In this document: in pieces, positions 1-64,000 of the stretch | Layout: each line of letters opens with the position of its first letter | Numbering within the stretch: position 1 is the stretch's first letter | Origin: Candidatus Pacearchaeota archaeon | GTDB lineage: Archaea; Nanobdellota; Nanobdellia; Pacearchaeales; GW2011-AR1 | Reading direction: 5' to 3' | DNA length: 64,000 nt | Assembly: GCA_016188825.1 (NCBI GenBank) | Contig: JACPHA010000011.1 | Span: 80,317-144,316 of the forward strand | Position numbers and translations under genes: made by a program | Notes under the pieces: model-generated | The model's input: only the letters and a program-made list of their open reading frames with translations | Database searches by the model: none | What the model was told of the DNA's origin: nothing

Positions 1-2268
1 AGGTTTAACTCGAATTCTGGAAAGAGAATTTTTTCTATTGACACGCCACCGCCAACGCTGTCTGGAAAAATGCACATGGGGCATGCTTTTTCTTATTCGC
101 AGGAGGATTTTATTGCACGATATAAGAGAATGTCAGGGTTTGAGGTTTTTTATCCTTTCGGAACCGATGATAATGGTTTGCCTACCGAAAGATTGATTGA
201 GAAACTGAAAAATGTTAAGAGCAAATTGATGCCGAGGCATGAATTTGTTGAATTGTGCTTGAGAACATTAGAGGAAGTAACTCCGGGGTTTGTTCATGAT
301 TGGAAAAGTCTTGGGATAAGCTGTGATTACGGAATTTATTATTCAACAATTGGCGAAAACTCTAGAAGAATTTCGCAGAAATCTTTTTTAGAGCTATATG
401 AGAAAGGATTGATTTATAAGGAAGATTTTCCTACCATTTATTGTCCTGAATGCCAGACACCGATTGCGCAGGCAGAACTGGAAGATAAGCAAAAAAGTAC
501 ATTTTTTAGCACATTGAGATTTAAAGTTGGCCGGGAAGATTTGCCGATTGCAACTACGAGGCCGGAATTGCTGGGGGCCTGCGTTGCAGTTTTTGTAAAT
601 CCGCAAGATAAAAGATATAAGGAATTTGTTAGGAAAAAGGCAAGAGTGCCGTTGTTTGAGCATGAAGTTCCAATTATGGCGGACGAATCTGCAAATGTAG
701 AAAAGGGAACAGGAGTTTTGATGGTTTGTTCTTACGGCGATAAGTACGATGTTGACGCAATTAAAAGACATAAATTAGAGCCGAGAGTGATTTTTAATAA
801 TAATGGAACTTTGAAAATTGAGCCCTATGAGGGTTTGAGCATAAAGAAAGCAAGGGAGAAAATTTTAGAGGATTTGAAAGTAAAGAAATTGATAATTGAA
901 CAAAAGGAAATTGAACATAGCGTGAATGTGCATGATAAATGCGGGACTGAAATAGAATTTCTGCCTGTTGAGCAATGGTTTGTTAAGATTCTAGATAAAA
1001 AAAGCGAGTTGATAAAGCAAGGGAAGAAGATAAATTGGATGCCGAAACATATGTTTAAGCGATATGAGAATTGGATTAAGGGTTTAGAGTGGGACTGGTC
1101 TATTTCTAGAGACAGATATTTTGGTGTTCCAATCCCGATTTGGAGCTGCAAGAAATGTAAAGAGATAATTCTAGCCGACGAAAGTGAACTGCCCGTTGAT
1201 CCAATTAATGTGAAAAAATTTTGCAAAAAATGTAAAAAGGAAGCAGAGCCGGAGAGAAAGGTTTTAGATACTTGGGCAACATCTTCATTGACGCCGCAAA
1301 TAACTGCTTCTTTAGTTGGAAATAGAGTCAGGATTCCTTTTTCTTTGAGACCGCAGGCGCACGATATAATTAGAACGTGGGCTTTTTACACTATTGTTAA
1401 ATCTTATTTACATGAAAATGAAGTTCCATGGAATAATATTGCCATTTCTGGTTTTTTGACTTTGCAGGGAGAGAAAATGTCAAAGAGCAAGGGAAACGTT
1501 GTTGCGCCGCAGAGAATTATTAATAGCTATGGCGCAGATTCTTTAAGATATTTGTCTGCATCTTCTAAACTTGGGGAGGATAGAGATTTTATTGAAGCTG
1601 ATGTTGTTGCTGGAAAAAAATTTGTCACAAAAATATTAAATGCGGCAAATTTTGTTTTTATGAATTTAGAATATCAGGAAAAAATGCCTGCGAAACTTGT
1701 CGAAACAGACAGATTGTTTTTGACAAGATTGAATAATTTAATTGCCGATGTTACAGAAGCTTTTGAGAATTATGATTATGCAAGGGCAAAAATAGAGACA
1801 GATAATTTCTTTTGGAAGGTTTTTGCAGATAATTATCTGGAAATTGTCAAGGGCAGGGTTTACAATGGCAATGAGGAAGAAAAGGCTTCTGCTTTCTATG
1901 CTTTGTATCAGGGATTATTGGTAATTTTGAAGTTAATTGCTCCCATAACGCCGTTTGTTGCAGAAGAGATTTATCAGAAACATTTTAGAAAATACGAGGA
2001 GGGGAATTCAATACATTTGGAAAAATGGCCGAAAAAAATTGGAGTAAGGGAATTAAGACACGATGAAAAAGTTTGGGACAAATTTATTGAGATAATTGCT
2101 AAGGTCAGACAGGCAAAATCAGAGTCAAAGAAGGCGATGAATTCTTCTGTTTTTTTGGCAATCACTAGAGAGGAGATGAAAGAACTGAAAGATGTTTTAG
2201 CTGATTTGAAATCAGTTACGAACGCGAAGGAAATTAAGGAAGGGAAGTTTGATGTGAGAGTTTCGTGA
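1..2268 (+). CDS. valS: Valyl-tRNA synthetase (class I aaRS), 5' end truncated by window edge
   Basis: Frame is open from base 1 (..IDTPPPTLSGKMHMGHAFSY: PPPT-SG and HMGH class I signature typical of archaeal ValRS); KMSKS motif (KMSKSKGN); 732+ aa. Confidence 0.7.
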   Translation, partial: RFNSNSGKRIFSIDTPPPTLSGKMHMGHAFSYSQEDFIARYKRMSGFEVFYPFGTDDNGLPTERLIEKLKNVKSKLMPRHEFVELCLRTLEEVTPGFVHDWKSLGISCDYGIYYSTIGENSRRISQKSFLELYEKGLIYKEDFPTIYCPECQTPIAQAELEDKQKSTFFSTLRFKVGREDLPIATTRPELLGACVAVFVNPQDKRYKEFVRKKARVPLFEHEVPIMADESANVEKGTGVLMVCSYGDKYDVDAIKRHKLEPRVIFNNNGTLKIEPYEGLSIKKAREKILEDLKVKKLIIEQKEIEHSVNVHDKCGTEIEFLPVEQWFVKILDKKSELIKQGKKINWMPKHMFKRYENWIKGLEWDWSISRDRYFGVPIPIWSCKKCKEIILADESELPVDPINVKKFCKKCKKEAEPERKVLDTWATSSLTPQITASLVGNRVRIPFSLRPQAHDIIRTWAFYTIVKSYLHENEVPWNNIAISGFLTLQGEKMSKSKGNVVAPQRIINSYGADSLRYLSASSKLGEDRDFIEADVVAGKKFVTKILNAANFVFMNLEYQEKMPAKLVETDRLFLTRLNNLIADVTEAFENYDYARAKIETDNFFWKVFADNYLEIVKGRVYNGNEEEKASAFYALYQGLLVILKLIAPITPFVAEEIYQKHFRKYEEGNSIHLEKWPKKIGVRELRHDEKVWDKFIEIIAKVRQAKSESKKAMNSSVFLAITREEMKELKDVLADLKSVTNAKEIKEGKFDVRVS

Positions 2269-2633
2269 CAAGAAAAATGGCCTAAAGAAAGGTATAACTA
2301 GTAACTTTATAGCTGTATTTTTATGGAAAGAAGAACGCTGAGCGAAAGACTTGTAAACCATTTCGTATTTGGAGCTATAGCTTTGTCTGTATCATCTTCA
2401 GCATATTTGATTGGAAATTACTGTTTGTTAAGAATAACTGCCGATAAAATCGTAATTAAAGAAAGTAAAACCCCGATTCAAAGTCGAATAGTGTTTTACG
2501 GGTTTGATAGGGATGGAAAGAACTCATAATAAAAACGATGACGGATTTGATGAACCAAAAAGACTTTTTGGGTAATAAAATCCTCTTATTTTTTTACAAT
2601 CTCGGATAAATTTATAAGCTTAAAATATCAATA

Positions 2634-2858
2634 ATGAATATGAAAAGAATAGTAATTGACGGAAGAATAAGACACGGAAAGCCGATAATAGAAGGAACAA
2701 GAATTTCAGTAGAGGACGTATTGGAAATGCTCGAAAGCGGCATGAGTTATGAAGAAATTGAAGAAGAGTATGGTTTGACTAAAGAAGATATTTTGGCTGT
2801 TATAAAATATGTTGCATCACTTTTACGTGGGGAAGAAGTTCATGAGTTGTCAAATTAA
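2634..2858 (+). CDS. DUF433-family small protein (antitoxin-like)
   Basis: 74 aa; GKPIIEGTRISVEDVLEML..GMSYEEI motif pattern of DUF433; immediately followed by DUF5615-like gene. Confidence 0.5.
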   Translation: MNMKRIVIDGRIRHGKPIIEGTRISVEDVLEMLESGMSYEEIEEEYGLTKEDILAVIKYVASLLRGEEVHELSN

Positions 2859-2860
2859 AA

Positions 2861-3220
2861 ATGAGATTTTTATTAGATGAGAATATTCCTCTTTCTATAC
2901 TTAATCTATTAAAAAATCTTGGGCACTCTGTTAAGCATATAAAAAATATTTTTCTATATAGCAAGTCTGATAAGGAAATATCTGAATATGCAAAAAATAA
3001 AAAAGCAATTTTAATTACTAGAGATTTGGAATTCGGTAGCACCATATTGTATCCAAAAAATTCACATTACGGCGTGATTGTTTTACGCTTACCTTACTAT
3101 TTTAATGCAGAACAAATTTCAAAGTCACTAAAGGAGTTTATTAGTTCCGTAGATAACAAAGATATGACAGGCAATCTTGTTATACTGGAGCTAAATAGAT
3201 ATAGAATAAAAAAACTTTAA
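2861..3220 (+). CDS. DUF5615/PIN-like small protein (toxin-like partner of DUF433)
   Basis: 119 aa, starts MRFLLDENIP (acidic N-terminal PIN-like motif), 3-bp spacing after upstream gene. Confidence 0.45.
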   Translation: MRFLLDENIPLSILNLLKNLGHSVKHIKNIFLYSKSDKEISEYAKNKKAILITRDLEFGSTILYPKNSHYGVIVLRLPYYFNAEQISKSLKEFISSVDNKDMTGNLVILELNRYRIKKL

Positions 3221-3251
3221 AAAAATAAACTTTATTAATCATGTTTTTTAA

Positions 3252-3330
3252 TAATTACAGAGAATTGCTAAGCAATTCTCTGTTTGTCCAATTGTGAAAT
3301 GAACATATATAAAACACGCAATTGTCCATA
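3252..3330 (+). repeat. R1 family copy (shortened/degenerate)
   Basis: attacagagaattgc-taag-caattctctg ... gcaattgtccata. Confidence 0.5.
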
Positions 3331-3335
3331 TTAAG

Positions 3336-4862
3336 ATGAACGAGAAAGAAATAATCGAGAAGAAGAAGAAACAGGAACTTGAGGAATTGATTGAGATACT
3401 TGGAAATATAAAAGGAAGACATACGGAGCTTGTTAGTGTGTTAGTGCCTGCTGGTTATAATATTAATTCTGTTACAAGACAGCTGGAGAGCGAGAAGTCT
3501 ACTGCTGCGAATATTAAATCAAAGCAGACAAGGAAAGCAGTTACAGACGCGCTTGAAAGAATAATAAGAGAATTAAAAGGAATGAAGGAAACTCCTCAAA
3601 ATGGACTCGCAATTTATTGCGGGAATATTTCACAAAAAGAAGGAGAAGTTGATATACGACTTTGGGTTTATGAACCTCTTAAACCATTGAATGTCAGGAC
3701 ATATAGATGTGATCAGGAATTTGTTATTGAGCCATTGAGAGAGATGGTTGCTGTAGACGAGGTTTATGGTTTGCTTGTGATTGACAGACAGCAGGCAACG
3801 ATTGGTTTGCTCGAGGGAAACAACATAAAAGTTTTGCAGAGATTGACTTCTGGAGTTCCAGGGAAGGTAAGGGCGGGAGGACAATGCTTGTCGCCGGATG
3901 CACTCCTTGTTAAAAAAAATAAAGGAGAAATTAAATTAGAGGAAGTTAAGAAAGGAGATTTATTGGAAGGAATAAATTTTGATACAATGAAAAAAACATT
4001 TAATAAATGCATTAATAAGTGGTCAGTTAATAAAAAAGAAAGTTTATTAATAATTACGAATGGCGAATTTCCCTCTTCGCATATTGACTGCTCTATAGAT
4101 CACACTTTTTATGTTTATAATAAAAACAAAGTTGCGAAGAGAATTGCCTCGCGTTTGAAGGTGGGCGACTTTTTTATTGGAGTGGAGGGTAAATTAATTA
4201 AAATATTATCTATAGATAAAGCAGCATCTGGTCGACAGTTAATAGATATTGAAGTTGAGAATAAAAACTTTTTTGCAAATGGACTTTTAGTGCACAATTC
4301 ATCTCAGCGTTTTCATAGAATTACGGAGGGGTTAGCAAAAGAATTTTATAGGAGAGTTGCGGATGATATGAAAAGGCATTTTTTTGACATGCCTAAGCTA
4401 AAGGGAATTTTGATTGGGGGGCCAATACCAACAAAAGAGGATTTTCTTGCAGAAGGAAATTTAGTTACAAAGCTGAAAGAAAAGGTTATTTCGATAAAGG
4501 ATCTGGGCTATGTTGATGAGCACGGCTTAGAGTTATTAGTTGAAGATTCTCGGGATGAAATTAAAGAGCAGGAATTAATTAGAGAGAAAAATTTTGTGAC
4601 AAAGTTTTTCGAAATTTTGGGCAAGGACAGCAAGATGGCTGTTTACGGTTATGAGAAAGTTAGAATTGCTTTACAAAGAGGAGCTGTTGCACTTTTACTT
4701 ATTTCAAAGGGTTTTGACAGACAGAAATCACAAGAGCTTGAAAAAATGGCTGAAAATATAAGTTCAGAGGTAATTTTAATAAGCGAAAATCATCATGACG
4801 GAGAGCAATTTTATCATTTGACAAAAGGTGTTGGAGCAATATTGAGGTTTGGGCTGGAATAG
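3336..4862 (+). CDS. prf1: Peptide chain release factor aRF1 interrupted by a mini-intein
   Basis: 508 aa; aRF1 N-domain, GGQ motif at aa 181-183 immediately followed by Cys-initiated insert ending HN|S, then SQRFHR continuation. Confidence 0.8.
   Translation: MNEKEIIEKKKKQELEELIEILGNIKGRHTELVSVLVPAGYNINSVTRQLESEKSTAANIKSKQTRKAVTDALERIIRELKGMKETPQNGLAIYCGNISQKEGEVDIRLWVYEPLKPLNVRTYRCDQEFVIEPLREMVAVDEVYGLLVIDRQQATIGLLEGNNIKVLQRLTSGVPGKVRAGGQCLSPDALLVKKNKGEIKLEEVKKGDLLEGINFDTMKKTFNKCINKWSVNKKESLLIITNGEFPSSHIDCSIDHTFYVYNKNKVAKRIASRLKVGDFFIGVEGKLIKILSIDKAASGRQLIDIEVENKNFFANGLLVHNSSQRFHRITEGLAKEFYRRVADDMKRHFFDMPKLKGILIGGPIPTKEDFLAEGNLVTKLKEKVISIKDLGYVDEHGLELLVEDSRDEIKEQELIREKNFVTKFFEILGKDSKMAVYGYEKVRIALQRGAVALLLISKGFDRQKSQELEKMAENISSEVILISENHHDGEQFYHLTKGVGAILRFGLE
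3885..4298 (+). other. Mini-intein (138 aa, Hint domain only, no homing endonuclease) inserted directly after the GGQ motif of aRF1
   Basis: Insert starts CLSPDALL (block A), internal T/S-x-x-H, ends NGLLVHN followed by +1 Ser; host protein without it reads GGQ|SQRFHR as in standard aRF1. Confidence 0.75.
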
Positions 4863-4910
4863 TTTTATTAGAACAACAAACAATATAAATGTGTTTTTTT
4901 ATGATATTGC

Positions 4911-6947
4911 ATGGATGGAGTTGAATTAAAACCGAGGCAGAAACTGAAGCAGGAAGATTTGATCTTGGAGGCGAAGAATTTTTTTGATGCGCACAAGAAA
5001 GAGATAGGGGAGTCGATAAGGAAAGAGGGAGGGACTGTTAAGCTGTTTTTTCCGCAGCTTGCTGCTTATTCTCCCTTGCTCTCGGAAAATTTGATTGAGC
5101 TGCCCGAAGAAACTTTAGCGATTCATGAGCTTGCTTTGGAGGAATTGGAGCTAACGAAGAAACCAAGGGTCAGGGTTTTTGATTTGCCGAAGAGCTGTTT
5201 TATTAAAATTCGAGCGATAAGAGCGAAGCATCTTGATAGATTGGTTTGGATTGAGGGAATTGTTCGACAGGCATCCGATGTTAGGCCACAAGTAGTAAAT
5301 GCAAAATTTGAATGCCCGAATTGCGGAGCGATTTTGTCTGTTTTGCAAATAGAGAGAAAGTTTAGAGAGCCGTCGAGATGTTCATGCGGGTGGAAGGGTA
5401 ATTTTAAACAGTTATTAAAGGAGATGGTTGATGCACAGAGGCTTGTGATAGAAGAGTCTCCAGACTCGCTTGAGGGAGGAGAGCAGCCAAGAAGAATTAA
5501 TACTTTTTTAAAAGAGGATTTGGTTGATCCTAGAATGGAGATTAGAACCACGCCAGGAAGCAAAGTAAGAGTTTATGGAGTTTTAAAAGAAGTGCCAGTT
5601 CCGTTGCAAACAGGAGCAATTTCTACAAGGTTTGATATCGCTATAGAAGCAAATAATATTATTCCGATGGAAGAATCTTTCGAGGAGATTGAAATGAGCG
5701 AGGAAGATGAAAGGCAGATAAAAGAGCTTGCGAGCCATCCTGAAGTTTTCAGTAAACTTTCTAAAAGCATTTCGCCGAGCATTTATGGTTTTGATTTGAT
5801 AAAAGAGGCAGTTTTGCTGCAACTTTTTGGAGGGGTTAAAAAAATAAAATCTGATGGCGGATTGGCAAGGGGAGATATTCATATTTTGCTTGTTGGAGAT
5901 CCCGGAGTTGCAAAGTCTGTTTTGCTGAAATATGTTTCGGGCATTGCGCCTAAGGGAAGGTATGTTTCTGGGAAAGCGGCGACGGCGGCGGGATTAACTG
6001 CCGCAGTAGTCAAAGATGAATTTTTACGCGGCTGGGGTTTGGAAGCAGGTGCGATGGTTTTGTCTAATAAAGGAGTTGTTTGTATTGATGAAATTGAAAA
6101 AATGGAGGAGCACGATAGAAGCACGATGCACGAGGCAATGGAACAGCAAAGTATTTCCATATCTAAGGCAAGCATTCAGGCAACTTTAAGAGCAGAAACA
6201 ACTGTTTTAGCTGCCGGGAATCCGAAGCTGGGGAGGTTTGATCCTTACACACCGATTCCGCAACAAATTGATATTTCCCCCGCGCTATTGACAAGATTTG
6301 ATGTTATTTTTGTTATAAGAGATTTGCCAAATAAAATACAAGATGAAGCAATTGCCTCGCATGTTTTGGATGAGCATAAACAAAAGATGGATAGATATAT
6401 TGTTGAACCTGGCTTGATGCGAAAATATATTTCTTATGTCAGACAAAAAATTAAACCTAAATTGACAGATGGAGCAATAGAAGAAATTAAGAATTTTTAT
6501 ATTAGACTGCGGTCGCAGCCTGGCAGGGCTGATTCTGAGATAAAGCCGATTCCTATTACTGCGAGACAATTAGAAGGTATTATAAGACTCAGCGAGGCGC
6601 ATGCAAAGATAAGGCTCAGCGATGAGGTTACAAGAGAAGACGCAAAGGCGGCAATTAAACTTTTGAAAACTTCATTGATGCAAGTGGGCTATGACGAGGA
6701 AACAAAGTCTTTTGATATTGATAGAATCACAACAGGAATAAGTTCCTCGAAAAGAGGAAAAATACTTCTTGTCAGAGAAACTTTGTCAAAACTTGAGTCA
6801 CAATTAGGAAAATTGATTCCAATTGAAGAAATACAAAAAGCTCTTCAGGGAAATTTGTCAGATGCAGAGCTGGAAGAAGCTCTCGAACAATTGTCGAAGG
6901 CGGGGGATATTTTCAAACCAAAGAAAGGATTTGTACAGAGACTTTGA
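4911..6947 (+). CDS. mcm: MCM replicative helicase
   Basis: 678 aa; Zn finger CPNCG..CSCG, Walker A GDPGVAKS, Walker B/arginine finger region, S-T-A...GNPK; no intein. Confidence 0.85.
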   Translation: MDGVELKPRQKLKQEDLILEAKNFFDAHKKEIGESIRKEGGTVKLFFPQLAAYSPLLSENLIELPEETLAIHELALEELELTKKPRVRVFDLPKSCFIKIRAIRAKHLDRLVWIEGIVRQASDVRPQVVNAKFECPNCGAILSVLQIERKFREPSRCSCGWKGNFKQLLKEMVDAQRLVIEESPDSLEGGEQPRRINTFLKEDLVDPRMEIRTTPGSKVRVYGVLKEVPVPLQTGAISTRFDIAIEANNIIPMEESFEEIEMSEEDERQIKELASHPEVFSKLSKSISPSIYGFDLIKEAVLLQLFGGVKKIKSDGGLARGDIHILLVGDPGVAKSVLLKYVSGIAPKGRYVSGKAATAAGLTAAVVKDEFLRGWGLEAGAMVLSNKGVVCIDEIEKMEEHDRSTMHEAMEQQSISISKASIQATLRAETTVLAAGNPKLGRFDPYTPIPQQIDISPALLTRFDVIFVIRDLPNKIQDEAIASHVLDEHKQKMDRYIVEPGLMRKYISYVRQKIKPKLTDGAIEEIKNFYIRLRSQPGRADSEIKPIPITARQLEGIIRLSEAHAKIRLSDEVTREDAKAAIKLLKTSLMQVGYDEETKSFDIDRITTGISSSKRGKILLVRETLSKLESQLGKLIPIEEIQKALQGNLSDAELEEALEQLSKAGDIFKPKKGFVQRL

Positions 6948-6979
6948 AAGAATTGCAGAACAATAAATAATTTAAATGC

Positions 6980-7639
6980 TTGTTTTTTCATGTCGTAATG
7001 GAAGAGAGCCAGAACGCAATTTCTTTAGGAGAAAAGAATTTTAAGAGATGGATTGCTTATAAATTTAGGATAGGAGACATTATTTCTGGCAAGACAATTT
7101 TGGAAGGTGATAGAGTCAGGGCTTTGGAAATTAATGGAAAACAAGTTGGTAGGGTTAACATTATTGCGAATGTTGTTGACAAGTATGTTCAGGAAGGCGA
7201 GAAGAAATACGGGACATTAACTTTGGATGATGCAAGCGGGCAGGTAAGAGTCAAATTTTTTAGAGATGATGTTGAAAAGCTGAATGAATTTAACCAAGGG
7301 GATACTGTGATGGTTATTGGTTTAATTAGATCGTGGAATAACGAGCTTTATTTGACTCCTGAAATAATAAAGAAAAAAGATTCTGATTATTTGTTAGTAA
7401 GGAAACTTGAGCTGGAATTGGAAAAGCCAAAGGTTCTTGACAAGGAGAAAATGGCTGAATTAAAAGACAAGATAATTTTGATGGTTAAAGAGGCTGATGG
7501 AATTGGTGGGATTGACGTTGATAAAATAATAATGGAGCTGAAAGAGTCACCCGAAATTATTAATCAGGAAATTAGAAGATTGCTTGAGGAGGGAATTGCT
7601 TATGAGCCCAGGCCGGGGAAGTTAAGGTTTTTGGGCTGA
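6980..7639 (+). CDS. OB-fold plus C-terminal winged-helix protein, RPA2(RPA32)-like ssDNA-binding candidate
   Basis: 219 aa; OB-fold-like segment (RVNIIANVVD..TLTLDDASGQVRVKFF..GDTVMVIGLIR) and C-terminal wH; directly downstream of mcm. Confidence 0.4.
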   Translation: MFFHVVMEESQNAISLGEKNFKRWIAYKFRIGDIISGKTILEGDRVRALEINGKQVGRVNIIANVVDKYVQEGEKKYGTLTLDDASGQVRVKFFRDDVEKLNEFNQGDTVMVIGLIRSWNNELYLTPEIIKKKDSDYLLVRKLELELEKPKVLDKEKMAELKDKIILMVKEADGIGGIDVDKIIMELKESPEIINQEIRRLLEEGIAYEPRPGKLRFLG

Positions 7640-7908
7640 CATATAAATATTCAAAAATAGACATAGAATTTTTTTCTAAACCTGCAAGTGTTTTTTGTTT
7701 TTCAGGAAGAAATGAAAAAGAAGGAGAAAACTCAGCGGAGAGGTTAAAAAAGTGTGGTTTTGCTAATGTAGAAATAATTCCATGCATTCCGGAGCCGCCT
7801 GGTCACCCTTCTTTTTTTATCTACTGTAAGGGAGATTTTATTAATGGAAATAGAATTAATCATTTTTTAGAGCATGCAAATCAGTATGCTGAAAGAGAAT
7901 TTTGATTT

Positions 7909-8427
7909 TTATTTTCTTATTTTCTTTACTCTTTTGTTTAATCTTAATGCAAGATAAATTAACAATACTAATGCAAGGAACAAAAGCGAAAATCTCCAGA
8001 TGTTTGAGAAATTACGCCAGTTAATTGCGCTGCCCCAGAAAATTGCCCAGATGCCAGAGCCGATTAATGCGCTTCCTACTGGCTCGACGCTTAGGACTCC
8101 ATAGCCGGCGATTAATGCTATGATTCCGACTATCAATGAAACAATAAATACGATTTTTGCATATTGATCTTTAGCAGCGTCGAGATCTTTTTGGCAGTAA
8201 AAGTTATAATCACAATAATTATTTATCCATTTCCCGCTCCGTTGTTCGCAAGCAGTTTGATTAATCAGGGGCGCGCCATTTGGAGAAGGGGCATCGTAAA
8301 ACTCTCTGCCTTGACAGAAATCTTCATATTGCGGCGAAGGGTAAAAGGCTTCTATACCCTGCCAAAGCGCCAGAGCAAATACTATTACAATACCAATTCC
8401 CAAAACAAGATTTTTTATGTTTAACAT
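7909..8427 (-). CDS. Membrane protein (N- and C-terminal TM helices, Cys-rich extracytoplasmic loop)
   Basis: 172 aa ORF with hydrophobic helices at both ends. Confidence 0.45.
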   Translation of the reverse strand: MLNIKNLVLGIGIVIVFALALWQGIEAFYPSPQYEDFCQGREFYDAPSPNGAPLINQTACEQRSGKWINNYCDYNFYCQKDLDAAKDQYAKIVFIVSLIVGIIALIAGYGVLSVEPVGSALIGSGIWAIFWGSAINWRNFSNIWRFSLLFLALVLLIYLALRLNKRVKKIRK

Positions 8428-8477
8428 ATTGAGATGTTGGCAAACAAGTTTATAAAGTCTTCTTTGAGATTAGAATT

Positions 8478-8888
8478 ATGAAAACATACGAACAATTATT
8501 GGATCGGGCTTATAAGGAAGTTAAAGTAGTTGAGAAAAGTTCTGGCAGGTTTGAAATACCAAAAGTTATAGGAGAGGTTTCTGGTAACAATACCTTTATA
8601 ACGAATATTTATCAGATAGCAAGTTATTTGAGAAGGCCGGTTGAGCATTTGGTTAGATTTTTACAAAAAGAGTTGGCTGTTTTTGGAAAACTCGCCAACA
8701 ACAGACTTGAGCTAAAAACAAAGCTGAATTCATCTAGAGTCAATGAGAAAATAGAAAAATATGCGAAGGAATTTGTTATCTGCCAAGTATGCGGGAAGCC
8801 GGATACTGAAATGACGTCGGAAAAAGGAATAAAATACAAGCACTGCTTGGCTTGCGGAGCGAAATCGCCGATAAAGTATCATTTGTGA
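8478..8888 (+). CDS. eif2b: Translation initiation factor aIF2 beta subunit
   Basis: 136 aa; conserved aIF2b core and C-terminal C2-C2 zinc ribbon (CQVCGKPDT...CLACGA). Confidence 0.75.
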   Translation: MKTYEQLLDRAYKEVKVVEKSSGRFEIPKVIGEVSGNNTFITNIYQIASYLRRPVEHLVRFLQKELAVFGKLANNRLELKTKLNSSRVNEKIEKYAKEFVICQVCGKPDTEMTSEKGIKYKHCLACGAKSPIKYHL

Positions 8889-8902
8889 TAGTCCAGGAAA
8901 AA

Positions 8903-9211
8903 ATGTCAGACAAATTTTATATAAAAATCCACAGAGCTTATAGGAATGTGGTCGCTGTTTGCGATTCTGATATTTTAGGAAAAACATTCGAGGAAGGCAA
9001 GATGCAACTTGAGGTTAGGGAGAGTTTTTATAAGGGAGAAGAAAGAACAACAGAGGAAGCGATTGAAATATTAAAGAGCGAAAAAATGAATGATTCAACT
9101 TTTAATATAGCTGGGAAAAAATCTGTCATGCTTGCAGGGGAAGCAGGGATAATTAACAAAGGAAATGTAGGAAAAGTGCAGGGAATACCATTTGCTTTGG
9201 TTTTGATTTGA
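8903..9211 (+). CDS. Conserved small archaeal protein (DUF424-like?)
   Basis: Start placed at MSDKFYIKIHRAY.. just after aIF2b stop; 102 aa. Confidence 0.4.
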   Translation: MSDKFYIKIHRAYRNVVAVCDSDILGKTFEEGKMQLEVRESFYKGEERTTEEAIEILKSEKMNDSTFNIAGKKSVMLAGEAGIINKGNVGKVQGIPFALVLI

Positions 9212-9231
9212 GCTTTTATTTATAGATTAAT

Positions 9232-9329
9232 TATGGACAATTGCATTACTTATGTGACATTTATTTGCAATTGTACAGACAGAGAATTGCAAAAAACATG
9301 AGACATATCCTATGCAATTCTCTGTAATA
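9232..9329 (-). repeat. R1 family copy (full, inverted orientation)
   Basis: reverse complement of attacagagaattgca(loop)tgcaattctctg tctgtacaattgcaaataaatgtcacataagtaatgcaattgtccata. Confidence 0.7.
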
Positions 9330-9405
9330 ATTTTTTAAGGAGATGACTATTTTTAGTATCTGTCAAAAAGAATAATTTAAAAAAGTTTGTTTTTCTTATG
9401 TTAAG

Positions 9406-9915
9406 ATGGAATCTTTTTATCTTAGCTCAAAAGGAATCAGGGAAACAGCAAAAAGCAAGGAAAATTTAGAGAGAAAACTAAGTATTAAAATAAAGATAGA
9501 GAACAATCACGTTTTTATCGAGGGAAAGCCAATGGCGGAGTATGAAACATCCCTCGTTTTTAATGCTATTAAGTTTGGTTTTTCTGTTAGCAAAGCGTTG
9601 TTGCTTAAAGGAGAAGATATGGCTTTTAGAATAATTCATATAAGGAAACATACGAAAAGGAAACTTAAAGATATAAAGGCGAGGTTGATAGGAACAAAGG
9701 GAAAAACAAGAAGAGTTATGTCTGATATTTCAAACTGCGAGATTTTGATTAGAGAAAGTGACGTGGGGATTCTGGGAAGCTTTAAAGACGTGGAAAATGC
9801 AGAAACAGCGATTATTAGTTTAATTAAAGGATCGAAACAAGCAAATATGTATAGATATTTAGAAAAAATGAATAGAAGAAAGAAAGAAGAGGACGGAATG
9901 ATGAATATTAAATAA
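9406..9915 (+). CDS. KH-domain RNA-binding protein (Dim2/Pno1-like)
   Basis: 169 aa; KH type I motifs IGTKGKTRRVM and ILG.. GS. Confidence 0.55.
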   Translation: MESFYLSSKGIRETAKSKENLERKLSIKIKIENNHVFIEGKPMAEYETSLVFNAIKFGFSVSKALLLKGEDMAFRIIHIRKHTKRKLKDIKARLIGTKGKTRRVMSDISNCEILIRESDVGILGSFKDVENAETAIISLIKGSKQANMYRYLEKMNRRKKEEDGMMNIK

Positions 9916-10110
9916 TAAATTAAAAATAAAAATTTTAATAAAATTTTACCTCTTTCTTCTCTTCTTCACCGCTTTTTTCTTCTTCGCCATTTTTTTACCT
10001 CTTTTTTCTTTCATTAATCAGGAAGTTTTTGTTTATAAATTTATCTACAAATTTTATTTCAAGGAACTTGACAGAAAACCACACACTTTAGTGTGTGTCG
10101 TTCCTTGAAC

Positions 10111-10188
10111 ATGTCAAGAATTTAATTGTCAGAATTCTTGGTGTCCAAAAGTCCAAACACACACAAGGACTTTTTGATTTTCAAGAAA
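10111..10188 (+). repeat. R2 family copy (~70 bp, two hairpins)
   Basis: atgtcaagaatttaattgtcagaattcttggtgtccaaaagtccaaacacacacaaggactttttgat. Confidence 0.7.
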
Positions 10189-10209
10189 AAAATAAAATTT
10201 GCTATTTAT

Positions 10210-10272
10210 CGTGAATTCTGATAATTATAGCACAGATTTATTCAGAATTCCCGTGATAGACAATTCCCAAAA
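10210..10272 (+). repeat. R4 repeat copy (hairpin gaattctg/cagaattc)
   Basis: cgtgaattctgataattatagcacagatttattcagaattcccgtgatagacaattcccaaaaa. Confidence 0.55.
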
Positions 10273-10479
10273 ATCTGCTTCAAGCAAGTGAGCTATCTAT
10301 ATTTTTACCGACGGAAAAATATTTTTCATATCGACTGGAGAAGGCATTATCCCCCATTTTGTTGCAAAAAAAACAAAGTAAGGACGATTTTAATTTTGTA
10401 AACTCCCCTTGGATTATTTTATGACAGAGGCATAGTTTGTCCTTTAAGTTAAGCAAGGAAGAAGTTTTATAAAGCCATA

Positions 10480-11268
10480 TTGTTATTTTTGTTAACGTAT
10501 CTAATAATAAAAAAGGGAAAATTGAGAGAAATTCTATCTATAGCATTTCACAAAGCCGGAAATATTAGGAAGCTTGAAAAAATTACCGGAATACCTAGAG
10601 CCACTTTGTCTGCGTATCATACGGAAAATAGGTTGATTAATCTTAAAAACTTAGAAAAGATTGTTAAGTATCTTGCAATAAAATTTCCCGATAAAGAAAT
10701 AGTAAAGAGATTGCCTCCTAATTGGAAACAGGTCAAAGGAGGTAAGAACAGCGGGGCTATTAGGAAAAGAGAAGGCACATTTGAAAAGCAAATGTTATTG
10801 TGTAGAAAAGGAAGCTCTAGATATATGAAGCTTTGGCATATTACTATGAAGAAGTTAAGCCCGGAGAAGTATTATTCTTCGCAGTTTGAGAAGTTTAAAA
10901 AAATCGGTTTATATAAATTTGAGACCATCGGAAAAATAAAAGTAAGGAATGTTCTTGAGAAAGAGATTGGAGATATTCTTGAAAAGATTAGAGTTGATTA
11001 TAAATATGAAACTCTCGTTAGAGTTGGAAAAAAAGTATTTTTTCCTGATTTTTTTATAGGTGGTAAGGTGATAGTTGAATGTACTATGTGGAGAGGCTTT
11101 GATAAAGCTATAAAATTAAAGGAGAAAATTAAATATTTGGAGAAAAAATATAAGGTTTATGTAGTAATCCCAAAAACTTTAAATAGGTATTACAAGATTC
11201 TTAATCGCAATCTAGTCTTAGGACCGGATGAATTTGTCCCGGTAGCTCAGACTTTTCCTAAATTATAA
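10480..11268 (+). CDS. Hypothetical protein, N-terminal HTH-like and C-terminal PD-(D/E)xK-like region
   Basis: 262 aa ORF; FPDFF..VIVECT..K pattern; last 11 codons overlap the 5' exon of tRNA-Asn. Confidence 0.4.
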   Translation: MLFLLTYLIIKKGKLREILSIAFHKAGNIRKLEKITGIPRATLSAYHTENRLINLKNLEKIVKYLAIKFPDKEIVKRLPPNWKQVKGGKNSGAIRKREGTFEKQMLLCRKGSSRYMKLWHITMKKLSPEKYYSSQFEKFKKIGLYKFETIGKIKVRNVLEKEIGDILEKIRVDYKYETLVRVGKKVFFPDFFIGGKVIVECTMWRGFDKAIKLKEKIKYLEKKYKVYVVIPKTLNRYYKILNRNLVLGPDEFVPVAQTFPKL

Positions 11269-11346
11269 AAAATTTGGATAAGGAGCAATTGGCAGAGCAT
11301 ATGGCTGTTAACCATAGGGTCAGAGGTTCGAGTCCTCTCCGGGACG
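11236..11346 (+). tRNA. tRNA-Asn(GUU) with a ~38-nt intron in the D-loop (non-canonical position, about 11251-11288)
   Basis: 5' exon gtcccgg-ta-gctc-ag; 3' exon ttggca-gagc-a-tatgg-ctGTTaa-ccata-gggtc-agagg-ttcgagt-cctct-ccgggac-g; acceptor stems pair perfectly only across the insert. Confidence 0.55.
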
Positions 11347-11362
11347 TTTTTTCTTAATTTTT

Positions 11363-11605
11363 TCAAGATTTTCTTAGAAAAATTGCTACCAAAATTATCA
11401 AAATAATTATCACTGCAATTATGATTAGTGTTTTAATTTTTTTATTTCTTTTTTCTTTTCTCTTTCTTTCATAATACTTTTCATAAGCCTCTTCGATTTC
11501 TTTTTTTTCCTCGGCTTTTAATTTTGGTGCTTCATGGTTTTTTGAATATTGAAAAGTCATTGTGCCGCCGGTTTGAACTTTTTCTGTCATCTTTATAATA
11601 AACAA
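11363..11605 (-). CDS. Small K/E-rich protein with C-terminal TM anchor
   Basis: 80 aa; C-terminal LIIIAVIIILIILVAIFL. Confidence 0.35.
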   Translation of the reverse strand: MFIIKMTEKVQTGGTMTFQYSKNHEAPKLKAEEKKEIEEAYEKYYERKRKEKRNKKIKTLIIIAVIIILIILVAIFLRKS

Positions 11606-11667
11606 AATAGAAATATAAATTTTACCATTGGCGTTTAATTTTTATAGTTATTTTTTTTAATGAATAT

Positions 11668-12789
11668 ATGAAGAAGGAAAAGAAAAAAGTTGTTGTTGGC
11701 ATTTCAGGCGGGGTTGATTCAAGTGTAGCTGCGCTTTTGTTGAAAAGACAAGGATATGAAGTTATTGGAGTTTTTTTGAAAAATTATTCAGAGACAAAGA
11801 ATAAACTTGGAGGAGAATGCAACTGGATTGAAGAGAGGAGAATTGCGCAGAAAATTGCGGCAATGCTGAAGATTCCTTTGGTGACTGTGGATTATGAGAA
11901 AGAATATAGAAAACTGGTAATAGATAAAATGTTTAATGATTATAAGAAAGGTTTGACGCCAAATCCGGATGTTTTATGCAACAAGGTTAATAAATTTCCA
12001 GGATTGTTAAGAGTTGCTAAGGGGTTTGGAGCAGATTGGATTGCGACCGGACATTATGCACGAATAAAAAATGGTAAAAAAGGATTTGAATTGCTGGCAG
12101 GAAAGGATAGAACAAAAGACCAGTCTTATTTTTTGCATCAACTGGGCCAAGGAACATTGAGCAAAGTTATTTTTCCTTTGGGAGAATATAAGAAAGAGAG
12201 AATTAGAAAAATTGCGAAAAACAAGGGATTTCCAAATTGGAACAAGAAAGGAACAAGCGGAATTTGTTTTGTTGGCAAAGTTGACATGAAAAAGTTTTTG
12301 AAAAAGAAGATTAAAGAAAAACAGGGAAAGGTATTTTCTCCAGAAGGAGAAGTTATTGGAAAACATTCGGGGACAATGTTTTTTACAATTGGCGAAAGGG
12401 CCGGCGAGAAGAAGGGTTTTAGGGTTGATGAAGAATATAGGAAGAAATTTTCTGGAAAAAAACTTTATGTTGCGGAAAAGAGAAAAGGAAATGTTTTGGT
12501 TATTGCGCCTGAGGGGAATTCTGCATTGCAAGCCAAGGAGGTTTTTATTAAGGATTTTCACTTAATTAATCCACGGGAAAAAATTCCTGGAAAAGGATTG
12601 AAGGCAAGAATAAGACATTTGGGGAAATTGAATTCTGGAAAGCTAAGAAGAGAGAAAGGAAGATGGAGTTTTAATTTTGATAGGGGAATTTTCGGGATTG
12701 CTGAAGGGCAGTTTATTGTCATTTATAAAGGTGATAAAGTCATTGGTGGGGGAGAGATTAGGAGAAAATACAACAGAGAACATAAATAA
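11668..12789 (+). CDS. mnmA: tRNA-specific 2-thiouridylase MnmA-like (PP-loop ATPase)
   Basis: 373 aa; SGGVDSS PP-loop, conserved Cys, MnmA-like overall layout. Confidence 0.7.
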   Translation: MKKEKKKVVVGISGGVDSSVAALLLKRQGYEVIGVFLKNYSETKNKLGGECNWIEERRIAQKIAAMLKIPLVTVDYEKEYRKLVIDKMFNDYKKGLTPNPDVLCNKVNKFPGLLRVAKGFGADWIATGHYARIKNGKKGFELLAGKDRTKDQSYFLHQLGQGTLSKVIFPLGEYKKERIRKIAKNKGFPNWNKKGTSGICFVGKVDMKKFLKKKIKEKQGKVFSPEGEVIGKHSGTMFFTIGERAGEKKGFRVDEEYRKKFSGKKLYVAEKRKGNVLVIAPEGNSALQAKEVFIKDFHLINPREKIPGKGLKARIRHLGKLNSGKLRREKGRWSFNFDRGIFGIAEGQFIVIYKGDKVIGGGEIRRKYNREHK

Positions 12790-12864
12790 TTGAGCAGATT
12801 GCCTGTTGTTATAGTTTGAAATAAATTTCGACAACTTTTTATAGATAATTTTCTTTGAATTAAA

Positions 12865-13446
12865 ATGGATTTTGATGAGGTTGTTAGGAATAGGAAATCA
12901 GTGAGAAGCTTTACTGACGGGAAAGTGGGTTGGAGGAATATCATGGACGCTGTTGATTCTGCTTTGCAGGGTCCATTCGCCGGGAACCAAAACAATTTGA
13001 AATTTTTAATTGTTGAAGATAAAGAAAGAATAAAGGAAATTTCTGCTGTTTGTGAGCAGATATGGATTGCAGAAGCTGGAGCTTTGATTGTTGTCTGCTC
13101 AGAAGAAACACATTTAGAGAATGCTTATGGAGAAAGAGGAAGAATTTACTGCAGGCAGCAGGCAGGAGCGGTAATTCAGACTGTTTTGTTTAAACTGATT
13201 GATATTGGCTTGTCGGCTTGTTGGATTGGAGCTTATGACGATGACGCTTTAAGAAGGAAATTAGAAATTCCGAAAGAAATTTTGATAGAGGCGATTATTC
13301 CCCTCGGCTATCAAAAAGGGGATGTTAAAAAACCAAACAAGAAGTCTTTAGAAAGCGCATTGTTTTGGGAAAAATGGGGAAAAACCAAAAGGACAGGAAT
13401 TTTTGAAGAGGAAAAGGAAGATTACAGACCAATGAGAATTGGATGA
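12865..13446 (+). CDS. Nitroreductase-family flavoprotein
   Basis: 193 aa; RKSVRSF N-terminal motif typical of the nitroreductase fold. Confidence 0.55.
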   Translation: MDFDEVVRNRKSVRSFTDGKVGWRNIMDAVDSALQGPFAGNQNNLKFLIVEDKERIKEISAVCEQIWIAEAGALIVVCSEETHLENAYGERGRIYCRQQAGAVIQTVLFKLIDIGLSACWIGAYDDDALRRKLEIPKEILIEAIIPLGYQKGDVKKPNKKSLESALFWEKWGKTKRTGIFEEEKEDYRPMRIG

Positions 13447-13633
13447 TTTTTGTTGCGAATATCCTATTAATAGTTATGATAATTAGCCCTTATCAAAAAC
13501 AATTTATTAATTTCATATTTATAACGCGCCGGTACAACGGATAAATCTGTTATTCCAAATAACTCAAATTATTGGCAATAAGAAAAAAATTTGAAAAGAA
13601 AAAAAGAAAAAGAAAAGATTGAAAATTAAAAAA

Positions 13634-14716
13634 TTATCTGAAGACTTCGATGCCGAGATCTGTCATTTCTGGCCTCATAGTTTCTGTTTCTTTGAAGCCT
13701 GCTTTTCCTAGGACATAAGGTGATTTGACACCAGTCATTATTGTTATGACTCTTACTTTGCCGCCAAATTCTTTGTTGATTCTTGCTCCGATAATTACTT
13801 GCGCTTCTGGGCTTAGGTTTTCTGTTACGAGTTCTCCGACGCCAGAAAATTCTTCAAGCTTGAAATCTGGACCGCAGGTTATATGGATTAAAGCTCCTGT
13901 TGCTCCGCGGTAATCAACGTCAAGCAAAGGTTGTGTTAATGCTTGTCTTACAGCTTCGTCCACTCTTGTTTGTGATGCATCAGACTCGCCGACTCCGATA
14001 ACTGCCACATCACCGTTCTTCATAATTGCGGAAACGTCTGCGTAGTCAAGATTAATCAATGATGGCAAAGTAATAGTTTCGACTATACCTTTAATCATTG
14101 TGCTAACTAACTCATTAGCTACCGCAAAGGCTTGTTCCATTGGCAAATTACCTGCGATATCAACCAGTCTGTTGTTGTCAATTAATATCGCCGTGTCGAC
14201 TACTTCTGTTAACTCTTGTAGACCAAATTCAGCTTTTTCTTGTCTGGCTTTTTCACATTCAAAAGGCAACGTTGCGACAGCAATAACCACTGCTCCTGAT
14301 TCTTTTGCTAGTTGAGCTACTACCGGAGCCGCACCTGTCCCTGTTCCTCCTCCAAGTCCTACAAGAATGAATGTCATATCAGCCCCGCCTGTTGCTTTTT
14401 TCAAGTCGGATAAAGCTTCTTTTGCAGCTTCTCGTCCTTTTTGAGGATAGCCACCACAACCAAGACCTCGAGTTAACTCTTTTCCTATTAGAATTTTCTC
14501 GTCGGATTTTGAAATACTTAAGTGCAAGGCGTCGGTATTGACGCTATAAACACTTGCTCCGTTGATTCCTTTGTTGAAAAGCCATGTTGCTGCATTGCAA
14601 CCAGCTCCGCCGATGCCAAAAACCTTGATGTTTGCTTTTCCAGCCCTTAGTTCAGAAAAATTAATGCTGTGTGTTGCGGCATTTTGTATTGCTTCTTTCG
14701 CGAAATCAAGTACCAT
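13634..14716 (-). CDS. ftsZ: Cell division GTPase FtsZ
   Basis: 360 aa; GIGGAGCNA and tubulin signature GGGTGTGAAP. Confidence 0.9.
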   Translation of the reverse strand: MVLDFAKEAIQNAATHSINFSELRAGKANIKVFGIGGAGCNAATWLFNKGINGASVYSVNTDALHLSISKSDEKILIGKELTRGLGCGGYPQKGREAAKEALSDLKKATGGADMTFILVGLGGGTGTGAAPVVAQLAKESGAVVIAVATLPFECEKARQEKAEFGLQELTEVVDTAILIDNNRLVDIAGNLPMEQAFAVANELVSTMIKGIVETITLPSLINLDYADVSAIMKNGDVAVIGVGESDASQTRVDEAVRQALTQPLLDVDYRGATGALIHITCGPDFKLEEFSGVGELVTENLSPEAQVIIGARINKEFGGKVRVITIMTGVKSPYVLGKAGFKETETMRPEMTDLGIEVFR

Positions 14717-15212
14717 TTATTTCTTACCTCCTTTCATTTTTGTTTTTTGTTAAATTTATTTGAAAAATTATGTTAAGAGGACTTTAAATATTTGATTGTT
14801 GTTGAAAATTATGTTTATTGTTATTTGAAAATTGCAAAATTTTAGAAAAATTGAGGATTTTTGGTAGGAAAATGGAAAAATAAATATAAATTTTAATAAA
14901 AATTGATTACACTATTATTATAATTGACAAATATTTTTCTAGGTGATTAATGCATTAACGAACCAGATTGTTTATATTTATAGACGATAAAATAGTGAAA
15001 AATATGTGCAAGCAATTAAAATGCGAACTTTAATAAAATCAATATAAAGATAGTTATCTTACATCGGGGATTTATCGACGTTATTTACTAATTATTGAAA
15101 TGAGTTGAATAGTTTTATAATCTCTTTAAAGAGGCAGTTTAGTTCGGAATTGACCTAGTCACCTTTTTCTATATGACAACAAAACTTAAAAACCAACGCT
15201 CTCTAAAGAATT

Positions 15213-15509
15213 ATGGCAGATGATCTTCCAGAAATTTTAGATAAAGCTAAAGGAGTGATACTTGAGATTAACACAGAACGCGTTTATGTAAGTTTATATC
15301 GCGGCGAGGACGAATATGTTACTGATTTAGACAGAAAATATTTTGAAGAAAATAACGTGCCTTTAAGACAAGGCGAGGGATTTGATTTTGAGGTTGAAAA
15401 ATATAGTAATGGTAGAGAAGAGATAATAGTAAAGCCGCATCTTCATCTACCTATAACTCCGGAAGTTAAAGAAAGAATAGAAAAAGAAATAAGAGAGTTA
15501 TTAGACTAA
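15213..15509 (+). CDS. Hypothetical acidic small protein
   Basis: 98 aa ORF with typical composition. Confidence 0.35.
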   Translation: MADDLPEILDKAKGVILEINTERVYVSLYRGEDEYVTDLDRKYFEENNVPLRQGEGFDFEVEKYSNGREEIIVKPHLHLPITPEVKERIEKEIRELLD

Positions 15510-16177
15510 ATTTTCTCGAGAATTTGCGCTTTGACATTTAAATCGTTACAGAGCTTGATGAATTTTTCTGCATCTGCGAGAGTTCCCGCGACGCCTGCGC
15601 CATAGTGCATGGGTATTGCGAGGTCTGGGCTTAATATATTTGCAACTTCAGCTGCCTCATCTGAATCCATCACATAAGTGCCAGAAACTGGTAAGAGGGC
15701 TACAAAAAAATTGCCATGTTTTCCATAACCAGTCAATTTTTCCATTTCGGGAATTTTGTCGGTGTCTCCTGAATGATACAAAACAACATTATTTAGTTTG
15801 ACAACGTAGCCCAGCCATTCTTCTGATTTGGGGTGAAATTTTTTATCGACATTGTATGCACTCACTGCTTCAATTTTAAAACCATTGAATTTAATTTCAT
15901 CTCCTATTTCTATTAGCTGCATCTCAATATTTTTTATTTTTGTTATTTTGCTCTGCGCATCTGCTGGAATAATAATTGTTGTTCCTTGCTTGGATAATTT
16001 TTCGATGTCTTTGATGCTGCAGTGGTCGTAATGGCTGTGCGTGATTAGGATTAAATCAACCTTTGGAACATTTTCTGAAACATTGTAAGGATCAATGGCT
16101 ATTTTTTTGCCTTCGTTACAACTAATTAAAAAGCCAGAATGGCCTAAAAATTCCAATTCAATATCATCGATTTTCAT
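15506..16177 (-). CDS. MBL-fold metallo-hydrolase
   Basis: 223 aa; HxHxDH motif (ITHSHYDH). Confidence 0.65.
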   Translation of the reverse strand: MKIDDIELEFLGHSGFLISCNEGKKIAIDPYNVSENVPKVDLILITHSHYDHCSIKDIEKLSKQGTTIIIPADAQSKITKIKNIEMQLIEIGDEIKFNGFKIEAVSAYNVDKKFHPKSEEWLGYVVKLNNVVLYHSGDTDKIPEMEKLTGYGKHGNFFVALLPVSGTYVMDSDEAAEVANILSPDLAIPMHYGAGVAGTLADAEKFIKLCNDLNVKAQILEKI

Positions 16178-16249
16178 CTTTATTCATGATAAAAAAAGGA
16201 TTTAAAGTTAATTGTTTTGCAGAGGATTTATATATAATCAGAGTGTTGG

Positions 16250-16642
16250 TTGCTTATGAATGTTCCAATATTAGTCACTGCATCAATTATGAAAAATAAT
16301 GGTAAATATTTGATAACACAGAGGCCTGAAAATACTCATAACGGTTTGAGATGGGAATTTCCTGGGGGGAAGCTTAATTTTGGTGAAGACCCAAGGAAAT
16401 GTTTGAAGAGAGAAATAAAAGAAGAGCTGGGAGTTGATATTGAAGTTTTGGACATCTTTGAATATTCATCTCATGTTTATGAAAATACAAAACATATTGT
16501 GTTATTGGCCTTTATTTGCAAATATCGTGGTGGAGAAATAAAAAAATTACACATTAAAGATTATGCTTGGGTAACAAAAAAAGAAATGAGCAAATATGAT
16601 ATAACACAAGCAGATTTGCCTTTTGTGAGGAAATTGGGATGA
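16250..16642 (+). CDS. Nudix hydrolase
   Basis: 130 aa; Nudix box GGKLNFGEDPRKCLKREIKEELG. Confidence 0.75.
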   Translation: MLMNVPILVTASIMKNNGKYLITQRPENTHNGLRWEFPGGKLNFGEDPRKCLKREIKEELGVDIEVLDIFEYSSHVYENTKHIVLLAFICKYRGGEIKKLHIKDYAWVTKKEMSKYDITQADLPFVRKLG

Positions 16643-16648
16643 TTAATT

Positions 16649-17212
16649 TTAGGGTTGCCATTCAATATGTCTGAAAATGCCCCTGCATCGACCTATTTTT
16701 CCGTCATACATTAAAATTTTAATATTATTAACTTTAAGAAGATGAAATGCATCTCTGAGTTCTGGCCGCCAGTCTTCAAGAGTTCTGTCAACCATTTGTT
16801 TATGGCATACTAATTTATTGATGCCTGAGTAAATGATTGCGTTTGCACAAGGAAGGCAGGGAGCCCAGGGCATTATCATGATAAGCCCTTCGGTTTTTAT
16901 TCCTTTTTTAGCTGCTTTGTATACTGCTGCTCTTTCAGCATGATTATTTATTGTATATTTTTTTGGCCTTTCTAATGCCCCTGGAATTTGCCCTGTTCCT
17001 GGAGGAAAATGGTTATTTGTCTTCACAAGAATTTTCAATTTTTTATCAACGAGCAGAACACCCGTTTTTGTAGAATCATCATCGCTATGATACCAAGCTT
17101 GTTTATACGCTTCTCTTAATAAATCACTAAATTTCTTCTCGGTTGTGAATGTTACGTACTCTCTATACCAATTATTTTCAGCTGTGTTGTTCATTGCTTG
17201 TTCTAATGCCAT
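16649..17212 (-). CDS. dCMP/cytidine deaminase family protein
   Basis: 187 aa; zinc-binding HAE ... PCLPC motifs. Confidence 0.65.
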   Translation of the reverse strand: MALEQAMNNTAENNWYREYVTFTTEKKFSDLLREAYKQAWYHSDDDSTKTGVLLVDKKLKILVKTNNHFPPGTGQIPGALERPKKYTINNHAERAAVYKAAKKGIKTEGLIMIMPWAPCLPCANAIIYSGINKLVCHKQMVDRTLEDWRPELRDAFHLLKVNNIKILMYDGKIGRCRGIFRHIEWQP

Positions 17213-17250
17213 TTTGTTTTTAAAAGTTTCTTTTTGGTTTTAATTAGATA

Positions 17251-17814
17251 CTATAAAAACCAAATAAGTGATTCAAATTTAGATTCAAGTGATTCAAACT
17301 TGGATTCAGGAAAGTCGGACTCAAATTTTTCTTCTTCTCTGCAAGCCTCACCCAAAGAGCCCATAACTTTCGACCAAAATCTTTTACTTTCTTCTATTTC
17401 TTCTTCCCTTTCTTTAGGGATGGTTTTTCTTATAGATATATAATTATCATATGAAGCGGCACATTCTTCTCTTATGAAATCTCCGTATTTTTCTATCAAA
17501 GCATCATATCTTCCAAAAAAACGATCCGTATTATTGTCTTTTAAGGATAATTTACAAAGAGGATGAAATTTTACAGCAGCTTTGCATTTTTCAGTAAGAG
17601 TTTCTAAGCCTTCTTCCAAGTTTTCGTAATTTGCATATTGTTTTCTTTTATTAAAAAAATCTCCTGGTCTTTTTTGCGTCATTCTTCCAATCATGCTTAA
17701 GACCGCCAATGTTATTTTAGAACCTAGGGGAACACAAGAGTATTCTTTCTTAATGGCTGCTTCATAAAGCACCGATGCTGCTGCCAGTGCGTTATATTCG
17801 TTTCTTTTTCTCAT
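17251..17814 (-). CDS. Hypothetical protein with C-terminal ESKFESL tandem repeats
   Basis: 187 aa ORF; 3' end contains ~21-bp tandem DNA repeats (gattcaaa(t/c)ttggattca..). Confidence 0.35.
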   Translation of the reverse strand: MRKRNEYNALAAASVLYEAAIKKEYSCVPLGSKITLAVLSMIGRMTQKRPGDFFNKRKQYANYENLEEGLETLTEKCKAAVKFHPLCKLSLKDNNTDRFFGRYDALIEKYGDFIREECAASYDNYISIRKTIPKEREEEIEESKRFWSKVMGSLGEACREEEKFESDFPESKFESLESKFESLIWFL

Positions 17815-17911
17815 TTTATTTTTCTTATTAAACTGATAGAAACAGAATAAAAGTCTATTTTTAAATCTTCCGTTTTCGTTATTACTTTATAGAAATTACT
17901 TATTTAACTTT

Positions 17912-18301
17912 CTACTTCACAAATTTAACATTTGGAAGGGTTTTAAAACCGTCATCGCCTGTGAGAAATTTAACATTATGAGATTTTGCTACAATATAAC
18001 CAAGGCAATCAAGATAGGACAATTTTCTTTTTATTTCTTTAAATCGGAATTTTGCTGCCTTTTTTATATGCTCAGAATTTATTTCAACACAAGAGCTTAT
18101 TAATCGATTAAAAAAATTTTCTGCGAGTTCCAAATTATTATCTCTCATTAGAGTATAATAAAGTTCGTAGAGATTCATTATGGTTGTTATTATCGTGTAT
18201 CCTCCTGTGAACCCCTTATAAGTATTTTCTCCAGTTGCTATTGCATAAAGCGCATAGGTGTCATAAAACAAGACTTTACGACCATCCTTTTCTTGATTCA
18301 T
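17912..18301 (-). CDS. vapC: PIN-domain ribonuclease (VapC-like toxin)
   Basis: 129 aa; acidic PIN residues (FYDTYAL.., LDCLGY.., FLTGDDG). Confidence 0.55.
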   Translation of the reverse strand: MNQEKDGRKVLFYDTYALYAIATGENTYKGFTGGYTIITTIMNLYELYYTLMRDNNLELAENFFNRLISSCVEINSEHIKKAAKFRFKEIKRKLSYLDCLGYIVAKSHNVKFLTGDDGFKTLPNVKFVK

Positions 18302-18488
18302 CTTTCATTTTTTGAGGAGTTTTGCTAGTTTTTAATTTGCCAAAAAGGTCGCTTAAATCTGTGGTTTTTTCGATGGTAATTTTAACTTTGTCTTTTGGTT
18401 TTATTCTTGCTAATTCAACAATTTTTTTTGGTATGATTACTGCTATCGAATCTCCCCATCTTCTAGTCAACGCTTCTATCTGTGTCAT
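18276..18488 (-). CDS. vapB: AbrB/MazE-type antitoxin (VapB-like)
   Basis: 70 aa; SpoVT/AbrB swapped-hairpin motif (GDSIAVIIPKKIVELARIKPKDKVKI); overlaps downstream PIN gene. Confidence 0.5.
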   Translation of the reverse strand: MTQIEALTRRWGDSIAVIIPKKIVELARIKPKDKVKITIEKTTDLSDLFGKLKTSKTPQKMKDESRKGWS

Positions 18489-18661
18489 GATATGATATAT
18501 CTCATGATATATTTAAATCTTTGGTTTTATTAATGATTTTTTATTAATAAAAACAATTAGTGATAATAAAAATGTATAATCAATAATCTCTTCGACAATT
18601 CATAAAAATAAATAATATAGAGAGTTTTGACAAACCCTAAAAATCTTCAAAACTCTCTAAG

Positions 18662-18746
18662 AAGGACTCAAAGAACAAGTTCTTTGATACATTCAACTGG
18701 AAGTTGAAGTCTTTGAAAAAATCAGAAAAATAGAGGTTATTCAAAG
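18662..18746 (+). repeat. R3 85-bp direct repeat (left of gatA)
   Basis: aaggactcaaagaacaagttctttgatacattcaactggaagttgaagtctttgaaaaaatcagaaaaatagaggttattcaaag. Confidence 0.7.
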
Positions 18747-18773
18747 TCCTCTATAATAAATAGGCATCTTGTT

Positions 18774-18842
18774 ATGTCAAGAATTTAATTGTCAGAATTC
18801 TTGGTGTCCAAAAGTCCAAACACACACAAGGACTTTTTGATG
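18774..18842 (+). repeat. R2 family copy
   Basis: identical to 10111-10180. Confidence 0.7.
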
Positions 18843-18888
18843 ATTAATTGAATTTCTTGAAAATATAGGTTATTCCAAGTTTTCTATT

Positions 18889-20184
18889 TTATAATTCCTC
18901 AACTTTCTTTGCAATGCTTAACATCTTGGCATCTTGGTTTTTTGCACAGGTAATTTGTAAGCCGATTGGTATGTTATTGAGGGTTCCTGCGGGAATTGAG
19001 ACAGCACAGACTTCTGCGAGATTTGCAGGAATTGTTAAGGCGTCACTTAAATAAACTTGCTCTGGCGTCATTTTTTTTGTTTCGCCAATGTTCCAAGGCA
19101 AGAAGGGGACAGTTGGGAGGGCAATGCAGTCAACATGTTTAAAGGCAGATTCGAATTCTTCTTTAATTAATTCTTTAACTTCGAGGGATTTTCGATAATA
19201 CGCACCCTCTAATTCAGCGCGGGTTATTTCCTTTCCTCCGAGAATTCTTCTCAAAACTTCGGAACCACAGGCATCTTCAATTTTTTTCCCATAGCGTCTG
19301 CCGTCGAATCTTCGTGTTGCCGAGAAAAATTCTGCATAAACTAAGGGTATATAGGTTTGAACAGCCAATTCAATGTGATTTATTTTAATTTCTTTTGTTT
19401 GCCAGTTATAATGTTTTTCTAACTCTTCTATTTTTTTATTAATTATTTCTTGGATTTTTTTGTCAACACTCGGAATTTTTAATACACCAATACTTATTTT
19501 ATCTATTTTTTGTGGTTTTATTGGTTCAGAGGCAAAAGTTGTTGTATCTTTGTCGTCTTTTCCTTTTATTATATCGAGTAGAAGAATTGCGTCATCAACA
19601 TTTTTTGTTAATGTTCCAATTTGGTCTAGGCTCATTGCCAAATCAATTAAACCATATCTTGAGACTAAGCCATAGCTTGGTTTTAGTCCTACAATTCCGC
19701 AATATGATGCAGGGTTTCTTATGCTTCCTCCTGTATCACTGCCCAAGGCAGCGTCGCAAAATTCTGCTGAAACCGCTGCGGCAGAGCCAGAGCTTGAGCC
19801 GCCTGGAATTTTTCCTGGCAAGAGCGGATTTTGTGTTGGCCCGAAAGCGCTTGTTTCTCCGGACGAGCCTGCTGCAAATTCATCGCAATTTGTCATTCCG
19901 ATAATCAAGCCATCTTCTGCTTTTATTTTTTCAATGACTGTTGCATTGTAAGTTCCATAATAATTTTCCAATGTTTTAGATGCGCACGTGATTGGAAGGC
20001 CTTTTACATTTATGTTGCTTTTTACGCCTAAAACATAACCATAGAGTCTGCCTTTATTATTTTTTTTGTCTATCTCAATAGCTTCATTTATTGCATTTTT
20101 ATTTATGTGCAAGAAGGCATTTATTTTTTTATCTTCTTTTTCTATTTTTTCCAAATAATGCTTAACTTTTTCTGTCAGGCTCAT
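18889..20184 (-). CDS. gatA: Glu-tRNA(Gln) amidotransferase subunit A
   Basis: 431 aa; amidase signature GGSSSGSAAAVSA, GatA-like layout; flanked by 85-bp direct repeats. Confidence 0.8.
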   Translation of the reverse strand: MSLTEKVKHYLEKIEKEDKKINAFLHINKNAINEAIEIDKKNNKGRLYGYVLGVKSNINVKGLPITCASKTLENYYGTYNATVIEKIKAEDGLIIGMTNCDEFAAGSSGETSAFGPTQNPLLPGKIPGGSSSGSAAAVSAEFCDAALGSDTGGSIRNPASYCGIVGLKPSYGLVSRYGLIDLAMSLDQIGTLTKNVDDAILLLDIIKGKDDKDTTTFASEPIKPQKIDKISIGVLKIPSVDKKIQEIINKKIEELEKHYNWQTKEIKINHIELAVQTYIPLVYAEFFSATRRFDGRRYGKKIEDACGSEVLRRILGGKEITRAELEGAYYRKSLEVKELIKEEFESAFKHVDCIALPTVPFLPWNIGETKKMTPEQVYLSDALTIPANLAEVCAVSIPAGTLNNIPIGLQITCAKNQDAKMLSIAKKVEEL

Positions 20185-20306
20185 GTTTTTTTATATAAAC
20201 GTATAATAATTTGTATATTTATAGAGTTTTTGCTACGGAGATAGCGTAGAGTTATATAGAAAGTTTTTTTATTTATTATTTGTTTGCAGTTAAAAAATAG
20301 ATATAG

Positions 20307-20391
20307 AAGGACTCAAAGAACAAGTTCTTTGATACATTCAACTGGAAGTTGAAGTCTTTGAAAAAATCAGAAAAATAGGGGTTATTCAAAG
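20307..20391 (+). repeat. R3 85-bp direct repeat (right of gatA)
   Basis: same sequence with 1-2 mismatches. Confidence 0.7.
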
Positions 20392-20771
20392 ATGATATGA
20401 GAATTCTTAAGAAATAGTTTGTTTTGGCAGAAATAAATACAAAAATAAATAAAATGCAAAAACTTGAAATATTAATAAATGAAAGGAGGAAAATTGTGAT
20501 ACTTAAATCATAATCCTATGACGATAGGAAAGGCGACCCTGTTCCAGACATTAACCATCAAGGTTGTTTCTCTGATTAGGGCACCTCTCAAAAATAAAAC
20601 ATAACAACGACTTGTCATAGTGTGGCATAGACCACGAATAGGTGTATGTCGAATTTTTTTATCACCATAAAACTTATTAACTTTAAAGATTTTATTGAAG
20701 AAGATTGGCGGAGTTCTCATAGATGGACAATTCGAATGAACTGGAATATATTAACAACGAATTCTCCATAT

Positions 20772-20868
20772 ATTACAGAGAATTGCATAGGATATGTCTC
20801 ATGTTTTTTGCAATTCTCTGTCTGTACAATTGCAAATAAATGTCACATAAGTAATGCAATTGTCCATA
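20772..20868 (+). repeat. R1 family copy (full)
   Basis: two hairpins: cagagaattgca/tgcaattctctg and acaattgca/tgcaattgt. Confidence 0.7.
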
Positions 20869-20881
20869 ATCGCGTTATTAT

Positions 20882-21322
20882 TCACTGTTTGCTGAGAAAT
20901 TTTTCAATTTCTTCAATTATCAAATCAAAATCCTCTAACCCGTTTTTAATGTCAGAATATGCTTTCTCGTTATCAATTTCTACATATTTATGAACTAAAA
21001 TGTTTCTGAATTTCTTTATCTCTTTTATTTTTGAGAAAAAATTTTGAGAAAATAATTTTTTATTTTCAAGTTTGAAAATTATGTCGTCTTCTACTTCCGG
21101 CGTACCAAGATGCATATCAGCGTTTATTATGGCCAAGATATCAATAAATAATTCTATAATCCCTTTAACTTCCTTGTATACGGCATCCCTTATCAGACGC
21201 GAATTTTTGAACTCTTCGATATCAGAAGGGAAGTTTTCTTTTACTACAAGTATCAAATCTACTGCTTTTTCAAGCTTTGATTTTATTAGTTCTACTCTCA
21301 ATTTAAAATCTTCCTTCTTCAT
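20882..21322 (-). CDS. HEPN-domain protein (HepT/DUF86-like toxin)
   Basis: 146 aa; R-x4-H motif (RNILVHKY); 4-bp overlap with upstream MNT gene. Confidence 0.6.
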   Translation of the reverse strand: MKKEDFKLRVELIKSKLEKAVDLILVVKENFPSDIEEFKNSRLIRDAVYKEVKGIIELFIDILAIINADMHLGTPEVEDDIIFKLENKKLFSQNFFSKIKEIKKFRNILVHKYVEIDNEKAYSDIKNGLEDFDLIIEEIEKFLSKQ

Positions 21323-21696
21323 TTCATCCGCTCCATTTTTATATAATCATAATAATACTTCTTAAAATAGCTAAATTCTTTTATTGTTTTATATGCGATA
21401 TCGTAAACAAAGGTTATATCTTTTGCGTAAATTACCTTTCCCCTAAAAACTTCTTTTTTAATAAACAGAGGAAGGTCTTGAAAAACTTTTGCATCAAAGC
21501 GAATGTTAAAGTTAGCATTGAGCATGAACTTAAATCTATCTTTGTCATTGCCTTCATAATAAACGGCAAAGTCATAATCTGACATTTTATTTGCTCTCCC
21601 TTCTGCTTGCGAGCCGAATAGAATTACAAATTTCACTCTATAAAAATCGCTCATTTCTTTCAATTTTTTCATAAATAATTTTATATTTTTGTCCAT
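21319..21696 (-). CDS. Minimal nucleotidyltransferase (MntA-like antitoxin)
   Basis: 125 aa; GS-x9-SDYD motif (LFGSQAEGRANKMSDYDFAV). Confidence 0.6.
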   Translation of the reverse strand: MDKNIKLFMKKLKEMSDFYRVKFVILFGSQAEGRANKMSDYDFAVYYEGNDKDRFKFMLNANFNIRFDAKVFQDLPLFIKKEVFRGKVIYAKDITFVYDIAYKTIKEFSYFKKYYYDYIKMERMK

Positions 21697-21882
21697 TGGT
21701 ATTAATATAAAACAAGATTTAAATATCTATAGTTGAATTGGTCCTGTAATAGACCAGAATATACCGAGAATTACAATAAAGATATTGCCTAAAATTTCAC
21801 TGTCTTCGTAGCAATCTCTAATTGTCAAATTGACAACGCAGCAAGCTGTGAGGTATTAAACCCAATTTGACAATAACGATTG

Positions 21883-21953
21883 AACATATCCTATGCAATT
21901 CTTTATCTGTACAATTGCAAATAAACATCGCATAAGCCAGGCAATTGTTTATT
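21883..21953 (+). repeat. R1 family copy (5'-truncated, diverged)
   Basis: gaacatatcctatgcaattctttatctgtacaattgcaaataaacatcgcataagccaggcaattgtttat. Confidence 0.5.
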
Positions 21954-21955
21954 GG

Positions 21956-22261
21956 TTACCACTCAATTTTTTTTATGGGCTTTTTGTTGTAAATTATTTC
22001 ACTTAGTTCATAGAATTCTATGCTATTTTCAATGTTGTCTGAAAAGTATCTTATTTGATAGTCCTTGTCTGTTTTTTGGTCAAAAAGTTCGATTGCCATT
22101 TCTTTTGTCGAGCCATGATCCAATAATATGTATTGGGAATCAATTTCTAAAGCGAGAGAATCAACTTTTACTTTGTCGCCTTTTTTTAACTGAGAGATTG
22201 GTTTTGAGGAGCTTATTTCTATTTCATTGATTTCTTCAAGTTTTTCTGATTTGTTTTTCAT
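21956..22261 (-). CDS. Hypothetical protein
   Basis: 101 aa ORF, K/E-rich native composition. Confidence 0.3.
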   Translation of the reverse strand: MKNKSEKLEEINEIEISSSKPISQLKKGDKVKVDSLALEIDSQYILLDHGSTKEMAIELFDQKTDKDYQIRYFSDNIENSIEFYELSEIIYNKKPIKKIEW

Positions 22262-22368
22262 CTAATATTTTTGAGAAAAATATGTTTTTAAAGGTTTTTG
22301 ATTTTTTCTGCTTAGAAAAAAATTATTTTTGGCACAGTATCAATAAATTATTGCACCCCCATCAAAAT

Positions 22369-22466
22369 AATTACAGAGAATTGCATAGGATATGTCTCAT
22401 TTTTTTTGCAATTCTCTGTCTGTACAATTACAAATAAATGTCACATAAGTAATGCAATTGTCCATA
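22369..22466 (+). repeat. R1 family copy (full)
   Basis: near-identical to 20772-20868. Confidence 0.7.
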
Positions 22467-22706
22467 GTATAGGATACAAATTCTGTTCTAAACATTTGAT
22501 TATCAAATCTTGATTATGATTAATATAAAATATTTTATCGTTGTGAATTATTGATAATGATTGAAAACAAAGAATCTTCATTGGACTAATTTAGAATATA
22601 TCATTTTTGACTCCTGTCAATAAGTAAATTTGTTACTTTAAAGAAGCAAAAGATTTAAAAACCGAAAAAGATATAAACTTGAGAGTATATTGGAAATACA
22701 CAGAAA

Positions 22707-24779
22707 ATGGGATTAACAAAGTACTTGAGTGGGGTTGGAAGAAAAGTAGCGATAGTTGGAGCTGGGCTGGCTGCGGTGTTTTATGGGGGCAATGCAAGAG
22801 CAGTTGATAGAAATATACGCCCTAATTGGACATTTCAGGAAATTAACAACTATTTAAATTCAGGCACCTGCGCAGGTATGTCCTATCCGGGAGGAGAAGC
22901 TTGCCCAGTAGCAGGAGACACAATAATATTTAATGGTAATGGAGATGGTAGCGAAGGAGTTTATACTCCGCCATCAGGACCTCCGGTGCAGAGCTATGAA
23001 TTAAGAACTAATAATGTTAATATAACTCATAACAATGCAAGATTCCAAGGAGGCGATGCAAATTCGCAAGTTTTGTTTAGAACATTTTCGGAAGGTAATA
23101 CAATAAGCGGATGCAGCTTTTATGCAAGAGATAACTCAAGTCAGTACGGAATATTTGCAGAAGAGGGGTTTAAACCAGAAAATCCAGTAATTTTAACTAG
23201 CAATAATTTTTATAATTTTGATGTTTCAATTTCTTTTGGCCATATATCAACGAATGGAATTAACAATGTTGCAGGTTTTAGGGTAGATGGAAATTATATT
23301 GAAAATACTGTTATTGGGACTTTTTTTTCCGAAAAACCAGAACCAACAAATAATACAATAATATATGGAGTTGTTAAAAATAATACTCATAAAAAAGTAA
23401 AGGGCCTGGGATTTAAACTATTAATGTATGTCGATCCCGGTCAACAAGCAGGAGCCACCACCACAAGAATTGCTCCAGGCATAAACGAGTTTGATGGTAA
23501 TATTTTTGTTGATTGTGATGGTACTCCTTTACCATCGGATGCCTACAATGCCGTCCCTCCTTCCCCAAGCGGAGTTGCTGCTACGATGGGCAATCCTGAT
23601 AGCAACATGGAGTTTGATATCGCTAGAGAAGCTTTTCTTGGAGGAACTAATTGCCCAACAGGTCAGGAGGATACATGCTTTGTTGACTACATGCAAAATG
23701 TTTGGCCTAATTCAGACAACATTGCTGGAGCTACAGCAACCGAAGCAGGATTAAATTGGGCTTTGAGACCCAAGCCAGGTAGCCCAGCCATACCAAGAAA
23801 AGCAGGTGCATTTACTCCGGTTTTCTATACAGGACCCAGAACAGGAGACTGGCAGGTAACAAAGACCGATTTTACAGGCTCAAATGGATTTAGAAGAGCG
23901 TTTTATTTATCATCTCAAGGAAATTTGTCAGCTAGCTTAAAAAATATTCATGATGTAGACGGGGATAATTTAGTAGAATGGTATGATTTTGATAATACTC
24001 AGGACGGAGGATTTTTGCAAGCCTGTATTGATTGCAATGATGATTTGGATAACAATGGCATAAATGATTTAGAAGACATATTGAATGGAGATTTGCAAGG
24101 ACAAAATCTAGACAGAGATGATAATGCAGTTTTAGACTCTCATCAATCTTGTTTTATAGCACAACCACTCCAACTCGAACCAAACCACGTAGTAATGAAT
24201 AGATATTTATCTTTTGGTTCGGGAAATCCAGATGAGATGGTTGCGGTAAGGCTTACGAGAGATGATGGACAGACAAGATATATCCAGGGGTTAAGGCAGG
24301 TTTCAGAGCTGTCAAGCCAAAATGGCTCAACACCGGCACCGACATTTACTTTTGCTAATCTTGGTTGTGAGCCATTTTTCCAGGTTTTAGGAGCAAATCC
24401 AATTTATGTCGGAGGGGAAGAAATTATCCCGGGCAGAAATTATCAAAGTCAAGCAATTATAGAAGGATGTTTATTGGATGAAGGTAATTTTTCTGCTCCA
24501 TTGACAATATCCACTGTAACGAAGTGGGGAGATGTAGCTGGCCCTTTCCAAAATGGAGCATATACTTCTCCAGACGGGAGAGTCGACATCGCTCCCGATG
24601 TTTTGGCTATTCTAGATAAATTCAGCAATAAACCCACTGCTCCTAGCAAAACAAGAGCAGATATTGAACCACGCATTCCAGATCAGAAGATTAACATAAC
24701 TGATATTTCTCGCGACCTGGACGCATTTAGAGGACTGCCTTATCCATTTACAGGAGCAGATCCGAACGAATGTCCTTAA
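22707..24779 (+). CDS. Secreted parallel beta-helix protein with C-terminal acidic dockerin/Ca-binding-like repeats
   Basis: 690 aa; signal peptide; NNxxN beta-helix-like repeats; DCNDDLDNNGINDLEDILNGD acidic repeats; K-poor, G/N/T/D/P-rich, visibly higher GC than neighbours. Confidence 0.55.
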   Translation: MGLTKYLSGVGRKVAIVGAGLAAVFYGGNARAVDRNIRPNWTFQEINNYLNSGTCAGMSYPGGEACPVAGDTIIFNGNGDGSEGVYTPPSGPPVQSYELRTNNVNITHNNARFQGGDANSQVLFRTFSEGNTISGCSFYARDNSSQYGIFAEEGFKPENPVILTSNNFYNFDVSISFGHISTNGINNVAGFRVDGNYIENTVIGTFFSEKPEPTNNTIIYGVVKNNTHKKVKGLGFKLLMYVDPGQQAGATTTRIAPGINEFDGNIFVDCDGTPLPSDAYNAVPPSPSGVAATMGNPDSNMEFDIAREAFLGGTNCPTGQEDTCFVDYMQNVWPNSDNIAGATATEAGLNWALRPKPGSPAIPRKAGAFTPVFYTGPRTGDWQVTKTDFTGSNGFRRAFYLSSQGNLSASLKNIHDVDGDNLVEWYDFDNTQDGGFLQACIDCNDDLDNNGINDLEDILNGDLQGQNLDRDDNAVLDSHQSCFIAQPLQLEPNHVVMNRYLSFGSGNPDEMVAVRLTRDDGQTRYIQGLRQVSELSSQNGSTPAPTFTFANLGCEPFFQVLGANPIYVGGEEIIPGRNYQSQAIIEGCLLDEGNFSAPLTISTVTKWGDVAGPFQNGAYTSPDGRVDIAPDVLAILDKFSNKPTAPSKTRADIEPRIPDQKINITDISRDLDAFRGLPYPFTGADPNECP

Positions 24780-24944
24780 AACCGGTTAGAGAGTTGTAAT
24801 AATCTTTTAGATATTTTTGAGTAAGGCTGTTATTTTAAGATAATTTTAAACGATAACAAAGCCCAGTTATTTTCATGTTAACTTTGGAGAGATTTGTATA
24901 ATAAAAGTAGAAATATTTAAATAGTTGAGAGTGATAGTTGTGTT

Positions 24945-25058
24945 ATGGCGATAAATATTAGTATTGACGAAGTAGCAAAAAAGGAACTGAACGAATTAGT
25001 CGCGATGCTTAAATTATCAAAATCGAAACTTGTAAGGATGGCGGCACAAAAATTTTAA
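24945..25058 (+). CDS. Possible 37-aa ribbon-helix-helix (CopG-like) micro-ORF
   Basis: MAINISIDEVAKKELNELVAMLKLSKSKLV.. resembles an RHH beta-strand plus helix; not in ORF track (<60 aa). Confidence 0.2.
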   Translation: MAINISIDEVAKKELNELVAMLKLSKSKLVRMAAQKF

Positions 25059-25080
25059 GAAATAGAAAGATTTCTAAGAT

Positions 25081-28000
25081 TTAGGAAGGCATTAAAATAA
25101 ATGTCAAATTTGTACTTTTTGTTAAATTCAACGATTGCGTTCCTGTCACATAATCGACTTTGCTTGCATTAATAGTATAGTTTGTCTGATATGTTCTTGC
25201 AGAACCATTTACAGTATATTCTGTAACATTCTGCCTTACAATGTTTCCTGATGAGTTTGTTGTTATATTATGTGTTAATCCTCCAGTGTTGTTGTAAAAT
25301 AAAACTCTTGCTCCGCTTAATGAGTTATTTAAGTGGTCTTGAACACGAACATCGACGTACCATTGTTTGTAGAGAGTGCCGTTTATGACATTGTGTGTGG
25401 AATGGTTTGTATTTATTAAGTAAATTTCTTGATTGCTTGAAACGACTACATTTTCTAGATTAGAGCCGGAGATGTTAGAATCGATTATTTTGATGTTACT
25501 ACAAAAAGTACAGTAAATATTAAAATCAGTGACAGTACCTCCTCCTAAGTTTCCCAAAAATTTAGAGCGAATAATAGAAATATTTGAAGACAAGAGTTCT
25601 AAATCTGATACTTCTGCATTACTTAAAGTATTATTTTCGAATATAACATTTGATGTATTTATAGCTAGACCTCTTTTTAGATTGGCGGTTGTACTGCCTG
25701 CGTAACTAACATATGAATTCTTTAATATGAATTCTGAGCCAGTTAAAACTTGAAATTCGTGTCTAAAGGTATTGGATCTAGTTATGTTTGAATAGTTGGC
25801 TGAGAGATTTCCTGAGACATAAATACTATTTTCTGCATCTCCGATAGAGTTATTCATCTCCAAAGTACAACTTTCCATAATTAGTTTTCCTGTGGAAGTT
25901 ACATTAATATCAGCAGTGCTGACATATCTGCAAGGTCTAGAAGAGTCTGAAAGATTGTTAAAAACTTGGGCATTATTAACTCTCGTATAAATATCATGTA
26001 AGGTTTCTGTCGTTGTTACTTCTATTACATCGATAATGGGGGAGATTATTTGAAATTGTCTTGTTCCATTAAATCCTGTTGAATTGCCGTCGCTTGCATT
26101 CACATTCCAAAAATAAGTTTGTCCTTGATTTAATTTATATAAATTATCTACTTCTGCTGGTGATAATGTTCTATTCCAGATTCCAACTTCATCAATTACT
26201 CCTAAGAATGTGCCTACTCCAACTTCATCATCTCCAATCCATGTTGTTTCAGTATCTTGCCATGCGGTTATATTAATTGTTTTAAAATTGCAGATTGTTG
26301 AATTTACCGTTGTTATTATATTATTAACGTATAAAGATAAATTTCCAGTTGAATTTTCCCACGTTCCAGTAACCATTCTCCATTCTTCAAGAGTCCAGTT
26401 TTGAGCAGTAACAGAACAAAATGTGCTGTTTCCATTCTCTCCTATATCAAATATAAAACTACCTGGGCTTGAAGTTCTAAATCTAAAAAATCTATTATTT
26501 GTTGTTCCCGAAGTCCCCCATCTTGCTAATATTATATTTCCCGTCCCACTTGTTTTCTTTTTAACCCACATTGAAAAGCTGCATCCATTATTGCATAAAT
26601 CTTTATGGGCGGTTTGATTTAAAATATTAATTCCTATAGAGCCCGTGAAATTATAAGCTCCTCCCAAGATTCCAGAGAAATTATCATATCTTATATTTGC
26701 AGGTTCGCTTGGAGTATCTCCATCAAAATTATGGCTTGAAAAATCATGGATTATTCCTGTTGTTAAACCTTCTCCGCTTTCATTAAATTCTTTTCTATTG
26801 TCAAAATGATACAAGCCCCACATAGTTCCATCATCAATTAATGGCGGAACAGACCAGTTATATGTTTGCTCAATAAAATTAGTCCCATTTCCTCTAAATT
26901 TTTTTCTATTTATTATGCTTTCATCTATTTTTGTTAAATTGGAATTTCCATAAACAATGCTTTCAATTGTATTATTTTCTATATCTCGAACACTCCAATT
27001 TAGCAGCGTATATCTCGTATTTATGATTGAATTATTTGCAGGAGCATTAAGATTAATATTTGGAGGATTTCCGAAAATTCTCGTAAAATTCAATCTTACT
27101 TGAACTTGGTCAACTGCGGCAATTCCTGCTGTGCCACCATTATCTGTAAAATTAAGTCTTACTCCGAACTCTTGATTTGTTAATTCTCTTTTACTCCAAT
27201 TTCTTCCCCAATCATATGTTAAATTTCCGTATATAATTGTTGTTTCTGTGCAACCAAAAGTGTTAATAACTCTTCCTGATGTATAAGAAATATTAGAGCT
27301 TAAATTATAATTTAAATCTACGCCGATATCTGCCTGTCTCCCAGCAGCACAGAAACTTACTGCAGACCTTCCTTCCACGCTTACTTCTATGCCGTGAACA
27401 GTCCATGATTCATCTAAATTTTCTGTTGGTGAGATAAAACTAAAATTATGTGCGTGCATTACTTCGTATAAAGTTGATTCATCAGCTCTTGCATTGTCGG
27501 AGACAAAAGTATTATTACAGTTTGCCCATTGTTGAGTATTTGTGTCGCATGCTGACGGAGATTTATAAGGTGTTATTTCAGGGTCTAATCTTATTGTTAA
27601 ACCATTAAGAAACATAGAATTTTCATTTGTTAAACCTAAAGCGACTATTGAGCCATCGTAATAACCAAAAATGCTACCATTTCCAATATAAATATCTGTA
27701 ATATTAAATCCCGAATTAATTAAATCTCCAAATCTAAACTCATAATCGTAAAAATCAAACTTTGGAATTTTATCATTAAAACTCCCTCTTAAATGAACGG
27801 TTTCATTTTTTCTTAAAGTGCGTTCTTCGTTATCATAAATCAATCTTGTTCCTTCGCTTAACACATTAACATACCAAAATTTTACGTTTGTTAAATTATA
27901 ACCAAAATTATTTGTTATTGAATGCTTTAATTTAGCTGCTTTTTTTGGATGAAATTCTAAAATCTGTGTCCAACGAAAGTTTTGGTGGTTGTTGTAGTTT

Positions 28001-28314
28001 GTTAAAACATCAACAAGATATGAAATATTTGTGGTTTTGTTTATTTGTTCTATTGAAGTGTAATTTGAATAGATAGAATTCCAAATAAAATCTTCAGAAT
28101 TGTAGGTTTTGTTTTCTCTATTTACAACTCCTGTTACGACAAATCTTAGAGACCCTAAGGACTTTCCTTCTTTGTTTATCCCTATTTCCCCAGACGATGT
28201 TAACTGAAAGTTCAAACCATCATTGTGTGTAAATAAATCTTCAGCCCCTACGTCGTAAATTATAATTATAACAAAAAATATTAGGAAAACCCAAACTATT
28301 TTTCCTTTATTCAT
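25081..28314 (-). CDS. Large secreted surface protein (1077 aa) with LamG/ConA-like domain and beta-helix-like repeats, N-glycosylation-sequon rich
   Basis: Signal peptide; LamG-like block (..WGTSGTTNNRFFRFRTS..LYVNN..); many N-x-S/T; shares near-identical segments with the giant gene 31544-40384. Confidence 0.6.
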   Translation of the reverse strand: MNKGKIVWVFLIFFVIIIIYDVGAEDLFTHNDGLNFQLTSSGEIGINKEGKSLGSLRFVVTGVVNRENKTYNSEDFIWNSIYSNYTSIEQINKTTNISYLVDVLTNYNNHQNFRWTQILEFHPKKAAKLKHSITNNFGYNLTNVKFWYVNVLSEGTRLIYDNEERTLRKNETVHLRGSFNDKIPKFDFYDYEFRFGDLINSGFNITDIYIGNGSIFGYYDGSIVALGLTNENSMFLNGLTIRLDPEITPYKSPSACDTNTQQWANCNNTFVSDNARADESTLYEVMHAHNFSFISPTENLDESWTVHGIEVSVEGRSAVSFCAAGRQADIGVDLNYNLSSNISYTSGRVINTFGCTETTIIYGNLTYDWGRNWSKRELTNQEFGVRLNFTDNGGTAGIAAVDQVQVRLNFTRIFGNPPNINLNAPANNSIINTRYTLLNWSVRDIENNTIESIVYGNSNLTKIDESIINRKKFRGNGTNFIEQTYNWSVPPLIDDGTMWGLYHFDNRKEFNESGEGLTTGIIHDFSSHNFDGDTPSEPANIRYDNFSGILGGAYNFTGSIGINILNQTAHKDLCNNGCSFSMWVKKKTSGTGNIILARWGTSGTTNNRFFRFRTSSPGSFIFDIGENGNSTFCSVTAQNWTLEEWRMVTGTWENSTGNLSLYVNNIITTVNSTICNFKTINITAWQDTETTWIGDDEVGVGTFLGVIDEVGIWNRTLSPAEVDNLYKLNQGQTYFWNVNASDGNSTGFNGTRQFQIISPIIDVIEVTTTETLHDIYTRVNNAQVFNNLSDSSRPCRYVSTADINVTSTGKLIMESCTLEMNNSIGDAENSIYVSGNLSANYSNITRSNTFRHEFQVLTGSEFILKNSYVSYAGSTTANLKRGLAINTSNVIFENNTLSNAEVSDLELLSSNISIIRSKFLGNLGGGTVTDFNIYCTFCSNIKIIDSNISGSNLENVVVSSNQEIYLINTNHSTHNVINGTLYKQWYVDVRVQDHLNNSLSGARVLFYNNTGGLTHNITTNSSGNIVRQNVTEYTVNGSARTYQTNYTINASKVDYVTGTQSLNLTKSTNLTFILMPS

Positions 28315-28900
28315 TCGAATCCTCCACTAATTTTCTTATTTTTCTTTTCTTTCTAATTATTAAAACGACCGTAATTATTATCATTATTATTACAATTCCA
28401 ATAATTATCCATTTATTAATTGGTTTTTCTTCCGGTGCCAACAAGACTTCAACAGGTTTTTCAACAACCAACACAGGAATTGGAGTGTCTATTCCTGTTG
28501 AAAGAGAAACTCCTCCAGTACCTCCTGGAGCAACCTCAATAAAAGAAACAACTATTTTATATGTCGTGTTTATAGGAGTGTTTTCTGGAATTGATACTTC
28601 TATGGGGATAGGGATATCTTTGGTTTTTGCCTTCACTAAGTAATCTTTTTCATTCACGCTTGCAATTTCACTTCCTTCTATTAATTTGACTCTTATTGTA
28701 ACGTCATCTTCTCCAACCATGTTTTGCAAACCTAAATTAATAGTTCTTGTTTCTCCTGGATAAAAAGCAGCAGGAGTGTAGTCAGGTTTGTACCAATACT
28801 GCGAAGAAACTCCGAAAGCGTCGATTGAATTTAAAAATAAAATATTTGAGAATAAAATTAAACTCATTGATAAAATTAATTTTGTTGTTTTTTTTACCAT
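28307..28900 (-). CDS. Membrane-anchored small surface protein (signal peptide plus C-terminal TM and KRK tail)
   Basis: 197 aa; 8-bp overlap with downstream 1077-aa gene suggests co-transcription. Confidence 0.45.
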   Translation of the reverse strand: MVKKTTKLILSMSLILFSNILFLNSIDAFGVSSQYWYKPDYTPAAFYPGETRTINLGLQNMVGEDDVTIRVKLIEGSEIASVNEKDYLVKAKTKDIPIPIEVSIPENTPINTTYKIVVSFIEVAPGGTGGVSLSTGIDTPIPVLVVEKPVEVLLAPEEKPINKWIIIGIVIIMIIITVVLIIRKKRKIRKLVEDSNE

Positions 28901-28909
28901 TTTAAATTA

Positions 28910-29866
28910 TTATGTCAGTTTCACAAACCAGCTTCCTCCCGTGATTGTTGAATATGTTTGCGATGATATTCCTGACGGCACGGTTCTTAGGCAGTAATAA
29001 AGTTCTTCTTGCCCTGAAGTTTCATTTCCGTAATTTAATGTGTTGTTTCCTCTATTTAAAATTGTGTTCCCTAGTTGTCTGTCTGTTGCATTTTGCAATG
29101 TTGGAGTTGACAGAGCGCATTCTGCTGGAGGAGAGCCTCCGGTGCTGTTGCCAATGCTAAAGTTTCCCACACCGATGAATTGTGCAGGAGTTGTTTCGCC
29201 GTGAAGGTTAATTGCATTAACTGTTAAGTTCGGCGAGTTATAATTTCCAGTATTGTTAACTAAAGTTGGGTCGTTGCTTGCTGTCTGGTTTGTTGCTCCA
29301 ATGTTTACGGTGAATGTAAGAGAATTAGGTGATATTTTAAGGGCTTGCAATTGTCCATAACTAAAAGTCATGGAGGTGTTATGAATTCTTGTTGTATTTC
29401 CTAAGTCTGTTGCGCTTGCTCCGATATTCCAAACAGCATTTTCATCAAAATACCACATTTGAATTGTACAGGAATAATTTGCGCTTGTGGAGTCTATGTC
29501 TGCAACAAGAGAACAGCTTGTGTTTTGTCTCAACGGTTCTCCTGAATTAGTAAAGTTTGCCTGTACACTTGAATCATTTATGTCGTTAACTCCGTCGGAA
29601 TCATTGACAGTAACATAAAAAGTGAGACTAGTAAATGTATTTTCTGTTGGACCTGTTCCAGATAGAGTGCCATTAAACACATTGACTGTTACAGGATTTA
29701 TTCCAGTTAGTGTTACAGAAACATTTTCTGCCTGTTGTGTGGCTTTGCCTGTTATTTTAGTAAACCAGTCAGTTATTCCAGCAGAAACAAAATAACTGAA
29801 AATAGAAATAATAAAAATTATGATGATAAACATAAAAATTACAAAAAACACCTCTTTTTTTTCCAT
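28910..29866 (-). CDS. Surface protein paralogous to the distal ectodomain of the giant protein (N-terminal TM anchor)
   Basis: 318 aa; NFTNSGEPLRQNTSCSLVADIDSTSANYSCTIQMWYFDEN.. about 80% identical to giant protein segment; nucleotide blocks near-identical. Confidence 0.55.
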   Translation of the reverse strand: MEKKEVFFVIFMFIIIIFIISIFSYFVSAGITDWFTKITGKATQQAENVSVTLTGINPVTVNVFNGTLSGTGPTENTFTSLTFYVTVNDSDGVNDINDSSVQANFTNSGEPLRQNTSCSLVADIDSTSANYSCTIQMWYFDENAVWNIGASATDLGNTTRIHNTSMTFSYGQLQALKISPNSLTFTVNIGATNQTASNDPTLVNNTGNYNSPNLTVNAINLHGETTPAQFIGVGNFSIGNSTGGSPPAECALSTPTLQNATDRQLGNTILNRGNNTLNYGNETSGQEELYYCLRTVPSGISSQTYSTITGGSWFVKLT

Positions 29867-30083
29867 ATTTAAATTTTAAGCCAGCCCTGTTTTTAAATAT
29901 TATTGCACAATTTCTTTACTTTAAATAGGTAAAGATTTCTATGCATCAAGTCCAAGAGGGATTTTTAATGTTTTTATAGACAATTTGCTTGATTATGTTA
30001 CTCTTTTGCAAATTGTCTTATTAGAGAGTTTACATAAGATAAGTAACTCAATTATGTAAATTCTCTATAATCATCTCCACAAA

Positions 30084-31337
30084 TCACTCTAATCCGCAAA
30101 AGCAAAATTTCCACAGAGGAATAAATGAGTTATCTCCTATTTTTCCGCCCACATTTTTTGTGATAATAAAAGATTTTTTTATTTTTAATTTCTTTCCATA
30201 TTTTTTTAAAAAATAATTAATCCATCTCAAATCATTTTTATTGATTTTTGATGTGTATTTAACTTCTACTGGCATATTGTTTTTTAGGAAATCAATTTCT
30301 TTTTCTTTATCTCGCCAATAGTAATTTGTATTTAACTCGAAGAAAACCAAATTTTCAGCATATTTTTCTTCTGGAATATTGAAAGGTAACGAAAGCGCAG
30401 GGTGATACGCATAAACCCTGGAAAGCTTTCTTGACGCAATTCTTATAGAGGGCCGAAAATTTAAAATTCTTTTTATTAAAAAAGAAAATTCTAAATAAAA
30501 TAAAGCCTTATAGAGAGTGGTTTTCGTTCTTTTTAGTTCTTTTGCTAGTTCGTCTAGATTTAGGTATTGACCGGGATTTTCAAGAAAGATTTTTGTAAGT
30601 GTTTCAATTAAAAGTATGTCCGCTTCTTTAAATTCTTTAGGAATGTCTTTTAATATAATAGGATCGATAATGGCATTCCTGATGTAATTCTTTATAAAAC
30701 TAATATCTTTTTCGTTAACAATTTCAGGAAAAGGTCTAAAAAGAAATTTATCAAATTCTTTTTCCAATAAATCTGCGTGGAGAGAAACTTCTTTTTTTTC
30801 TATTTTTATTCCCTTAATTTCTAGAAATTCTCTGAATTTTAAAGGCCTAAGTTCATAATAAATGATTCTTCCCGCCAGAGTTTTTTTCGAGTTTGTCAAA
30901 ATATCTAATGAAGCCGATCCGGATACGAGAATTTTAATATTTTTAAAATTATCATAAATCAGTTTTATGCTCTCAACCCAATTTTTTGACTTTTGTGCTT
31001 CATCTATAAACAAATAAATTTTTTCCTTTTTATAATCAATATTGGTTATTTTAGAATAATCTTTTAAAATTTCTTCTATTCTTTTTTCTTGCAGGTCCGG
31101 TTCGTCAAAACTACAATAGAATATATTTAATGGGTTAATTTTCTTACTAATTAATTTGTTTATTAACTGATAAAAAATTGTTGATTTTCCTGTTCTTCTT
31201 AGTCCTATTAAAGCTTGAATTTGTTTCCTACCCAGGTCTTTTTCTATTATATGGAATAGGTCTCTAGGTGTTTCTGGAATAAAAGAGTCTTTTACTTTTT
31301 TTTCTGTCCACCAATGATTAAGTTCTATAATATCCAT
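30084..31337 (-). CDS. AAA+ ATPase of the DUF4143/AAA_14 archaeal family
   Basis: 417 aa; Walker A GLRRTGKST, Walker B LFIDEAQ. Confidence 0.65.
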   Translation of the reverse strand: MDIIELNHWWTEKKVKDSFIPETPRDLFHIIEKDLGRKQIQALIGLRRTGKSTIFYQLINKLISKKINPLNIFYCSFDEPDLQEKRIEEILKDYSKITNIDYKKEKIYLFIDEAQKSKNWVESIKLIYDNFKNIKILVSGSASLDILTNSKKTLAGRIIYYELRPLKFREFLEIKGIKIEKKEVSLHADLLEKEFDKFLFRPFPEIVNEKDISFIKNYIRNAIIDPIILKDIPKEFKEADILLIETLTKIFLENPGQYLNLDELAKELKRTKTTLYKALFYLEFSFLIKRILNFRPSIRIASRKLSRVYAYHPALSLPFNIPEEKYAENLVFFELNTNYYWRDKEKEIDFLKNNMPVEVKYTSKINKNDLRWINYFLKKYGKKLKIKKSFIITKNVGGKIGDNSFIPLWKFCFCGLE

Positions 31338-31424
31338 ATTCGTTTTTTATAAAAACTAATATTTAAACTTTTCGTTTTTTAAGAAAACGAATGTATAGTT
31401 AACAATTACTAACTTTTATGATAT

Positions 31425-31489
31425 CGTGAATTCTGGAAATTAGGATAAATTTTTGTCCAGAATTCCCGTGATGGATAATTCTCAAAAAA
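31425..31489 (+). repeat. R4 repeat copy
   Basis: cgtgaattctggaaattaggataaatttttgtccagaattcccgtgatggataattctcaaaaaa. Confidence 0.55.
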
Positions 31490-31543
31490 CTAATCCAATC
31501 AAAAGAATTGTCCATAATTGAATTTATCAGTTATGGCTAAAAA

Positions 31544-34500
31544 TCATTCTTTTAATTTTTTTATCGCTCTCGAGTGTAAAGTCCAGATATTTCTTGGATC
31601 ACGATCTAATATCTTCGCTATTTCTATATTCCTCAGACCTTTTTCTTTCCAATAGTAAACTAAAGATTCTAGGATGCTTAATTTTCTATTACTAAATATT
31701 TCAAGAGGCGCAAATCTCTTTTCTTTTACAATTATTTTTTCTTTCTTCTTCTTAATGGCGTTGTTGTAATTAATCCAGACTGTTCTTTGGTCTCTGTTTA
31801 GTAATCTTGCTATTTCGCTGAATCTCAAACCAAGGTTTTCTTTTAGATACTTGCACAATGCTTCTGCCGCGCCCATTTCTTGAGCAAATATTTCTAGTGG
31901 AATCTTGAGCTCACTTCTTTTTACACTGATTAGTAGCTCATGCAAGCCCAAACCATATTTTTCTTTTAGTAATTCATCTAGACTTGTGCCGTATCTTTCC
32001 TTAAGTTTTTCATCAAGAACTTCGAGAGAATTGTTTTCGCTCAATTCTCCTAATTTCTTCTTTCTTCTTCTTGCTCTTTCGCCTAGAGCAAAGGCGGCGA
32101 GGGCGATTGTTCCCTTGATAAGCCAACTTCCTGCTGTTGAAGTTGAATATATTTGTGAAGATATTGTTGAAGGCACTGTTCTTAAACAATAATAAATTTG
32201 CTCTTGTCCTGTTGAGCCGTCGTTAATAGAATTATTTCCTCTGTTCAGAACAGTGTTTATTATTTGCCGGTCTGTTCCGTTTGTTAGTGTGGTGGCTCCC
32301 GATTGTCCGCATTCTGGGTTTGAAGCTCCAGTATTATTTCCGATACTGAAGTTTGCAATATCTATATAAAACGTAGAGACAGATTCACCATGAAGATTAA
32401 TTGCATTCACAGTTATATTTGTGAAATTGTAATTTCCAGTGTTGTTAATTAAAGTCGGATCATTAGTTGATGTTTGATTTGTTGCTCCAATATTTACGGC
32501 GAAATTAATTTGAGCTGGAGAGATTTTAAGGGATTGTAATTGAACATATGAAAAGTTTGTTGTTGTGTTTATTGCAGATAACCCTTCTACATCTTCTCCA
32601 TAAACAGTTATGTTCCACACTCCGTTTTCATCAAAATACCACATTTGAATTGTGCAGGAATAGTTTGCGCTTGTGGAGTCTATGTCTCCAACCAAAGCAC
32701 AGCTTGTGTTTTGTCTCAACGGTTCTCCAGAACGAGTGAAGTTTGCTTTGACACTTGTGTCAGCTAAATCATTGACACCATCATTATCTTTCATGATAAG
32801 GTAAAAGGTAACATTAGTTGTGCTGCCTTCAGTTGGGGAGATGCTTCCGATAGAAGAAACAGAAGTTATTTGTGGAGCGGTGTTATTAACCGTAAGCTCT
32901 CTTGTTTCAGACTCGTTATTATTTCCTGCAAAATCGGTAACATTGACTTTCCAGAAATATTTTCCTACATTTAGCCTATAAAGATTTTTTATTTCTGTAG
33001 CTGTCAGAGAGCGATTCCAGACAGCAACTTCGTCTATGGTGCCGTTGAAATAACTGTCTGGAATCCCATCACCGTTTCTGCCAATATTTATATAATCAGT
33101 AGAGGAAAGGAAACTAACTGAGGTAGTGGCATTAATAACAAAGGCTCCATCAACATATAATTCTTTTTGCGCGTTATTCTTGAAAACTCCCACTATATGA
33201 TGCCAGTTTCCTCTTAAGTCAGTTGTTCCGCCGACAGAAGTAGAAGTTCCGTTATGTGCTGATATAAGTGCTTGTCCACTGGAATTTATATTTATATGAA
33301 AATATCTGTTTTGTGTACTAGAGTCGGCAAGAGAGACGATTACTCCATTCGTAGTGTCATTTGCCTTTTTTACCCATGCAGAAAATGTAAAAGGATAAGA
33401 GTTTATTCCTGCGTCGGAAACTGCTTGTATATCAGAAACTCCAGCTTGGGTTCCTAATCCTATATAATCATCCACACCATCAAATTCATAGGCGCCGCCG
33501 AATTTTCCTCCTGAAACATTATAGACAGAAGCTGTTGTATTAATAATTTGGTTGGTAGTTGTCCAACTATTAAAAACTGTTCCGTTATTTCCTTTATCAG
33601 AGAAGTCATAAATCTTGCCTCCATAAAATAAAACAACTTGGACGAAGTCTAAACGCGGTACGGCGTTGTTGTCAGAATTGCCTGTATAATTAAGTCTTAC
33701 TCTAAAATTAGCATTTGAAAACTCAGTTGAACTCCATGTTCTTCCCCATGTATTGCCAATGCCCCCGTAATTTATTAGAACATCTGACGAAGATGAAAAA
33801 CTTTCTTCTATTGGTGTGGTATAGCTTGTTCCGTTGTTCCAGCTTAGGGCAACTGCAACACCCGGATTTCCACAGGGTGGGCCTATACAACTTTGTTTTC
33901 CTTCCAAGACAACAAGAATTCCTGTTATGTTTACACCGGAAGGAATGCTAAAACTATAATTACTTGTGTCTAGCATATCTCCTGCCGTGCTTTCATTAGC
34001 GTAATTATCATCGGAGGATTTTACATTTTCTCCAGTCGTCCATTGATTTGAAGGATATCCAGTATCGCTTGGAGATTTTGAGCCGCTATCACTCAAAGAA
34101 GATTCGTTAAATTCTTTCCTGTTATCAAAATGGAACAGGACAAGAGTGTCATTGTCTGGGATTGTAACAGGAGAAGTCCAGTTGTAAGTGAATGATGTTC
34201 CAGAGGAAAAGTTTATATTTTGGTATAGTAAGCCGTGCTTGTAGAAATTAGCTGTTGAAGTTGAATTTACACCGTAAATAGCTACGTCTACAAGGTCATT
34301 GAATTGGTCGGTAACACTTGCGTTTAGTGTTATATTAAAAGTGCCCACATGAAAGACAGAAGTATTGGCCGGGGTGTTTAATGTAATAGAAGGAAATATT
34401 GTATTGTTTATTGTAAACGTGAAATTTCTGCTGCTTGTTAAGTTCACAGAAAGAGAAACTTCTTGATAGCCATATTGACTAGCGTTTATCGTGTAATTTG

Positions 34501-37500
34501 TTTGGTATGTTCTTGCCGTGCCATTAACAGTGTATTCTGTTACGTTTTGTTGGATTATGTTTCCAGAAAAGTTTGTTGTTATGTTGTGTGTTAGCGAGCC
34601 GGTATTGTTGTAAAAAATAACTCTGGCTCCGCTTAATGAGTTATTTAAGTGGTCTTGGACACGAACATCGACGTACCATTCCCTGAATAGCTTTCCACTT
34701 GCCTGAATATTATCATTTGTGTAGTTGGAATTTCGGATTGTTATGTTTCCTGAAGCGACGAAAATGTCCTCAAATTGTGCATCAGAAATATTAGAGTTAA
34801 CAACAATACTATTGTTACTGCCAGAATAAATATTATAGTCGGTTGAAGTGGATGAAGCACCTAAAAATAAAGAATCTTGTATATAAATTCCATTGGCTTG
34901 CAAATCTAAGTTTGCTGTATCTGCTCCCCTGAGAGTATTATTTCTAAATACAACGTTATTTGTGTTTAATGTAAGGCCTCTTCTATTTTTTAGATTAGCA
35001 GATCCTGTGTTTGAGACATATGAATTCAATATAGTCAAGTTGGAGTTTGTAGAAGTATAGAAGTCATATCTAAAGCTTCCAAAGCTAGTGATGTTTGAAT
35101 AATTTGCAGTTAGTCTTCCTCCAATTTCAATATCATATTGACCGCTAACAGTGCTATTCATCTCAAGTGCGCAGCTTTCCAAGATCAAATTGCCCGTAGA
35201 AGTCACATTTATACTTGCTTGGCTTGAATATCTACACGGCCTTGTTCCATCAGAAAGATTATTGAAAACATCACTGTTTCCAACTCTTGTAAAGATATCA
35301 TGTGGTGTTTCGGTCGTTGTTACTTCTATTACATCGATTAACTGCAAAGTTAAAGTTACAATAGAATCAGAAGTTATATTTCTAGAAGTTCCATTTGAGA
35401 CATATCCTGCTTTTGTGGCATTTATAGAATGATTATTTTGGTAAACTTTTCCAGAGCCAGTGTCTTTGTATTGAGTTAAATTCCTGAAAACAGCGCCTGC
35501 AGAATCTGTCAAAGCATTGAAAACAATTGCATTGGAGACGTTTCTGATTGTTACATTTGCGCTTCCTAGTGGTTGCGGAACTGCTCCGGTGTAAACAGAA
35601 ACGTTAACTCTAAACATTCTTTCTAGAGAACCGCCCGCAATTGTATAATTAGATGTATCACTGGAATTTAACAAAACAGTTGTGTTTTCAATGTCAATTC
35701 CGTAGAAGTTTATGTTTGCATCAGTTATGTTTAAAGCATTTCTAATATTTGAGAAGCTGAAGTTACCGTAACTGCCTCTGGGAAACGGATCAATAATTAT
35801 TGATGTAAAGTTGAATTTATTTGCAAAGGCGGGTGTTGTTACATTTCCTCCTGTTAAATTTAATCCTTGAGGAGAATGGATGAAAAAGGAGTATCTCCCA
35901 TCATTGGCAGTTGTGTTGAAAATTATATTACAAGTTGAATTTAGAGTTAGTGTTTCACTTGGAGTTATGTTCAAGTCAATGTTTAAGCCCACGCAGGTTG
36001 TGTAAGCGCTTGTGCACGCATAGCCCTGTTTTGTTGCAATGGCCAATGATTTTAAGTCATCGCAATTTAACGGCTCTACCACTTTTAGCTGGTTATCTGT
36101 AACGATAAACTCCCTTGCTTCTGATTCATTGCTTCTGCTTGTTGAGTCTGTGACATTTACTTTCCAGAAATATTTTCCTGCTTTTAATCTGTAAAGATTT
36201 TTTATTTCGTTTGCTGTCAAAGCTCTATTCCAGACAGCTACTTCATCAATTGTTCCGTTGAAATACAATCCTCCAAAGAGGTCGCCTTCTGCGCCGACCC
36301 TGAATCTGTTTGTTACAAGATTAAAAGTAACGCTTGTTGTTAAATTAGCAACAAAATTTCCATCAACATAAAGCGACTTTCCGGTGTTAGACTCAAAAAC
36401 TCCAACAACATGATGCCAGCCATTTCTTAAATCTATTGTTCCTCCTGCTGACTGCCTTGCTCCGTTGTCTTCTGCTATAATTCTTGCCTGTCCAGAGCCA
36501 TTTATTTCTATTCCATAGAGAGGGTCATCGGCAAAATCACTTCCTAATGAGGCAATTATTCCTTCAGTACTTCCTGTTTTATAAGCCCACCCTGAAAATG
36601 TGAAAGGATAAGCAGCCAAACCTAAATCGGACTCTTGCGTTATCCAGTCATTAACACCGTCAAATTGAACTCCATAGCCAAATTTTCCGCCATCTCTTGA
36701 AGTGTTGTAAACTGCTCCTGAAAATGTTCCGTTGTTATTATTGCCTGAAAAATCATAGGAATAAGTATCGTTTTCTCCTTTTGAAGATAAATTATCAAAA
36801 TGATACAACAATACCAAAGAATTTGAATTATTGCTAACAGGTAAAGCCGTGAAGTTGTAAGTTATTTCTGTGCCGTTTGTAACAGCGAGTTGTTTGTATA
36901 ATAGGTAATTATAGAAGTTTGAAGTTTCTTTTGAGTTTACACCATAAAGCAAAACATCAATTGTATCATTGTCTAAGTCATAAACTGTTGAGTTTAATGT
37001 TATGTTAAAGACATCTATTGCAAATGTAGAATCATTTGTTGGAGTATTAAGTGTTGTGTAGGGATTATTATACAAAGTATAATTAACCTGCGCCCAAATA
37101 GCATCTACTCCTGGATTAAAGCTTCGAGGGCTTTGACAATCGTTGCATGCAACCTGCATTATTCTTAATCTAAAACTTGAGTTTGAAAATTCACTCGCAT
37201 CCCATTCTCTTCCCCATTTGTCTGTTAGTCCTGTTAGAGTATTATTAGCATCTGTACATGTAGTCCATGTGGCTTGTTTTTCTGTTGTATAACTTGTGCC
37301 ATTATTCCAGCTTAAACTGACATTCAACACCGCCTGTCTGTCTATCCCTATGCAACTTGTACCATGCCTTGCTTCTACCTTAACTAAAATACCATTAATT
37401 GTCGCCCCAGCAGGAATGCCGAAACTATAATTACTTGTGTCTAACGCTTCTCCGTTTGTTGTTTCGTTTGCATAATTGTTATCCGAGACTTTAACATTTT

Positions 37501-40384
37501 CTCCTGCAATCCATTGATTTAATGGATAACCAGTGTCTGTTGGAGAAACTAAACCAGTTAGCTGCGGCTCTGCTGGGTCAATGATATGGTCAAGCTCTAT
37601 ACTACCATTTAAAATTCTTAAATCGAAGCTATCTTGAGTAATGTTATCTCCTAAACCAGTTAAGAAAACTTTATTGTATTGGTTGTCATTTATTGAAGAA
37701 AATTCTGCAATTAAAACAGAGCCATTAATTTCATAAACTTCAATTTTTGGAGTTCCATTGACTGTTCTTGGGAATAATGTAATATCATTCTCTTTTGTAA
37801 GATTTCTTTCAAACTTAACTCTTATGTAATGCGCTTCTGGGATAATTTCACTCCAGTTGTTGTCCAATTCCCTAACAGAGTCATAAATATCAGAAATAAA
37901 TTCACGAGTCTCATTTAAATGCTCTGCTTTTGTTATTACAATAATTTCAAATGTTTGGTTGCTTAATTGTGGGGCAATCCATTCTATATAGTCATAAATG
38001 CCATTCAGGTCAAGGTCAGAAATATTTGAAGGAATAATATAACTATCATTTTCAACCCAGAAAATTCTGATTTTTTTAGGATTGGTAACTGGGAGAGATT
38101 CTGGTAAATTCGTGAAAGCTAAAACATTTTCGTAGTGCACATCATCAGGGCCGATGATTTGAACTATTTTTCCTCTTGTCGTGTCTTCTTCTATTGCATA
38201 GGGAGCAGGAGTTTCATACACTACTTCAACTCCTGATTCATTGGAACTGATTTCTACAATAATTTCTATTGTTTCATTTTGTTCTTCGCTGACTGTAAGC
38301 CCGGTAAATCTGAAAAATGTGAATATTTTTTTAAACCAATCCATTAATCTGAAGAAAATTCCTTTTTTTCCAACTTCTTGTTGAAAAATTATATTTCCAT
38401 TTATGTCAACCTTTATTTTTTTAGAGCGCTTATTTTCATAAATTGATTGTCCTGTTATTAGAGAGCCATTAACAGTTTCTTCTGGTATTCCTTCATTTTC
38501 AAAATTAGACTGTGTTGTTTTTTCTAAAACACTTTCAGTTTCGTTAATTTCATTAGAAGTTTCATTAATTATTGAAGGATTTTCTTCAATAGAAGTTTGA
38601 TTTTGTTCTTCTTCTTGAATTTCTTCTGATATTTCTTCATTACTTTCTTCTATTCCTTCTATTTTCTTGATTTTTTTTACACTGATATTTTTAGCGCTTT
38701 CTGGCAGCTCAATTGTTACATTAGCGGGGCCAGTGACATTAATCGTTCTTGCCCATTTAACTGGCTGTCCTAAAACAGCTTTAAATTGTGTGATATTTGC
38801 TGTAAGATTTGATATTATTGTAATATTGGTCTGATTAGTTGGCGTAATCAAAGTTTCATTAATTAGTGTTTCGTTTGTTGGAGGGGTGATTGTTTCATTT
38901 AATTTAGGAGGGATAGTTATGTTTTCTTCAGGTAGAGTTATATTTTCTAATGGTTCAGAGACATTTTCTGGAATTTCCGGAGCCGGAATAGTAATATTTT
39001 CTGCCAGCTCTTTTTCAATTCTTATTTCATATTTTATTTTATCTAATTTTAATTTAGCATTTGTTATTTCTATTCTTAGAGTGTAAGAAGTTTTGTCTAA
39101 ATCAAATTCTTTTAAGTCACAAGTTTCTTTGCAAAAGTCCTTGAATTCTTTTACTGGGATTTCAAGTTCTTCTTTTTTCTTCTCCTCTTTTGGTTTTTCT
39201 TCAGTTACATTCTCTTCTACTGTTGGTTCTTCTATTGGCTGTTCTGCTCTAGGCTCTTCCGACGGGAGTTCTTCTTGAGGAGGCTGTTCGGCTTTCGGCG
39301 GTTCTTCAACCGGAGGCTCTTCTTGGACTGGCTTTTCTTGAGGAGTTGGTTCATCTGTTGGTTCTTCACTGCTGCTAGTTGTTTCAGAACTTTCTCTTGT
39401 TGAAGCTGAAGAATCAGAAGAATCTGTTGAAGTGGAAGAACTAGTTTCTTCATTTCCTTCTACGTTAAATCCTGTAATTGTTCCACTGGTGATTGTTTTT
39501 TTTCCAGTAACTTCGATTTCATTGCTGTCTAAAATTAAGAAATCATCAAGATAAATTTTTACTTCTCCTTCGCCTTCAATTTCTCCAGAAACCCTTAGCC
39601 AATTTAAAACCCCTTGTTTGTCTAGGGTAAATTCTTGTTCTATGCTTTCTTTAAAAGTTAAATCAACATTTTTAGTGTGAACTTCGTCAGCCAATTCAAC
39701 TGTCAAACCTGTCAGACCCAATTTGTCAGAATAGATATAGAGTAAGAATAACAAAGCAGTAAATAAAACAAAAGCAAAAACAAAGCCAGAGGCCCCTATT
39801 GCAATTCTTTTTATATTTTCTTTTCTAATCTCCGCATCGCAAATTTCTATTTGTTTTTTGCATTGTTCTATATAATTATTATAATAATCGACCCATTCTT
39901 GCGCCGTCTTGTTTTGTAAAGTTTCTTTTAATTTTTTTTCACAATAATCAGAAGTTATTTCTTTATTTTTATACTTCAAGAACAATTCATTAGCAAAAGA
40001 AATAATTTTTTTCTTGTTGTATTCTGCTTCTTTAATCTTGGTGTATAACGACTTTTTTCTTTCGTCTAAATGGCTCAGCTTAATTTCCCTAATTCCGGTC
40101 GCGTTTTTCTTTTCTTTTTCTATTTCTTCATTATACCATTCTAATTGGGCTTTGTGCGTCCTTAATTGGATGTCATAATGGCTAGTCCATTGCTCTGCCG
40201 TTAGGTCCTTGAAAATTTCCCCATATTTTTTTTGATATTGCTCATAGTTTAATAATCCAATATTATACTGAAAATTTAGTTTTTGTAAAATATTTTCAAT
40301 TCTTTCTTTTTCTAATTTACACAGTTCAATTTTTTTTAAAATTTCTCTTCTTTTTTCTTCAAGTTGTTTTAATTTATCTTCCAT
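31544..40384 (-). CDS. Giant (2946 aa) two-TM surface protein: N-terminal cytoplasmic coiled coil, TM, S/T/P/E-rich stalk, 2 LamG-like domains, beta-helix-like repeats, second TM, C-terminal cytoplasmic tandem sigma70-region4/LuxR-like HTH repeats
   Basis: Uninterrupted ORF; TM1 IAIGASGFVFAFVLFTALLFLLYIY; LamG blocks with ..WHH(V/I)VGVF..LYVDG..GTIDEVAVWNR; TM2 SWLIKGTIALAAFALG followed by RRRKKK; tail repeats GLRFSEIARLLNRDQRTVWINYNNAIKK / GLRNIEIAKILDRDPRNIWTLHSRAIKKLKE. Confidence 0.65.
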   Translation of the reverse strand: MEDKLKQLEEKRREILKKIELCKLEKERIENILQKLNFQYNIGLLNYEQYQKKYGEIFKDLTAEQWTSHYDIQLRTHKAQLEWYNEEIEKEKKNATGIREIKLSHLDERKKSLYTKIKEAEYNKKKIISFANELFLKYKNKEITSDYCEKKLKETLQNKTAQEWVDYYNNYIEQCKKQIEICDAEIRKENIKRIAIGASGFVFAFVLFTALLFLLYIYSDKLGLTGLTVELADEVHTKNVDLTFKESIEQEFTLDKQGVLNWLRVSGEIEGEGEVKIYLDDFLILDSNEIEVTGKKTITSGTITGFNVEGNEETSSSTSTDSSDSSASTRESSETTSSSEEPTDEPTPQEKPVQEEPPVEEPPKAEQPPQEELPSEEPRAEQPIEEPTVEENVTEEKPKEEKKKEELEIPVKEFKDFCKETCDLKEFDLDKTSYTLRIEITNAKLKLDKIKYEIRIEKELAENITIPAPEIPENVSEPLENITLPEENITIPPKLNETITPPTNETLINETLITPTNQTNITIISNLTANITQFKAVLGQPVKWARTINVTGPANVTIELPESAKNISVKKIKKIEGIEESNEEISEEIQEEEQNQTSIEENPSIINETSNEINETESVLEKTTQSNFENEGIPEETVNGSLITGQSIYENKRSKKIKVDINGNIIFQQEVGKKGIFFRLMDWFKKIFTFFRFTGLTVSEEQNETIEIIVEISSNESGVEVVYETPAPYAIEEDTTRGKIVQIIGPDDVHYENVLAFTNLPESLPVTNPKKIRIFWVENDSYIIPSNISDLDLNGIYDYIEWIAPQLSNQTFEIIVITKAEHLNETREFISDIYDSVRELDNNWSEIIPEAHYIRVKFERNLTKENDITLFPRTVNGTPKIEVYEINGSVLIAEFSSINDNQYNKVFLTGLGDNITQDSFDLRILNGSIELDHIIDPAEPQLTGLVSPTDTGYPLNQWIAGENVKVSDNNYANETTNGEALDTSNYSFGIPAGATINGILVKVEARHGTSCIGIDRQAVLNVSLSWNNGTSYTTEKQATWTTCTDANNTLTGLTDKWGREWDASEFSNSSFRLRIMQVACNDCQSPRSFNPGVDAIWAQVNYTLYNNPYTTLNTPTNDSTFAIDVFNITLNSTVYDLDNDTIDVLLYGVNSKETSNFYNYLLYKQLAVTNGTEITYNFTALPVSNNSNSLVLLYHFDNLSSKGENDTYSYDFSGNNNNGTFSGAVYNTSRDGGKFGYGVQFDGVNDWITQESDLGLAAYPFTFSGWAYKTGSTEGIIASLGSDFADDPLYGIEINGSGQARIIAEDNGARQSAGGTIDLRNGWHHVVGVFESNTGKSLYVDGNFVANLTTSVTFNLVTNRFRVGAEGDLFGGLYFNGTIDEVAVWNRALTANEIKNLYRLKAGKYFWKVNVTDSTSRSNESEAREFIVTDNQLKVVEPLNCDDLKSLAIATKQGYACTSAYTTCVGLNIDLNITPSETLTLNSTCNIIFNTTANDGRYSFFIHSPQGLNLTGGNVTTPAFANKFNFTSIIIDPFPRGSYGNFSFSNIRNALNITDANINFYGIDIENTTVLLNSSDTSNYTIAGGSLERMFRVNVSVYTGAVPQPLGSANVTIRNVSNAIVFNALTDSAGAVFRNLTQYKDTGSGKVYQNNHSINATKAGYVSNGTSRNITSDSIVTLTLQLIDVIEVTTTETPHDIFTRVGNSDVFNNLSDGTRPCRYSSQASINVTSTGNLILESCALEMNSTVSGQYDIEIGGRLTANYSNITSFGSFRYDFYTSTNSNLTILNSYVSNTGSANLKNRRGLTLNTNNVVFRNNTLRGADTANLDLQANGIYIQDSLFLGASSTSTDYNIYSGSNNSIVVNSNISDAQFEDIFVASGNITIRNSNYTNDNIQASGKLFREWYVDVRVQDHLNNSLSGARVIFYNNTGSLTHNITTNFSGNIIQQNVTEYTVNGTARTYQTNYTINASQYGYQEVSLSVNLTSSRNFTFTINNTIFPSITLNTPANTSVFHVGTFNITLNASVTDQFNDLVDVAIYGVNSTSTANFYKHGLLYQNINFSSGTSFTYNWTSPVTIPDNDTLVLFHFDNRKEFNESSLSDSGSKSPSDTGYPSNQWTTGENVKSSDDNYANESTAGDMLDTSNYSFSIPSGVNITGILVVLEGKQSCIGPPCGNPGVAVALSWNNGTSYTTPIEESFSSSSDVLINYGGIGNTWGRTWSSTEFSNANFRVRLNYTGNSDNNAVPRLDFVQVVLFYGGKIYDFSDKGNNGTVFNSWTTTNQIINTTASVYNVSGGKFGGAYEFDGVDDYIGLGTQAGVSDIQAVSDAGINSYPFTFSAWVKKANDTTNGVIVSLADSSTQNRYFHININSSGQALISAHNGTSTSVGGTTDLRGNWHHIVGVFKNNAQKELYVDGAFVINATTSVSFLSSTDYINIGRNGDGIPDSYFNGTIDEVAVWNRSLTATEIKNLYRLNVGKYFWKVNVTDFAGNNNESETRELTVNNTAPQITSVSSIGSISPTEGSTTNVTFYLIMKDNDGVNDLADTSVKANFTRSGEPLRQNTSCALVGDIDSTSANYSCTIQMWYFDENGVWNITVYGEDVEGLSAINTTTNFSYVQLQSLKISPAQINFAVNIGATNQTSTNDPTLINNTGNYNFTNITVNAINLHGESVSTFYIDIANFSIGNNTGASNPECGQSGATTLTNGTDRQIINTVLNRGNNSINDGSTGQEQIYYCLRTVPSTISSQIYSTSTAGSWLIKGTIALAAFALGERARRRKKKLGELSENNSLEVLDEKLKERYGTSLDELLKEKYGLGLHELLISVKRSELKIPLEIFAQEMGAAEALCKYLKENLGLRFSEIARLLNRDQRTVWINYNNAIKKKKEKIIVKEKRFAPLEIFSNRKLSILESLVYYWKEKGLRNIEIAKILDRDPRNIWTLHSRAIKKLKE

Positions 40385-40475
40385 TTTTGATTAATTTTTT
40401 AAAAAGAAAGGAAAGGCTGTCTCAGGGGAATTTTTTAACTCCTAGGGTGTTTTGAGACAGCCCCTTTCTAAGAAA

Positions 40476-40571
40476 ATTACAGAGAATTGCATAGGATATG
40501 TCTCCTGTTTTTTGCAATTCTCTGTCTGTACAATTGCAAATAAATGTCACATAAGCAATGCAATTGTCCAT
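40476..40571 (+). repeat. R1 family copy (full)
   Basis: near-identical to 20772-20868. Confidence 0.7.
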
Positions 40572-40972
40572 AGCTTGAAAATCGGAATGAAGATTGTACG
40601 AAAAAATTAGTGAAACATTTGATAATTTGATTAAGAAAATTCTTGCTAATTCTGCTAGTAGATTGATACCCATTCTTAATTCCCCTTAACACCCTATGAT
40701 TACTTAATTTGTGTTAAAATTAGCTTATAAATCTTGCTGTTTTAAGGTTTATTTTACTTAATTTATATGATAAAACAAAGAGGAAAATTAGTGGAAAACG
40801 CACTAACTTTTAGTTATTATGTGTGGTTTAAGACCCTTTATTGGTGCTAAATCCCGCGCAATTACCATGAATTAATATCTTAAACTTATTGAGATAATCT
40901 TACGATTAGTGATGATAGAATTCTGTTTTATCACAAACCGGCTTAGCAACACTAAAAACAGAGTTTAAGCAA

Positions 40973-41359
40973 TCAGTTAAAAAATCTTCTAGATTTTTTC
41001 AAATTCTCGAATTTTTGGTATAACAATTCAACATTTCTTTCGCAGACATAATCGTGATGTCGAAATCCACCACCGAAGCTTTTTGGGATATGCATGAGTT
41101 CATGTATTATAACTTTGTCTTGCTCCTTTCTGCTTAATTTTTCAAATCTTTCAAGAAACTCAATTGCATAAAATGCATTTGTTTTCATTGCTTTTTGCAT
41201 TAATTTTCCTAGCGCATGGCATCTTGCAATTGTTATTCTTGATGAAGAGCCAAAACTTCTTAAACATTCAATTCTATCTATTTCCAGATGAAACATGTCT
41301 AATGTTTTGGCAATGTCAGTCATTCTTTCTTTCAAATCTGGCGCATGAACATATTTCAT
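40973..41359 (-). CDS. Putative zinc metallopeptidase/metal-dependent hydrolase (HExxH)
   Basis: 128 aa; HELMH motif. Confidence 0.4.
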   Translation of the reverse strand: MKYVHAPDLKERMTDIAKTLDMFHLEIDRIECLRSFGSSSRITIARCHALGKLMQKAMKTNAFYAIEFLERFEKLSRKEQDKVIIHELMHIPKSFGGGFRHHDYVCERNVELLYQKFENLKKSRRFFN

Positions 41360-41577
41360 TCTATTTTTACCTCAATTAGTTTATATTTAGAAGAGGGATT
41401 TTTAATCTTTATTGCGCCGTGGTTTATTTTGAATAATTTGGCTAGCAAATTAATTATTCTTATATTTGCTTTGTTATTTTTTGCAGGCTCTTTGAGCTCA
41501 ATAAAGTACTCATTTTCTGAAATTTTTTTTATTGCCTCTTTATTTGAGTTTGGCTTTACTTTAATTCTTATTATCAT
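41356..41577 (-). CDS. DUF167 (YggU/UPF0235) family protein
   Basis: 73 aa; IKVKPNSNKEAI...KANIRIINLLAK pattern. Confidence 0.5.
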   Translation of the reverse strand: MIIRIKVKPNSNKEAIKKISENEYFIELKEPAKNNKANIRIINLLAKLFKINHGAIKIKNPSSKYKLIEVKIE

Positions 41578-42130
41578 TATTAAATCCTAATTGGCTTGAA
41601 ATTCCTTGCAGGGAGCCGATTACCAAATCAAAATGCTCGTTTTCATTTACTTCAAGCTCTGCAATTCCTTTTATTATGTCCTCTCTATTTATATTCTTTG
41701 CAAAATCTTTTTTCTTCAGAGCTTTTTTTACAGATTCTTGAGTCATTGTTTTGAAATTGTCAGGGCGGACTTTTGCAAGCGCGACAATTAAGCCGCATAG
41801 TTCATCAACGGCAAACAAACACTTTGCCATTTTGCTATTTCTTTTTATTCCTGTTTTTTCATTATGAGCGAGGATTGCTTCTACAATTTTTTCATCATAT
41901 CCTTGTTTTCTTAACTCTTTGCAGCCTTCAGCTGGATGAATGTTTACGTCAGGGAATTTTTCATAATCCATATCATGAAGCAAACCACACATCCACCATA
42001 AATCTTTGTCTTCGCCATATTTTTTTGCATAAAATTCCATTGCGTAGGCCACAGCGAGGCAATGCTTCTTTAAACTATCAGAGGAAACCCACTCGTTCAG
42101 TAATTTTAAGGCGTCTTGTTTTTGGGGCAT
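41561..42130 (-). CDS. HD-domain phosphohydrolase
   Basis: 189 aa; H..HD metal-binding motif (LLHDMDY). Confidence 0.55.
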   Translation of the reverse strand: MPQKQDALKLLNEWVSSDSLKKHCLAVAYAMEFYAKKYGEDKDLWWMCGLLHDMDYEKFPDVNIHPAEGCKELRKQGYDEKIVEAILAHNEKTGIKRNSKMAKCLFAVDELCGLIVALAKVRPDNFKTMTQESVKKALKKKDFAKNINREDIIKGIAELEVNENEHFDLVIGSLQGISSQLGFNNDNKN

Positions 42131-42132
42131 TT

Positions 42133-43329
42133 TTATTTTGTCATGATTTCCAGACCATCTCGATGCTTTAATTTATAATCTTTTCCGACTGCTTTTTTTG
42201 TTCTTACATCAATTGCTTTCACGAAATTATTTCCAATGTCAGAGTGAAGGCGATAAGCGAAGTCTAGAGCTGTTGAGTGAGGAGGCATTAAAAAGCAATC
42301 AGGGAGGACATTTCCCTTGCTGTCTTCTAATTTATCTCCTGCCGGGAAAATTGCCAGATATTTTAGAATGTCGAGGACAATTTTGTTTAATACTTCTTGG
42401 ACACCAGTATAGCCGAATTCATCAAGGAATTTTTGTATCTGCTCTAATGCAGAGCGCTGTTTTTCATTTAAATTTTTTTTAATTTCAAACTTATTATTTC
42501 CGGGCAAATATTCAATTAAGCCTACTTTATCTGCTTCTCTTAATGCTAGTTCGCCGTCGGCAAAGCATGGGACTATAGGGTATGAGAACTCTTCTTTTAT
42601 TTTTTTCAGATTTTCCTTTGAATTTTTTTTGTCCATTTTATTTGCAGCGATTATCATCGGCTTGGTGTGTTTTCTTAACTCTCTAGCAAATTTGAATATT
42701 GTTTCATTACCCCATGATGCAGGTTTTTCCACATTGAAATTATTTTTTAAAATAACTTCTTTCACTTCATCTGCTTTGACTTTTAAGCCAGAAAATTGAG
42801 AAGCTACAGATTCAGCAAAATTTTTTTTCTTCATTTCTACAATCCGAGAAAAAGTTTTCCAGATTTTCATTAAAATTCCCAGATACCATAAATCTAATTC
42901 ATGCTCAATAACTTTTATGTCTTTTCCCGGATAATAATTTTCTGTTGGTCTTCCTTCTCCGTCTGTTTCTCCGCTCATGTCAACAATATGGATGAAAGCG
43001 TTTGCGCCCGCCAGATCATTCAAGAATTCATTTCCCAAGCCTTTGCCTTCGCTTGCTCCTTCAACTAGGCCAGCAACATCCATTAGTTCAAAAGGAACGA
43101 AGCGCCATTTTCCTTTTTCGCCTTTGACAAAACCTTCTCGTGGATTGCTTATTTTTCCGAATTCGGGAGCTAAGTCTAGAATTTTTATGTATGCAATGCC
43201 GTGGTTTGGTTTTATTGTTGCAAATGGGTAGTTAGCAATTAAAACATCTGATAGAGTTGCTGCTTTGAAAAATGTTGACTTGCCGCTGTTTGGTCTTCCG
43301 ACGAGGCCGATTAACATACAAAAAGACAA
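42133..43329 (-). CDS. ychF: YchF/OLA1-like Obg-family GTPase/ATPase with C-terminal TGS domain
   Basis: 398 aa; GLVGRPNSGKSTFF P-loop, ANYPFATIKPN, TGS-like C terminus. Confidence 0.75.
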   Translation of the reverse strand: MSFCMLIGLVGRPNSGKSTFFKAATLSDVLIANYPFATIKPNHGIAYIKILDLAPEFGKISNPREGFVKGEKGKWRFVPFELMDVAGLVEGASEGKGLGNEFLNDLAGANAFIHIVDMSGETDGEGRPTENYYPGKDIKVIEHELDLWYLGILMKIWKTFSRIVEMKKKNFAESVASQFSGLKVKADEVKEVILKNNFNVEKPASWGNETIFKFARELRKHTKPMIIAANKMDKKNSKENLKKIKEEFSYPIVPCFADGELALREADKVGLIEYLPGNNKFEIKKNLNEKQRSALEQIQKFLDEFGYTGVQEVLNKIVLDILKYLAIFPAGDKLEDSKGNVLPDCFLMPPHSTALDFAYRLHSDIGNNFVKAIDVRTKKAVGKDYKLKHRDGLEIMTK

Positions 43330-43373
43330 AAACGAAACTTTAAATAACTTATCTTTGAATCATAATATAAAAT

Positions 43374-43515
43374 GATCCCGTAGCTTAGCCTGGTCAGAGC
43401 GCCGGTCTTATATGACGTGCGTTTCTTCCTTGCTTAATTTGGGGAAGCAATGCAGAGCTTTATCGAGCAATTCGAAGAAAGCCGGAGGTCGGGAGTTCAA
43501 ATCTCCCCGGGATCA
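43374..43515 (+). tRNA. tRNA-Ile(UAU) with ~67-nt intron at canonical 37/38 position (about 43413-43479)
   Basis: Acceptor gatcccg/cgggatc + A73; D-arm; anticodon stem ccggt/gccgg across the intron with loop c-t-TAT-a; T-arm gggag-ttcaaat-ctccc. Confidence 0.5.
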
Positions 43516-43550
43516 TTTTTTTAATAATAAAGCTTTAATATCGGATTGGT

Positions 43551-44072
43551 TTGTTAATTACGATGAGTTTGCGTAACTTTTTAGATGATGCACAAGAATC
43601 TTTGTTTAGATTCGAATCTCTTCAGTATTATGAGATTGAAGAAGAAAAAGAATTTTTTCAGGACTACCTTAAAACAGGAAAGATTGATATTGTTGTTCTT
43701 AAAAACTGGCATGAATTTATTACTAGAAAAATGAGTCAAGGCGTAATTATGGAACGGATTAGATTAGTAAATCTTCCTTTGACAGATTATACAAAATGCG
43801 AGATTATGGTTTATCTAGAAAATATCAAACATGGAGAAGATATACGAATTATTACAGAGAAGGAATTTAATTCTTTTGATATAGAACAAAAAGACTTTTG
43901 GCTCACTGATGATAAAATAGTTATCAAAATGAATTATAATTTAAAGGGAGAATATTTAGGATCTGATTTGGCGTTCGATAACGATATAAAAAAATATGTA
44001 AATTATAAAAAACTTTTAATTAATAATTCTGTTTTATGTAAAAGATTTTGTAAAACGAAACATTTAAAATAA
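43551..44072 (+). CDS. Hypothetical protein
   Basis: 173 aa ORF. Confidence 0.35.
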   Translation: MLITMSLRNFLDDAQESLFRFESLQYYEIEEEKEFFQDYLKTGKIDIVVLKNWHEFITRKMSQGVIMERIRLVNLPLTDYTKCEIMVYLENIKHGEDIRIITEKEFNSFDIEQKDFWLTDDKIVIKMNYNLKGEYLGSDLAFDNDIKKYVNYKKLLINNSVLCKRFCKTKHLK

Positions 44073-44107
44073 ACTTTTTCTTGATCATATGATAAAAAAG
44101 AAGGAAA

Positions 44108-44392
44108 ATGGCCAAGAAAAAAAAGAAGAAATTTGTTAAGAGGCAGACAGATAAAACAAGGACAATGGCGATAATCGGACTTTTGCTGAACATATTGATT
44201 CTTCCTGGCGTTGGAACGCTAATTGCGGGAAAAACAAAAGAGGGAATTTGGCAGATTGTTTTGTCAGTTATAGGTTTAATATTTTATTTTGCCACATTTG
44301 GTTTGTTTAGAATTGGTGTTGTGTTTTTGTTTGTCGCATGGATTTGGGGTTTGATTTCTGGGGTGAAACTGATTGAGAAATATAAGGGATGA
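44108..44392 (+). CDS. Small membrane protein (TM2-domain-like)
   Basis: 94 aa; K-rich N terminus then two hydrophobic helices. Confidence 0.4.
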   Translation: MAKKKKKKFVKRQTDKTRTMAIIGLLLNILILPGVGTLIAGKTKEGIWQIVLSVIGLIFYFATFGLFRIGVVFLFVAWIWGLISGVKLIEKYKG

Positions 44393-44577
44393 TTAATTAA
44401 TTTTATCACAAATTAAATATTTTGAAATAAAGGACATGTACACAAATTACAAAGACAGATCAATTATTAATATTTTTAAATTAATTAATTTCCAAAATCT
44501 ATTTTATATCATGGTTATAGTGATTATTTAATCACCCTACTGAAAACAGGTATTTATTTCCGATAATCACCCAAATT

Positions 44578-45519
44578 TTATTTCTGGCACAAAATCAAGG
44601 CATATTCATTGGCTTTGTCCTTGACTAATTTAACTTCTTTGAAGTACATTTTGCAAAAATCTTGAAGTTCTTTTGCATAGTACTTGTATAAAATTGCGAC
44701 GATTATTTCGTCTCCTTTTTTTATTTTTATTTTATTTCCTTTGTACAGGAGAGTTTTATCTTTTTTTACTTTGAAGAAACATTCAACACGCGAGTTTCCG
44801 AATCTTGTGTCGTATTCAACTTCTCTTGGTTTAAAACCAACTTCTCTGATAAGATGAATCAGCCATTTTTTAAATAATGGGTGCCGGTACGATTTGATAT
44901 TTTGAAGCCTCTCTCCTGTTCTTATACCATTGCCTATTATTATTCTGTCTCCATTGAACATTGCCTGGCTTAAATTAAACAAGTAATCGTGAATTTCATA
45001 GCTTGCGATTATTGAGCCCAGAAGAAGAATTAGGTTTTTTTGATATCGGCCATTTTTCACCATGCTCGACACTTCTCCGAGAGATTCTAAATCAGCAAGG
45101 TGAGGATAATATTCTATTATATTGCTGAATCTTTTTTTATTCATTTTTTTACTTATTAAATCATTTAAATATCTGTGAGGGTTTACGGGGCAGAAACGCA
45201 TCTTAAAATTTTTCCCTATTGATTTAAGGAAAAATTCTACTTTTTTTCCGTCACCACAGCCCATCACTATTAAATTGAAAGGCTCTTTTTCAAGACCGCC
45301 AAGAAATTTTTTTGCATGTTTTTTTATTAATGAATCTTCTATTTCGATAATTGTTTTTTTGTATCTTGGATGGTCTCTTACTCGGAGAGAAGCTTTTGCG
45401 AGGTTTGACGTCATGTAAAGAAAACTTCTGTTTGCGAGGTTCCAGACTTTGTTATTCAAATTATTTTTTGCATATCCATTCTTTACTAGATGCTGGAATA
45501 GGGATTCTTTGAGTTCCAT
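44578..45519 (-). CDS. Putative SAM-dependent methyltransferase-like protein
   Basis: 313 aa; LIVMGCGDGKK glycine-rich motif; family assignment uncertain. Confidence 0.35.
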   Translation of the reverse strand: MELKESLFQHLVKNGYAKNNLNNKVWNLANRSFLYMTSNLAKASLRVRDHPRYKKTIIEIEDSLIKKHAKKFLGGLEKEPFNLIVMGCGDGKKVEFFLKSIGKNFKMRFCPVNPHRYLNDLISKKMNKKRFSNIIEYYPHLADLESLGEVSSMVKNGRYQKNLILLLGSIIASYEIHDYLFNLSQAMFNGDRIIIGNGIRTGERLQNIKSYRHPLFKKWLIHLIREVGFKPREVEYDTRFGNSRVECFFKVKKDKTLLYKGNKIKIKKGDEIIVAILYKYYAKELQDFCKMYFKEVKLVKDKANEYALILCQK

Positions 45520-45786
45520 TTTACCATATTTAACTAACGTATCTTATCTTTATAGTTTTTTCTATAAAATTTTCATCAATCTTGATAAAGAGCAATCTGT
45601 AGGCTTTTTAAAATTAACTCAACACTCTGAAATTATAGTTCAGGACTTAAATTTTTAACTGCCGCTATTACGTTCCGCGAATATGTCTAAAGTTTGTACG
45701 ATGGGTAATTAAGGACTTTAGTTATACTTCATAGAATTTTTTTGAAAAGCAAACTTTTAAAAGTGAATTTCTCCAGTTTTTTAAAA

Positions 45787-45830
45787 GCCCCTGTAGTCTA
45801 GAGGCCAAGGACACGGCCCTTTCGCGGCGG
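45787..45830 (+). other. attL: 5' half of host tRNA-Glu(UUC) (acceptor, D-arm, 5' anticodon stem, anticodon loop) fused to element-derived arm
   Basis: gcccctg-ta-gtct-agaggccaa-ggac-a-cggcc-ctTTCgc then ggcgg (non-tRNA arm); no T-arm follows. Confidence 0.7.
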
Positions 45831-45910
45831 AGAAGAAAAATCGCCACCCGTGAAGGGCGGAGAAAGCTAGGCGAAAAGCCCTTAAAGGGCGGAGAAGATA
45901 GAAACCACAT

Positions 45911-45983
45911 GCCCGATTAGTCTAGTGGTCAAGGACGAGGCCCTTTCGCGGCCTAAACCCGGGTTCGAATCCCGGATCGGGCA
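45911..45983 (+). tRNA. tRNA-Glu(UUC), intact, element-borne (diverged from host copy)
   Basis: gcccgat-ta-gtct-agtggtcaa-ggac-g-aggcc-ctTTCgc-ggcct-aaac-ccggg-ttcgaat-cccgg-atcgggc-a. Confidence 0.8.
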
Positions 45984-45991
45984 TTATTATT

Positions 45992-46984
45992 TTGAAGTCT
46001 TCGGACCAAATGAAAAGAGACGAAGAAGTTCAAAAAAAGAAACAGAAAGCAGATTTGAACCTAATAGTGTTCAAACTTCTAGAGAGAGGCGTCAGGCCAT
46101 CGAAGATGTGCGAGGTGCTGAATCTGAAAAAGACAGCGCTTCAATATTATTTATCAACGCTAAAGAGAAATGGATTTATCAAAAAAGTTGGATATGGCGT
46201 TTGGGAAATTACCAAGAATTATGATCCTAAAGAAGTTCAAAAGTCAACACAGGTAGCTCCTGCTGTCATTGGTGAAGATTTGAACTTGTTAAAAGAAGAT
46301 TACGTGCGAGCTCACGCTTTCATGTTTACTTTGAAAATTCCAGAAATAAAAGACTGGAACCGCAGGGAAGAAATTTTGGATAACCATGCTATCAAATATA
46401 TTTCTCTTGGCAATCTGGGCGGTGGACAGAAACTCGTATTTAAGGGCCGCAATGTGCATCTCAAGAACAATTCAATTATTGTATACGAAAAATCAAGCTA
46501 CTTTTCGCAGTTTGCAAAAAAGGCGCAACAGCACTCTGTGTATGACTATCTGAAGCTAATCAGGAGCTTGGAGAAGTTCCTAGGGATTGATTTCTCGTTC
46601 AAGGGGCATTACAAGTTCAAAGTTTCAAGACAACATTATTCTCTGGTAAAAAACGCTCTCGCAAAGCAGTATGATGAGGAAGGGAAGAAATTGAGCGTTT
46701 ACAATGCGCAAGGGCTATGGTTCATCATTGATAACTCATTTAATTTGCATGAAGCGGAAGCCATCCATCCAAAAACTGCTCTCGAAGATATTGAGAAAGT
46801 ACAGGATTTCTTTAATGAACTAAAAATCAATCCGATGACTACAACGGAAATTAAACAGAACTTCACCGAAATCAATGAACTTCTAAAGCAATCTTCAAGG
46901 AGCCAAGTTGACACGGCCATGGTTTTGCAACAACTTGATGGCAACGTAAAACAAATTGTCAAAATACTAGGAGAGAGAAAATGA
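45992..46984 (+). CDS. Element protein with N-terminal winged-HTH DNA-binding domain
   Basis: 330 aa; wHTH-like N-terminus (VFKLLERG..PSKMCEVLNLKKTALQYYLSTLKRNGFIKKVGYGVWEI). Confidence 0.45.
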   Translation: MKSSDQMKRDEEVQKKKQKADLNLIVFKLLERGVRPSKMCEVLNLKKTALQYYLSTLKRNGFIKKVGYGVWEITKNYDPKEVQKSTQVAPAVIGEDLNLLKEDYVRAHAFMFTLKIPEIKDWNRREEILDNHAIKYISLGNLGGGQKLVFKGRNVHLKNNSIIVYEKSSYFSQFAKKAQQHSVYDYLKLIRSLEKFLGIDFSFKGHYKFKVSRQHYSLVKNALAKQYDEEGKKLSVYNAQGLWFIIDNSFNLHEAEAIHPKTALEDIEKVQDFFNELKINPMTTTEIKQNFTEINELLKQSSRSQVDTAMVLQQLDGNVKQIVKILGERK

Positions 46985-47232
46985 AAGATTCAATATACTT
47001 AATATTCAATAGACACGGAGTTAGAGGATTCAGAAAAACTCTTCCTAAACTAAGTTCTGGAGAATTTGCAACAAAGCTAACTCTAAAGGTAGATGACAAG
47101 TTCTTCAAACAAATCGTTCCAGAAGCAACAATGGAATTAGATGATAAGTTCATTATTGAACCGAAAATAGAGTTATCGCCAGAAGTGAAGCTAGAGGAAA
47201 CAAAGAGGGCAGAACATGAAACAGGACCATAG
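46981..47232 (+). CDS. Small element ORF
   Basis: 83 aa, overlaps upstream stop by 4 bp. Confidence 0.3.
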   Translation: MKDSIYLIFNRHGVRGFRKTLPKLSSGEFATKLTLKVDDKFFKQIVPEATMELDDKFIIEPKIELSPEVKLEETKRAEHETGP

Positions 47233-47413
47233 AAGAATAAGCAAAGAAAAGCATGAAATAGCATACATCAGAAAACTAGCCAGAGAAGAACTACAGGCAA
47301 GCTCACGTACAGGAAGGTCGGAAAGGATCGCAAGAGCATTTCTCAAAGTTACTAGGGGGTACTCAAAGAAACGCTGATGGAAGAGGAAGAAGAATTGATG
47401 CCTTGGGATGTAG

Positions 47414-47902
47414 ATGAAGAAAATGATGCTAGTGAGTCTGACGAAGACTGGGAGAGTGATGAAGATGACTGATAAGAGCTGGAAGCAATTGGAAAGGAGA
47501 GTTGCACGATGGATGGGCGGAGTAAGAGTTCCACTAAGCGGAGCAAATAATAAGTTTAGATCGGGGGATGTTGATCACCCTTCTTTATTCATTGAAGTTA
47601 AGCAACGTGCCAACTTAGGCTTCTTGAAATGGTTTGAGAAAGCGCAGGAAGATAGTGAAAAAGAACTTAAGGGTGTACCAAAACAAGAACAGAAAAAGAT
47701 CTTGCTTGTAGTTCACGAAAAGAAATCTCATAAGGTCTTTGGTATGATGAGATTACTTGACATTTGCCAATGGGACGCAATGGAGCAAGCTCTCTATAAA
47801 TTGAAGCAAGAAAATCCCCAAGCCTATTCTGCTTTCTTAGAATCATATGCTAATGAAATGCAAAAGAGGTGCCCAGGTGAAGAACGAAAATCAGGAAATT
47901 AA
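47414..47902 (+). CDS. Hjc/VRR-NUC-like PD-(D/E)xK nuclease (Holliday-junction resolvase-like)
   Basis: ..ERRVARWMGGVRVPLSGA..GDVDHPSLFIEVKQR.. matches Hjc E-R, S-G, D, E-V-K catalytic pattern. Confidence 0.45.
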   Translation: MKKMMLVSLTKTGRVMKMTDKSWKQLERRVARWMGGVRVPLSGANNKFRSGDVDHPSLFIEVKQRANLGFLKWFEKAQEDSEKELKGVPKQEQKKILLVVHEKKSHKVFGMMRLLDICQWDAMEQALYKLKQENPQAYSAFLESYANEMQKRCPGEERKSGN

Positions 47903-48030
47903 AAAAATAAACAAAACGCTGGAAAGCATTCGAACATTCATCATAGCAGAGGCTCAATTAACAAAACAGATTAATCTCGGCATTCAAGAAGTAATTCGAG
48001 AATTGAAAGCTCTAAAGGGGGTGGCTGAAA

Positions 48031-48318
48031 ATGGTATTTCAATACCTAGTAAGAGAGAGGTATCATAAGATGTTAAAATACATTAGGAGAAGAAAGCCGA
48101 ACATGAGGCAGATTGCTAGAGAAACGCATTTTGCATATCAATGGGTGAGAGAGATCATGCTTGAATTTGAAAAGAGTGGATTGATTGATCCAGTCTTTAA
48201 CAATCCGGAATATGAGAAAAGGGATTACAATATTTCTTTCACAGAAAAGGGGCTCAAGTTGTTGGACTATATAGAATCAATACAAAAAATAACGGAGGTG
48301 AAAATAAAACATGACTGA
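48031..48318 (+). CDS. Small winged-HTH (MarR/TrmB-like) protein
   Basis: 95 aa; MRQIARETHFAYQWVREIMLEFEKSGLI. Confidence 0.4.
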   Translation: MVFQYLVRERYHKMLKYIRRRKPNMRQIARETHFAYQWVREIMLEFEKSGLIDPVFNNPEYEKRDYNISFTEKGLKLLDYIESIQKITEVKIKHD

Positions 48319-48751
48319 TGAAAATGAAGGGGTTAAGCTTTCTTATGATGAGCGAAGAAAGGAATTGACTCGCGAAGTTACAGCCGAAAAGGAAGATGAA
48401 ACAACTCTGTGGAAGATTACTCTTAAAGAAAATGGAATCAAGAGAATCTTTGATGGTTTAAAGAACGATAAGAAAGATCTTCAAAGAGCATTAGGCAGAC
48501 AAGAGGATCTTCTGTCACAATTGACAAAACAAGAGAGTGATGTCGAGAAAGTTGAGCTTACCGAGGAGCAGATTAAACTCAAGGAAAACATCATCGCTTT
48601 GCAGAAGGATGACAAGTACAATAACTGGAAGAAAAAAGTCGACAATACAAATGAACAGTTAGAGAACATCAAGAATGAAATCAAGGAGAAAAATAAACTG
48701 ATTCAGGAAATAAAAAACAAAGCGAGGAACCTGAACTTGAGCGATATTTGA
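48311..48751 (+). CDS. Coiled-coil protein
   Basis: 146 aa, E/K-rich heptad-like. Confidence 0.3.
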   Translation: MTDENEGVKLSYDERRKELTREVTAEKEDETTLWKITLKENGIKRIFDGLKNDKKDLQRALGRQEDLLSQLTKQESDVEKVELTEEQIKLKENIIALQKDDKYNNWKKKVDNTNEQLENIKNEIKEKNKLIQEIKNKARNLNLSDI

Positions 48752-48757
48752 GGTAAA

Positions 48758-49306
48758 ATGGCAAAGGAACTTGAAATAAAATACATTGAACTTTCCGAGA
48801 TAATTCCATACGAAAGAAACCCGAGAAAGAACGATAAAGCGGTTGATGTAGTTGCAAAATCAATTAAAGAGTTGGCTGGAGATAGAGAATTGGTCAGCAC
48901 AAATTATTATGTTGCTCCATTAGACATAAAAGCCGATGAAGAAAAGTACTGGGCTCATCAAAGGTTTCTCAACAAGTTGAGACAAATTCCAAAGTTTGAA
49001 GTTGTATTATGCACTCTAAAGAAATTAAAAGCAGACGGTGGAAAATACGTATATGTAGTGAAGGGAGATGATGTAAAGATGTCAAACGCTTTGCTTATGG
49101 GAGCAGTCGATAATTTATACGATACTGCAATAGTAATTAGCGGTGACGAAGACTTTATTGATTCAATAAACATTGTAAGAAAGAGATACAAAAAGAAAAT
49201 AGGGAATGCTTATTTCAGTAAAAGTTCTTCATCAAACTTAAGAAATGCATGTGACTTTACTATAAACTTGGATAAGATCTTAGATAAAATTGTAGATAAG
49301 AAGTGA
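48758..49306 (+). CDS. ParB-like N-terminal domain fused to NYN/LabA-like nuclease domain
   Basis: IELSEIIPYERNPR (ParB/Srx motif) and ..VYVVKGDDV..AIVISGDEDFIDSINIVRKRYKK (LabA/NYN pattern). Confidence 0.4.
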   Translation: MAKELEIKYIELSEIIPYERNPRKNDKAVDVVAKSIKELAGDRELVSTNYYVAPLDIKADEEKYWAHQRFLNKLRQIPKFEVVLCTLKKLKADGGKYVYVVKGDDVKMSNALLMGAVDNLYDTAIVISGDEDFIDSINIVRKRYKKKIGNAYFSKSSSSNLRNACDFTINLDKILDKIVDKK

Positions 49307-49735
49307 ACATGAGAGCTCAGTATTGCCGAAGCCATACTGAGCATTAACAATAAACTAGAGTTTTAGAAATTTATAAACCTTCCGCTTTCGCATATTTCCA
49401 GCCCATGTGCTCGTATATCTCCTCTACTATAGCCAACTGTCCTTCTCCTTCTTCGGTCAGGTCTTTCTTCTTTCTTAAGTTTAGACAGTCCTTGCGGCAC
49501 TCTTCCAAATACTTCTTTAGCTTTTTTAATTCTTTGTCCATCTTTGTTCCTATTAACCATAGCTCCTATTATACCTTATTTGTCTGCTCGCTCCTTAGCC
49601 ATTTTTTCAAATATAACTATGAGTGTTTTGACTTCTATAAAATCACGAGAACTTCTAGTATTGCTTTTTAAGGAATCAATAACACCTTGAAGATCTGATG
49701 AAACAAGTCGATATTTGATATTACTAAAAGCCGCT

Positions 49736-49924
49736 TCAATATGTCCTTTTTTCATGATTATAACCTCCCTTCTCTAATTTGTAATAAATAAAGCAAACCC
49801 AAGTGCCGTCTTTTTTTTGTATTGGTTGGGAAGCAAAGAAATCTTTCTCACATTCGTTCATCTTTTTGATGAGCTCAAACTCATTGCTAGCAACTATGGC
49901 AAAGACTCTTGTATCTTTAGGCAT
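49736..49924 (-). CDS. Small protein upstream-overlapping integrase gene
   Basis: 62 aa, overlaps integrase start by 8 bp. Confidence 0.3.
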   Translation of the reverse strand: MPKDTRVFAIVASNEFELIKKMNECEKDFFASQPIQKKDGTWVCFIYYKLEKGGYNHEKRTY

Positions 49925-51326
49925 AATTTCGCACCTCTATTCCATTAACGGCCTTTTCAGCTAAAAGCGTGGCCATTCTTTCTCTCATTTTAGACAATTC
50001 TTCATTCTGCCTTTCTACGAGTTTCATCAAGCTTTCGTTAACAGAAGGCTCCTCATTGAGCATATCTTTAGAGATTCTACCATCAAGACCAAGGAATTTA
50101 GTATAATAATCAATTCGTTTGAAGGTCTTCCAACCACCTCTGACCCTTAAGGTATCTAAATTGATTCTCTTGCTTCTTAGATAACAACAACCAGAGTGTC
50201 TGAAGCTATAGCCGGTAATATCAGAAAAGGCCTTGCCTCCTTGAGTTACCTTATTTCCAAATACTTTTATGAATGCTTTTTGTAGATGTTTATTGAATGT
50301 TTTTGGGAAGTAGTGAGGAAATAATCGATCTTCTGGATAAAGTCTATTTTTTCGGATATGCTCTTTGATAATATCCCCGCATAGAATCAAGTTAAACTTT
50401 CTTTCATAGGTTTTAGATATCTCTTTTCTAACATTTACCCAAACCTCATCGTTTTCGAAGGTTAGATCATTGACATAAATATTAGCGATTTCATTTGGAC
50501 TACGAACAATAGAGTCGAAAAGAAATAGGGCAAGAGCTCGGTCACCCTCATCTAATTCAGGAATAACCATTTTTAGCTCTTCATAAGTAAAATAGGTAAA
50601 GTTGTTAGTGTCCATAAAATCGCCTCTAGAAAGATATTTTACGAGATCCGGAACAAATGTCTTTTCTTGTTTTTCTTTACTATCTTCATTCTGTCTATCA
50701 ATTCGTTCGTTTTCTTCATCAATAACCCTCATATACCAGTTCCAAAAAGAAATGAAGTCTTTAACAAAGTCTGGTGTGCTTTTGTAAACCTCGCCGTTTT
50801 CTTTAGCAATAGTGCCATTGCTCATTTCTTCAAAAAACTCATGAACTTCTTCCCTTGTCAAACAACTCTTGGGGCGGCCTTTAGTCATGATCAGATTCTT
50901 GTTAAAACGTTCCTCAAAGAACTTCGCCAGCTTAACCATATGAAAGGCCAAACCACCAAGTCTTCTGGGGCTCCTTTTGCCTTTTTTTGATCGTTTGCCC
51001 GTATTAAGGCCTCTTTCCATGTCGCTCAAGTAGCTAAGAATAATGTCTGAATTGATCTTGCTTATTCCTTCAATACCCTGTTTATGCTTTTCTTTCCAGC
51101 TAGTCCAAGCTTGTATTTTCTTAGAAAGATCCACCACCTCGTTTTTGTTAGAACCTGCTGATTCCATTTTAAAGCTTTTAAAGATCAGGCCCGTGTTTAG
51201 AGGAGTTTCTATAAGCGAGCTATGAACCTTTAGGGTATCAGTATTTTCAACTTCAGATATTCTTGGGTTCATTTGTTGCCAAAGCTGGGCGTTTTTTTCA
51301 ACATTCGTAACGGCGGGTGATTTCAT
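49917..51326 (-). CDS. int: Tyrosine recombinase/integrase (intact, pNOB8-type arrangement)
   Basis: 469 aa; C-terminal catalytic region with R..HxxR (GYSFRHSGCCYLR) and ..RVRGGWKTFKRIDYY (Tyr). Confidence 0.7.
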   Translation of the reverse strand: MKSPAVTNVEKNAQLWQQMNPRISEVENTDTLKVHSSLIETPLNTGLIFKSFKMESAGSNKNEVVDLSKKIQAWTSWKEKHKQGIEGISKINSDIILSYLSDMERGLNTGKRSKKGKRSPRRLGGLAFHMVKLAKFFEERFNKNLIMTKGRPKSCLTREEVHEFFEEMSNGTIAKENGEVYKSTPDFVKDFISFWNWYMRVIDEENERIDRQNEDSKEKQEKTFVPDLVKYLSRGDFMDTNNFTYFTYEELKMVIPELDEGDRALALFLFDSIVRSPNEIANIYVNDLTFENDEVWVNVRKEISKTYERKFNLILCGDIIKEHIRKNRLYPEDRLFPHYFPKTFNKHLQKAFIKVFGNKVTQGGKAFSDITGYSFRHSGCCYLRSKRINLDTLRVRGGWKTFKRIDYYTKFLGLDGRISKDMLNEEPSVNESLMKLVERQNEELSKMRERMATLLAEKAVNGIEVRNYA

Positions 51327-51506
51327 TTGTTTTTCCTTGTTTTATTAATCTATACTTTAGTAGTTTAATATATTTGTAGTTCAATAGATGGTCTATTTAA
51401 ATACTTCTATTCTCCAGTTCTATTAAGTTGTATATCTATTAATATGCGAAAGTTTTAAATAATAGAACCAATTAAATTGTTAATGGTCGGTAAAAGGGAA
51501 GGAAAA

Positions 51507-51632
51507 ATGAAGACGGTAACTATAAAACCAAGTGTTTGGAAGGAATTGTATCATATCAAGGGAAATGAAGGTTACCAGAGTATGTCCGATGTTATTGAAG
51601 ACTTGTTAAAAAAGAGGAAAGGAACCAAATGA
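51507..51632 (+). CDS. 41-aa ribbon-helix-helix-like micro-ORF adjacent to attR
   Basis: MKTVTIKPSVWKELYHIK..SMSDVIEDLL; RHH-like; not in ORF track. Confidence 0.25.
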   Translation: MKTVTIKPSVWKELYHIKGNEGYQSMSDVIEDLLKKRKGTK

Positions 51633-51779
51633 TCAAAAATATAATGCTCCTAAAAACGGAGGAAAGACTAACAAAATAAGAATGCGGAGTTGACCATTAT
51701 GGCCCAAGTGCTCCTCCCTTCAAGGGCGGGGAAAACATGGGTAAGTTCCCTTCAAGGAGAGGGAATAGGGTATGTGGCT

Positions 51780-51825
51780 CCGCCCTTTCGCGGCCGTAGC
51801 CCGGGTTCGAATCCCGGCAGGGGCA
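51780..51825 (+). other. attR: element-derived arm plus 3' half of host tRNA-Glu(UUC)
   Basis: ccgcc-ctttcgc-ggccg-tagc-ccggg-ttcgaat-cccgg-caggggc-a; 3' acceptor caggggc pairs with gcccctg at 45787. Confidence 0.7.
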
Positions 51826-51884
51826 TTTCTTCAAAACGAAAATACGTCCACATAGAAAGATTTATAAATATTGTGCCCCCCATA

Positions 51885-52349
51885 ATGTTTATGACATATA
51901 CTGAAATTAAAGAAAAAAATAGTGGAAAATATTATTACAGAGTTAAGAGCATTAGGAACGGAAAAAAATTTAGAAAAAAAAGAATTTACCTTGGAAAAAA
52001 TATATCAAAAGAAGACTTGATTCTGAAGGAAAAAGAGTCAGATGATAAATTAAAAACAGTAAAAAAATTGAGAATTTTAGAGAAAATAAAACCGAAAATT
52101 ATGGAAATTCTAAAGAAAAATAAAATAAAAAAAGCAGGAATTTTTGGAAGTTATGTAAGAGGAGAAGAAAATAGAAACAGCGACATTGATATTTTAATTC
52201 AGCCGACAAAAAATATGGGTTTTAAATTTTCTGGTTTAGAAATTGAATTATCAAAAAAATTAAAGAAAAAAGTAGATTTAGTGAGTTATAATGGTTTAAG
52301 TCCGCATTTGAAAAATAAAATTTTAAGTCAAGAGGTAAGGATAATATGA
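51885..52349 (+). CDS. Minimal nucleotidyltransferase (MntA-like)
   Basis: GIFGSYVRGEENRNSDIDIL motif; true start placed at M after tRNA remnant (track ORF 51690 N-terminus is read-through of attR). Confidence 0.6.
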   Translation: MFMTYTEIKEKNSGKYYYRVKSIRNGKKFRKKRIYLGKNISKEDLILKEKESDDKLKTVKKLRILEKIKPKIMEILKKNKIKKAGIFGSYVRGEENRNSDIDILIQPTKNMGFKFSGLEIELSKKLKKKVDLVSYNGLSPHLKNKILSQEVRII

Positions 52350-52696
52350 GTGATAAAAATGATCTGGCGTTTATCGAACATATTTTGGAAAGCATTAATG
52401 CAATAAAAGATTTTTCTAAAAAAATGAATAAACAGAAGTTAATTTCAAACAGATTAAAACAAAGCGCGATTATCAGAGAAATCGAGATTATAGGAGAAGC
52501 AGTCAAGAATATTTCTGATAGCCTTAAAAATGAACATCGAGAAATAGAATGGAAAGAAATTGCAGGCACAAGAGACAAAATGATTCATCATTATTTTGGT
52601 ATCGATTTGGATATTGTTTGGAACATAATAAAGAAAGATATTCCCATGTTAGAAAAGAAAATCAAGAAAATAAAGAAAGAATTAAAGAAAGGATAA
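52346..52696 (+). CDS. HEPN-domain protein (HepT/DUF86)
   Basis: 116 aa; R-x4-HH motif (RDKMIHHY); 4-bp overlap with MNT. Confidence 0.6.
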   Translation: MSDKNDLAFIEHILESINAIKDFSKKMNKQKLISNRLKQSAIIREIEIIGEAVKNISDSLKNEHREIEWKEIAGTRDKMIHHYFGIDLDIVWNIIKKDIPMLEKKIKKIKKELKKG

Positions 52697-52735
52697 AAAC
52701 AAAATATTTTTAATCTGCCTTGAGCTTTAATAATC

Positions 52736-52945
52736 ATGATGGGAAACTGGATTATTTTCATTGCAATGGCTTTTTTGATAGGAGTCGGGATTTATGCTAT
52801 ACAGTGGAATGATTTTTTGGCTGCCGGACTTTTGATTTCTGCTCTTTTGCTCATCTCTTTGACTTTTTATTTCAAGAAGAAAATAAGAGAAAATAGAATA
52901 AAGGATTCATTGCCGGAGACAAGATATTCCTACAGCGCGAAATGA
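52736..52945 (+). CDS. Small two-TM membrane protein
   Basis: 69 aa. Confidence 0.35.
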   Translation: MMGNWIIFIAMAFLIGVGIYAIQWNDFLAAGLLISALLLISLTFYFKKKIRENRIKDSLPETRYSYSAK

Positions 52946-52946
52946 T

Positions 52947-53525
52947 TTAATAATTTTTTCTTATTTTTCTCCCGTAAAATTTTCTCAATATAAATCCGAA
53001 AAAGAAACCGAAGAACATTCCTGATAGATGGGCTATGTTTCCTGTGCTGTCTATCGGGTTGCCGGCCAAATAGCCATAAGTTCCTAGAATGTCTCCGATT
53101 GCCCATAAAATCCCCGCGATAAAAATCGGCATGGGCATGCCGAAAGCCCAGATGACCATTAAAGGACGGACAATTATTAAAGTGCCGATAATACCGAAGA
53201 TTGCGCCGCTTGCTCCGAGAGAAGAATCATAAAAAAGAACAGAAATTAGATTTGCTAAAATTCCTGTTGAGAGAAAAATCATGAGGGTTTTTTCTGAGCT
53301 AATTAATCTTTCGAGGATGCTTCCGAATAGTGCGAGTGCAAACAGGTTTAAAATTAAATGTGCCCCGCTACCGTGAAGGAAAATTGATGTGAGAAATCTC
53401 CAAGGCTGTTCGAAAGAAAGTTTGTTTAAAATAAATAGGCCTGTGAATGCAGGGAAAATAATTTGAAGAATAAATACTATTATTATCAATAAACACAGTT
53501 TGAGCGAGTAATATTTGAATTTCAT
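52947..53525 (-). CDS. Rhomboid-family intramembrane serine protease
   Basis: 192 aa; multi-TM, GASGAIFG (GxSG) and downstream His (AHLSG). Confidence 0.65.
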   Translation of the reverse strand: MKFKYYSLKLCLLIIIVFILQIIFPAFTGLFILNKLSFEQPWRFLTSIFLHGSGAHLILNLFALALFGSILERLISSEKTLMIFLSTGILANLISVLFYDSSLGASGAIFGIIGTLIIVRPLMVIWAFGMPMPIFIAGILWAIGDILGTYGYLAGNPIDSTGNIAHLSGMFFGFFFGFILRKFYGRKIRKNY

Positions 53526-53761
53526 TTTTTATTTAGGGAAATTGAGAATAAAAAGTTAACTGAAATTTTAAAACCATTGCAGAAAACTTTAAAAAGCAGT
53601 TTGATTGCTTATAAAAATGGAAACAAAAATGTTTAGGGGGTTTCCCCACGAGCCGGAATGAAAATTCTAGTCGTAACTTTGTTTCTTTAAATAATAATTA
53701 TTTTCTTTACAATCTTTCTTTAGATAATGTTTTTATAGAGTCAATGCTAAAAAATAAATAT

Positions 53762-53833
53762 GGCGGTTGTAGTTTAATGGCAGAACGTCAGACTGTGGCT
53801 CTGAAGACGAGGGTCCGATTCCCTCCTACCGCT
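53762..53833 (+). tRNA. tRNA-His(GUG) with genome-encoded G-1
   Basis: g-gcggttg-ta-gttt-aatggca-gaac-g-tcaga-ctGTGgc-tctga-agac-gaggg-tccgatt-ccctc-ctaccgc-t; immediately upstream of hisS. Confidence 0.55.
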
Positions 53834-53856
53834 TTCAGCAAAATCGGAGAAGAAAC

Positions 53857-54042
53857 ATGACAAAAAAAATAAAGTTTAAGTATAAAGCGATAGATATTCC
53901 TGAAGATTATTGTTGGGTAGTTGGCTTAAGCTTAATTATTGCTGGAATAGTTTCACTAATTAACAACTCTGTAGCTCTTTTTGTCACAGGAATTATAATA
54001 GCTGCTGTTGGTGTTTTTCTTAAAGGGAGGATTAGAAAATGA
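53857..54042 (+). CDS. Small membrane protein
   Basis: 61 aa; 4-bp overlap with hisS start. Confidence 0.35.
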   Translation: MTKKIKFKYKAIDIPEDYCWVVGLSLIIAGIVSLINNSVALFVTGIIIAAVGVFLKGRIRK

Positions 54043-55265
54043 TATTTGAACCGGAAACGGTTAAGGGTTTCAGGGATTTTTTGCCGCCGGAATCTTTGAA
54101 GAGAGATGCGGTGAAAAAGATAGTTGAAAAATGGTTTAGACTTTATGGATTCATGCCAGTTGATACTGCGATGGTAGAATTTGACGAGTTGATGAAGCCA
54201 GATAACTTGCCCAACGAAGAAGAAGATGAGGCCATTTCTGACAGATTTAGGCTGCAGGACAAGGGAGGAAGAAAGCTTGGTTTGAGATACGAATTTACTT
54301 TTCAATTGGCGAGAATTTTTAGAGAAAATCCCAATATAAAATTGCCTTTTAAGAGATATCAGATAGGAGAGGTTTTTAGGGATGAGCCTGTTTCAGCGAG
54401 GAGATTCAGACAGTTTACGCAATGCGACGCAGATATTATCGGGGATCAGACAATAAATGCTGATGCAGAATGTCTGGCTTTGTTTTCTGATATTTTGAAA
54501 GAGCTGAAAGTTAATTTTGAAATTCAAATTAATAACAGAAAATTGCTTAATTCTATAATTGAGAGTGTGGAAATAAGACAGATAAAAAATGTGATGAAAG
54601 AGGTTGACAAGATTGATAAAATAGGAGTTGATGAAGTGAAAAACAATTTAAAAAAATATGCGGACACGAATCAGATTATAACTTTGTTAAAACTGCTTGA
54701 GAAGGATATTAAGTTTTTCAAGGAAAATGCTTTTTCTGGGATTGATGAATTGGAAGAGCTGATTGAGGACTGCAAATTATACGGCATAAGCTTGAAATTC
54801 AATCCGCTTTTGACACGCGGTTTTGGATATTATACTGGAAATATTTTTGAGATAGTTGAAAAAGGAAAAAAAGATTCGATTGCGGGAGGGGGGAGATATG
54901 ACAGGACAGTCGGGAAATACGCAGGAAAAGAAATTCCTGCAGTGGGCATTTCTTTTGGGTTGGAGAGACTGACAGAGAGCGCAAATGTGAAAATTGAGAA
55001 TTTGCCCCAAGCTCTATTGATTTCAATAAACCAAGATGTAATTTCTGCTGATTTGGCGAAAAAATTAAGGAAAGCAGGAGTTTCATGCTCTATAGAGTTC
55101 GGAAAGCCGAGCAAGGGACTTGATTATGCAAATTCATTAAAGATTCCTTTTGTTGTTTTTATCGGTGAGGAAGAGGTTGGGAATAAGAAATTTAAATTGA
55201 GAAACATGGAAACTGGAAAGGAAGAGCTTTTGAGCGAGAAACAATTGATAAGAGTTTTATCTTGA
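54039..55265 (+). CDS. hisS: Histidyl-tRNA synthetase
   Basis: 408 aa; class II motifs incl. RRFRQFTQCDADIIG. Confidence 0.8.
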   Translation: MIFEPETVKGFRDFLPPESLKRDAVKKIVEKWFRLYGFMPVDTAMVEFDELMKPDNLPNEEEDEAISDRFRLQDKGGRKLGLRYEFTFQLARIFRENPNIKLPFKRYQIGEVFRDEPVSARRFRQFTQCDADIIGDQTINADAECLALFSDILKELKVNFEIQINNRKLLNSIIESVEIRQIKNVMKEVDKIDKIGVDEVKNNLKKYADTNQIITLLKLLEKDIKFFKENAFSGIDELEELIEDCKLYGISLKFNPLLTRGFGYYTGNIFEIVEKGKKDSIAGGGRYDRTVGKYAGKEIPAVGISFGLERLTESANVKIENLPQALLISINQDVISADLAKKLRKAGVSCSIEFGKPSKGLDYANSLKIPFVVFIGEEEVGNKKFKLRNMETGKEELLSEKQLIRVLS

Positions 55266-55667
55266 TCTTGATAGATAGTTTTCTATTCTAGTGAATGTTT
55301 CATCTTCAGTGACGATTTTGAATAAGTCTGTTAGACCTTTTATGTCTTTAGTTTCAGAAACTAATCTATCAGACTCTTCTAAAAACCCATCTTCACTTTT
55401 AATTTCTTCGGCGTTTAGCACCACGGCTATTTTTCCTTCTTTGTTTCTTGCAAAACCAAAACCCTTTCCATTTGAATTTGCTACTTTTTCTTTTAGAAGA
55501 TATAAATCAGGCATACCAAATCTTTGAAAAATTCTTTCAGATCGAGAATCTGGATTTAAAAGTTCTGCCGCTGAAGACATTACCCGATAAGCATTTCTAG
55601 TTGCTTTTTCATATTCAGTTATATCTTCACCGATGCTGTTTAATGCTCTATTAGCATTTGGATTCAT
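55257..55667 (-). CDS. Hypothetical protein
   Basis: 136 aa. Confidence 0.3.
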   Translation of the reverse strand: MNPNANRALNSIGEDITEYEKATRNAYRVMSSAAELLNPDSRSERIFQRFGMPDLYLLKEKVANSNGKGFGFARNKEGKIAVVLNAEEIKSEDGFLEESDRLVSETKDIKGLTDLFKIVTEDETFTRIENYLSRSR

Positions 55668-55741
55668 TTTATTTTTTATTATCTCAATAATATCAAGAAT
55701 TAAAAATTTTTAAATATATATGTGATAAATAAGACTTGTTT

Positions 55742-56653
55742 TTACCTTCCTTTTAGGTTTTTACCTGTTTCTTTCAGTTCTTCGATTTTTTCCATTTCTG
55801 CTTCCTGTGCTATAGTTTCTTCGACTTCTTTTCTCATTTTTTCTAGTTCTTTTGCATATTTTTTATTATGGTGCTGTTTTAGCCAAATCCATATTTCATC
55901 AAGATGATTTTCCTGTTCCAGAAGAACTTTGTGCTGATAGTCGAGGTGGAGTAAAGGCACAAAGGTTGAAACTTTTTCTCTTCCGTTATGCTTGAGAAAT
56001 TCTGAAAACGCAACTCTTTCTTCTTTGCTCGAGAATATTTTTTTCAGCTTTGAGTAAATTTTTTCTATTAAATCTCTGATATTTATTCTTCTTTTTGGCA
56101 GAGCAAGGGCAACTTCCATTTCGCGCTGTTTCAGAACAATAGATCTTCTGATTCTTCTGTTTTCGGTCTTGATTGCTTTGCCCAGTGCTCTCATTAATTC
56201 CTGCAATGTGACTTTTCTAAATCTAGGGAGAGGAGTTTTTTGAACAAGCTCTGGAATTTCTTCATCGAGCTCAATTCTTTCTTGAATGTATTTTTTCTCT
56301 TCTTCTTTCTTGCCGAATAAAATACTATCTAGACTTGGAATGTAGCGATCGAGTAAGATTTCTGATTTTATTCTTAAAAGCAAGGAAGCGGCGAATAGAA
56401 CTTTGCTAGAGACGAAAAGATTTGCTTCTTCCAGTTCTCTGATTCTTTCAAGGTATTTGTTCGTCAATAAAACGAGGTCAATGTCCCAGGGCTCTAATTG
56501 GTTTGTGTTTATTAAATCATAAATGATTGCCTGCCAACTAAGCTGTTCTCCGAATAACAAGCCGTGAATTTGCTCCTGGCCGACTTTGGTAGTTTCAGTT
56601 TGTTGATTGCTGTTCGAGTTTTTTAAATTAATGTTTTCTTCGTCTAAATCCAT
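55742..56653 (-). CDS. scpA: Segregation and condensation protein A (kleisin ScpA-like)
   Basis: 303 aa; N-terminal ..WDIDLV..YLERIRELEEANLFVSSKVLFAASLLLRIKSEILL pattern. Confidence 0.6.
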   Translation of the reverse strand: MDLDEENINLKNSNSNQQTETTKVGQEQIHGLLFGEQLSWQAIIYDLINTNQLEPWDIDLVLLTNKYLERIRELEEANLFVSSKVLFAASLLLRIKSEILLDRYIPSLDSILFGKKEEEKKYIQERIELDEEIPELVQKTPLPRFRKVTLQELMRALGKAIKTENRRIRRSIVLKQREMEVALALPKRRINIRDLIEKIYSKLKKIFSSKEERVAFSEFLKHNGREKVSTFVPLLHLDYQHKVLLEQENHLDEIWIWLKQHHNKKYAKELEKMRKEVEETIAQEAEMEKIEELKETGKNLKGR

Positions 56654-57225
56654 GGCTTATATTGTAAAGTTTGGTTTAAATCTTTTTTTGTTATCCAAAA
56701 TTATTTCACAACGACAAAAATCATATAACGCCCTCAAACAAAGCTGTTATTTTTTCTAATTATTTTCTAACTCGTAACCATAGTTTTTAATATTCTCATG
56801 GATTTCCAATGGCAGTTTAATGAAGGTTTGTTTGGGATAGAATAGCCATATCAATAATTTAAAAGTTCGTTTAAATTTCTGTCGTCGGAAATTTTATAAT
56901 TATAATGAAATATCTTTTTGAATATAATAAAATTTTTAAATTGTGCGAACTTCAAAAGAAGAATTATGCAAGAAGTTGGTTGAGAATCACTGGAAAAGAC
57001 AACTGATATGGGTTCCCATTAAGAAGTTACAACAAACCGAAAAGTTTAAATATAGTAATATACATATATAAGTTCACCTCTTTTTGCCCGGGAGAGGACG
57101 TTTGATCCATCTGTTTCAGCTTGGGTTAAACCTCCTCTTCAAGGGTTTGTATTTGTAGGAGGTTTAATGCTATAGAGAAAAGAGATAAATAATCCTGTCT
57201 AGAATCAGGCAATGTTATTTCTTTT

Positions 57226-58014
57226 TTATTTAGAATAGGTTTTAATTAGGTCCTTTATTATCCAATCATCAATTGATATTATTGCATCTTTACAATCTCC
57301 GGCACCATAAGTAGCAAGACCTATTCTACTAGAATTATCTACAATAGGACTCATAATACTTCTGTTTTCTTCGGTATGTTCATAGCCGAAAACATGTAAT
57401 ATCTCATGAATTTCTAAATCAGGATATCCACATCTACCAACCGAAAATCCAGAAGGTCCGATATTGTGAGTTTCTGCAAAACCAGCTAATCCAATTAATT
57501 CTATTTCAGCCTTTAGAATTCTATTATTTTGAAATTCAGTTATTTGCGCATAGCCTGCGTCATAACCACAAATTTTTTCAGTTATTTCTTTAGTATAAGA
57601 GTCAGATCCCACATTTCCCATATCAATTTTTTTTTCATAACAGTCCTCAATAAAAGAGCATCTTATTTCAATATCTGGGGAATAATCAATTTTTTCGAAT
57701 TTAATAATCCCTTTCGTGGAATTTTCAATTTCATTAAATGCTTTTTGAATCATTCTACTTTCATAAGTTCCGCATTCTTTCTCGTTAATTATTTTATAAG
57801 TAATTGGGGCATGTGTCCAATGAGGAAGATTGATATTAGAAAATTCATCTTCTATATTATTTGAGAAGTCTCCGTATACATCGCTTTTGTTAATAAAGTC
57901 AGTTTGAAGTTCTTCTGTATAATCTTCTCTTTCAGATACAAAAATATGAATAACTATACTAATTGCAATTAAAACAACGATAAAAGCCATTACATTTTTC
58001 AAATCTTTGTTCAT
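57226..58014 (-). CDS. Secreted/membrane-anchored metzincin-type zinc protease
   Basis: 262 aa; N-terminal TM; HEILHVFGYEH (HExxHxxGxxH). Confidence 0.6.
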   Translation of the reverse strand: MNKDLKNVMAFIVVLIAISIVIHIFVSEREDYTEELQTDFINKSDVYGDFSNNIEDEFSNINLPHWTHAPITYKIINEKECGTYESRMIQKAFNEIENSTKGIIKFEKIDYSPDIEIRCSFIEDCYEKKIDMGNVGSDSYTKEITEKICGYDAGYAQITEFQNNRILKAEIELIGLAGFAETHNIGPSGFSVGRCGYPDLEIHEILHVFGYEHTEENRSIMSPIVDNSSRIGLATYGAGDCKDAIISIDDWIIKDLIKTYSK

Positions 58015-58061
58015 AATAATAATTTGTCTGATTATATTTTAAACTCTTCTAAATGTCCTTT

Positions 58062-58286
58062 TCACTTCTTCTCAAGAAATTCAGTATAATAACATTTGCC
58101 GCAGGAAAGCCTTGTTTTGTGGTTTGCGAGGAAAACTCCTGCACCGCATCTTGGGCAGTGTTTTAATTTTCTTTTGATAGAATCATTTTCAATTGCGTAA
58201 TGAGAATATTTTTTGCTTGTTGGCTTGTTTTTATGCGGTTTTTTGCCTTTTTTAACTCCAGTTGCTCCGCCTTTTGCTGTTGCCAT
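58062..58286 (-). CDS. rps27ae: Ribosomal protein S27ae (eS31)
   Basis: 74 aa; C4 zinc ribbon CPRCG..CGKC. Confidence 0.75.
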
Positions 58287-58570
58287 TATTCCTTTCCTCC
58301 CGCTTTTTTGGATTGCTTTTCTTTTTTAAATTTTGGTTCTATTCTTTCTTTGTCTACTTTTGAATCATAAATAAATGATTCAATTAAAAACTCTCTTGTT
58401 CCGAAATTATTCTTTACTGATTTTACGACAACATTTTCTTCAGGAGCTTTTAATTTTTCTACAATTGATTTTTTTGAATTTTTAAATCCCGGATTGCTGT
58501 TTGATTCTATGACAAAAGTGATTTCTTTTCTTCTCAACAAATTGTTTTTAATTTCTTTAAGCACTTTCAT
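58286..58570 (-). CDS. rps24e: Ribosomal protein S24e
   Basis: 94 aa; conserved S24e N-terminal region, operon context. Confidence 0.7.
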
Positions 58571-58752
58571 ACTTTAATAGCGTATTCGCCTTTTTCTTTT
58601 AGATTTAGATTTTTTGCAACTTCTGATTGCTCAGGATTGAAGATTACGACTTTTCCTTTGAATGAATCAGAGCTGTCTTCGGAGCCGCACTTTGGGCATT
58701 TTACTCCAGAATAAATTGTTTTGCAATTTTTGCATGCTTTTTGTTTTGACAT
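58567..58752 (-). CDS. spt4: Transcription elongation factor Spt4 (RpoE'')
   Basis: 61 aa; CKNC..CPKCGS zinc ribbon and ..GEYAIKV C terminus. Confidence 0.75.
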   Translation of the reverse strand: MSKQKACKNCKTIYSGVKCPKCGSEDSSDSFKGKVVIFNPEQSEVAKNLNLKEKGEYAIKV

Positions 58753-58755
58753 TTT

Positions 58756-59355
58756 TTATTTTTTGTCTCCCTTGCCTTTTTTATCGAATTTCCTTTTTGG
58801 TTTTTTCTTTGCTTTTTCTTTCTTTTCTTTGTTTTCCTGCAGCCATTGCAGCTTTCCTAAACCTGGCTGGCGCATTGTAAGTCCAATTTTAGGAGAGCCG
58901 GCTTTGTAGCTTATAGCGACAATTCTCACGATGCACTCGTCTCCTTTTGATAGACTCTTTCTTGAGGATTTTCCGGCAAGAGTTCCGGTTTTGCTTAATG
59001 TGACATAGTCTTCCATTGTTTGAGAAATGTGAATCATGCCTTGTGCAGGGCCAATTTGCATGAACGCACCAAATGTTGTTATTTCTGTTATTGTTGCGTA
59101 AACTAATTCATGCAGTTCCGGCTTCCAGACAAGCATCGTGAATTCTGAGTTATAGTAGGCAGCCCCATCGCCGGGAATTAGAACACCGTCGTCTATTTTT
59201 CCGACTGAAAGCACTGTTATGATATAGCCAAATTTTTTTGTTACTTTGTCTACGTAGTCTTCGTTGAGCTGTTTTTCAATTGCTTCCTTTGTAGGCAAAC
59301 CAAAGTGCCTTGGCTCAACTCTGACGTGATCTTTAACATTTAATAGGTAGAACAT
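58756..59355 (-). CDS. rpoE: DNA-directed RNA polymerase subunit E' (Rpb7 homolog)
   Basis: 199 aa; N-terminal RNP fold then S1 domain; conserved rpoE-spt4-S24e-S27ae gene order. Confidence 0.75.
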   Translation of the reverse strand: MFYLLNVKDHVRVEPRHFGLPTKEAIEKQLNEDYVDKVTKKFGYIITVLSVGKIDDGVLIPGDGAAYYNSEFTMLVWKPELHELVYATITEITTFGAFMQIGPAQGMIHISQTMEDYVTLSKTGTLAGKSSRKSLSKGDECIVRIVAISYKAGSPKIGLTMRQPGLGKLQWLQENKEKKEKAKKKPKRKFDKKGKGDKK

Positions 59356-59426
59356 TTTATTTTAATTTATAATTTGAAAAACAAAGAAAAAGATGGTTTA
59401 AAAAGTTTGCTTTCCGTTGATTTTTA

Positions 59427-59553
59427 GCCCGGATGGCACAATGGTACTGCGCCGGTCTCGAGAAAGCCCCGGCTAGGAAGAAACTGCAATAGTAGTTTGT
59501 TCGAGCAAACCGGTTTCCTTCGGGATTTCCAGGTTCGATTCCTGGTCCGGGCG
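59427..59553 (+). tRNA. tRNA-Ser(CGA) with ~45-nt intron at 37/38 (about 59464-59508) and long variable arm
   Basis: gcccgga...tccgggc + G73; anticodon stem ccggt/accgg spanning intron, loop ctCGAga; variable arm tcc-ttcg-gga; T-arm ccagg-ttcgatt-cctgg. Confidence 0.5.
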
Positions 59554-59646
59554 TTTATTTTCAGGATTAATTTACGTATGGGAGGGTTATATTTTTATAT
59601 CGAATAAACGATAGTTTTAAAAATAGATTTTAAAACACATAATAAT

Positions 59647-60693
59647 ATGGAAAGCTCAAAAAAAGAAAGGCTTGAGGAAATGCTTAGAGCTATACAAGAT
59701 ATTAAATCACAGAATGATGGTTTAGTAGGGACTAAAGATATTTGGGATATGATAAAAGAACATAGAAACATACGAGAAGTTCCTGAAAAGTTAGCTGAAG
59801 AGATTAATAAAGAAATTAAAAAAACTTTTTCTGGTGTTACATACGAAGCAACTCCACAGAGGATTTATGGTTTATTTTATGGAATATATCTTCCAGAAGA
59901 AGAACAAGTTGAAGGATTGTATGAGTATGAGATATTAGCTAAAAATGGGGCTGTAAGATTTGGTCGTGATTATATCTCATTTTTAGATCCAGAAGAATCT
60001 GAGTTTAGAAGGGCTTTTAATTATTTTCTACCATTTTTTTTAGAAGCAAACCTTGAAAATATTACAAGTGATGAAGAGATTGGCTCTGTAATTGCAGAAA
60101 TATTTAGAAGAGAATATGATGAAGTTCGTCATAAAATAGATGAAGATATACAATATAAACTTGATGACTATGTTCAAAAGATTTTTAGAGAGATGAGTGT
60201 TACTGATTGGAAAGAGAAGATGTGCAGAAAATCTCAAATTCAAAGTGAAAGTTTTCATACAAGAATTATTATCGAAGATGCGTTTCTCATTAGAAATATG
60301 GTTGAAAGAGTTAAGAAAGAACAAGCAGAACATAAGTTGGAGTATCGTAGAGGTATTTTAAGTCATGTCATTTCTCATCTAAGATATAGTGACTTACTTG
60401 GAATACCAAAAACTTGGGAGACTCTAGTAGCAAAATATAATATGATTGTGAAAAATTTAAGAAAAAAAACGGAAGATCTAATAAAGTTTAGAGAAGGTAG
60501 AGATGTACCAGAAGATTCATCTGCTGTAAGGGACTACAAATCTTATGTTGAACGTTCTAAAAAACTAGGTTATGAACCTCAATCATTAGATAAAAGGATA
60601 GAAGATAATCGGCTTTTTCTAGATATGAATATTTTTGTCAGACGCTTGTTAGGTCAAGAAAAAAATTGGCTTAACAAAATTCTAAGAAACTAA
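59647..60693 (+). CDS. Hypothetical protein
   Basis: 348 aa. Confidence 0.35.
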   Translation: MESSKKERLEEMLRAIQDIKSQNDGLVGTKDIWDMIKEHRNIREVPEKLAEEINKEIKKTFSGVTYEATPQRIYGLFYGIYLPEEEQVEGLYEYEILAKNGAVRFGRDYISFLDPEESEFRRAFNYFLPFFLEANLENITSDEEIGSVIAEIFRREYDEVRHKIDEDIQYKLDDYVQKIFREMSVTDWKEKMCRKSQIQSESFHTRIIIEDAFLIRNMVERVKKEQAEHKLEYRRGILSHVISHLRYSDLLGIPKTWETLVAKYNMIVKNLRKKTEDLIKFREGRDVPEDSSAVRDYKSYVERSKKLGYEPQSLDKRIEDNRLFLDMNIFVRRLLGQEKNWLNKILRN

Positions 60694-61009
60694 GAGAAAG
60701 ATAAAAATACGACTTTTTCCTAAACAGATCAAGATAAACAAAAAAGAGTCTCATTGAAGGAGACATTAAGGGGGTTCTGTTTGGTCCGGGCGCTTTACCT
60801 TCTTGAGCATTTTGTTAGAGCATTTAAATCGTTTTTATAGCGTAATATGTAGGAAACTACTAATAAGACATAGAACAGCCAAAATTTATTTAAGCCTAAA
60901 GATTATGTAACAAATATATTCTCCGGTATGGTCTCTGACAATGCCGGGCCTTTATTCTAATATTCGTCTTTAGAAAGCTTTATATATTTAAAGTAACTAA
61001 ATTTACCGA

Positions 61010-61600
61010 ATGGTAAAAAAAATTACTAAAGTTAAAATCATAGCTCAATATGTAAGTGATTATGGTAGGAAATACTATTTAAGGGAGATTGGATCTTTAT
61101 TGAAAAAGCCCCATCAAACAATAAAGCCCTATATAGAAGGGTTGGTAAAAGAAGGCATTCTTACAAAAGATAAGAGAAAAAATATAGTGGAATACTGCCT
61201 TAATTTTAAACATAAGGGTGTTTATGATTATTTAGTTATAGCTGAAAAAGAAAAGTTAATAGAAAGAATTGAAGAGGAAACTCTCTTAAAAGTAATCTAT
61301 GAAAAGCTTTCTCTATATTTTGTTAATAACACTTTTATTATTTTTGGCTCTTCAGTAAATAAGATAGAAAAAGGATCTGACATTGATTTGTTAATAGCTG
61401 GGAGGGCAAATATAAATAAAGTAATACATGAGTTTCAAGAAATTTATAATAAAAATATACATAGAGTTCAGATTAGCAATTTTAATAAGCTAACTCATAC
61501 TTTAATTAAAGAAATATATAAAAAACATCTTATCCTTAACAACACAGAGCAGATTGTAAGGTTTTTTGGAGAACAGCATGAGCAAAATAAGTTGGTGTAA
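61010..61600 (+). CDS. Winged-HTH plus nucleotidyltransferase (MNT-like) protein
   Basis: 196 aa; IIFGSSVNKIEKGSDIDLLI NTase motif. Confidence 0.5.
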   Translation: MVKKITKVKIIAQYVSDYGRKYYLREIGSLLKKPHQTIKPYIEGLVKEGILTKDKRKNIVEYCLNFKHKGVYDYLVIAEKEKLIERIEEETLLKVIYEKLSLYFVNNTFIIFGSSVNKIEKGSDIDLLIAGRANINKVIHEFQEIYNKNIHRVQISNFNKLTHTLIKEIYKKHLILNNTEQIVRFFGEQHEQNKLV

Positions 61601-62045
61601 AAAGCAAAAAGATGGAATTAAAATTCAAGAGCCAAATGATAATCTTAGTCAAGAATACTATAAAAATGCAGAGGAAAGTCTAAAGGTATTAAAAAGTATA
61701 AGGGAAACACAATCAAATATGTGGCTTGCTACTACTAAATATTACATTGAATATTTTGCTGCTTATTCTGTTCTGATGAAAATAGGCATTAAATGTGAAA
61801 TACATGACTGCACAATCACATTAATAAATTTCTTAGAAAACGAAGGAATTATAGAAGAAGGTACTACTAAAATGCTTGAAAAAGATAAAGAGTTAAGAAT
61901 TGACAATCAATATTATCTAAAGAATAAGCAGGTAAATATAGATTTTGATAAACTTTCTAATTTTCTGCTCTCAATAAGAAAATCTCTTGATCAACTTGAT
62001 AAGAATAAGATAGAAGAATTAAGAGAAAAGATTAGAGCTTCCTGA
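61566..62045 (+). CDS. HEPN-domain protein (partner of upstream NTase)
   Basis: 159 aa; HEPN-like helices (..YYIEYFAAYSVLMKIG..IHDCTI..). Confidence 0.45.
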   Translation: MENSMSKISWCKKQKDGIKIQEPNDNLSQEYYKNAEESLKVLKSIRETQSNMWLATTKYYIEYFAAYSVLMKIGIKCEIHDCTITLINFLENEGIIEEGTTKMLEKDKELRIDNQYYLKNKQVNIDFDKLSNFLLSIRKSLDQLDKNKIEELREKIRAS

Positions 62046-62135
62046 CATTTTTGTCTCGCACCTGCTCCGGGCGTATTACCATTACACTATTTTAAAAATA
62101 GCAAAATTTAAATACTTTGTAATGGTAATTTATGC

Positions 62136-63011
62136 ATGAGAATGGTAAGAAGAAAAAAAGGAAACAAAATATATTTTTATCTGCAACACTCATTTAGAAA
62201 ACAAGGAAAAGTCAAAACAGTAGAAAGATATCTTGGGAAAGCCGAAGAACTATCCGATAAAGATATGAAGATAAAGATTCAGGAAATGGCTGATGAGATA
62301 TTGAAAGAGTCTAAGGGTGGGCTCTATAAAAAACTTGATAAGATAAAAGAGAATTTTCAAAAAGAATGGAAAAAAATTCCTGAAAGTGCAAAGAAGAAAG
62401 AGCTCGAAGAAATAGCGATTGCCTTTACCTATAACACAAATGCAATTGAAGGCTCTACAATTACTTTAGAGGAAACAAGAGAAATAATACATGACAAAAT
62501 GTCTCCCAATAAACCACTGAAGGATGTAAAGGAAACAGAAGCCCACAGTAGAGTATTCCTAAATATTCTTAATAAAAAAGAAGAGATTAGTAGCGAGCTT
62601 TTATTAAAATGGCATAAAGAGATATTTGGAGAGACAAAAGAAGACATAGCCGGGAGGTATAGAGACTATTTAGTTAGAGTTGGTCCTTATTTAGCTCCGG
62701 ATTGGCAAGAAGTCGCGAAAATGATGAATGAACTCATAAGGTTTATTAAAAAAAATAGAAAACTTAATCCTGTTGAATTGTCGGCTAGAACACACTATAA
62801 ATTTGAGAAGATACATCCGTTCGGAGATGGAAATGGAAGGATAGGCAGACTTTTAATGAATCAAATTTTATGGCATTCTGGATACCCCGCGATTATTATA
62901 GAGTATAAAAAAAGAAGAGCTTATTATAGATCTCTACAAAAAAATGAAGAGGGTTTTGTTTCATATTTTATTAGAAGATATTTATCGATTCATAAGAGAA
63001 GGTATTCCTGA
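62136..63011 (+). CDS. Fic/Doc-family protein (AMPylase-like)
   Basis: 291 aa; Fic motif HPFGDGNGRIGR. Confidence 0.75.
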   Translation: MRMVRRKKGNKIYFYLQHSFRKQGKVKTVERYLGKAEELSDKDMKIKIQEMADEILKESKGGLYKKLDKIKENFQKEWKKIPESAKKKELEEIAIAFTYNTNAIEGSTITLEETREIIHDKMSPNKPLKDVKETEAHSRVFLNILNKKEEISSELLLKWHKEIFGETKEDIAGRYRDYLVRVGPYLAPDWQEVAKMMNELIRFIKKNRKLNPVELSARTHYKFEKIHPFGDGNGRIGRLLMNQILWHSGYPAIIIEYKKRRAYYRSLQKNEEGFVSYFIRRYLSIHKRRYS

Positions 63012-63107
63012 CCGTATTATTGTCTTGCACTGGTCCCTGCGTTCTTCCCAATGAGAAACATATCGGATAACCGATAGTTTTAAATACCTCTGGATTTCTT
63101 TAGAGAG

Positions 63108-63725
63108 ATGAAACCGTATGATACTAAAAATGAGAGAAAGCCAGATTATGATGTTGATAAAATATTTATTGATAGATGGAGCCCAAGGTCTTTGAGTCCT
63201 GATTTGAGTGAGAAAGAACTGATGAGTTTATTTGAGGCAGCCAGATGGTCTCCTTCTTCAAGCAATGGAGAGCCATGGAGATTTTTGTATGCTAAAAATG
63301 AGAGCAAGGAGTGGGACATTTTTTATGATTTATTAACAGATTTTAATAAAATATGGTGCAAGAATGCGGCTTATCTGATTGTTTTATTATCGAGAAAAAA
63401 TTTTCAACCAGATGATAAAGGAAATGAAAAAACAGACAGACATCACAGTTTTGGAGCAGGCACCGCATGGATGGCTTTGGCTTTGCAAGCGAGAATTAAA
63501 GGATGGATTGCGCATGGCATGGCAGGATTTGATATCGAGAAGGCTAAGAAAAATTTAGGGATTCCTGAGAATTATCATATCAATTGCATGATTGCAGTAG
63601 GCAAGCAGGGAGAAATTGAAAAAAGCATTCCAGAAAGAATGCAGAAATCTGAGAAACCGAACGAAAGGAAAAAAGTTAAAGATATTGTGTATGAAGGCAG
63701 GTTTCCTAGAGATAAATGGAAGTAG
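63108..63725 (+). CDS. Nitroreductase-family protein
   Basis: 205 aa; RWSPSSSNGEPWRFLY motif. Confidence 0.5.
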   Translation: MKPYDTKNERKPDYDVDKIFIDRWSPRSLSPDLSEKELMSLFEAARWSPSSSNGEPWRFLYAKNESKEWDIFYDLLTDFNKIWCKNAAYLIVLLSRKNFQPDDKGNEKTDRHHSFGAGTAWMALALQARIKGWIAHGMAGFDIEKAKKNLGIPENYHINCMIAVGKQGEIEKSIPERMQKSEKPNERKKVKDIVYEGRFPRDKWK

Positions 63726-63790
63726 TTTTTTAATTAAATAGATTGATTAATAAGATTTACCATTAAATTAGTTACATATAGAACTTTATT

Positions 63791-63860
63791 ATGTCAAGAA
63801 TTTAATTGTCAGAATTCTTGGTGTCCAAAAATTCAAACACACACAAGGACTTTTTGATTT
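63791..63860 (+). repeat. R2 family copy
   Basis: 2 mismatches vs other copies. Confidence 0.7.
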
Positions 63861-64000
63861 TAGAAATTATAATTATCATCTCATTTGTCAATTAGGTGTA
63901 GCTAAAATTCATTAATGTGTAACAATAATTAAATAACGGATTTTTATCTTAATTTAAAATTTTTTGACTTCAATTTTTACAGGATTTGTTTTCATTTGTT

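What the first reader, a model, noticed from the sequence alone, without database searches (positions are those of the whole stretch)
3885..4298. Mini-intein inserted exactly after the catalytic GGQ motif of aRF1
The aRF1 ORF is ~100 aa too long. A 138-aa segment starts with Cys right after GGQ and ends ..NGLLVHN with Ser at +1. Removing it restores the canonical GGQSQRF sequence. It has a Hint domain only, with no endonuclease domain. Inteins in class-1 release factors are rare, and insertion at the peptidyl-tRNA hydrolysis motif means splicing is strictly required for function.
Basis: partly seen in the sequence, partly recalled or inferred. Interest (0 to 1): 0.65.

Follow-up and report, generated by a model that had tools for sequence, protein, structure and literature searches.

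The report
Mini-intein splitting aRF1's GGQ catalytic loop
The archaeal release-factor gene in this window carries a real, probably self-splicing 138-residue mini-intein right after its catalytic GGQ motif; it is a textbook kind of selfish element at an insertion site that I could not find described in papers, although it is common in related DPANN archaea.

Summary
ORF 3336..4862 (+, 508 aa) is aRF1. Codons 3885..4298 form an in-frame 138-aa insert that begins with Cys directly after GGQ and ends in His-Asn, followed by Ser.

Deleting the insert gives KVRAGGQ|SSQRFHR. Forty-six close intein-free relatives have this sequence, and so does an orthologous locus with the same neighbouring genes.

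The insert passes the Pfam intein model. Its predicted structure (pLDDT 95) matches solved inteins at TM 0.8-0.87. All class-1 catalytic positions are invariant across 41 diverged mini-intein relatives: C1, S70-x-x-H73, D121, H137, N138 and Ser+1.

Relatives also carry 430-aa versions at the same codon, with an intact LAGLIDADG endonuclease. Empty, full and mini alleles of one homing site therefore coexist in Pacearchaeota and Woesearchaeota.

The window copy is best read as an old, host-adapted mini-intein that lost its endonuclease and must splice to yield active aRF1. Splicing itself is inferred, not shown.

The claim that such inteins are rare holds only for the papers I could search. At least 190 protein clusters carry an intein at this site.

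Side observation: some relatives have GGW or GGF instead of GGQ at the junction. I cannot explain this.

The parts
3336..3884 (+). N-extein of aRF1 (residues 1-183). It contains domain 1 with the NIKS motif and the first part of domain 2, and ends in the catalytic GGQ; Gln183 is the -1 residue.
   Evidence: TIGR03676 aRF1_eRF1 E 5.6e-110 with best stretch 12-184; Pfam eRF1_1; tblastx window 3414-3884 = L001 303-773.
3885..4298 (+). Class-1 mini-intein of 138 aa (Hint splicing domain only, no homing endonuclease).
   Evidence: Pfam PF14890 at 44.3 bits, above the gathering score of 35.8. The AF2 model has pLDDT 95.2. Foldseek matches the gp41-1 intein (TM 0.81/0.87), NrdJ-1 (0.85) and Npu DnaB (0.83). 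The segment is an exact 414-bp insertion relative to the empty orthologous locus.
3885..3887 (+). Cys1 (block A), the nucleophile for the N-S acyl shift at the Gln183-Cys peptide bond.
   Evidence: TGC codon; invariant in 41 mini-inteins and in all 74 inteins of the first set.
4092..4103 (+). Block B core, S70-I-D-H73 (a Ser variant of the TxxH motif).
   Evidence: S70 and H73 are invariant in the 41-sequence alignment A2, whose mean column identity is 48%.
4185..4199 (+). Short linker (about residues 101-105) at the position where full-length relatives carry a roughly 299-aa LAGLIDADG endonuclease domain.
   Evidence: BLASTP of the insert against P0008: residues 1-101 match 178-275 and residues 105-138 match 575-607. 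The alignment of mini and full inteins shows two LAGLIDADG motifs in the full forms.
4245..4247 (+). Asp121 (block F position 4), within LIDIEVE.
   Evidence: Invariant in alignment A2. Asp rather than Cys at this position argues for class 1 and against class 3.
4293..4298 (+). Block G end: His137-Asn138. The terminal Asn cyclises to release the intein.
   Evidence: CAC AAT; invariant in A2; TIGR01443 intein_Cterm 17.3 bits against a cut-off of 15.6.
4299..4301 (+). Ser+1, the first C-extein residue and the nucleophile for transesterification. It is the native Ser of GGQS.
   Evidence: TCA codon. Intein-free relatives read GGQ-SSQRFHR.
4299..4862 (+). C-extein of aRF1 (the rest of domain 2 and domain 3), including the stop codon.
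   Evidence: Pfam eRF1_2 and eRF1_3; tblastx window 4299-4874 = L001 774-1349.

Best explanation
Window 3885..4298 encodes a canonical class-1 mini-intein inserted between Gln183 of the GGQ motif and the following Ser of the single aRF1 gene found in this window, which comes from a Pacearchaeota-type DPANN archaeon. The gene is translated as a 508-aa precursor. The Hint domain then folds and removes itself in four steps. Cys1 attacks the Gln183 carbonyl (N-S acyl shift). Ser+1 takes over the N-extein (transesterification). Asn138 cyclises and frees the intein. An O-N shift then leaves a normal Gln-Ser peptide bond. The products are a 370-aa aRF1 reading ...KVRAGGQSSQRFHR... and a free 138-aa intein. 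In evolutionary terms it is the endonuclease-less remnant of a LAGLIDADG homing intein that targets the highly conserved DNA encoding GGQSSQRF. The endonuclease domain has been lost and the element is now inherited vertically. It persists because only a codon-exact deletion would leave a working release factor, and because any loss of splicing would inactivate an essential protein. Shown here: the anatomy, the fold, conservation of the catalytic residues, the empty and endonuclease-bearing alleles, and purifying selection. Inferred: that splicing actually occurs, that the precursor is inactive, and the order of evolutionary events.
For: The host is aRF1, and the spliced sequence aligns without a gap through GGQ to solved aRF1 structures. 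The insert scores above the Pfam intein gathering score and above the NCBIfam intein C-terminal cut-off. Its phmmer hits among PDB sequences are Hint and intein chains. The AF2 model has pLDDT 95.2, and Foldseek returns 60 PDB matches at E <= 0.001; all 50 listed are inteins, BIL or hedgehog Hint domains, with TM up to 0.87. C1, S70, H73, D121, H137 and N138 are invariant across 41 mini-inteins that are on average only 43% identical to one another. The +1 Ser is invariant. Against the nearest mini-intein relative with DNA in hand, dN of the intein (0.19) equals dN of the exteins (0.18 and 0.19), so the whole domain is under constraint like the essential host. The 120 best relatives comprise 46 empty sites (GGQSSQRFHR), 41 mini-inteins and 33 full inteins of 430-433 aa with LAGLIDADG motifs, all at the same codon. 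The orthologous empty locus shares the neighbouring MCM (78% identity) and the next gene (59% identity), and the alignment breaks exactly at the insert. The mini form equals the full form minus a 299-aa endonuclease region. Intein GC (30.2%) lies within the window's normal range (34.0 +/- 4.4%), which suggests long residence. No second aRF1 and no other Hint domain occur in the 64 kb.
Against: No experiment or proteomic data shows the spliced product. Block B has Ser where most inteins have Thr. dS is saturated, so dN/dS (about 0.07) is only indicative. Mini and full forms share just 33% identity in the splicing domain, which is little more than the 27-32% to the best-scoring Hint domains in other proteins. 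Descent of this mini-intein from the currently circulating full-length lineage is therefore not demonstrated. Only 64 kb of the genome was searched for a second aRF1. Some relatives have Trp or Phe at the -1 position in place of the catalytic Gln. This shows that I do not fully understand how junction and extein function relate in this family.
Confidence: 0.88

Rival explanations
1. The insert is a degenerate, non-splicing Hint domain. Either it stays in the mature protein as a lineage-specific insertion, or this aRF1 copy is non-functional and another factor terminates translation.
For: Splicing was not observed. Block B carries Ser instead of the usual Thr. Relatives with GGW or GGF at the junction show that the catalytic Gln is not always kept in intein-bearing alleles.
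Against: All six catalytic positions and Ser+1 are invariant over 41 sequences with 48% mean column identity. That conservation would have no cause if splicing were lost. The exteins are under the same constraint as in intein-free orthologues: dN is 0.18-0.19 and identity to empty alleles is 69-76%. From established structural knowledge of eRF1/aRF1 on the ribosome, a 138-aa globular domain at the tip of the GGQ loop would be expected to block entry into the peptidyl-transferase centre. This is inference. No second aRF1 was found in the window.
Confidence: 0.04
2. The element is still mobile. It is a recently acquired mini-intein that spreads by using a homing endonuclease supplied in trans, for example by the full-length aRF1 inteins circulating in the same communities.
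For: Endonuclease-bearing alleles at the same codon are abundant in close relatives: 33 of the 120 best hits. The extein neighbours of the window protein are a mix of full, empty and mini alleles.
Against: The mini and full splicing domains are only 25-45% identical. Mini-inteins are far more diverged from each other (mean 0.43) than full ones are (0.70), which fits old vertical inheritance. Intein GC is within the host range. The intein diverges at the same rate as the exteins in the pair tested. No LAGLIDADG gene or other Hint domain was detected in the window.
Confidence: 0.05
3. The insert is a bacterial-intein-like (BIL) or other Hint domain that only cleaves or rearranges the protein and does not ligate the exteins.
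For: The best PDB sequence and fold matches include BIL domains: 6y75 and 6tmm at E about 1e-6, and 2lwy at TM 0.86. The closest non-aRF1 relatives in the representative library are tandem multi-Hint proteins.
Against: It sits in frame at a conserved catalytic site of an essential housekeeping protein that has empty-site orthologues. It ends in His-Asn followed by the native Ser nucleophile. Its relatives carry a LAGLIDADG homing endonuclease at the standard position. These are the defining features of true inteins and are not typical of BIL domains (established knowledge of the BIL families, not tested further).
Confidence: 0.02

Closest known systems
Class-1 mini-inteins with solved structures (gp41-1, NrdJ-1, Npu/Ssp DnaB mini-inteins)
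   Same: They share the Hint fold (TM 0.81-0.87), a similar size (about 125-150 aa), Cys1, a block B His, a block F Asp, a terminal His-Asn and a +1 nucleophile. They also lack an endonuclease domain.
   Different: The host protein and insertion site differ (aRF1 after GGQ). Sequence identity is only 20-29%. Block B has Ser instead of Thr. The +1 nucleophile is Ser paired with Cys1. Splicing has not been demonstrated for this one.
LAGLIDADG homing inteins of archaeal housekeeping genes (e.g. PI-PfuI/RIR1 and CDC21/MCM inteins; archaeal IF2 listed by Novikova et al. 2016, PMC4760082)
   Same: The full-length aRF1 alleles in relatives have the same architecture: a Hint domain interrupted by a double-LAGLIDADG endonuclease, at a conserved site of an essential information-processing protein. 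Empty, full and mini alleles coexist, as the homing-cycle model expects.
   Different: The window copy has lost the endonuclease. The target is the translation termination factor. Novikova et al. describe the translation and transcription core as containing few inteins, and 'release factor' does not occur in their main text.
Bacterial intein-like (BIL) and other Hint domains (6y75/6tmm BIL2, 2lwy)
   Same: They share the fold and give comparable sequence scores.
   Different: BIL domains are not inserted at conserved sites of essential proteins, have no empty-site orthologues and are not associated with homing endonucleases. The window element has all of these intein hallmarks.

Membership tests
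Intein (class 1) | Hint (hedgehog/intein) fold | tested here: met
   The AF2 model has pLDDT 95.2 and is all-beta. Foldseek against the PDB gives 60 matches at E <= 0.001; all 50 listed are inteins, BIL or hedgehog domains, with TM 0.8-0.87 for the top hits. Pfam PF14890 scores 44.3 bits against a gathering score of 35.8.
Intein (class 1) | Block A: Cys/Ser/Thr nucleophile as first residue | tested here: met
   Cys1 at 3885-3887 is invariant in all 74 inteins of the first set and in alignment A2.
Intein (class 1) | Block B TxxH motif | tested here: met
   The motif is S70-I-D-H73. His is invariant, and Ser is invariant in place of Thr. This is a conservative variant.
Intein (class 1) | Block F Asp and block G penultimate His + terminal Asn | tested here: met
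   D121, H137 and N138 are invariant. TIGR01443 scores 17.3 against a cut-off of 15.6.
Intein (class 1) | +1 Cys/Ser/Thr nucleophile in the C-extein | tested here: met
   Ser at 4299-4301, and all relatives read HN|S.
Intein (class 1) | In-frame insertion at a conserved site of a host protein that has intein-free homologues | tested here: met
   46 empty-site relatives read GGQSSQRFHR. Orthologous locus L001 shows an exact 414-bp difference and shared gene order.
Intein (class 1) | Autocatalytic excision with ligation of the exteins | not testable with these tools
   This needs expression of the precursor or junction peptides from proteomics. It is inferred from residue conservation and the essential role of the host.
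Class 3 intein | WCT triplet (block B Trp, block F Cys, block G Thr), usually with no Cys1/Ser1 nucleophile | tested here: not met
   Block F position 4 is Asp121, not Cys. Cys1 is present. The residue before His-Asn is Val, not Thr.
Mini-intein (no homing endonuclease) | Absence of a LAGLIDADG/HNH/other endonuclease domain between blocks B and F | tested here: met
   The insert is 138 aa. Only Hint-type Pfam hits were found. The 299-aa LAGLIDADG region of P0008 corresponds to 3 residues here.
aRF1 (class-1 release factor, TIGR03676) | Three eRF1 domains, a NIKS-type motif and GGQ after removal of the insert | tested here: met
   TIGR03676 scores 367.9 bits against a cut-off of 234.7. eRF1_1, eRF1_2 and eRF1_3 are all found. 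The spliced sequence matches 4af1 (5.6e-58) and 3agk (2.1e-52) without a gap over VPGK..GGQS.QRF.

The most novel reading that the evidence does not exclude
The intein may be more than a passive parasite. Under this reading it is retained as a post-translational gate on translation termination: active aRF1 would appear only when the Hint domain splices, for example under particular redox, temperature or growth conditions (Cys1 plus the non-invariant Cys42 and Cys69 could form a redox trap). The junction would then co-evolve with the catalytic loop. The Woesearchaeota relatives that have replaced the 'universal' catalytic Gln by Trp or Phe exactly at the -1 position, while keeping an apparently competent intein, could be an extreme outcome of such co-evolution. 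They would also imply release factors that work without GGQ.
Probability: 0.07. Interest if true: 0.75.

Novelty: new member of a known kind. Interest (0 to 1): 0.4.

Why it matters
It adds the translation termination factor, at its peptidyl-tRNA hydrolysis motif, to the list of intein targets. The translation core has been described as intein-poor (PMC4760082).

This site offers empty, endonuclease-bearing and mini alleles side by side in one uncultured lineage. That makes it a natural system for studying the homing cycle in DPANN archaea.

There is also a practical consequence. The intein causes mis-annotation. The window protein is labelled 'hypothetical protein' at NCBI, and relatives are labelled 'LAGLIDADG family homing endonuclease' or 'helix-turn-helix domain-containing protein'. 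An essential marker gene can therefore be scored as missing.

The compact 138-aa Cys1/Ser+1 intein, which tolerates a Gly-Gly-Gln N-extein, could interest protein engineers.

The GGW/GGF junction variants seen in relatives could matter more than the window copy itself, if they prove to be the only aRF1 in those genomes.

Tried and rejected
1. A word-index protein search with the 138-aa intein alone returned nothing, so that search was wasted. The exhaustive phmmer search of the representative library replaced it.

- None returned a paper describing an intein in a class-1 release factor.
- The only intein paper that co-mentions a release factor, the Bodo saltans virus paper, has its inteins in DNA polymerase B and RNA polymerase, not in eRF1.
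- My first guess at the PMC id for Novikova et al. was wrong. Their supplementary tables are not held.

3. I looked for compositional evidence of recent foreign origin and rejected it. Intein GC of 30.2% is below the exteins (36-39%), but 22% of 414-nt windows in this sequence are as low or lower.

4. dN/dS was attempted, but dS is saturated or undefined, so I use only dN.

5. I considered a shifted splice register for the GGW/GGF relatives, with the intein running from W/F to S, which would regenerate GGQ. I rejected it because Gln is not a splicing nucleophile and the spacing to R[FY] would be wrong (reasoning).

6. I searched the window for other inteins and for a second aRF1 and found none. 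I did not use the second structure-prediction job on the whole precursor, because the tool returns no coordinates from which to measure geometry.
Full report
**1. What is in the sequence**

The window holds one long ORF on the + strand, 3336..4862, of 508 aa. It matches the aRF1/eRF1 equivalog TIGR03676 at E 5.6e-110 and 367.9 bits, against a cut-off of 234.7. The match is split into pieces, the first ending at residue 184. Pfam finds eRF1 domains 1, 2 and 3, with domain 2 interrupted.

Reading the DNA gives GGA GGA CAA (Gly-Gly-Gln) ending at 3884. TGC (Cys) follows at 3885-3887. The insert ends GTG CAC AAT (Val-His-Asn) at 4290-4298, and TCA TCT CAG CGT TTT (Ser-Ser-Gln-Arg-Phe) follows from 4299.

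The insert is 414 nt, or 138 codons, in frame. Two details need correcting. The restored motif is GGQSSQRF, not GGQSQRF. The excess length is 138 aa, not about 100.

**2. Is it an intein?**

- **Profile models.** Scored alone, the insert gives Pfam Intein_splicing E 2.1e-11 and 44.3 bits (gathering score 35.8), plus a weaker PT-HINT hit. NCBIfam intein_Cterm scores 17.3 bits against a cut-off of 15.6.
- **Solved structures by sequence.** Only Hint-domain chains are significant: BIL2 6y75/6tmm at about 1e-6 and the gp41-1 intein at 3e-5. The DnaX, NrdJ-1 and CDC21 inteins follow more weakly, at E 0.008-0.015.
- **Predicted structure.** I aligned the insert with 40 mini-intein relatives (alignment A2) and predicted its structure. 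Mean pLDDT is 95.2 and pTM 0.86, with 13 beta strands.
- **Fold search.** Foldseek against the PDB returns 60 matches at E <= 0.001. All 50 listed are inteins, BIL or hedgehog Hint domains. Examples are gp41-1 (TM 0.81/0.87, rmsd 1.9), the C. thermocellum BIL (0.86), NrdJ-1 (0.85), Npu DnaB (0.83) and hedgehog 1at0 (0.83).

**3. Catalytic residues**

Alignment A2 has 41 sequences and a mean column identity of 48%. Its only invariant columns are C1, W46, S70, H73, D121, N128, F129, A131, H137 and N138. Six of these ten map onto the class-1 catalytic set:

| Block | Residue(s) |
|---|---|
| A | Cys1 |
| B | S-x-x-H (Ser in place of the usual Thr) |
| F | Asp121 |
| G | His137-Asn138 |

The +1 residue is Ser in every relative. 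Block F has Asp, not Cys, and Cys1 is present, so this is class 1 and not class 3.

I compared the window gene with its relative P0002 (locus L005). dN is 0.18 in the N-extein, 0.19 in the intein and 0.19 in the C-extein. dS is saturated. The whole Hint domain is therefore as constrained as the essential host protein. A dead insertion would not show this.

**4. Empty site and allelic states**

The 120 best relatives of the whole protein fall into three length classes. All 120 could be parsed at the junction.

| Allele | Count | Size | Junction |
|---|---|---|---|
| Empty | 46 | 364-378 aa protein | ...GGQSSQRFHR... |
| Mini-intein | 41 | 131-144 aa intein | GGQ\|C...HN\|S |
| Full intein | 33 | 430-433 aa intein (one of 501 aa) | GGQ\|C...HN\|S |

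The full forms contain two LAGLIDADG motifs (...YYLGDGN... and ...FFDAEGY...) and a PF14528 hit.

At the DNA level, the window, a mini allele (L005), a full allele (L003) and an empty allele (L001) share the same codon junction. L001 is the orthologous locus. tblastx aligns window 3414-3884 to L001 303-773, and window 4299-4874 to L001 774-1349. The downstream MCM is 78% identical and the next gene 59% identical.

The in-silico spliced protein also aligns without a gap across VPGK..GGQS.QRF to the solved aRF1 structures 4af1 and 3agk/3vmf.

**5. Relation of the mini to the full inteins**

BLASTP of the window insert against P0008 gives two collinear segments. Residues 1-101 match 178-275 (33% identity, E 1e-13). 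Residues 105-138 match 575-607 (53% identity, E 6e-7). The 299-aa endonuclease region therefore corresponds to three residues in the mini form.

| Comparison (splicing-domain columns) | Mean identity |
|---|---|
| Full vs full | 0.70 |
| Mini vs mini | 0.43 |
| Mini vs full | 0.33 |

Extein identity is 0.63-0.68 in all three comparisons.

The closest extein neighbours of the window protein are a mix of full (P0008, 77%), empty (P0038, 76%) and mini (P0005, 75%) alleles. My reading, which is inference, is this. The full-length forms are a comparatively young and homogeneous population that is presumably still homing. The mini forms are old remnants that are inherited vertically and have diverged. 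The low mini-to-full identity means I cannot show that this mini-intein descends from the full lineage seen today.

Intein GC is 30.2%, against 36-39% for the exteins and 34.0 +/- 4.4% for 414-nt windows overall. Because 22% of such windows are as low or lower, composition gives no sign of recent import.

**6. How widespread and how known**

An exhaustive phmmer search of 1.84 billion cluster representatives with the intein alone gave 135 hits at E <= 0.001. Of these, 35 are aRF1 proteins carrying the match at the GGQ position, some with much more diverged exteins. The best-scoring non-aRF1 hits that I scanned are tandem multi-Hint proteins.

A search with a Woesearchaeota relative returned 120 more intein-bearing aRF1 clusters. 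[quoted passage not shown] A single-motif scan of GTDB species representatives found about 30 DPANN genomes with the junction.

At least 190 clusters at 90% identity therefore carry an intein here. IMG already labels some of them 'eRF1/intein/homing endonuclease'. NCBI calls the window protein 'hypothetical protein HYV50_03135 [Candidatus Pacearchaeota archaeon]', and calls others 'LAGLIDADG family homing endonuclease' or 'helix-turn-helix domain-containing protein'.

In ten literature searches I found no paper describing an intein in aRF1/eRF1. The broad survey by Novikova et al. states that the core transcription and translation components contain few inteins, and 'release factor' does not occur in its main text. 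Its supplementary tables were not available to me.

My verdict on novelty is a new member, at a new insertion site, of a thoroughly known kind of element. The site is visible in databases but apparently not described.

**7. Mechanism and rivals**

The best explanation (confidence 0.88) is a splicing-competent class-1 mini-intein. Its removal is needed to make active aRF1, and it persists because only an exact deletion is tolerated.

Three rivals were considered:

- **A non-splicing retained Hint domain (0.04).** The invariant catalytic residues contradict this.
- **A still-mobile element using an endonuclease in trans (0.05).** Deep divergence, host-like composition and equal dN in intein and exteins speak against this.
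- **A BIL-type cleaving domain (0.02).** The insertion context, the His-Asn|Ser end and the endonuclease-bearing relatives contradict this.

That the precursor is inactive follows from established knowledge that the GGQ loop must reach the peptidyl-transferase centre. It was not tested.

**8. Side observation: GGW/GGF at the junction**

Several relatives carry the intein at the same codon, but the -1 residue, the Gln of GGQ, is Trp or Phe.

- P0136 reads VGGF|C. The codon is TTT, and the CDS is identical in two independent samples.
- P0126, P0275, P0283, P0305 and P0353 read VGGW|C.
- GTDB loci L015, L016, L019 and L026 read GGW|C. The first three have 142-144-aa mini-inteins.
- The more distant P0151 and P0154 read GGF|C.

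In the sequences I examined, these keep Cys1, His-Asn and Ser+1. Block B Ser/His is visible in the three mini-inteins printed. A NIKS-like motif and the YxCDxxF motif are visible in the four proteins aligned. All are followed by S-Q-[QM]-R-[YF].

Canonical splicing would give GGW-S or GGF-S, a release factor without the catalytic Gln. I could not determine whether these genomes have another aRF1. This observation does not concern the window copy, which has GGQ. It is the most unexpected thing I saw.

**9. Context in the window**

The surrounding genes are ordinary DPANN chromosome content:

- a class-I aminoacyl-tRNA synthetase (70..2268)
- a DUF433/DUF5615 PIN-like pair (2634..3220) directly upstream of aRF1
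- an intein-free MCM (4911..6947) directly downstream
- FtsZ, an amidase, HisRS and an Obg-like GTPase

Window GC is 33.9%.

Noticed in passing
Related loci L007 1443-3818, L008 311-2686, L009 10001-12175, L015 1958-3481, L016 1964-3484, L019 1961-3487, L026 1964-4324; proteins P0126, P0136, P0151, P0154, P0275, P0283, P0305, P0353: These aRF1 genes have an intein at the same codon, but the catalytic Gln of GGQ (the -1 residue) is Trp or Phe: VGGW|C, VGGF|C, KGGF|C or AGGF|C, always followed by HN|SQ[QM]R[YF]. In the sequences examined, the intein catalytic residues and the other aRF1 motifs are intact. The TTT codon was verified in two independent samples. Canonical splicing would yield a release factor without GGQ. 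Whether these genomes hold a second aRF1 is unknown.
   Followed up: partly
Proteins P0041, P0256, P0295 (archaeon GW2011_AR20) and many others (860-915 aa): A subclass of full-length aRF1 inteins is about 500 aa long. Besides LAGLIDADG_3 it carries an XRE-type HTH_3 domain (PF01381), which lies inside the intein (in P0041 the intein is 501 aa rather than 431). NCBI names several of these aRF1 proteins 'helix-turn-helix domain-containing protein' or 'LAGLIDADG family homing endonuclease'.
   Followed up: partly
window 4911-6947 (+) versus locus L005 11647-13515 and L006 6823-8691: The MCM gene directly downstream of aRF1 in the window is intein-free (678 aa). The MCM of the close relative that carries P0002 is 1127 aa, with an Intein_splicing + LAGLIDADG_3 insertion in the AAA domain. 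A second homing site is therefore polymorphic in this lineage.
   Followed up: no
window 3336-4862: The identical protein is deposited at NCBI as 'hypothetical protein HYV50_03135 [Candidatus Pacearchaeota archaeon]'. The intein seems to have prevented it from being named aRF1.
   Followed up: partly
window 43374-43515 (+): Rfam tRNA match of 142 nt (55.3 bits) covering the whole model. ARAGORN missed it. It is most likely an intron-containing archaeal tRNA.
   Followed up: no
window 11282-11341 (+): Borderline Rfam tRNA match (29.7 bits against a gathering score of 29) of only 60 nt. It could be a degenerate or unusual tRNA, or a chance hit.
   Followed up: no
window 2634-3220 (+); also L003 4672-5892 and 8417-9525: A DUF433 / DUF5615 (PIN-like) pair, presumably toxin-antitoxin, sits immediately upstream of aRF1. 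In the relative with the full-length intein, the aRF1 gene is flanked on both sides by toxin-antitoxin modules (MazE/PemK, ParE, HicB-like, VapB/PIN).
   Followed up: no
window 31544-40384 (-): A giant ORF of 2946 aa, not examined. Window 25081-28314 (-) encodes a 1077-aa protein with a Laminin_G_3 domain. Both are probably large surface proteins.
   Followed up: no
window 49917-51326 (-): A 469-aa ORF with a weak Phage_integrase (tyrosine recombinase) match lies between tRNA-Glu (45910-45984) and tRNA-His (53762-53834). It may mark an integrated element.
   Followed up: no
Proteins P0123, P0125, P0131, P0132, P0135, P0141, P0147, P0152: In the 1.84-billion-protein library, the closest relatives of the intein outside aRF1 are proteins built from two or three tandem Hint/PT-HINT domains, rather than inteins in other housekeeping genes.
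   Followed up: partly

What the first reader, a model, noticed from the sequence alone, without database searches (positions are those of the whole stretch)
11236..11346. tRNA-Asn(GUU) interrupted in the D-loop (non-canonical intron position 15/16) and overlapping the 3' end of a CDS
A complete cloverleaf is only obtained by joining gtcccggtagctcag (11236-11250) to ttggcagagcatatggctGTTaaccata...ccgggacg (11289-11346), skipping ~38 nt. The ORF 10480-11268 reads through the 5' exon (its last 11 codons are the exon in frame). Non-canonical intron positions require a BHB motif and are known mostly from Thermoproteales and some DPANN.
Basis: seen in the sequence. Interest (0 to 1): 0.6.

Follow-up and report, generated by a model that had tools for sequence, protein, structure and literature searches.

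The report
Intron-split tRNA-Asn overlapped by nuclease gene
This is a working asparagine tRNA gene of a tiny DPANN archaeon, interrupted in its D-loop by a 38-base intron of a known archaeal type; a conserved nuclease-like gene ends inside it, and that overlap is kept in almost all related genomes examined.

Summary
Joining 11236-11250 to 11289-11346 gives a 73-nt tRNA-Asn(GUU) that ARAGORN accepts and that is colinear with intron-free orthologues. The 38-nt insert (11251-11288) folds into a relaxed bulge-helix-bulge motif. D-stem strand GCUC pairs with intronic GAGC as the 4-bp central helix. The 5' side has an exact 3-nt bulge (AG|A). An intron-internal helix follows. The exon-side closing helix is missing. 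Cutting after the second bulge base gives position 15/16.

The same intron at the same site is present in 21 other DPANN genomes. The inner helix covaries (6 of 6 pairs with double changes; 0 of 500 shuffles reach the observed score). This is not a pseudogene.

The overlapping ORF is real. It belongs to an unannotated DPANN-only family (236 proteins) with an XRE-type HTH and a T7-endonuclease-I-like domain whose catalytic Lys is replaced by Thr. In 33 of 35 loci its stop codon lies inside the tRNA gene or its intron. A consensus archaeal TATA box sits inside the ORF 58 nt before the tRNA, and synonymous sites show DNA-level constraint on it.

The intron is a new member of a known kind. I found no paper describing the conserved gene-tRNA overlap, and its function is unproven.

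The parts
11236..11250 (+). tRNA-Asn 5' exon, tRNA positions 1-15: acceptor 5' strand, U8 A9, D-stem 5' strand GCUC, A14 G15
   Evidence: The same 15-mer architecture is seen in 21 loci.
11251..11288 (+). 38-nt non-canonical intron at tRNA position 15/16
   Evidence: Its removal gives a 73-nt cloverleaf colinear with intron-free orthologues. The BHB fold is shown. It is conserved in 21 loci, with lengths of 22-39 nt.
11289..11346 (+). tRNA-Asn 3' exon, positions 16-73. The anticodon GUU is at 11307-11309 and the discriminator G73 is at 11346. No CCA is encoded.
   Evidence: Partial Rfam tRNA match at 11282-11341.
11245..11248 (+). 5' strand of the 4-bp central BHB helix (GCUC, which is also the D-stem 5' strand). 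It pairs with 11283-11286.
   Evidence: MFE fold. 96.6% of cells are paired across 22 sequences.
11249..11251 (+). 5' three-nucleotide bulge A14 G15 | A. The inferred cut follows G15.
   Evidence: AG is invariant and the third base is A or U in 22 sequences.
11252..11282 (+). Intron-internal helix h' and its apical loop: CUU(U)UCC(U)AAAUU, loop AUAAAA, then AAUUUGGA(U)AAG
   Evidence: The first 6 pairs all show compensatory changes and 95.5% of cells are paired.
11283..11286 (+). Intronic GAGC, the 3' strand of the central helix. It mimics the exonic D-stem strand GAGC at 11296-11299.
11287..11289 (+). 3' splice-site triplet A A | U16. It opens into a single-stranded junction rather than a closed bulge.
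   Evidence: The proposed outer helix (8-9 with 17-18) is only 61% paired and shows no covariation.
10480..11268 (+). Conserved DPANN gene with an XRE-type HTH, a helical middle region and a T7-endonuclease-I-like PD-(D/E)xK domain. Alternative starts are 10489 and 10522. Its last 33 nt overlap the tRNA gene, and the TAA stop at 11266-11268 is in the intron loop.
   Evidence: The overlap is conserved in 33 of 35 loci.
11174..11185 (+). Candidate BRE/TATA promoter (AAACTTTAAATA) for the tRNA, embedded in codons K-T-L-N of the ORF. The TATA octamer is at 11178-11185, 58 nt before tRNA +1.
   Evidence: The octamer TTTA[AT]A[AT]A is present in 23 of 30 loci, with synonymous-site constraint. The identical 12-mer occurs only once more in the window, upstream of another tRNA.
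11347..11364 (+). T-runs (TTTTTTCTTAATTTTTTC) directly after G73, the likely archaeal terminator for the tRNA and for any ORF read-through transcript
   Evidence: That it acts as a terminator is an inference.

Best explanation
11236-11346 is the functional tRNA-Asn(GUU) gene of a Pacearchaeota-like DPANN archaeon, interrupted by a 38-nt protein-spliced intron between positions 15 and 16.

In the precursor, the D-stem 5' strand GCUC pairs with an intronic GAGC that mimics the real D-stem 3' strand. That pairing forms the 4-bp central helix of a relaxed bulge-helix-bulge motif. On one side is an exact 3-nt bulge (A14 G15 | A) followed by an intron-internal helix. On the other side the AA|U16 triplet opens into an unpaired junction. 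The archaeal splicing endonuclease would cut after the second base of each triplet and an RtcB-type ligase would join the exons, after which the true D-stem forms. Both enzymatic steps are inferred.

The gene lies under the 3' end of a conserved HTH / endonuclease-I-like gene. The reading frame of that gene runs through exon 1 (VPVAQ) and stops in the intron loop. This overlap is old and widely conserved in DPANN. The most likely reason it is kept is that the tRNA's own BRE/TATA promoter lies inside the ORF (11174-11185), so neither gene can move without damaging the other. That part is inferred.
For: - The spliced product is a canonical 73-nt tRNA-Asn. It has the same length and D-loop layout as intron-free orthologues such as L025, L006 and L035.
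- The BHB structure is the MFE and the centroid fold of the precursor, at -36.8 kcal/mol with z = -3.0.
- The same intron site occurs in the window and in 21 genomes labelled Pace-, Woese-, Nano-, Aenigmat- or Iainarchaeota.
- Central helix: 96.6% of cells paired. Inner helix: 6 of 6 pairs with changes on both sides and 95.5% paired. Covariation score 0.350 against 0.155 in shuffles (0 of 500 reach it). Slid controls pair at 67% or less.
- 71 of 133 full-length family proteins end in VAQ+T/S-F, which is the translated exon-intron junction.
- On the tree of the overlapping gene the intron sits on deep and shallow branches alike.
- The ORF is real: 236 homologues, 56% mean column identity and an AlphaFold model with pLDDT 91.9.
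- Its stop codon lies inside the pre-tRNA in 33 of 35 loci.
- ORF and tRNA stay adjacent even in distant loci where all other synteny is lost.
- Promoter: TTTA[AT]A[AT]A in 23 of 30 loci. The third base of a codon whose amino acid varies is T in 25 of 30 (background 32%, P = 1e-8). Leu is coded by TTA in 24 of 29. The 12-mer AAACTTTAAATA occurs only here and 39 nt upstream of tRNA-Ile, against 0.16 expected.
- The literature reports that DPANN splicing endonucleases carry an extra loop (L3), which is associated with more disrupted tRNA genes (PMC5829648).
Against: - No RNA data exist, so splicing, the cut sites and the transcription start are all inferred.
- The exon-side helix of a strict BHB is absent, so a broad-specificity endonuclease is required. 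None was found among the 36 window ORFs scanned, and the rest of the genome is unavailable.
- A second tRNA-Asn elsewhere in the genome cannot be excluded from 64 kb.
- The TATA box lies 58 nt from the tRNA, against about 35 nt (Ile) and 32 nt (His) for two of the other three tRNAs in the window. That implies an unusually long leader of about 28 nt.
- The statistics on the promoter motif are not corrected for phylogenetic relatedness.
Confidence: 0.85

Rival explanations
1. It is a decayed tRNA-Asn pseudogene that was disrupted by a 38-bp insertion, and the real tRNA-Asn is elsewhere in the genome.
For: ARAGORN does not call the unspliced gene. Rfam scores it only at the gathering threshold. 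The genome outside the 64 kb cannot be inspected.
Against: - All cloverleaf stems are perfect after splicing.
- The interruption is at the same nucleotide in 21 other genomes, with compensatory changes in the intron helix.
- There is no other Asn-type D-arm or exon copy in the window.
- An insertion that happens to recreate GAGC plus a 3-nt bulge exactly 4 bp from the junction is not expected by chance.
Confidence: 0.03
2. The exon-1 piece and the ORF are the scar of a mobile element that integrated into a tRNA gene (an att-site duplication or a partitioned integrase), not an intron.
For: Archaeal integrative elements target tRNA genes, and SSV-type integrase genes overlap the att site (general knowledge). 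The ORF has a nuclease-like domain whose weak structural neighbours include XisH excision factors and a homing endonuclease.
Against: - No duplicated tRNA fragment or direct repeat exists in the region or the window.
- There is no integrase or transposase next to it.
- The ORF is full length and sits in a conserved translation-gene block, aIF2-beta, DUF424, KH protein, ORF, tRNA.
- The overlap involves the tRNA 5' end, whereas integration usually duplicates the 3' part.
- The arrangement is shared across several DPANN lineages.
Confidence: 0.03
3. The overlap is functionally meaningless. The ORF simply lacks an earlier stop codon in a compact AT-rich genome. The TATA-like motif reflects codon bias for the conserved peptide PKxL(N/Y), and the tRNA is made by processing the ORF's own transcript.
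For: - The C-terminal tail after LGxD is variable. It is replaced by unrelated sequence in loci that use another frame.
- The stop falls in many different places: U8A9G10, the intron, the D-loop or the anticodon-loop UAA.
- TTA, AAT and TAT are the favoured codons in these genomes.
Against: - Adjacency and overlap persist in 33 of 35 loci, including lineages where all other synteny is gone.
- The third base of an amino-acid-variable codon is fixed as T in 25 of 30 loci.
- The exact 12-mer recurs only at another tRNA promoter position.
Confidence: 0.3
4. The ORF is a homing-type endonuclease that targets the uninterrupted tRNA-Asn D-arm DNA, and the D-loop intron protects the host copy from cleavage.
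For: The C-terminal domain is endonuclease-I-like, with the acidic triad invariant. Weak fold similarity exists to the I-Bth0305I homing endonuclease. The intron splits the most conserved DNA segment next to the gene.
Against: - Loci with an uninterrupted D-loop keep the ORF with the same invariant residues.
- The catalytic Lys position is an invariant Thr.
- One ORF copy was recovered per fetched locus, and the ORF tree groups the intron-free loci L005-L008 and L010 as one coherent clade.
- The ORF is not inside the intron.
Confidence: 0.05

Closest known systems
Non-canonical (relaxed BHB: HBh', hBH, BHL) archaeal tRNA introns, described mainly in Thermoproteales and other Crenarchaeota, Nanoarchaeota and ARMAN (PMC4090602, PMC5829648, PMC3239211)
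   Same: A short protein-spliced intron lies outside the anticodon loop. A 4-bp helix forms between exon and intron, flanked by 3-nt splice-site bulges. One side is relaxed. A canonical 37/38 intron often co-occurs in the same gene in relatives.
   Different: Here one particular intron (tRNA-Asn, position 15/16) is kept across several DPANN lineages rather than being lineage-specific. Its central helix works by mimicking the D-stem 3' strand. Position 15/16 is not among the example positions listed in the review I read. I did not see the full published position tables.
D-loop introns tested biochemically: Methanopyrus kandleri pre-tRNA-Glu(UUC) at 20b/21 and Aeropyrum pernix pre-tRNA-Thr(UGU) (PMC5829648)
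   Same: The intron lies in the D-loop with a relaxed motif, so the tertiary core cannot form before splicing. It needs a broad-specificity endonuclease.
   Different: The tRNA and the position differ, and nothing here has been tested experimentally. The DPANN enzyme type is probably alpha-4 with the L3 loop according to that paper, but it was not identified for this genome.
Phage T7 endonuclease I (PF05367), a PD-(D/E)xK junction-resolving enzyme
   Same: The ORF's C-terminal domain aligns to T7 endonuclease I with E = 2.4e-4. The motifs RxxLE, PDF and E-x-(K) correspond to E20, D55 and E65. One family member carries a precomputed PF05367 hit. PHROG endonuclease and resolvase families match weakly.
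   Different: The catalytic Lys67 position is an invariant or near-invariant Thr. There is an added N-terminal XRE-type HTH and a roughly 70-residue helical middle region. The gene is cellular, DPANN-specific and tied to a tRNA gene.
Protein genes overlapping or nested with tRNA genes, such as tRNA punctuation in mitochondria and tRNA-Sec nested in selB (PMC8124441)
   Same: A coding sequence shares nucleotides with a tRNA gene on the same strand. In one frame the tRNA's U8-A9-G10 supplies the stop codon.
   Different: This is an archaeal chromosome. The overlap is conserved across lineages for one specific gene pair, extends into a tRNA intron, and carries a candidate internal promoter.

Membership tests
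Archaeal BHB-type tRNA intron | 4-bp central helix between two splice sites | tested here: met
   GCUC 11245-48 pairs with GAGC 11283-86 in the MFE and centroid fold. 96.6% of cells are paired in 22 sequences. 3 sequences have a G.A at the outer pair.
Archaeal BHB-type tRNA intron | Two 3-nt bulges on opposite strands. Cutting after the second bulge base must give the mature sequence. | tested here: met
   The 5' bulge AG|A is exact. The 3' triplet is AA|U. Applying the rule (from my own knowledge of the motif) gives the 73-nt tRNA, whose D-loop matches intron-free orthologues.
Archaeal BHB-type tRNA intron (strict hBHBh' form) | Flanking helices h (exon side) and h' (intron side) closing both bulges | tested here: not met
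   h' is strongly supported, with 6 of 6 covarying pairs. h (8-9 with 17-18) is only 61% paired, with A9-N17 pairing in 5 of 22 sequences. The motif is therefore relaxed, of the HBh'/BHL kind.
Archaeal BHB-type tRNA intron | A splicing endonuclease (EndA) able to cut relaxed motifs, and an RtcB ligase, are encoded in the genome | not testable with these tools
   No tRNA_int_endo domain was found in the 36 window ORFs scanned. Only 64 kb of the genome is available.
Archaeal BHB-type tRNA intron | The intron is actually excised from the RNA | not testable with these tools
   No transcript data are available.
tRNA-Asn | Cloverleaf with anticodon GUU, a 7-bp acceptor stem, G18 G19, a T-loop UUCGAGU and discriminator G73 | tested here: met
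   ARAGORN calls the spliced sequence tRNA-Asn(gtt). The sequence was read directly.
Phage endonuclease I / PD-(D/E)xK nuclease (ORF C-terminal domain) | Catalytic E...PD...E-x-K set | tested here: inconclusive
   E146, D176 and E186 are invariant. The Lys position is T188. A substitute Lys such as K195 or K202 is possible but unproven.
XRE-type HTH (ORF N-terminal domain) | Pfam HTH_3 or HTH_26 match above the curated cut-off | tested here: inconclusive
   The window protein scores 20.3 and 17.4 bits, against cut-offs of 22 and 23. Some homologues carry precomputed PF01381 or PF13443 hits. The fold search matches Cro and C-protein HTH domains.
Intron-encoded homing endonuclease (archaeal mobile BHB introns) | Endonuclease ORF contained within the intron | tested here: not met
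   The ORF starts about 750 nt upstream of the tRNA. Only its last 5 codons and the stop lie in the intron.
Integrated element at a tRNA att site | Duplicated tRNA segment flanking an element with an integrase | tested here: not met
   No duplicates of either exon exist in the window, and no integrase is nearby.

The most novel reading that the evidence does not exclude
The endonuclease-I-like gene and tRNA-Asn form an obligate coupled unit that goes back to early DPANN. The tRNA promoter is written into the ORF's codons. The ORF's stop codon is written into the tRNA or its intron, so every full-length ORF mRNA is also a pre-tRNA. RNase P or EndA processing of that transcript would remove the stop codon. 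tRNA maturation and expression of the nuclease-like protein would therefore be mutually exclusive, and the protein may itself act on (pre-)tRNA or on this locus.
Probability: 0.15. Interest if true: 0.7.

Novelty: new member of a known kind. Interest (0 to 1): 0.45.

Why it matters
As an intron, this is one more case of a known class. It confirms that standard bacterial-style tRNA finders miss an essential tRNA in DPANN genomes. It also shows that one D-loop intron has been retained across several DPANN lineages, which argues for old introns with repeated loss rather than only recent spread.

The more useful by-product is the gene pair. An unannotated DPANN-specific HTH / endonuclease-I-like protein has its coding sequence physically interlocked with tRNA-Asn in nearly every genome examined. 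The tRNA's TATA box appears to be encoded in the protein's codons. This gives a concrete and testable example of how overlapping signals can freeze gene order in reduced genomes. It also flags an uncharacterised conserved DPANN protein for study.

Tried and rejected
- ARAGORN on the window and on the unspliced gene finds nothing at this site. Rfam gives only a borderline partial match, plus spurious hits such as HPnc0260 antisense to the T-arm.
- A strict BHB outer helix (U8-A9 with N17-G18) was tested and rejected: 61% paired, no covariation.
- NCBIfam has no family for the ORF. Pfam gives only sub-threshold HTH hits. PHROGs and PADLOC give weak PD-(D/E)xK hits only.
- I looked for EndA among 36 window ORFs and found none.
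- I looked for att-type duplications of tRNA pieces and found none.
- The homing-endonuclease/immunity idea was rejected as the main explanation because intron-free loci keep an intact ORF.
- The literature searches found general reports of disrupted tRNA genes in DPANN but no description of this intron or of the gene-tRNA overlap. The library is limited to open-access papers, so this does not prove the overlap is undescribed.
- The MFE fold of the second intron-containing tRNA (43374-43515) did not give a clean BHB, and I did not pursue it.

Full report
**What is in the sequence.** The window is archaeal. Around the site lie aIF2-beta (8478-8888), a DUF424 protein, a KH-domain protein, a tRNA 2-thiouridylase (MnmA-type) gene (11668-12789) and FtsZ. 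Homologues of the local ORF are labelled Candidatus Pacearchaeota and other DPANN groups. GTCCCGGTAGCTCAG occupies 11236-11250. A 38-nt insert occupies 11251-11288. TTGGCAGAGC...CCGGGACG occupies 11289-11346.

ARAGORN finds nothing at this site in the genomic sequence. Rfam's tRNA model matches only the 3' part at threshold, 29.7 bits against a gathering score of 29. When the two pieces are joined, ARAGORN calls a 73-nt tRNA-Asn(GUU). It has a perfect 7-bp acceptor stem, D-stem GCUC/GAGC, D-loop AGUUGGCA, anticodon loop CUGUUAA, T-loop UUCGAGU and G73. The exon sequences occur once in the window, and no other Asn-type D-arm is present.

**Is there a splicing motif?** Yes. The minimum-free-energy and centroid fold of the precursor is -36.8 kcal/mol, with z = -3.0 against shuffles.

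- GCUC (11245-48, the D-stem 5' strand) pairs with an intronic GAGC (11283-86). That gives a 4-bp helix.
- On its 5' strand the helix is followed by a 3-nt bulge, A14 G15 A(11251).
- Next comes an intron-internal helix: CUU/AAG, UCC/GGA and AAAUU/AAUUU.
- On its 3' strand the helix is followed by A A U(11289).

If each triplet is cut after its second base, the product is exactly exon 1 (positions 1-15) plus exon 2 (positions 16-73). The cutting rule comes from my own knowledge of the motif and was not tested here. Intron-free orthologues have U or C at position 16. That matches the first base of exon 2 and not the intron's first A. This fixes the junction at 15/16.

The exon-side closing helix of a strict motif is missing. 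After the AA|U triplet the chain stays unpaired until the anticodon stem. The motif therefore belongs to the relaxed class (HBh', hBH, BHL). According to Kaneta et al. 2018 (PMC5829648), relaxed motifs need a broad-specificity endonuclease. [quoted passage not shown]

**Comparative evidence.** A protein alignment of the overlapping ORF (A1) was used to fetch 38 loci from species-representative genomes. Of the 35 usable arrangements (34 fetched loci plus the window), 34 have the homologous gene directly followed by tRNA-Asn(GUU). In L032 it is followed by tRNA-Thr(UGU).

Twenty-one loci and the window carry an intron at the same D-loop site. Its length is 22-39 nt. The 5' end reads AG|A(U)CUUUU... 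and the 3' end reads ...GAGC(A)AA|N. I built an ungapped alignment of the junction regions (A2) and counted pairs on it.

| Element | Cells paired | Covariation |
|---|---|---|
| Central helix | 96.6% | pairs invariant or change on one side only; no double changes |
| Inner helix h' | 95.5% | 6 of 6 pairs changed on both sides |
| Proposed outer helix h | 61% | none |

The covariation score is 0.350 against 0.155 in shuffles, and 0 of 500 shuffles reach it. Sliding the partners by 1-3 columns drops pairing to 47-67%.

Independently, 71 of 133 full-length proteins of the family end in ...VAQ(T/S)F... That is the translation of the exon-1/intron junction. Nine more read through an uninterrupted D-loop. 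On a neighbour-joining tree of the overlapping gene, the intron occurs on deep branches (the Iainarchaeum and Aenigmatarchaeota MAGs, and unclassified archaea) and on shallow ones. It is missing in one coherent clade and in scattered tips. This fits an old intron with repeated loss. Many relatives also carry a canonical 37/38 intron in the same gene. The pseudogene reading is therefore not tenable.

**The overlapping gene.** ORF 10480-11268 is real, although its start may be 10489 or 10522. The family has 236 members, all unnamed or 'hypothetical' apart from a generic XRE-HTH label on a few, and all from DPANN sources where a source is named. Mean column identity is 56%.

An AlphaFold model built on the alignment has pLDDT 91.9. 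It shows an N-terminal helix-turn-helix, three long helices and a C-terminal alpha/beta domain. The HTH is below Pfam's cut-off for the window protein. It is called in some homologues, and it matches Cro and C-protein structures.

A profile search against PDB sequences places the C-terminal domain nearest phage T7 endonuclease I, at E = 2.4e-4.

- RNxLE aligns to E20.
- FFPDF aligns to D55.
- IIECT aligns to E65-T-K67.

The three acidic residues are invariant, but the Lys position is Thr. Foldseek, PHROGs and PADLOC give only weak PD-(D/E)xK-type hits. NCBIfam gives none. Whether the protein is an active nuclease is open.

**The overlap is conserved.** The ORF's stop codon lies inside the pre-tRNA in 33 of 35 loci.

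- In the commonest frame, tRNA position 1 is codon position 1 (GUC CCG GUA GCU CAG = VPVAQ). The stop then falls in the D-loop intron, as here (UAA 11266-68 in the intron's apical loop). It can also fall in the D-loop, in the UAA of the anticodon loop, or in the canonical intron.
- In another frame, U8-A9-G10 of the tRNA is the UAG stop.
- The two exceptions are still adjacent to the tRNA. In L035 the stop overlaps the tRNA by 1 nt, and in L015 it lies 28 nt upstream.

In Pace-, Woese- and Nanoarchaeota the pair sits in a conserved block: aIF2-beta, DUF424, KH protein, ORF, tRNA. In the most distant loci only the ORF and the tRNA remain together. Five codons are exon, and five codons plus the stop are intron.

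**A candidate promoter inside the ORF.** Aligning the DNA upstream of the tRNA shows a conserved CCAAAAnnTTTA(A/T)ATAG. The octamer TTTATATA, TTTAAATA or TTTAAAAA is present in 23 of 30 loci. It lies 58 nt before tRNA +1 in the common frame. It is encoded by the codons x-L-(N/Y/K).

- The amino acid at x varies (T, A, P, N, G, H, S), yet its third base is T in 25 of 30 loci. The background is 32% (binomial P = 1e-8, not corrected for relatedness).
- Leu is coded by TTA in 24 of 29, against 48% background.
- In the window the 12-mer AAACTTTAAATA occurs exactly twice. One copy is here (11174-85). The other starts 39 nt upstream of the intron-containing tRNA at 43374, in the same orientation. The chance expectation is 0.16.

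I infer an archaeal BRE/TATA element that would start transcription about 28 nt before the tRNA. This is longer than the roughly 5-nt leader implied for the tRNA at 43374, and it has not been tested. T-runs directly follow G73. No stop precedes the tRNA, so any translatable ORF mRNA must contain the whole pre-tRNA. The consequences for expression are speculation and are given as the novel case.

**Alternatives considered.**

- *Integration scar.* There are no duplicated tRNA pieces, no integrase, and the context is conserved.
- *Homing endonuclease with the intron as protection.* Intron-free loci keep the ORF with the same invariant residues, the ORF is not in the intron, and its distribution looks vertical.
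- *Neutral overlap from genome compaction.* This remains a live partial rival for the meaning of the overlap. It does not explain the synonymous-site constraint or the persistence of the pair where other synteny is lost.

**Comparison with what is known, and verdict.** Non-canonical protein-spliced tRNA introns, including D-loop ones, are well described (PMC4090602, PMC5829648). A 2026 preprint reports that tRNAscan-SE finds tRNA-Asn in all 208 complete Nanobdellota genomes. Archaeal-mode tools therefore already handle such genes.

The intron is a new member of a known kind. It is notable mainly for being conserved at one site across several DPANN lineages and for using a D-stem mimic as its central helix. 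The interlocked gene pair and the embedded promoter were not found in the papers I could search. They are the part worth following up, but their functional meaning is unproven. Interest 0.45.

Noticed in passing
window 43374-43515 (+): This is a second interrupted tRNA (Rfam 55.3 bits) with a 68-nt insert in the anticodon loop. The only reading that leaves a 7-nt loop gives anticodon UAU (tRNA-Ile), which is unusual for archaea but, from memory, has been reported for Nanoarchaeum. Its MFE fold did not show a clean BHB. It shares the promoter 12-mer AAACTTTAAATA (43335-43346) with the tRNA-Asn locus.
   Followed up: partly
L032 3718-3819: In one Woesearchaeota genome the ORF homologue overlaps a tRNA-Thr(UGU) with discriminator U instead of tRNA-Asn. 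That tRNA carries an intron at the same D-loop site. It could be tRNA remoulding or replacement at a fixed locus.
   Followed up: no
L026 3712-3876: The tRNA-Asn of an Aenigmatarchaeota MAG spans 165 nt and seems to carry at least three inserts: in the D-loop, in the anticodon-stem region and in the T-loop (GGTTCGAGT|AAAATCGGAATT|CCTGC).
   Followed up: no
L030 and L031, 3728-3814: Two Aenigmatarchaeota loci lack the 15/16 intron. Instead they have a roughly 15-nt insert near position 9/10 (GCCCTCGTAG TAATTACGAGGAAA GCTCAG), where the acceptor strand CCUCG pairs with intronic CGAGG. An extra copy of GCCCTCG lies just upstream.
   Followed up: no
window 8478-11346, and loci L003-L040: There is a conserved gene block of aIF2-beta, DUF424, (one more family in many loci), KH-domain protein, HTH/endonuclease-I-like ORF and tRNA-Asn. 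This places the unknown protein among translation-related genes.
   Followed up: partly
window 10480-11268, residue T188 of the 248-aa form: The position of the catalytic Lys67 of T7 endonuclease I is an invariant or near-invariant Thr in the family, while the three acidic residues are kept. The protein may be inactive, may use a relocated Lys, or may have altered chemistry.
   Followed up: partly
window 31544-40384 (-): A single ORF of 2946 aa, which I did not analyse.
   Followed up: no
window 17912-18301, 20882-21696, 51690-52696, 61010-63011: There are several toxin-antitoxin-like or stress modules: a PIN domain, a HepT plus nucleotidyltransferase (MNT) pair, further Pol-beta-type nucleotidyltransferases, and a Fic/DOC protein. 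A phage-type metallopeptidase is at 40973-41359.
   Followed up: no
window 11316-11446 (-) and 43483-43637 (-): Rfam's HPnc0260 (a Helicobacter antisense RNA) gives sub-threshold matches antisense to the 3' ends of both intron-containing tRNAs. The model evidently contains a tRNA-like T-arm and acceptor segment, so these are artefacts.
   Followed up: yes

What the first reader, a model, noticed from the sequence alone, without database searches (positions are those of the whole stretch)
25081..40384. Co-directional surface-protein cluster with recent domain shuffling and an embedded DUF4143 AAA ATPase
Five minus-strand genes: the giant, an ATPase, a 318-aa gene, a 197-aa gene and a 1077-aa gene (the last two overlap by 8 bp). 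The 1077-aa and 318-aa proteins are mosaics of segments of the giant protein. DNA blocks are near-identical: 25305-25364 vs 34621-34680 (58/60 nt), 29455-29550 vs 32640-32735, 28921-29000 vs 32101-32180. Protein blocks are ~80-90% identical (WYVDVRVQDHLNNSLSGARV..., IDVIEVTTTETxHDI..., NFT(R/N)SGEPLRQNTSC...). This points to ongoing recombination or gene conversion among surface-protein modules, which would create antigenic or host-range variation. Why a cytoplasmic AAA ATPase sits between them is unexplained.
Basis: seen in the sequence. Interest (0 to 1): 0.6.

Follow-up and report, generated by a model that had tools for sequence, protein, structure and literature searches.

The report
DPANN surface-protein operon with gene conversion
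This cluster of sugar-coated cell-surface protein genes from a tiny Pacearchaeota archaeon is a widely conserved but unnamed operon in which a free two-domain protein and its copy inside the neighbouring giant protein repeatedly overwrite each other by gene conversion; the ATPase in the middle is an unrelated, inserted defence-candidate gene.

Summary
The five minus-strand genes are real. The paralogy is real too, but it is old, not recent shuffling. The window comes from a Candidatus Pacearchaeota (DPANN) genome.

**Conserved core.** In 33 of 71 loci the order is:
- a giant double-anchored envelope protein (cytoplasmic coiled coil, TM, sequon-rich lectin-like ectodomain, two-Ig module, short TM, cytoplasmic HTH tail);
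- a secreted ~315-aa two-Ig paralogue of that module;
- a ~190-aa TM-anchored protein.

The two-Ig family has no Pfam model. It has 1,805 representative clusters.

**Age and conversion.** Outside short tracts, synonymous sites between the paralogues are saturated (same-codon 0.44 against 0.46 expected). Three tracts (~140, ~65 and ~60 nt) have 0.77-0.90 same-codon identity, which indicates gene conversion. Across genomes, the free and embedded modules are sister sequences in 13 of 30 cases. They share exact runs of up to 368 nt, reproduced in two independent assemblies.

**ATPase.** It matches PADLOC candidate PDC-S01 (E 4.8e-49). It fills a junction that is normally ~47 nt. No other sampled cluster has an ATPase there.

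**Not supported.** Antigenic or host-range variation is not supported. The function (host or surface adhesion, with possible signalling through the HTH tail) is inferred, not shown.

The parts
31544..40384 (-). Giant envelope protein (2946 aa). Predicted topology is N-in and C-in, with a ~2540-aa ectodomain.
   Evidence: ORF. Homologues of 900-4400 aa occur in 40+ loci. There are 135 N-X-S/T sequons in aa 221-2757 (5.3 per 100 aa; 2.1 expected from composition) and 3 in the two terminal parts.
39800..40384 (-). Giant aa 1-195: Lys/Arg-rich coiled-coil-like N-terminal part, predicted cytoplasmic. A TM helix follows at aa ~196-220 (39725-39799).
   Evidence: Sequence. Hydrophobicity scan finds a TM at 191-209. 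The region is conserved in L012 (giantN E 8e-33) and partly in many other loci. No Pfam hit.
37550..38470 (-). Giant aa 639-945: the most conserved ectodomain region of the family. Predicted beta-sandwich plus CBM-like jelly-roll.
   Evidence: phmmer E down to 5e-92 in other giants. AlphaFold model pLDDT 80.6, above 90 for aa ~90-300 of the segment. Foldseek finds CBM6, CBM32, CBM86 and APC10-like partial matches only. No Pfam hit.
36170..36787 (-). Giant LamG copy 1 (aa ~1200-1405).
   Evidence: Laminin_G_3 with 2 stretches, 1.3e-41 for the whole protein; Pentaxin at 1319-1400. phmmer with the 1077 LamG matches 1210-1410.
34409..35344 (-). Giant aa 1681-1992: block shared with the C-terminal 310 aa of the 1077-aa protein. 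An unassigned ~210-aa region plus a sub-threshold CarboxypepD_reg-like domain.
   Evidence: phmmer E 6e-100. blastp 56% over 303 aa. CarboxypepD_reg scores 25 bits against a cutoff of 32.3.
32942..33523 (-). Giant LamG copy 2 (aa ~2288-2481).
   Evidence: Laminin_G_3 best stretch 2321-2466. TafC-like partial hit at 2268-2471, far below cutoff.
32111..32974 (-). Giant aa 2471-2758: membrane-proximal two-Ig module (E), paralogue of the 318-aa protein.
   Evidence: phmmer E 5e-97. An equivalent embedded module sits just before the C-terminal anchor in 42 aligned giants.
31547..32113 (-). Giant aa 2758-2946: short hydrophobic stretch, polybasic run (ERARRRKKK), then a cytoplasmic tail with two HTH motifs.
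   Evidence: The 'hydrophobic 10-15 aa + K/R run' pattern is conserved in about 30 giants. The tail alone passes the Pfam cutoff for Sigma70_r4_2 (31.5 vs 25.7 bits), with HTH_23 and GerE sub-threshold. Weak match to the CviR LuxR-type HTH, E 0.0097.
30084..31337 (-). AAA_14 + DUF4143 ATPase (417 aa). A PDC-S01-type candidate defence gene, inserted between the giant and the 318-aa gene.
   Evidence: Pfam. PADLOC PDC-S01 E 4.8e-49. Zero sequons. The giant-to-S gap is 1677 nt here against a median of ~47 nt in 34 junctions. No flanking direct or inverted repeats. It is a separate Logan unitig, 29992-31472.
28910..29866 (-). 318-aa secreted two-Ig protein (S). Member of a large unnamed family.
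   Evidence: AlphaFold pLDDT 89.2: N-terminal helix plus two beta-sandwich domains. Only generic Ig/Fab-like fold matches. 123 homologues, mostly 290-340 aa. 1805 representative clusters. No Pfam hit. 5.35 sequons per 100 aa.
28307..28900 (-). 197-aa protein: signal peptide, small Ig-like domain, C-terminal TM and a polybasic tail.
   Evidence: Sequence. A homologue follows S in 50 S-197 pairs, most often with a 1-nt gap. Homologue P0123 matches Ig_VWA7 at 2.9e-07.
25081..28314 (-). 1077-aa secreted paralogue, colinear with giant aa ~926-1410 and 1681-1992. Lineage-specific fourth gene.
   Evidence: Laminin_G_3 4e-16. blastp and phmmer to the giant. No homologue in this position in other loci, where fourth genes of 563-585 aa differ.
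29429..29572 (-). Conversion tract 1, copy in the 318-aa gene (aa 99-146). Partner is giant 32615-32758.
   Evidence: nt identity 0.87-0.95 and third-position identity 0.80-0.95, against 0.3-0.45 in the flanks. Same-codon 0.795 inside vs 0.437 outside. 87/96 at 29455-29550 vs 32641-32736.
32615..32758 (-). Conversion tract 1, copy in the giant (aa ~2543-2590).
   Evidence: Repeat family D1, spacing 3186 nt..
25305..25364 (-). Conversion tract 2, copy in the 1077-aa gene (aa ~984-1006). Partner is giant 34621-34680.
   Evidence: 58/60 nt. Same-codon 0.90 vs 0.436 in the adjacent block of 85-90% aa identity. The 30-mer at 25312 recurs at 34628 and ends an independent contig.
34621..34680 (-). 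Conversion tract 2, copy in the giant (aa ~1902-1921).
   Evidence: (D2).
25975..26037 (-). Conversion tract 3 (weaker), copy in the 1077-aa gene (aa ~760-780). Partner is giant ~35279-35341.
   Evidence: Third-position identity 0.75 in this window. Same-codon 0.765 vs 0.346 in the next block. Repeat family D3.

Best explanation
The region is the local copy of a conserved, unnamed cell-envelope operon of Pacearchaeota, Woesearchaeota and Nanoarchaeia (DPANN archaea).

**Core of the operon**
1. A giant, heavily N-glycosylated envelope protein held in the membrane at both ends. It has a cytoplasmic coiled-coil N-terminus and TM1. The ectodomain has a CBM-like domain, two LamG lectin-type domains and a membrane-proximal two-Ig module. 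Then come a short TM2, a polybasic stop and a cytoplasmic tail with two sigma-70-region-4/LuxR-type HTH motifs.
2. A secreted ~315-aa protein that is a free copy of the two-Ig module.
3. A ~190-aa Ig-like protein with a C-terminal membrane anchor.

The 1077-aa gene is a lineage-specific extra paralogue of the middle of the giant.

**Age of the paralogues**
They are ancient. Because they lie 1.5-9 kb apart in the same orientation, homologous recombination occasionally copies short stretches from one into the other (gene conversion). In the window this has left three tracts of ~60-140 nt. In many related genomes it has homogenised the free and embedded two-Ig modules almost completely (concerted evolution).

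**The ATPase**
It is not part of the system. It is a PDC-S01-type (ATPase + PD-(D/E)XK) candidate defence gene that landed in the normally ~47-nt junction between the giant and the 318-like gene.

**Shown**
- Gene structure and conservation of the operon.
- Domain content.
- Saturation of synonymous sites outside the tracts.
- The tract pattern, and paralogues clustering by genome.
- The foreign nature of the ATPase.

**Inferred**
- Membrane topology and N-glycosylation.
- That the three proteins form one surface structure used for attachment to a host or substrate.
- That conversion is favoured because the free and embedded modules must fit the same partner.
- Any regulatory role of the HTH tail.
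For: **Organism**
- The 318-aa protein is NCBI HYV50_03270 of a Candidatus Pacearchaeota archaeon.
- An intron-containing tRNA is present, as are FtsZ and an archaeal-type Obg-like GTPase.

**Conserved operon**
- 68 genome loci were retrieved.
- 33 of 71 loci have giant -> S -> 197-like on one strand; many of the rest are cut by contig ends.
- The median giant-S gap is ~47 nt. The S-197 gap is most often 1 nt.

**Family size**
- 1805, 1261 and 724 representative clusters at E <= 1e-3, 1e-10 and 1e-30.
- Both free (~300-335 aa) and embedded forms occur, the latter in proteins up to 4368 aa.

**Topology**
- 135 sequons in the ectodomain and 3 in the termini.
- The hydrophobic + polybasic motif is conserved.
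- The HTH tail passes the Pfam cutoff.

**Folds**
-.

**Ancient paralogy with local conversion**
- 318 vs giant: same-codon 0.437 outside the tract and 0.795 inside, with 0.462 expected.
- 1077 vs giant: tracts at 0.90 and 0.765, against 0.436 and 0.346 in neighbouring blocks of 70-90% aa identity.
- Permutation tests: 7/5000 and 27/5000.

**Concerted evolution across genomes**
- Mean aa identity is S-S 0.395, E-E 0.42 and S-E 0.40. Within-genome S-E identity reaches 0.78.
- The NJ tree places S and E of one genome as sisters in 13 of 30 genomes. Bootstrap is >= 0.95 in 8 of them; the window pair has 0.875.
- Nested groupings such as (L052 S,E)(L058 S,E) have bootstrap 0.98.
- Exact shared runs are 368, 326, 115, 113 and 66 nt.
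- L005 and L006 come from different samples and differ at 10 sites, yet both carry the 368-nt run.
- Tract positions differ between genomes.

**ATPase**
- PADLOC PDC-S01 E 4.8e-49.
- The literature describes PDC-S01 as an unvalidated single-gene candidate with an ATPase fused to a PD-(D/E)XK domain, abundant in Archaea (PMC12988326). DUF4143 is listed among PD-(D/E)XK families (PMC3424549).
- No ATPase occupies this junction in any other cluster.
Against: - No experimental or expression data exist for any gene of the operon. Adhesion, complex formation and glycosylation are inferred from domain types, sequon density and topology only.
- TM2 is unusually short (about 12-15 hydrophobic residues), so the cytoplasmic location of the HTH tail is not certain.
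- The tree is neighbour-joining on 248 columns with simple distances. Deep nodes are poorly supported, and sparse sampling (one genome per species) inflates 'closest relative is my own paralogue'.
- In about half of the genomes S and E do not cluster together, so conversion is episodic, not universal.
- The window's own tracts are short, and their permutation support is moderate (p about 0.001-0.005, uncorrected for choice of window size).
- No target-site duplication or element ends were found around the ATPase, so the insertion mechanism is unknown.
- ATPase paralogues lie near the operon in 5 other loci, so a loose association cannot be excluded.
Confidence: 0.75

Rival explanations
1. One reading: a dedicated variation system in which ongoing recombination among surface-protein modules generates antigenic or host-range diversity, as in pilE/pilS- or vlsE-type cassette systems.
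For: - Conversion tracts exist.
- The family evolves fast: mean identity between species-level representatives is ~40%.
- Copy number of the S+197 pair varies, with 2-3 tandem pairs in L063, L070 and L041.
- Neighbouring large proteins share modules with their own giant in L014, L040, L047 and L050.
Against: - There are only two or three paralogous copies per locus.
- All are full-length genes with start codons and signal peptides or anchors. No silent or truncated cassettes were found.
- The observed outcome is homogenisation of the copies.
- Most of the paralogous sequence is saturated at synonymous sites.
- Independent contigs from two samples (L001, L002) are identical to the window over 25312-30021 and 27382-30021 respectively.
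Confidence: 0.12
2. No recombination: the similar blocks reflect only purifying selection on conserved protein motifs in old paralogues.
For: Blocks with 85-95% aa identity between the 1077-aa protein and the giant (1077 aa 1007-1050 and 781-815) have saturated synonymous sites (same-codon 0.436 and 0.346).
Against: - Inside the three tracts, synonymous codons are 77-90% identical against ~45% expected.
- Third positions match at 18-19 of 20.
- In other genomes the same pair shares exact runs of 113-368 nt. Selection on protein sequence cannot produce this.
Confidence: 0.06
3. Repeated fresh duplication (birth and death) rather than conversion: the free gene is repeatedly re-created from the giant's module, or the reverse.
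For: - S and E of one genome are sisters in 13 of 30 genomes.
- Tandem duplications of S+197 do occur in L063, L070 and L041.
Against: - The S-specific N-terminus (signal peptide plus the 'VSAGxxDWFxxxITG' linker) is conserved among free proteins and absent from embedded modules. The gene order and the junction lengths are also constant.
- Similarity within a pair is patchy, with tracts at different positions in different genomes. This fits partial conversion, not whole-module replacement.
Confidence: 0.08
4. The ATPase is a functional partner of the surface proteins, for example an assembly, export or regulatory ATPase.
For: - It is co-directional and lies between the giant and the 318-aa gene.
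- AAA_14/DUF4143 paralogues lie within 10 kb of the operon in L003 (two), L014, L025, L041 and L073.
Against: - It is absent from the junction in all 33 other complete clusters.
- It has no signal peptide, TM or sequons.
- Its best match is the PDC-S01 defence candidate.
- In the other loci the paralogues are on either strand and in different positions.
- It has its own flanking intergenic regions of 206 and 217 nt, with palindromes.
Confidence: 0.05
5. Assembly artefact: repeats or the gene order result from MAG mis-assembly or collapse.
For: - The source is a metagenome-assembled genome.
- Logan unitigs break at 25312, 29992-30021 and 31443-31472.
Against: - The window's tracts are 60-140 nt at 90-97% identity. 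They are too short and too divergent to collapse.
- Independent contigs reproduce 25312-30021 and 29992-31472 without mismatch and overlap by k-1 = 30 nt.
- The 368-nt run in L005 is reproduced in L006 from another sample.
Confidence: 0.03

Closest known systems
SPEARE proteins of Nanohaloarchaeota (Hamm et al. 2019, PMC6642349)
   Same: Both are very long DPANN proteins that are mostly extracytoplasmic. Both have at least one laminin-G domain and other adhesion-type domains. Both have a TM segment near the C-terminus and a conserved cytoplasmic C-terminal part related to nucleic acids (for SPEARE; here).
   Different: - The cytoplasmic part here is a pair of HTH motifs, not a type III restriction-enzyme module.
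- No serine protease or toxin domain was detected.
- There is an additional N-terminal TM and a cytoplasmic coiled coil.
- The gene sits in a fixed operon with a free paralogue of its membrane-proximal module.
- No sequence homology to SPEARE was tested directly.
Gene conversion and concerted evolution between paralogous surface-adhesin genes, e.g. Helicobacter pylori babA/babB, and cassette systems such as Neisseria pilE/pilS (from general knowledge, not tested here)
   Same: Patchy, tract-wise transfer of sequence occurs between paralogous surface-protein genes in one genome. Paralogues are more alike within a genome than orthologues are between genomes.
   Different: - One partner here is a domain embedded in a giant protein and the other is a free-standing gene immediately downstream.
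- There are no silent cassettes.
- The result is homogenisation.
- It occurs in archaea. A literature search found no paper describing this for DPANN surface genes.
PADLOC candidate PDC-S01 (AAA_14 + DUF4143; COG1373)
   Same: The ATPase matches seven PDC-S01 models, the best at E 4.8e-49 over residues 24-370. It has the AAA_14 + DUF4143 architecture.
   Different: PDC-S01 is itself only a 'guilt-by-embedding' candidate without experimental validation. Nothing here shows that this copy defends against viruses.
Archaeal S-layer and surface glycoproteins built from tandem Ig-like domains, e.g. Haloferax volcanii csg (from general knowledge)
   Same: The proteins are secreted, Ig-like beta-sandwich domains with very dense N-glycosylation sequons. 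The family is abundant within the lineage.
   Different: - No sequence or specific fold match to any solved S-layer protein was found; only generic Ig/Fab hits.
- No evidence of lattice formation.
Membrane-tethered one-component transcription regulators (ToxR/CadC type) and RsgI-type transmembrane sensors (from general knowledge)
   Same: An extracytoplasmic sensing or binding part is joined through a single TM to a cytoplasmic HTH-type domain.
   Different: - The HTH here is C-terminal and follows a >2500-aa ectodomain.
- There is no homology beyond the generic HTH.
- DNA binding and signalling are untested.
- In five loci the HTH tail is a separate upstream ORF.

Membership tests
PDC-S01 / AAA_14-DUF4143 ATPase (COG1373) | N-terminal AAA_14 P-loop domain | tested here: met
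   PF13173 E 1.4e-33, 116 bits against cutoff 27, residues 38-172.
PDC-S01 / AAA_14-DUF4143 ATPase (COG1373) | C-terminal DUF4143 (PD-(D/E)XK-superfamily) domain | tested here: met
   PF13635 E 7.2e-10, 39.3 bits against cutoff 28.1, residues 230-361. DUF4143 is listed as a PD-(D/E)XK family in PMC3424549. Catalytic residues were not inspected.
PDC-S01 / AAA_14-DUF4143 ATPase (COG1373) | Match to the PADLOC PDC-S01 profile | tested here: met
   PDLC04787 E 4.8e-49, residues 24-370 of 417 against positions 12-366 of 412.
PDC-S01 / AAA_14-DUF4143 ATPase (COG1373) | Protection against viruses | not testable with these tools
   The candidate itself is unvalidated (PMC12988326).
SPEARE giant proteins | Long, mostly extracytoplasmic protein with at least one laminin-G domain | tested here: met
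   Laminin_G_3 1.3e-41, two copies. The ectodomain is inferred from TM and sequon distribution.
SPEARE giant proteins | Conserved cytoplasmic type III restriction-enzyme-like region | tested here: not met
   The cytoplasmic tail gives only HTH families (Sigma70_r4_2, HTH_23, GerE). No restriction or helicase family was found.
SPEARE giant proteins | Serine protease domain | tested here: not met
   No protease family in Pfam scans of the whole protein or of eight segments.
Cassette-type antigenic variation system | Multiple silent or partial donor cassettes feeding one expression site | tested here: not met
   Only complete ORFs with their own start codons and signal peptides or anchors. There are 2-3 copies per locus.
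Cassette-type antigenic variation system | Within-population mosaic variants of the expressed gene | tested here: inconclusive
   Independent contigs from two samples (L001, L002) are identical to the window over 25312-30021 and 27382-30021. No read-level data were available.
Concerted evolution by gene conversion | Paralogues group by genome rather than by type | tested here: met
   13 of 30 genomes, with bootstrap >= 0.95 in 8. Nested genome-wise pairs also occur. Mean S-E identity equals mean S-S identity.
Concerted evolution by gene conversion | Discrete tracts of raised synonymous identity against a diverged background | tested here: met
   Same-codon 0.795, 0.90 and 0.765 in the tracts against 0.35-0.44 outside. 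Exact runs up to 368 nt in other genomes.
Sigma-70 region 4 / LuxR-type HTH | Profile match above the curated threshold | tested here: met
   The tail alone scores 31.5 bits for PF08281 against cutoff 25.7. L005's tail scores 47.4 bits. Within the whole giant the score is 23.2 bits, below cutoff.
Sigma-70 region 4 / LuxR-type HTH | DNA binding or transcription control | not testable with these tools
   None.

The most novel reading that the evidence does not exclude
The giant protein is a contact sensor and membrane-tethered transcription factor. Binding of its lectin-like ectodomain to a host cell or surface is passed across the membrane (or releases the tail by cleavage), so that the cytoplasmic HTH tail changes gene expression. 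The free two-Ig protein and the small anchored protein assemble on, or compete with, the membrane-proximal two-Ig module. Recurrent gene conversion is selected because it keeps the free and embedded modules interchangeable while the family diverges fast. This would be a previously unrecognised host-sensing apparatus specific to Pacearchaeota/Woesearchaeota-type DPANN archaea.
Probability: 0.12. Interest if true: 0.8.

Novelty: new variant of a known kind. Interest (0 to 1): 0.5.

Why it matters
DPANN archaea are thought to live attached to other cells, yet the molecules that make the contact are almost unknown outside Nanohaloarchaeota.

- **A candidate contact apparatus.** This work defines a conserved, so far unnamed operon. 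Its two-Ig family has 1,805 representative clusters and no Pfam model. The operon combines a giant lectin-like envelope protein, a free copy of its membrane-proximal module and a small anchored partner. It is a concrete candidate for that contact apparatus and can be tested by proteomics, cryo-ET and structure prediction of complexes.
- **Concerted evolution in uncultivated archaea.** It gives a clear example of concerted evolution between a free-standing gene and a domain embedded in its neighbour.
- **A possible route from surface to transcription.** The cytoplasmic HTH tail on a surface giant suggests a link from surface contact to transcription.
- **A warning for annotators.** The AAA_14/DUF4143 ATPase is a hitch-hiking defence-candidate gene, not part of the surface system.

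Tried and rejected
- **Pfam, NCBIfam and PADLOC on the 318-aa, 197-aa, 1077-aa and giant proteins.** Only LamG, a sub-threshold CarboxypepD_reg and the HTH were found. A TafC hit of 63 bits against a cutoff of 410 was rejected. Nothing was found for the 318-aa or 197-aa proteins.
- **Fold search of the 318-aa model against PDB and BFVD.** Only generic Ig, Fab and FN3 matches with TM 0.2-0.3, so no functional assignment.
- **Fold search of the conserved giant domain.** Only partial CBM6, CBM32, CBM86 and APC10 jelly-roll matches. No enzyme assignment.
- **Beta-helix idea for giant aa 1690-1900.** Only a weak G8 hit (E 0.014), so it was not claimed.
- **Mobile-element ends around the ATPase.** No target-site duplication or terminal inverted repeats. 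Only a 16-nt hairpin downstream and a palindrome upstream.
- **Viral origin of the two-Ig family.** No relative in 2.9 million viral contigs.
- **Internal repeats of the giant (A/A', B/B', LamG1/LamG2).** 49-57% aa identity and third-position identity 0.45-0.50. The longest identical run is 22 nt, so there is no recent conversion.
- **blastp self-comparison of the giant.** It returned no off-diagonal hits with my filter. It was replaced by phmmer and targeted alignments.
- **Literature searches for DPANN gene conversion, Pacearchaeota giant proteins and DUF4143.** They found no description of this operon.
- **Tract-coverage histogram.** It is distorted by gap columns and was not used. Only the per-genome tract list was.

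Full report
**1. Observation**

The 197-aa and 1077-aa ORFs overlap by 8 nt. The 417-aa protein carries AAA_14 (1.4e-33) and DUF4143 (7.2e-10).

- blastp aligns the 318-aa protein to giant aa 2468-2759 at 56% identity.
- It aligns aa 622-1074 of the 1077-aa protein to giant aa 1534-1992 at 45% identity.
- Of the three DNA blocks, 25305-25364 vs 34621-34680 is 58/60 as stated.
- The second block is 87/96 only after a 1-nt shift (32641-32736).
- The third is 60/80 after a 15-nt shift, so it is not near-identical.
- The repeat finder shows the longer, more diverged context: 209 nt at 80%, 202 nt at 81% and 189 nt at 71%.

**2. Organism and surroundings**

The 318-aa protein is identical to NCBI HYV50_03270 from a Candidatus Pacearchaeota archaeon. 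A 142-nt tRNA match implies an intron. FtsZ, an archaeal-type Obg-like GTPase and other housekeeping genes flank the cluster. G+C is 29-38%.

Mobile or defence-type genes lie nearby:
- a HepT/MNT pair at 20.9-21.7 kb;
- a phage-type metallopeptidase at 41 kb;
- an integrase at 50-51 kb.

**3. Anatomy of the giant protein**

- The sequence begins with a Lys/Arg-rich coiled-coil-like region (aa 1-195), followed by a hydrophobic helix at aa ~196-220.
- The following ~2540 residues carry 135 N-X-S/T sequons. That is 5.3 per 100 aa, against 2.1 expected from composition. The two terminal parts carry 3.
- Recognisable parts of this stretch:
  - an acidic, Pro-rich linker;
  - the family's most conserved region (aa 639-945), modelled at pLDDT 81 as a beta-sandwich plus a CBM-like jelly-roll;
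  - two LamG domains;
  - a ~310-aa block shared with the 1077-aa protein that includes a sub-threshold CarboxypepD_reg-like domain;
  - a two-Ig module at aa 2471-2758.
- A short hydrophobic stretch and 'ERARRRKKK' follow directly. The last 175 residues have two HTH motifs.
- Scanned on its own, this tail passes the Pfam cutoff for Sigma70_r4_2 (31.5 vs 25.7 bits). It also weakly matches the LuxR-type HTH of CviR.
- The 'short hydrophobic + polybasic + HTH' ending is conserved in about 30 homologous giants.

**4. Anatomy of the smaller proteins**

- The 318-aa protein models with pLDDT 89 as an N-terminal signal helix and two Ig-like beta-sandwiches. It has four invariant cysteines. Only generic Ig/Fab fold matches were found.
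- The 197-aa protein has a signal peptide, a small domain that matches the VWA7 Ig-like family in a homologue (2.9e-07), and a C-terminal TM with a polybasic tail.
- The 1077-aa protein has a signal peptide and is colinear with giant aa ~926-1410 and 1681-1992.
- Sequon density is 4.7-5.4 per 100 aa in the giant, the 1077-aa and the 318-aa proteins. It is 0.5 in the 197-aa protein and 0 in the ATPase. Other genes of the window have at most ~1.5.

**5. The cluster is a conserved operon**

A profile of the 318-aa family retrieved 68 loci from species-representative genomes labelled Pacearchaeota, Woesearchaeota, Nanoarchaeota or Nanoarchaeia. I annotated these, three context loci and the window with my own ORF calls and phmmer.

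- 33 of 71 loci have, on one strand, a large protein ending in a 318-like module, then a free ~300-330-aa 318-like gene, then a 197-like gene. Many of the others are cut by contig ends.
- The gap from giant stop to free-gene start has a median of ~47 nt. The free gene and the 197-like gene are most often 1 nt apart.
- Precomputed gene calls for three homologues show the same order.
- The large protein varies from ~900 to >4000 aa. It keeps the N-terminal TM, the aa 639-945-like domain, the two-Ig module and usually the HTH tail.
- In five loci the HTH tail is a separate ORF just upstream, and the giant then ends exactly at the end of the two-Ig module.
- The fourth gene is variable, and no 1077-like gene was found in that position elsewhere.
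- An exhaustive profile search finds 1805 representative clusters (724 at E <= 1e-30). They include free and embedded forms.
- The family has no Pfam model. No relative was found in viral contigs.

**6. The paralogues are old, with short conversion tracts in the window**

- For 318 vs giant (297 aligned codons), aa identity is 0.57, nt identity 0.63 and third-position identity 0.48.
- Among identical, degenerate amino acids outside aa 99-146, the same codon is used in 0.437 of cases. Codon usage alone predicts 0.462, so synonymous sites are saturated. Inside aa 99-146 the value is 0.795.
- In that tract, nt identity is 0.87-0.95 and third-position identity 0.80-0.95.
- For 1077 vs giant, two short tracts stand out: aa 984-1006 (same-codon 0.90; this is the 58/60 block) and aa 760-780 (0.765).
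- The adjoining blocks, although 70-90% identical in protein, are saturated (0.436 and 0.346).
- Permutations that keep amino-acid identity classes reach the observed third-position clustering in 7/5000 and 27/5000 trials.
- The giant's internal duplicates show no such tracts.
Only ~60-140-nt tracts show conversion.

**7. Concerted evolution is a property of the family**

- Over 248 aligned columns, mean identity is 0.395 among free modules (S), 0.42 among embedded modules (E) and 0.40 between types. There is therefore no deep S/E split.
- Within one genome, S-E identity reaches 0.78 and often exceeds the best match to any other genome.
- In a bootstrapped NJ tree of 93 modules, S and E of the same genome are sisters in 13 of 30 genomes. 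Bootstrap is >= 0.95 in 8 of them, and the window pair has 0.875.
- Related genomes form nested genome-wise pairs, for example (L052 S,E)(L058 S,E) at 0.98.
- At the DNA level the pairs share exact runs of 368 nt (L005), 326 nt (L052), 115 nt (L056), 113 nt (L050) and 66 nt (L008).
- L006 is an assembly from another sample that differs from L005 at 10 of 5423 positions. It carries the same 368-nt run.
- Tracts fall at different places in different genomes.
- In other lineages (e.g. L027/L028, L003/L014) S groups with S and E with E, so conversion is episodic.
- Tandem duplicates of the S+197 pair occur in L063 (100% identical), L070 and L041. Other neighbouring large proteins share modules with their own giant in L014, L040, L047 and L050.

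**8. The ATPase**

- It matches PADLOC's PDC-S01 models (best E 4.8e-49).
- A 2026 survey describes PDC-S01 as an unvalidated single-gene defence candidate made of an ATPase fused to a PD-(D/E)XK-superfamily domain. It reports 9,986 occurrences in Archaea (PMC12988326). DUF4143 is listed among PD-(D/E)XK families (PMC3424549).
- The window's giant-to-S gap of 1677 nt is the largest of 34. Only this one holds an ATPase. L049 holds a different 232-aa ORF, and L070 a duplicated S.
- I found no element ends or target duplication.
- In an independent Logan assembly the ATPase segment is its own 1481-nt unitig (window 29992-31472). It overlaps the next unitig by exactly 30 nt. The junction 30-mers are unique within the window. 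This may reflect strain polymorphism for the insertion, but I could not test that.

**9. How it most likely works**

Shown:
- the operon, its domains and its conservation;
- the ancient paralogy with episodic conversion;
- the foreign ATPase.

Inferred:
- The giant spans the membrane twice, with both ends inside. It displays a heavily N-glycosylated, lectin-like ectodomain.
- The free two-Ig protein and the small anchored Ig-like protein act at the base of this structure.
- Adjacency and same orientation allow RecA/RadA-type recombination to copy tracts between the two-Ig copies.
- Homogenisation may be favoured if both copies must fit the same partner, but a neutral by-product of adjacency is equally possible.
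- Given the DPANN lifestyle and the LamG/CBM-like content, attachment to a host cell or polymer is the most likely role (my estimate ~0.5).
- The HTH tail could couple surface events to transcription (speculative, ~0.1).

**10. Comparison with known systems**

- The nearest described proteins are the SPEARE giants of Nanohaloarchaeota. Those have a long LamG-containing ectodomain, a C-terminal TM and a conserved cytoplasmic tail. The tail here is an HTH pair rather than a restriction-enzyme module, and no protease or toxin domain is present. The giant is therefore analogous to SPEARE, not a member.
- Conversion between adhesin paralogues is well known in bacteria (general knowledge).
- The configuration here, a free gene versus a domain embedded in its giant neighbour, recurring across a DPANN class, was not found in the literature searched.

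**11. Caveats**

- All sequences are from metagenome assemblies.
- The trees are NJ with simple distances.
- Topology and glycosylation are predictions.
- The window's own tracts are short.
- Two structure libraries were unavailable.
- No read-level data could be examined.

Noticed in passing
window 43374-43515: A tRNA match spans 142 nt (Rfam 55 bits), which implies an intron. ARAGORN did not report it. A borderline tRNA-like hit (29.7 bits) lies at 11282-11341.
   Followed up: no
window 20882-21696; 51690-52349: A HepT-like RNase and an MNT nucleotidyltransferase form a toxin-antitoxin pair. A second MNT-like ORF lies further downstream.
   Followed up: no
window 40973-41359; 43551-44072; 48758-49306; 49917-51326: A phage-type metallopeptidase, DUF6879, a NYN domain protein and a tyrosine integrase lie around the cluster. 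This suggests a variable, mobile-element-rich neighbourhood.
   Followed up: no
window 22707-24779 (+): A 690-aa ORF with an N-terminal hydrophobic segment and no Pfam hit. Its sequon density is low (1.3 per 100 aa), unlike the cluster. It converges on the 1077-aa gene.
   Followed up: partly
window 29992-30021 and 31443-31472; L075, L001: Logan unitig boundaries fall on both flanks of the ATPase, with exact 30-nt overlap to the next unitig. The junction 30-mers are unique in the window, which may mean a strain polymorphism for the insertion.
   Followed up: partly
window 30022-30067 and 31338-31392: A 16-nt, 94% complementary hairpin lies just downstream of the ATPase stop. A 27-nt palindrome lies just upstream of its start.
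   Followed up: no
L063 11449-14713; L041 5244-10981; L070 796-2662: Tandem duplicates of the [318-like + 197-like] gene pair: 100% identical in L063, three diverged pairs in L041, and two S copies in L070.
   Followed up: partly
L038 5299-5844; L051 7666-8196; L053 5566-6093; L059 801-1412; L071 7663-8193: In these loci the HTH tail is a separate ~180-200-aa ORF that overlaps the start of the giant. The giant then ends exactly after the two-Ig module, which looks like a split or permuted form of the same system.
   Followed up: partly
L073 1085-2374; L049 1240-1938: In L073 a PDC-S01-like ATPase lies between the C-terminus of one giant and the N-terminus of another. In L049 an unrelated 232-aa ORF occupies the giant-to-S junction.
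   Followed up: no
L005 11548-13239; L003 11603-13360: The fourth genes of 563-585 aa in other loci give weak hits to the Nup98-type autopeptidase S59 (E 1.5e-4 to 2e-3, below cutoff) and to Ig-like domains. They are unrelated to the window's 1077-aa gene.
   Followed up: no
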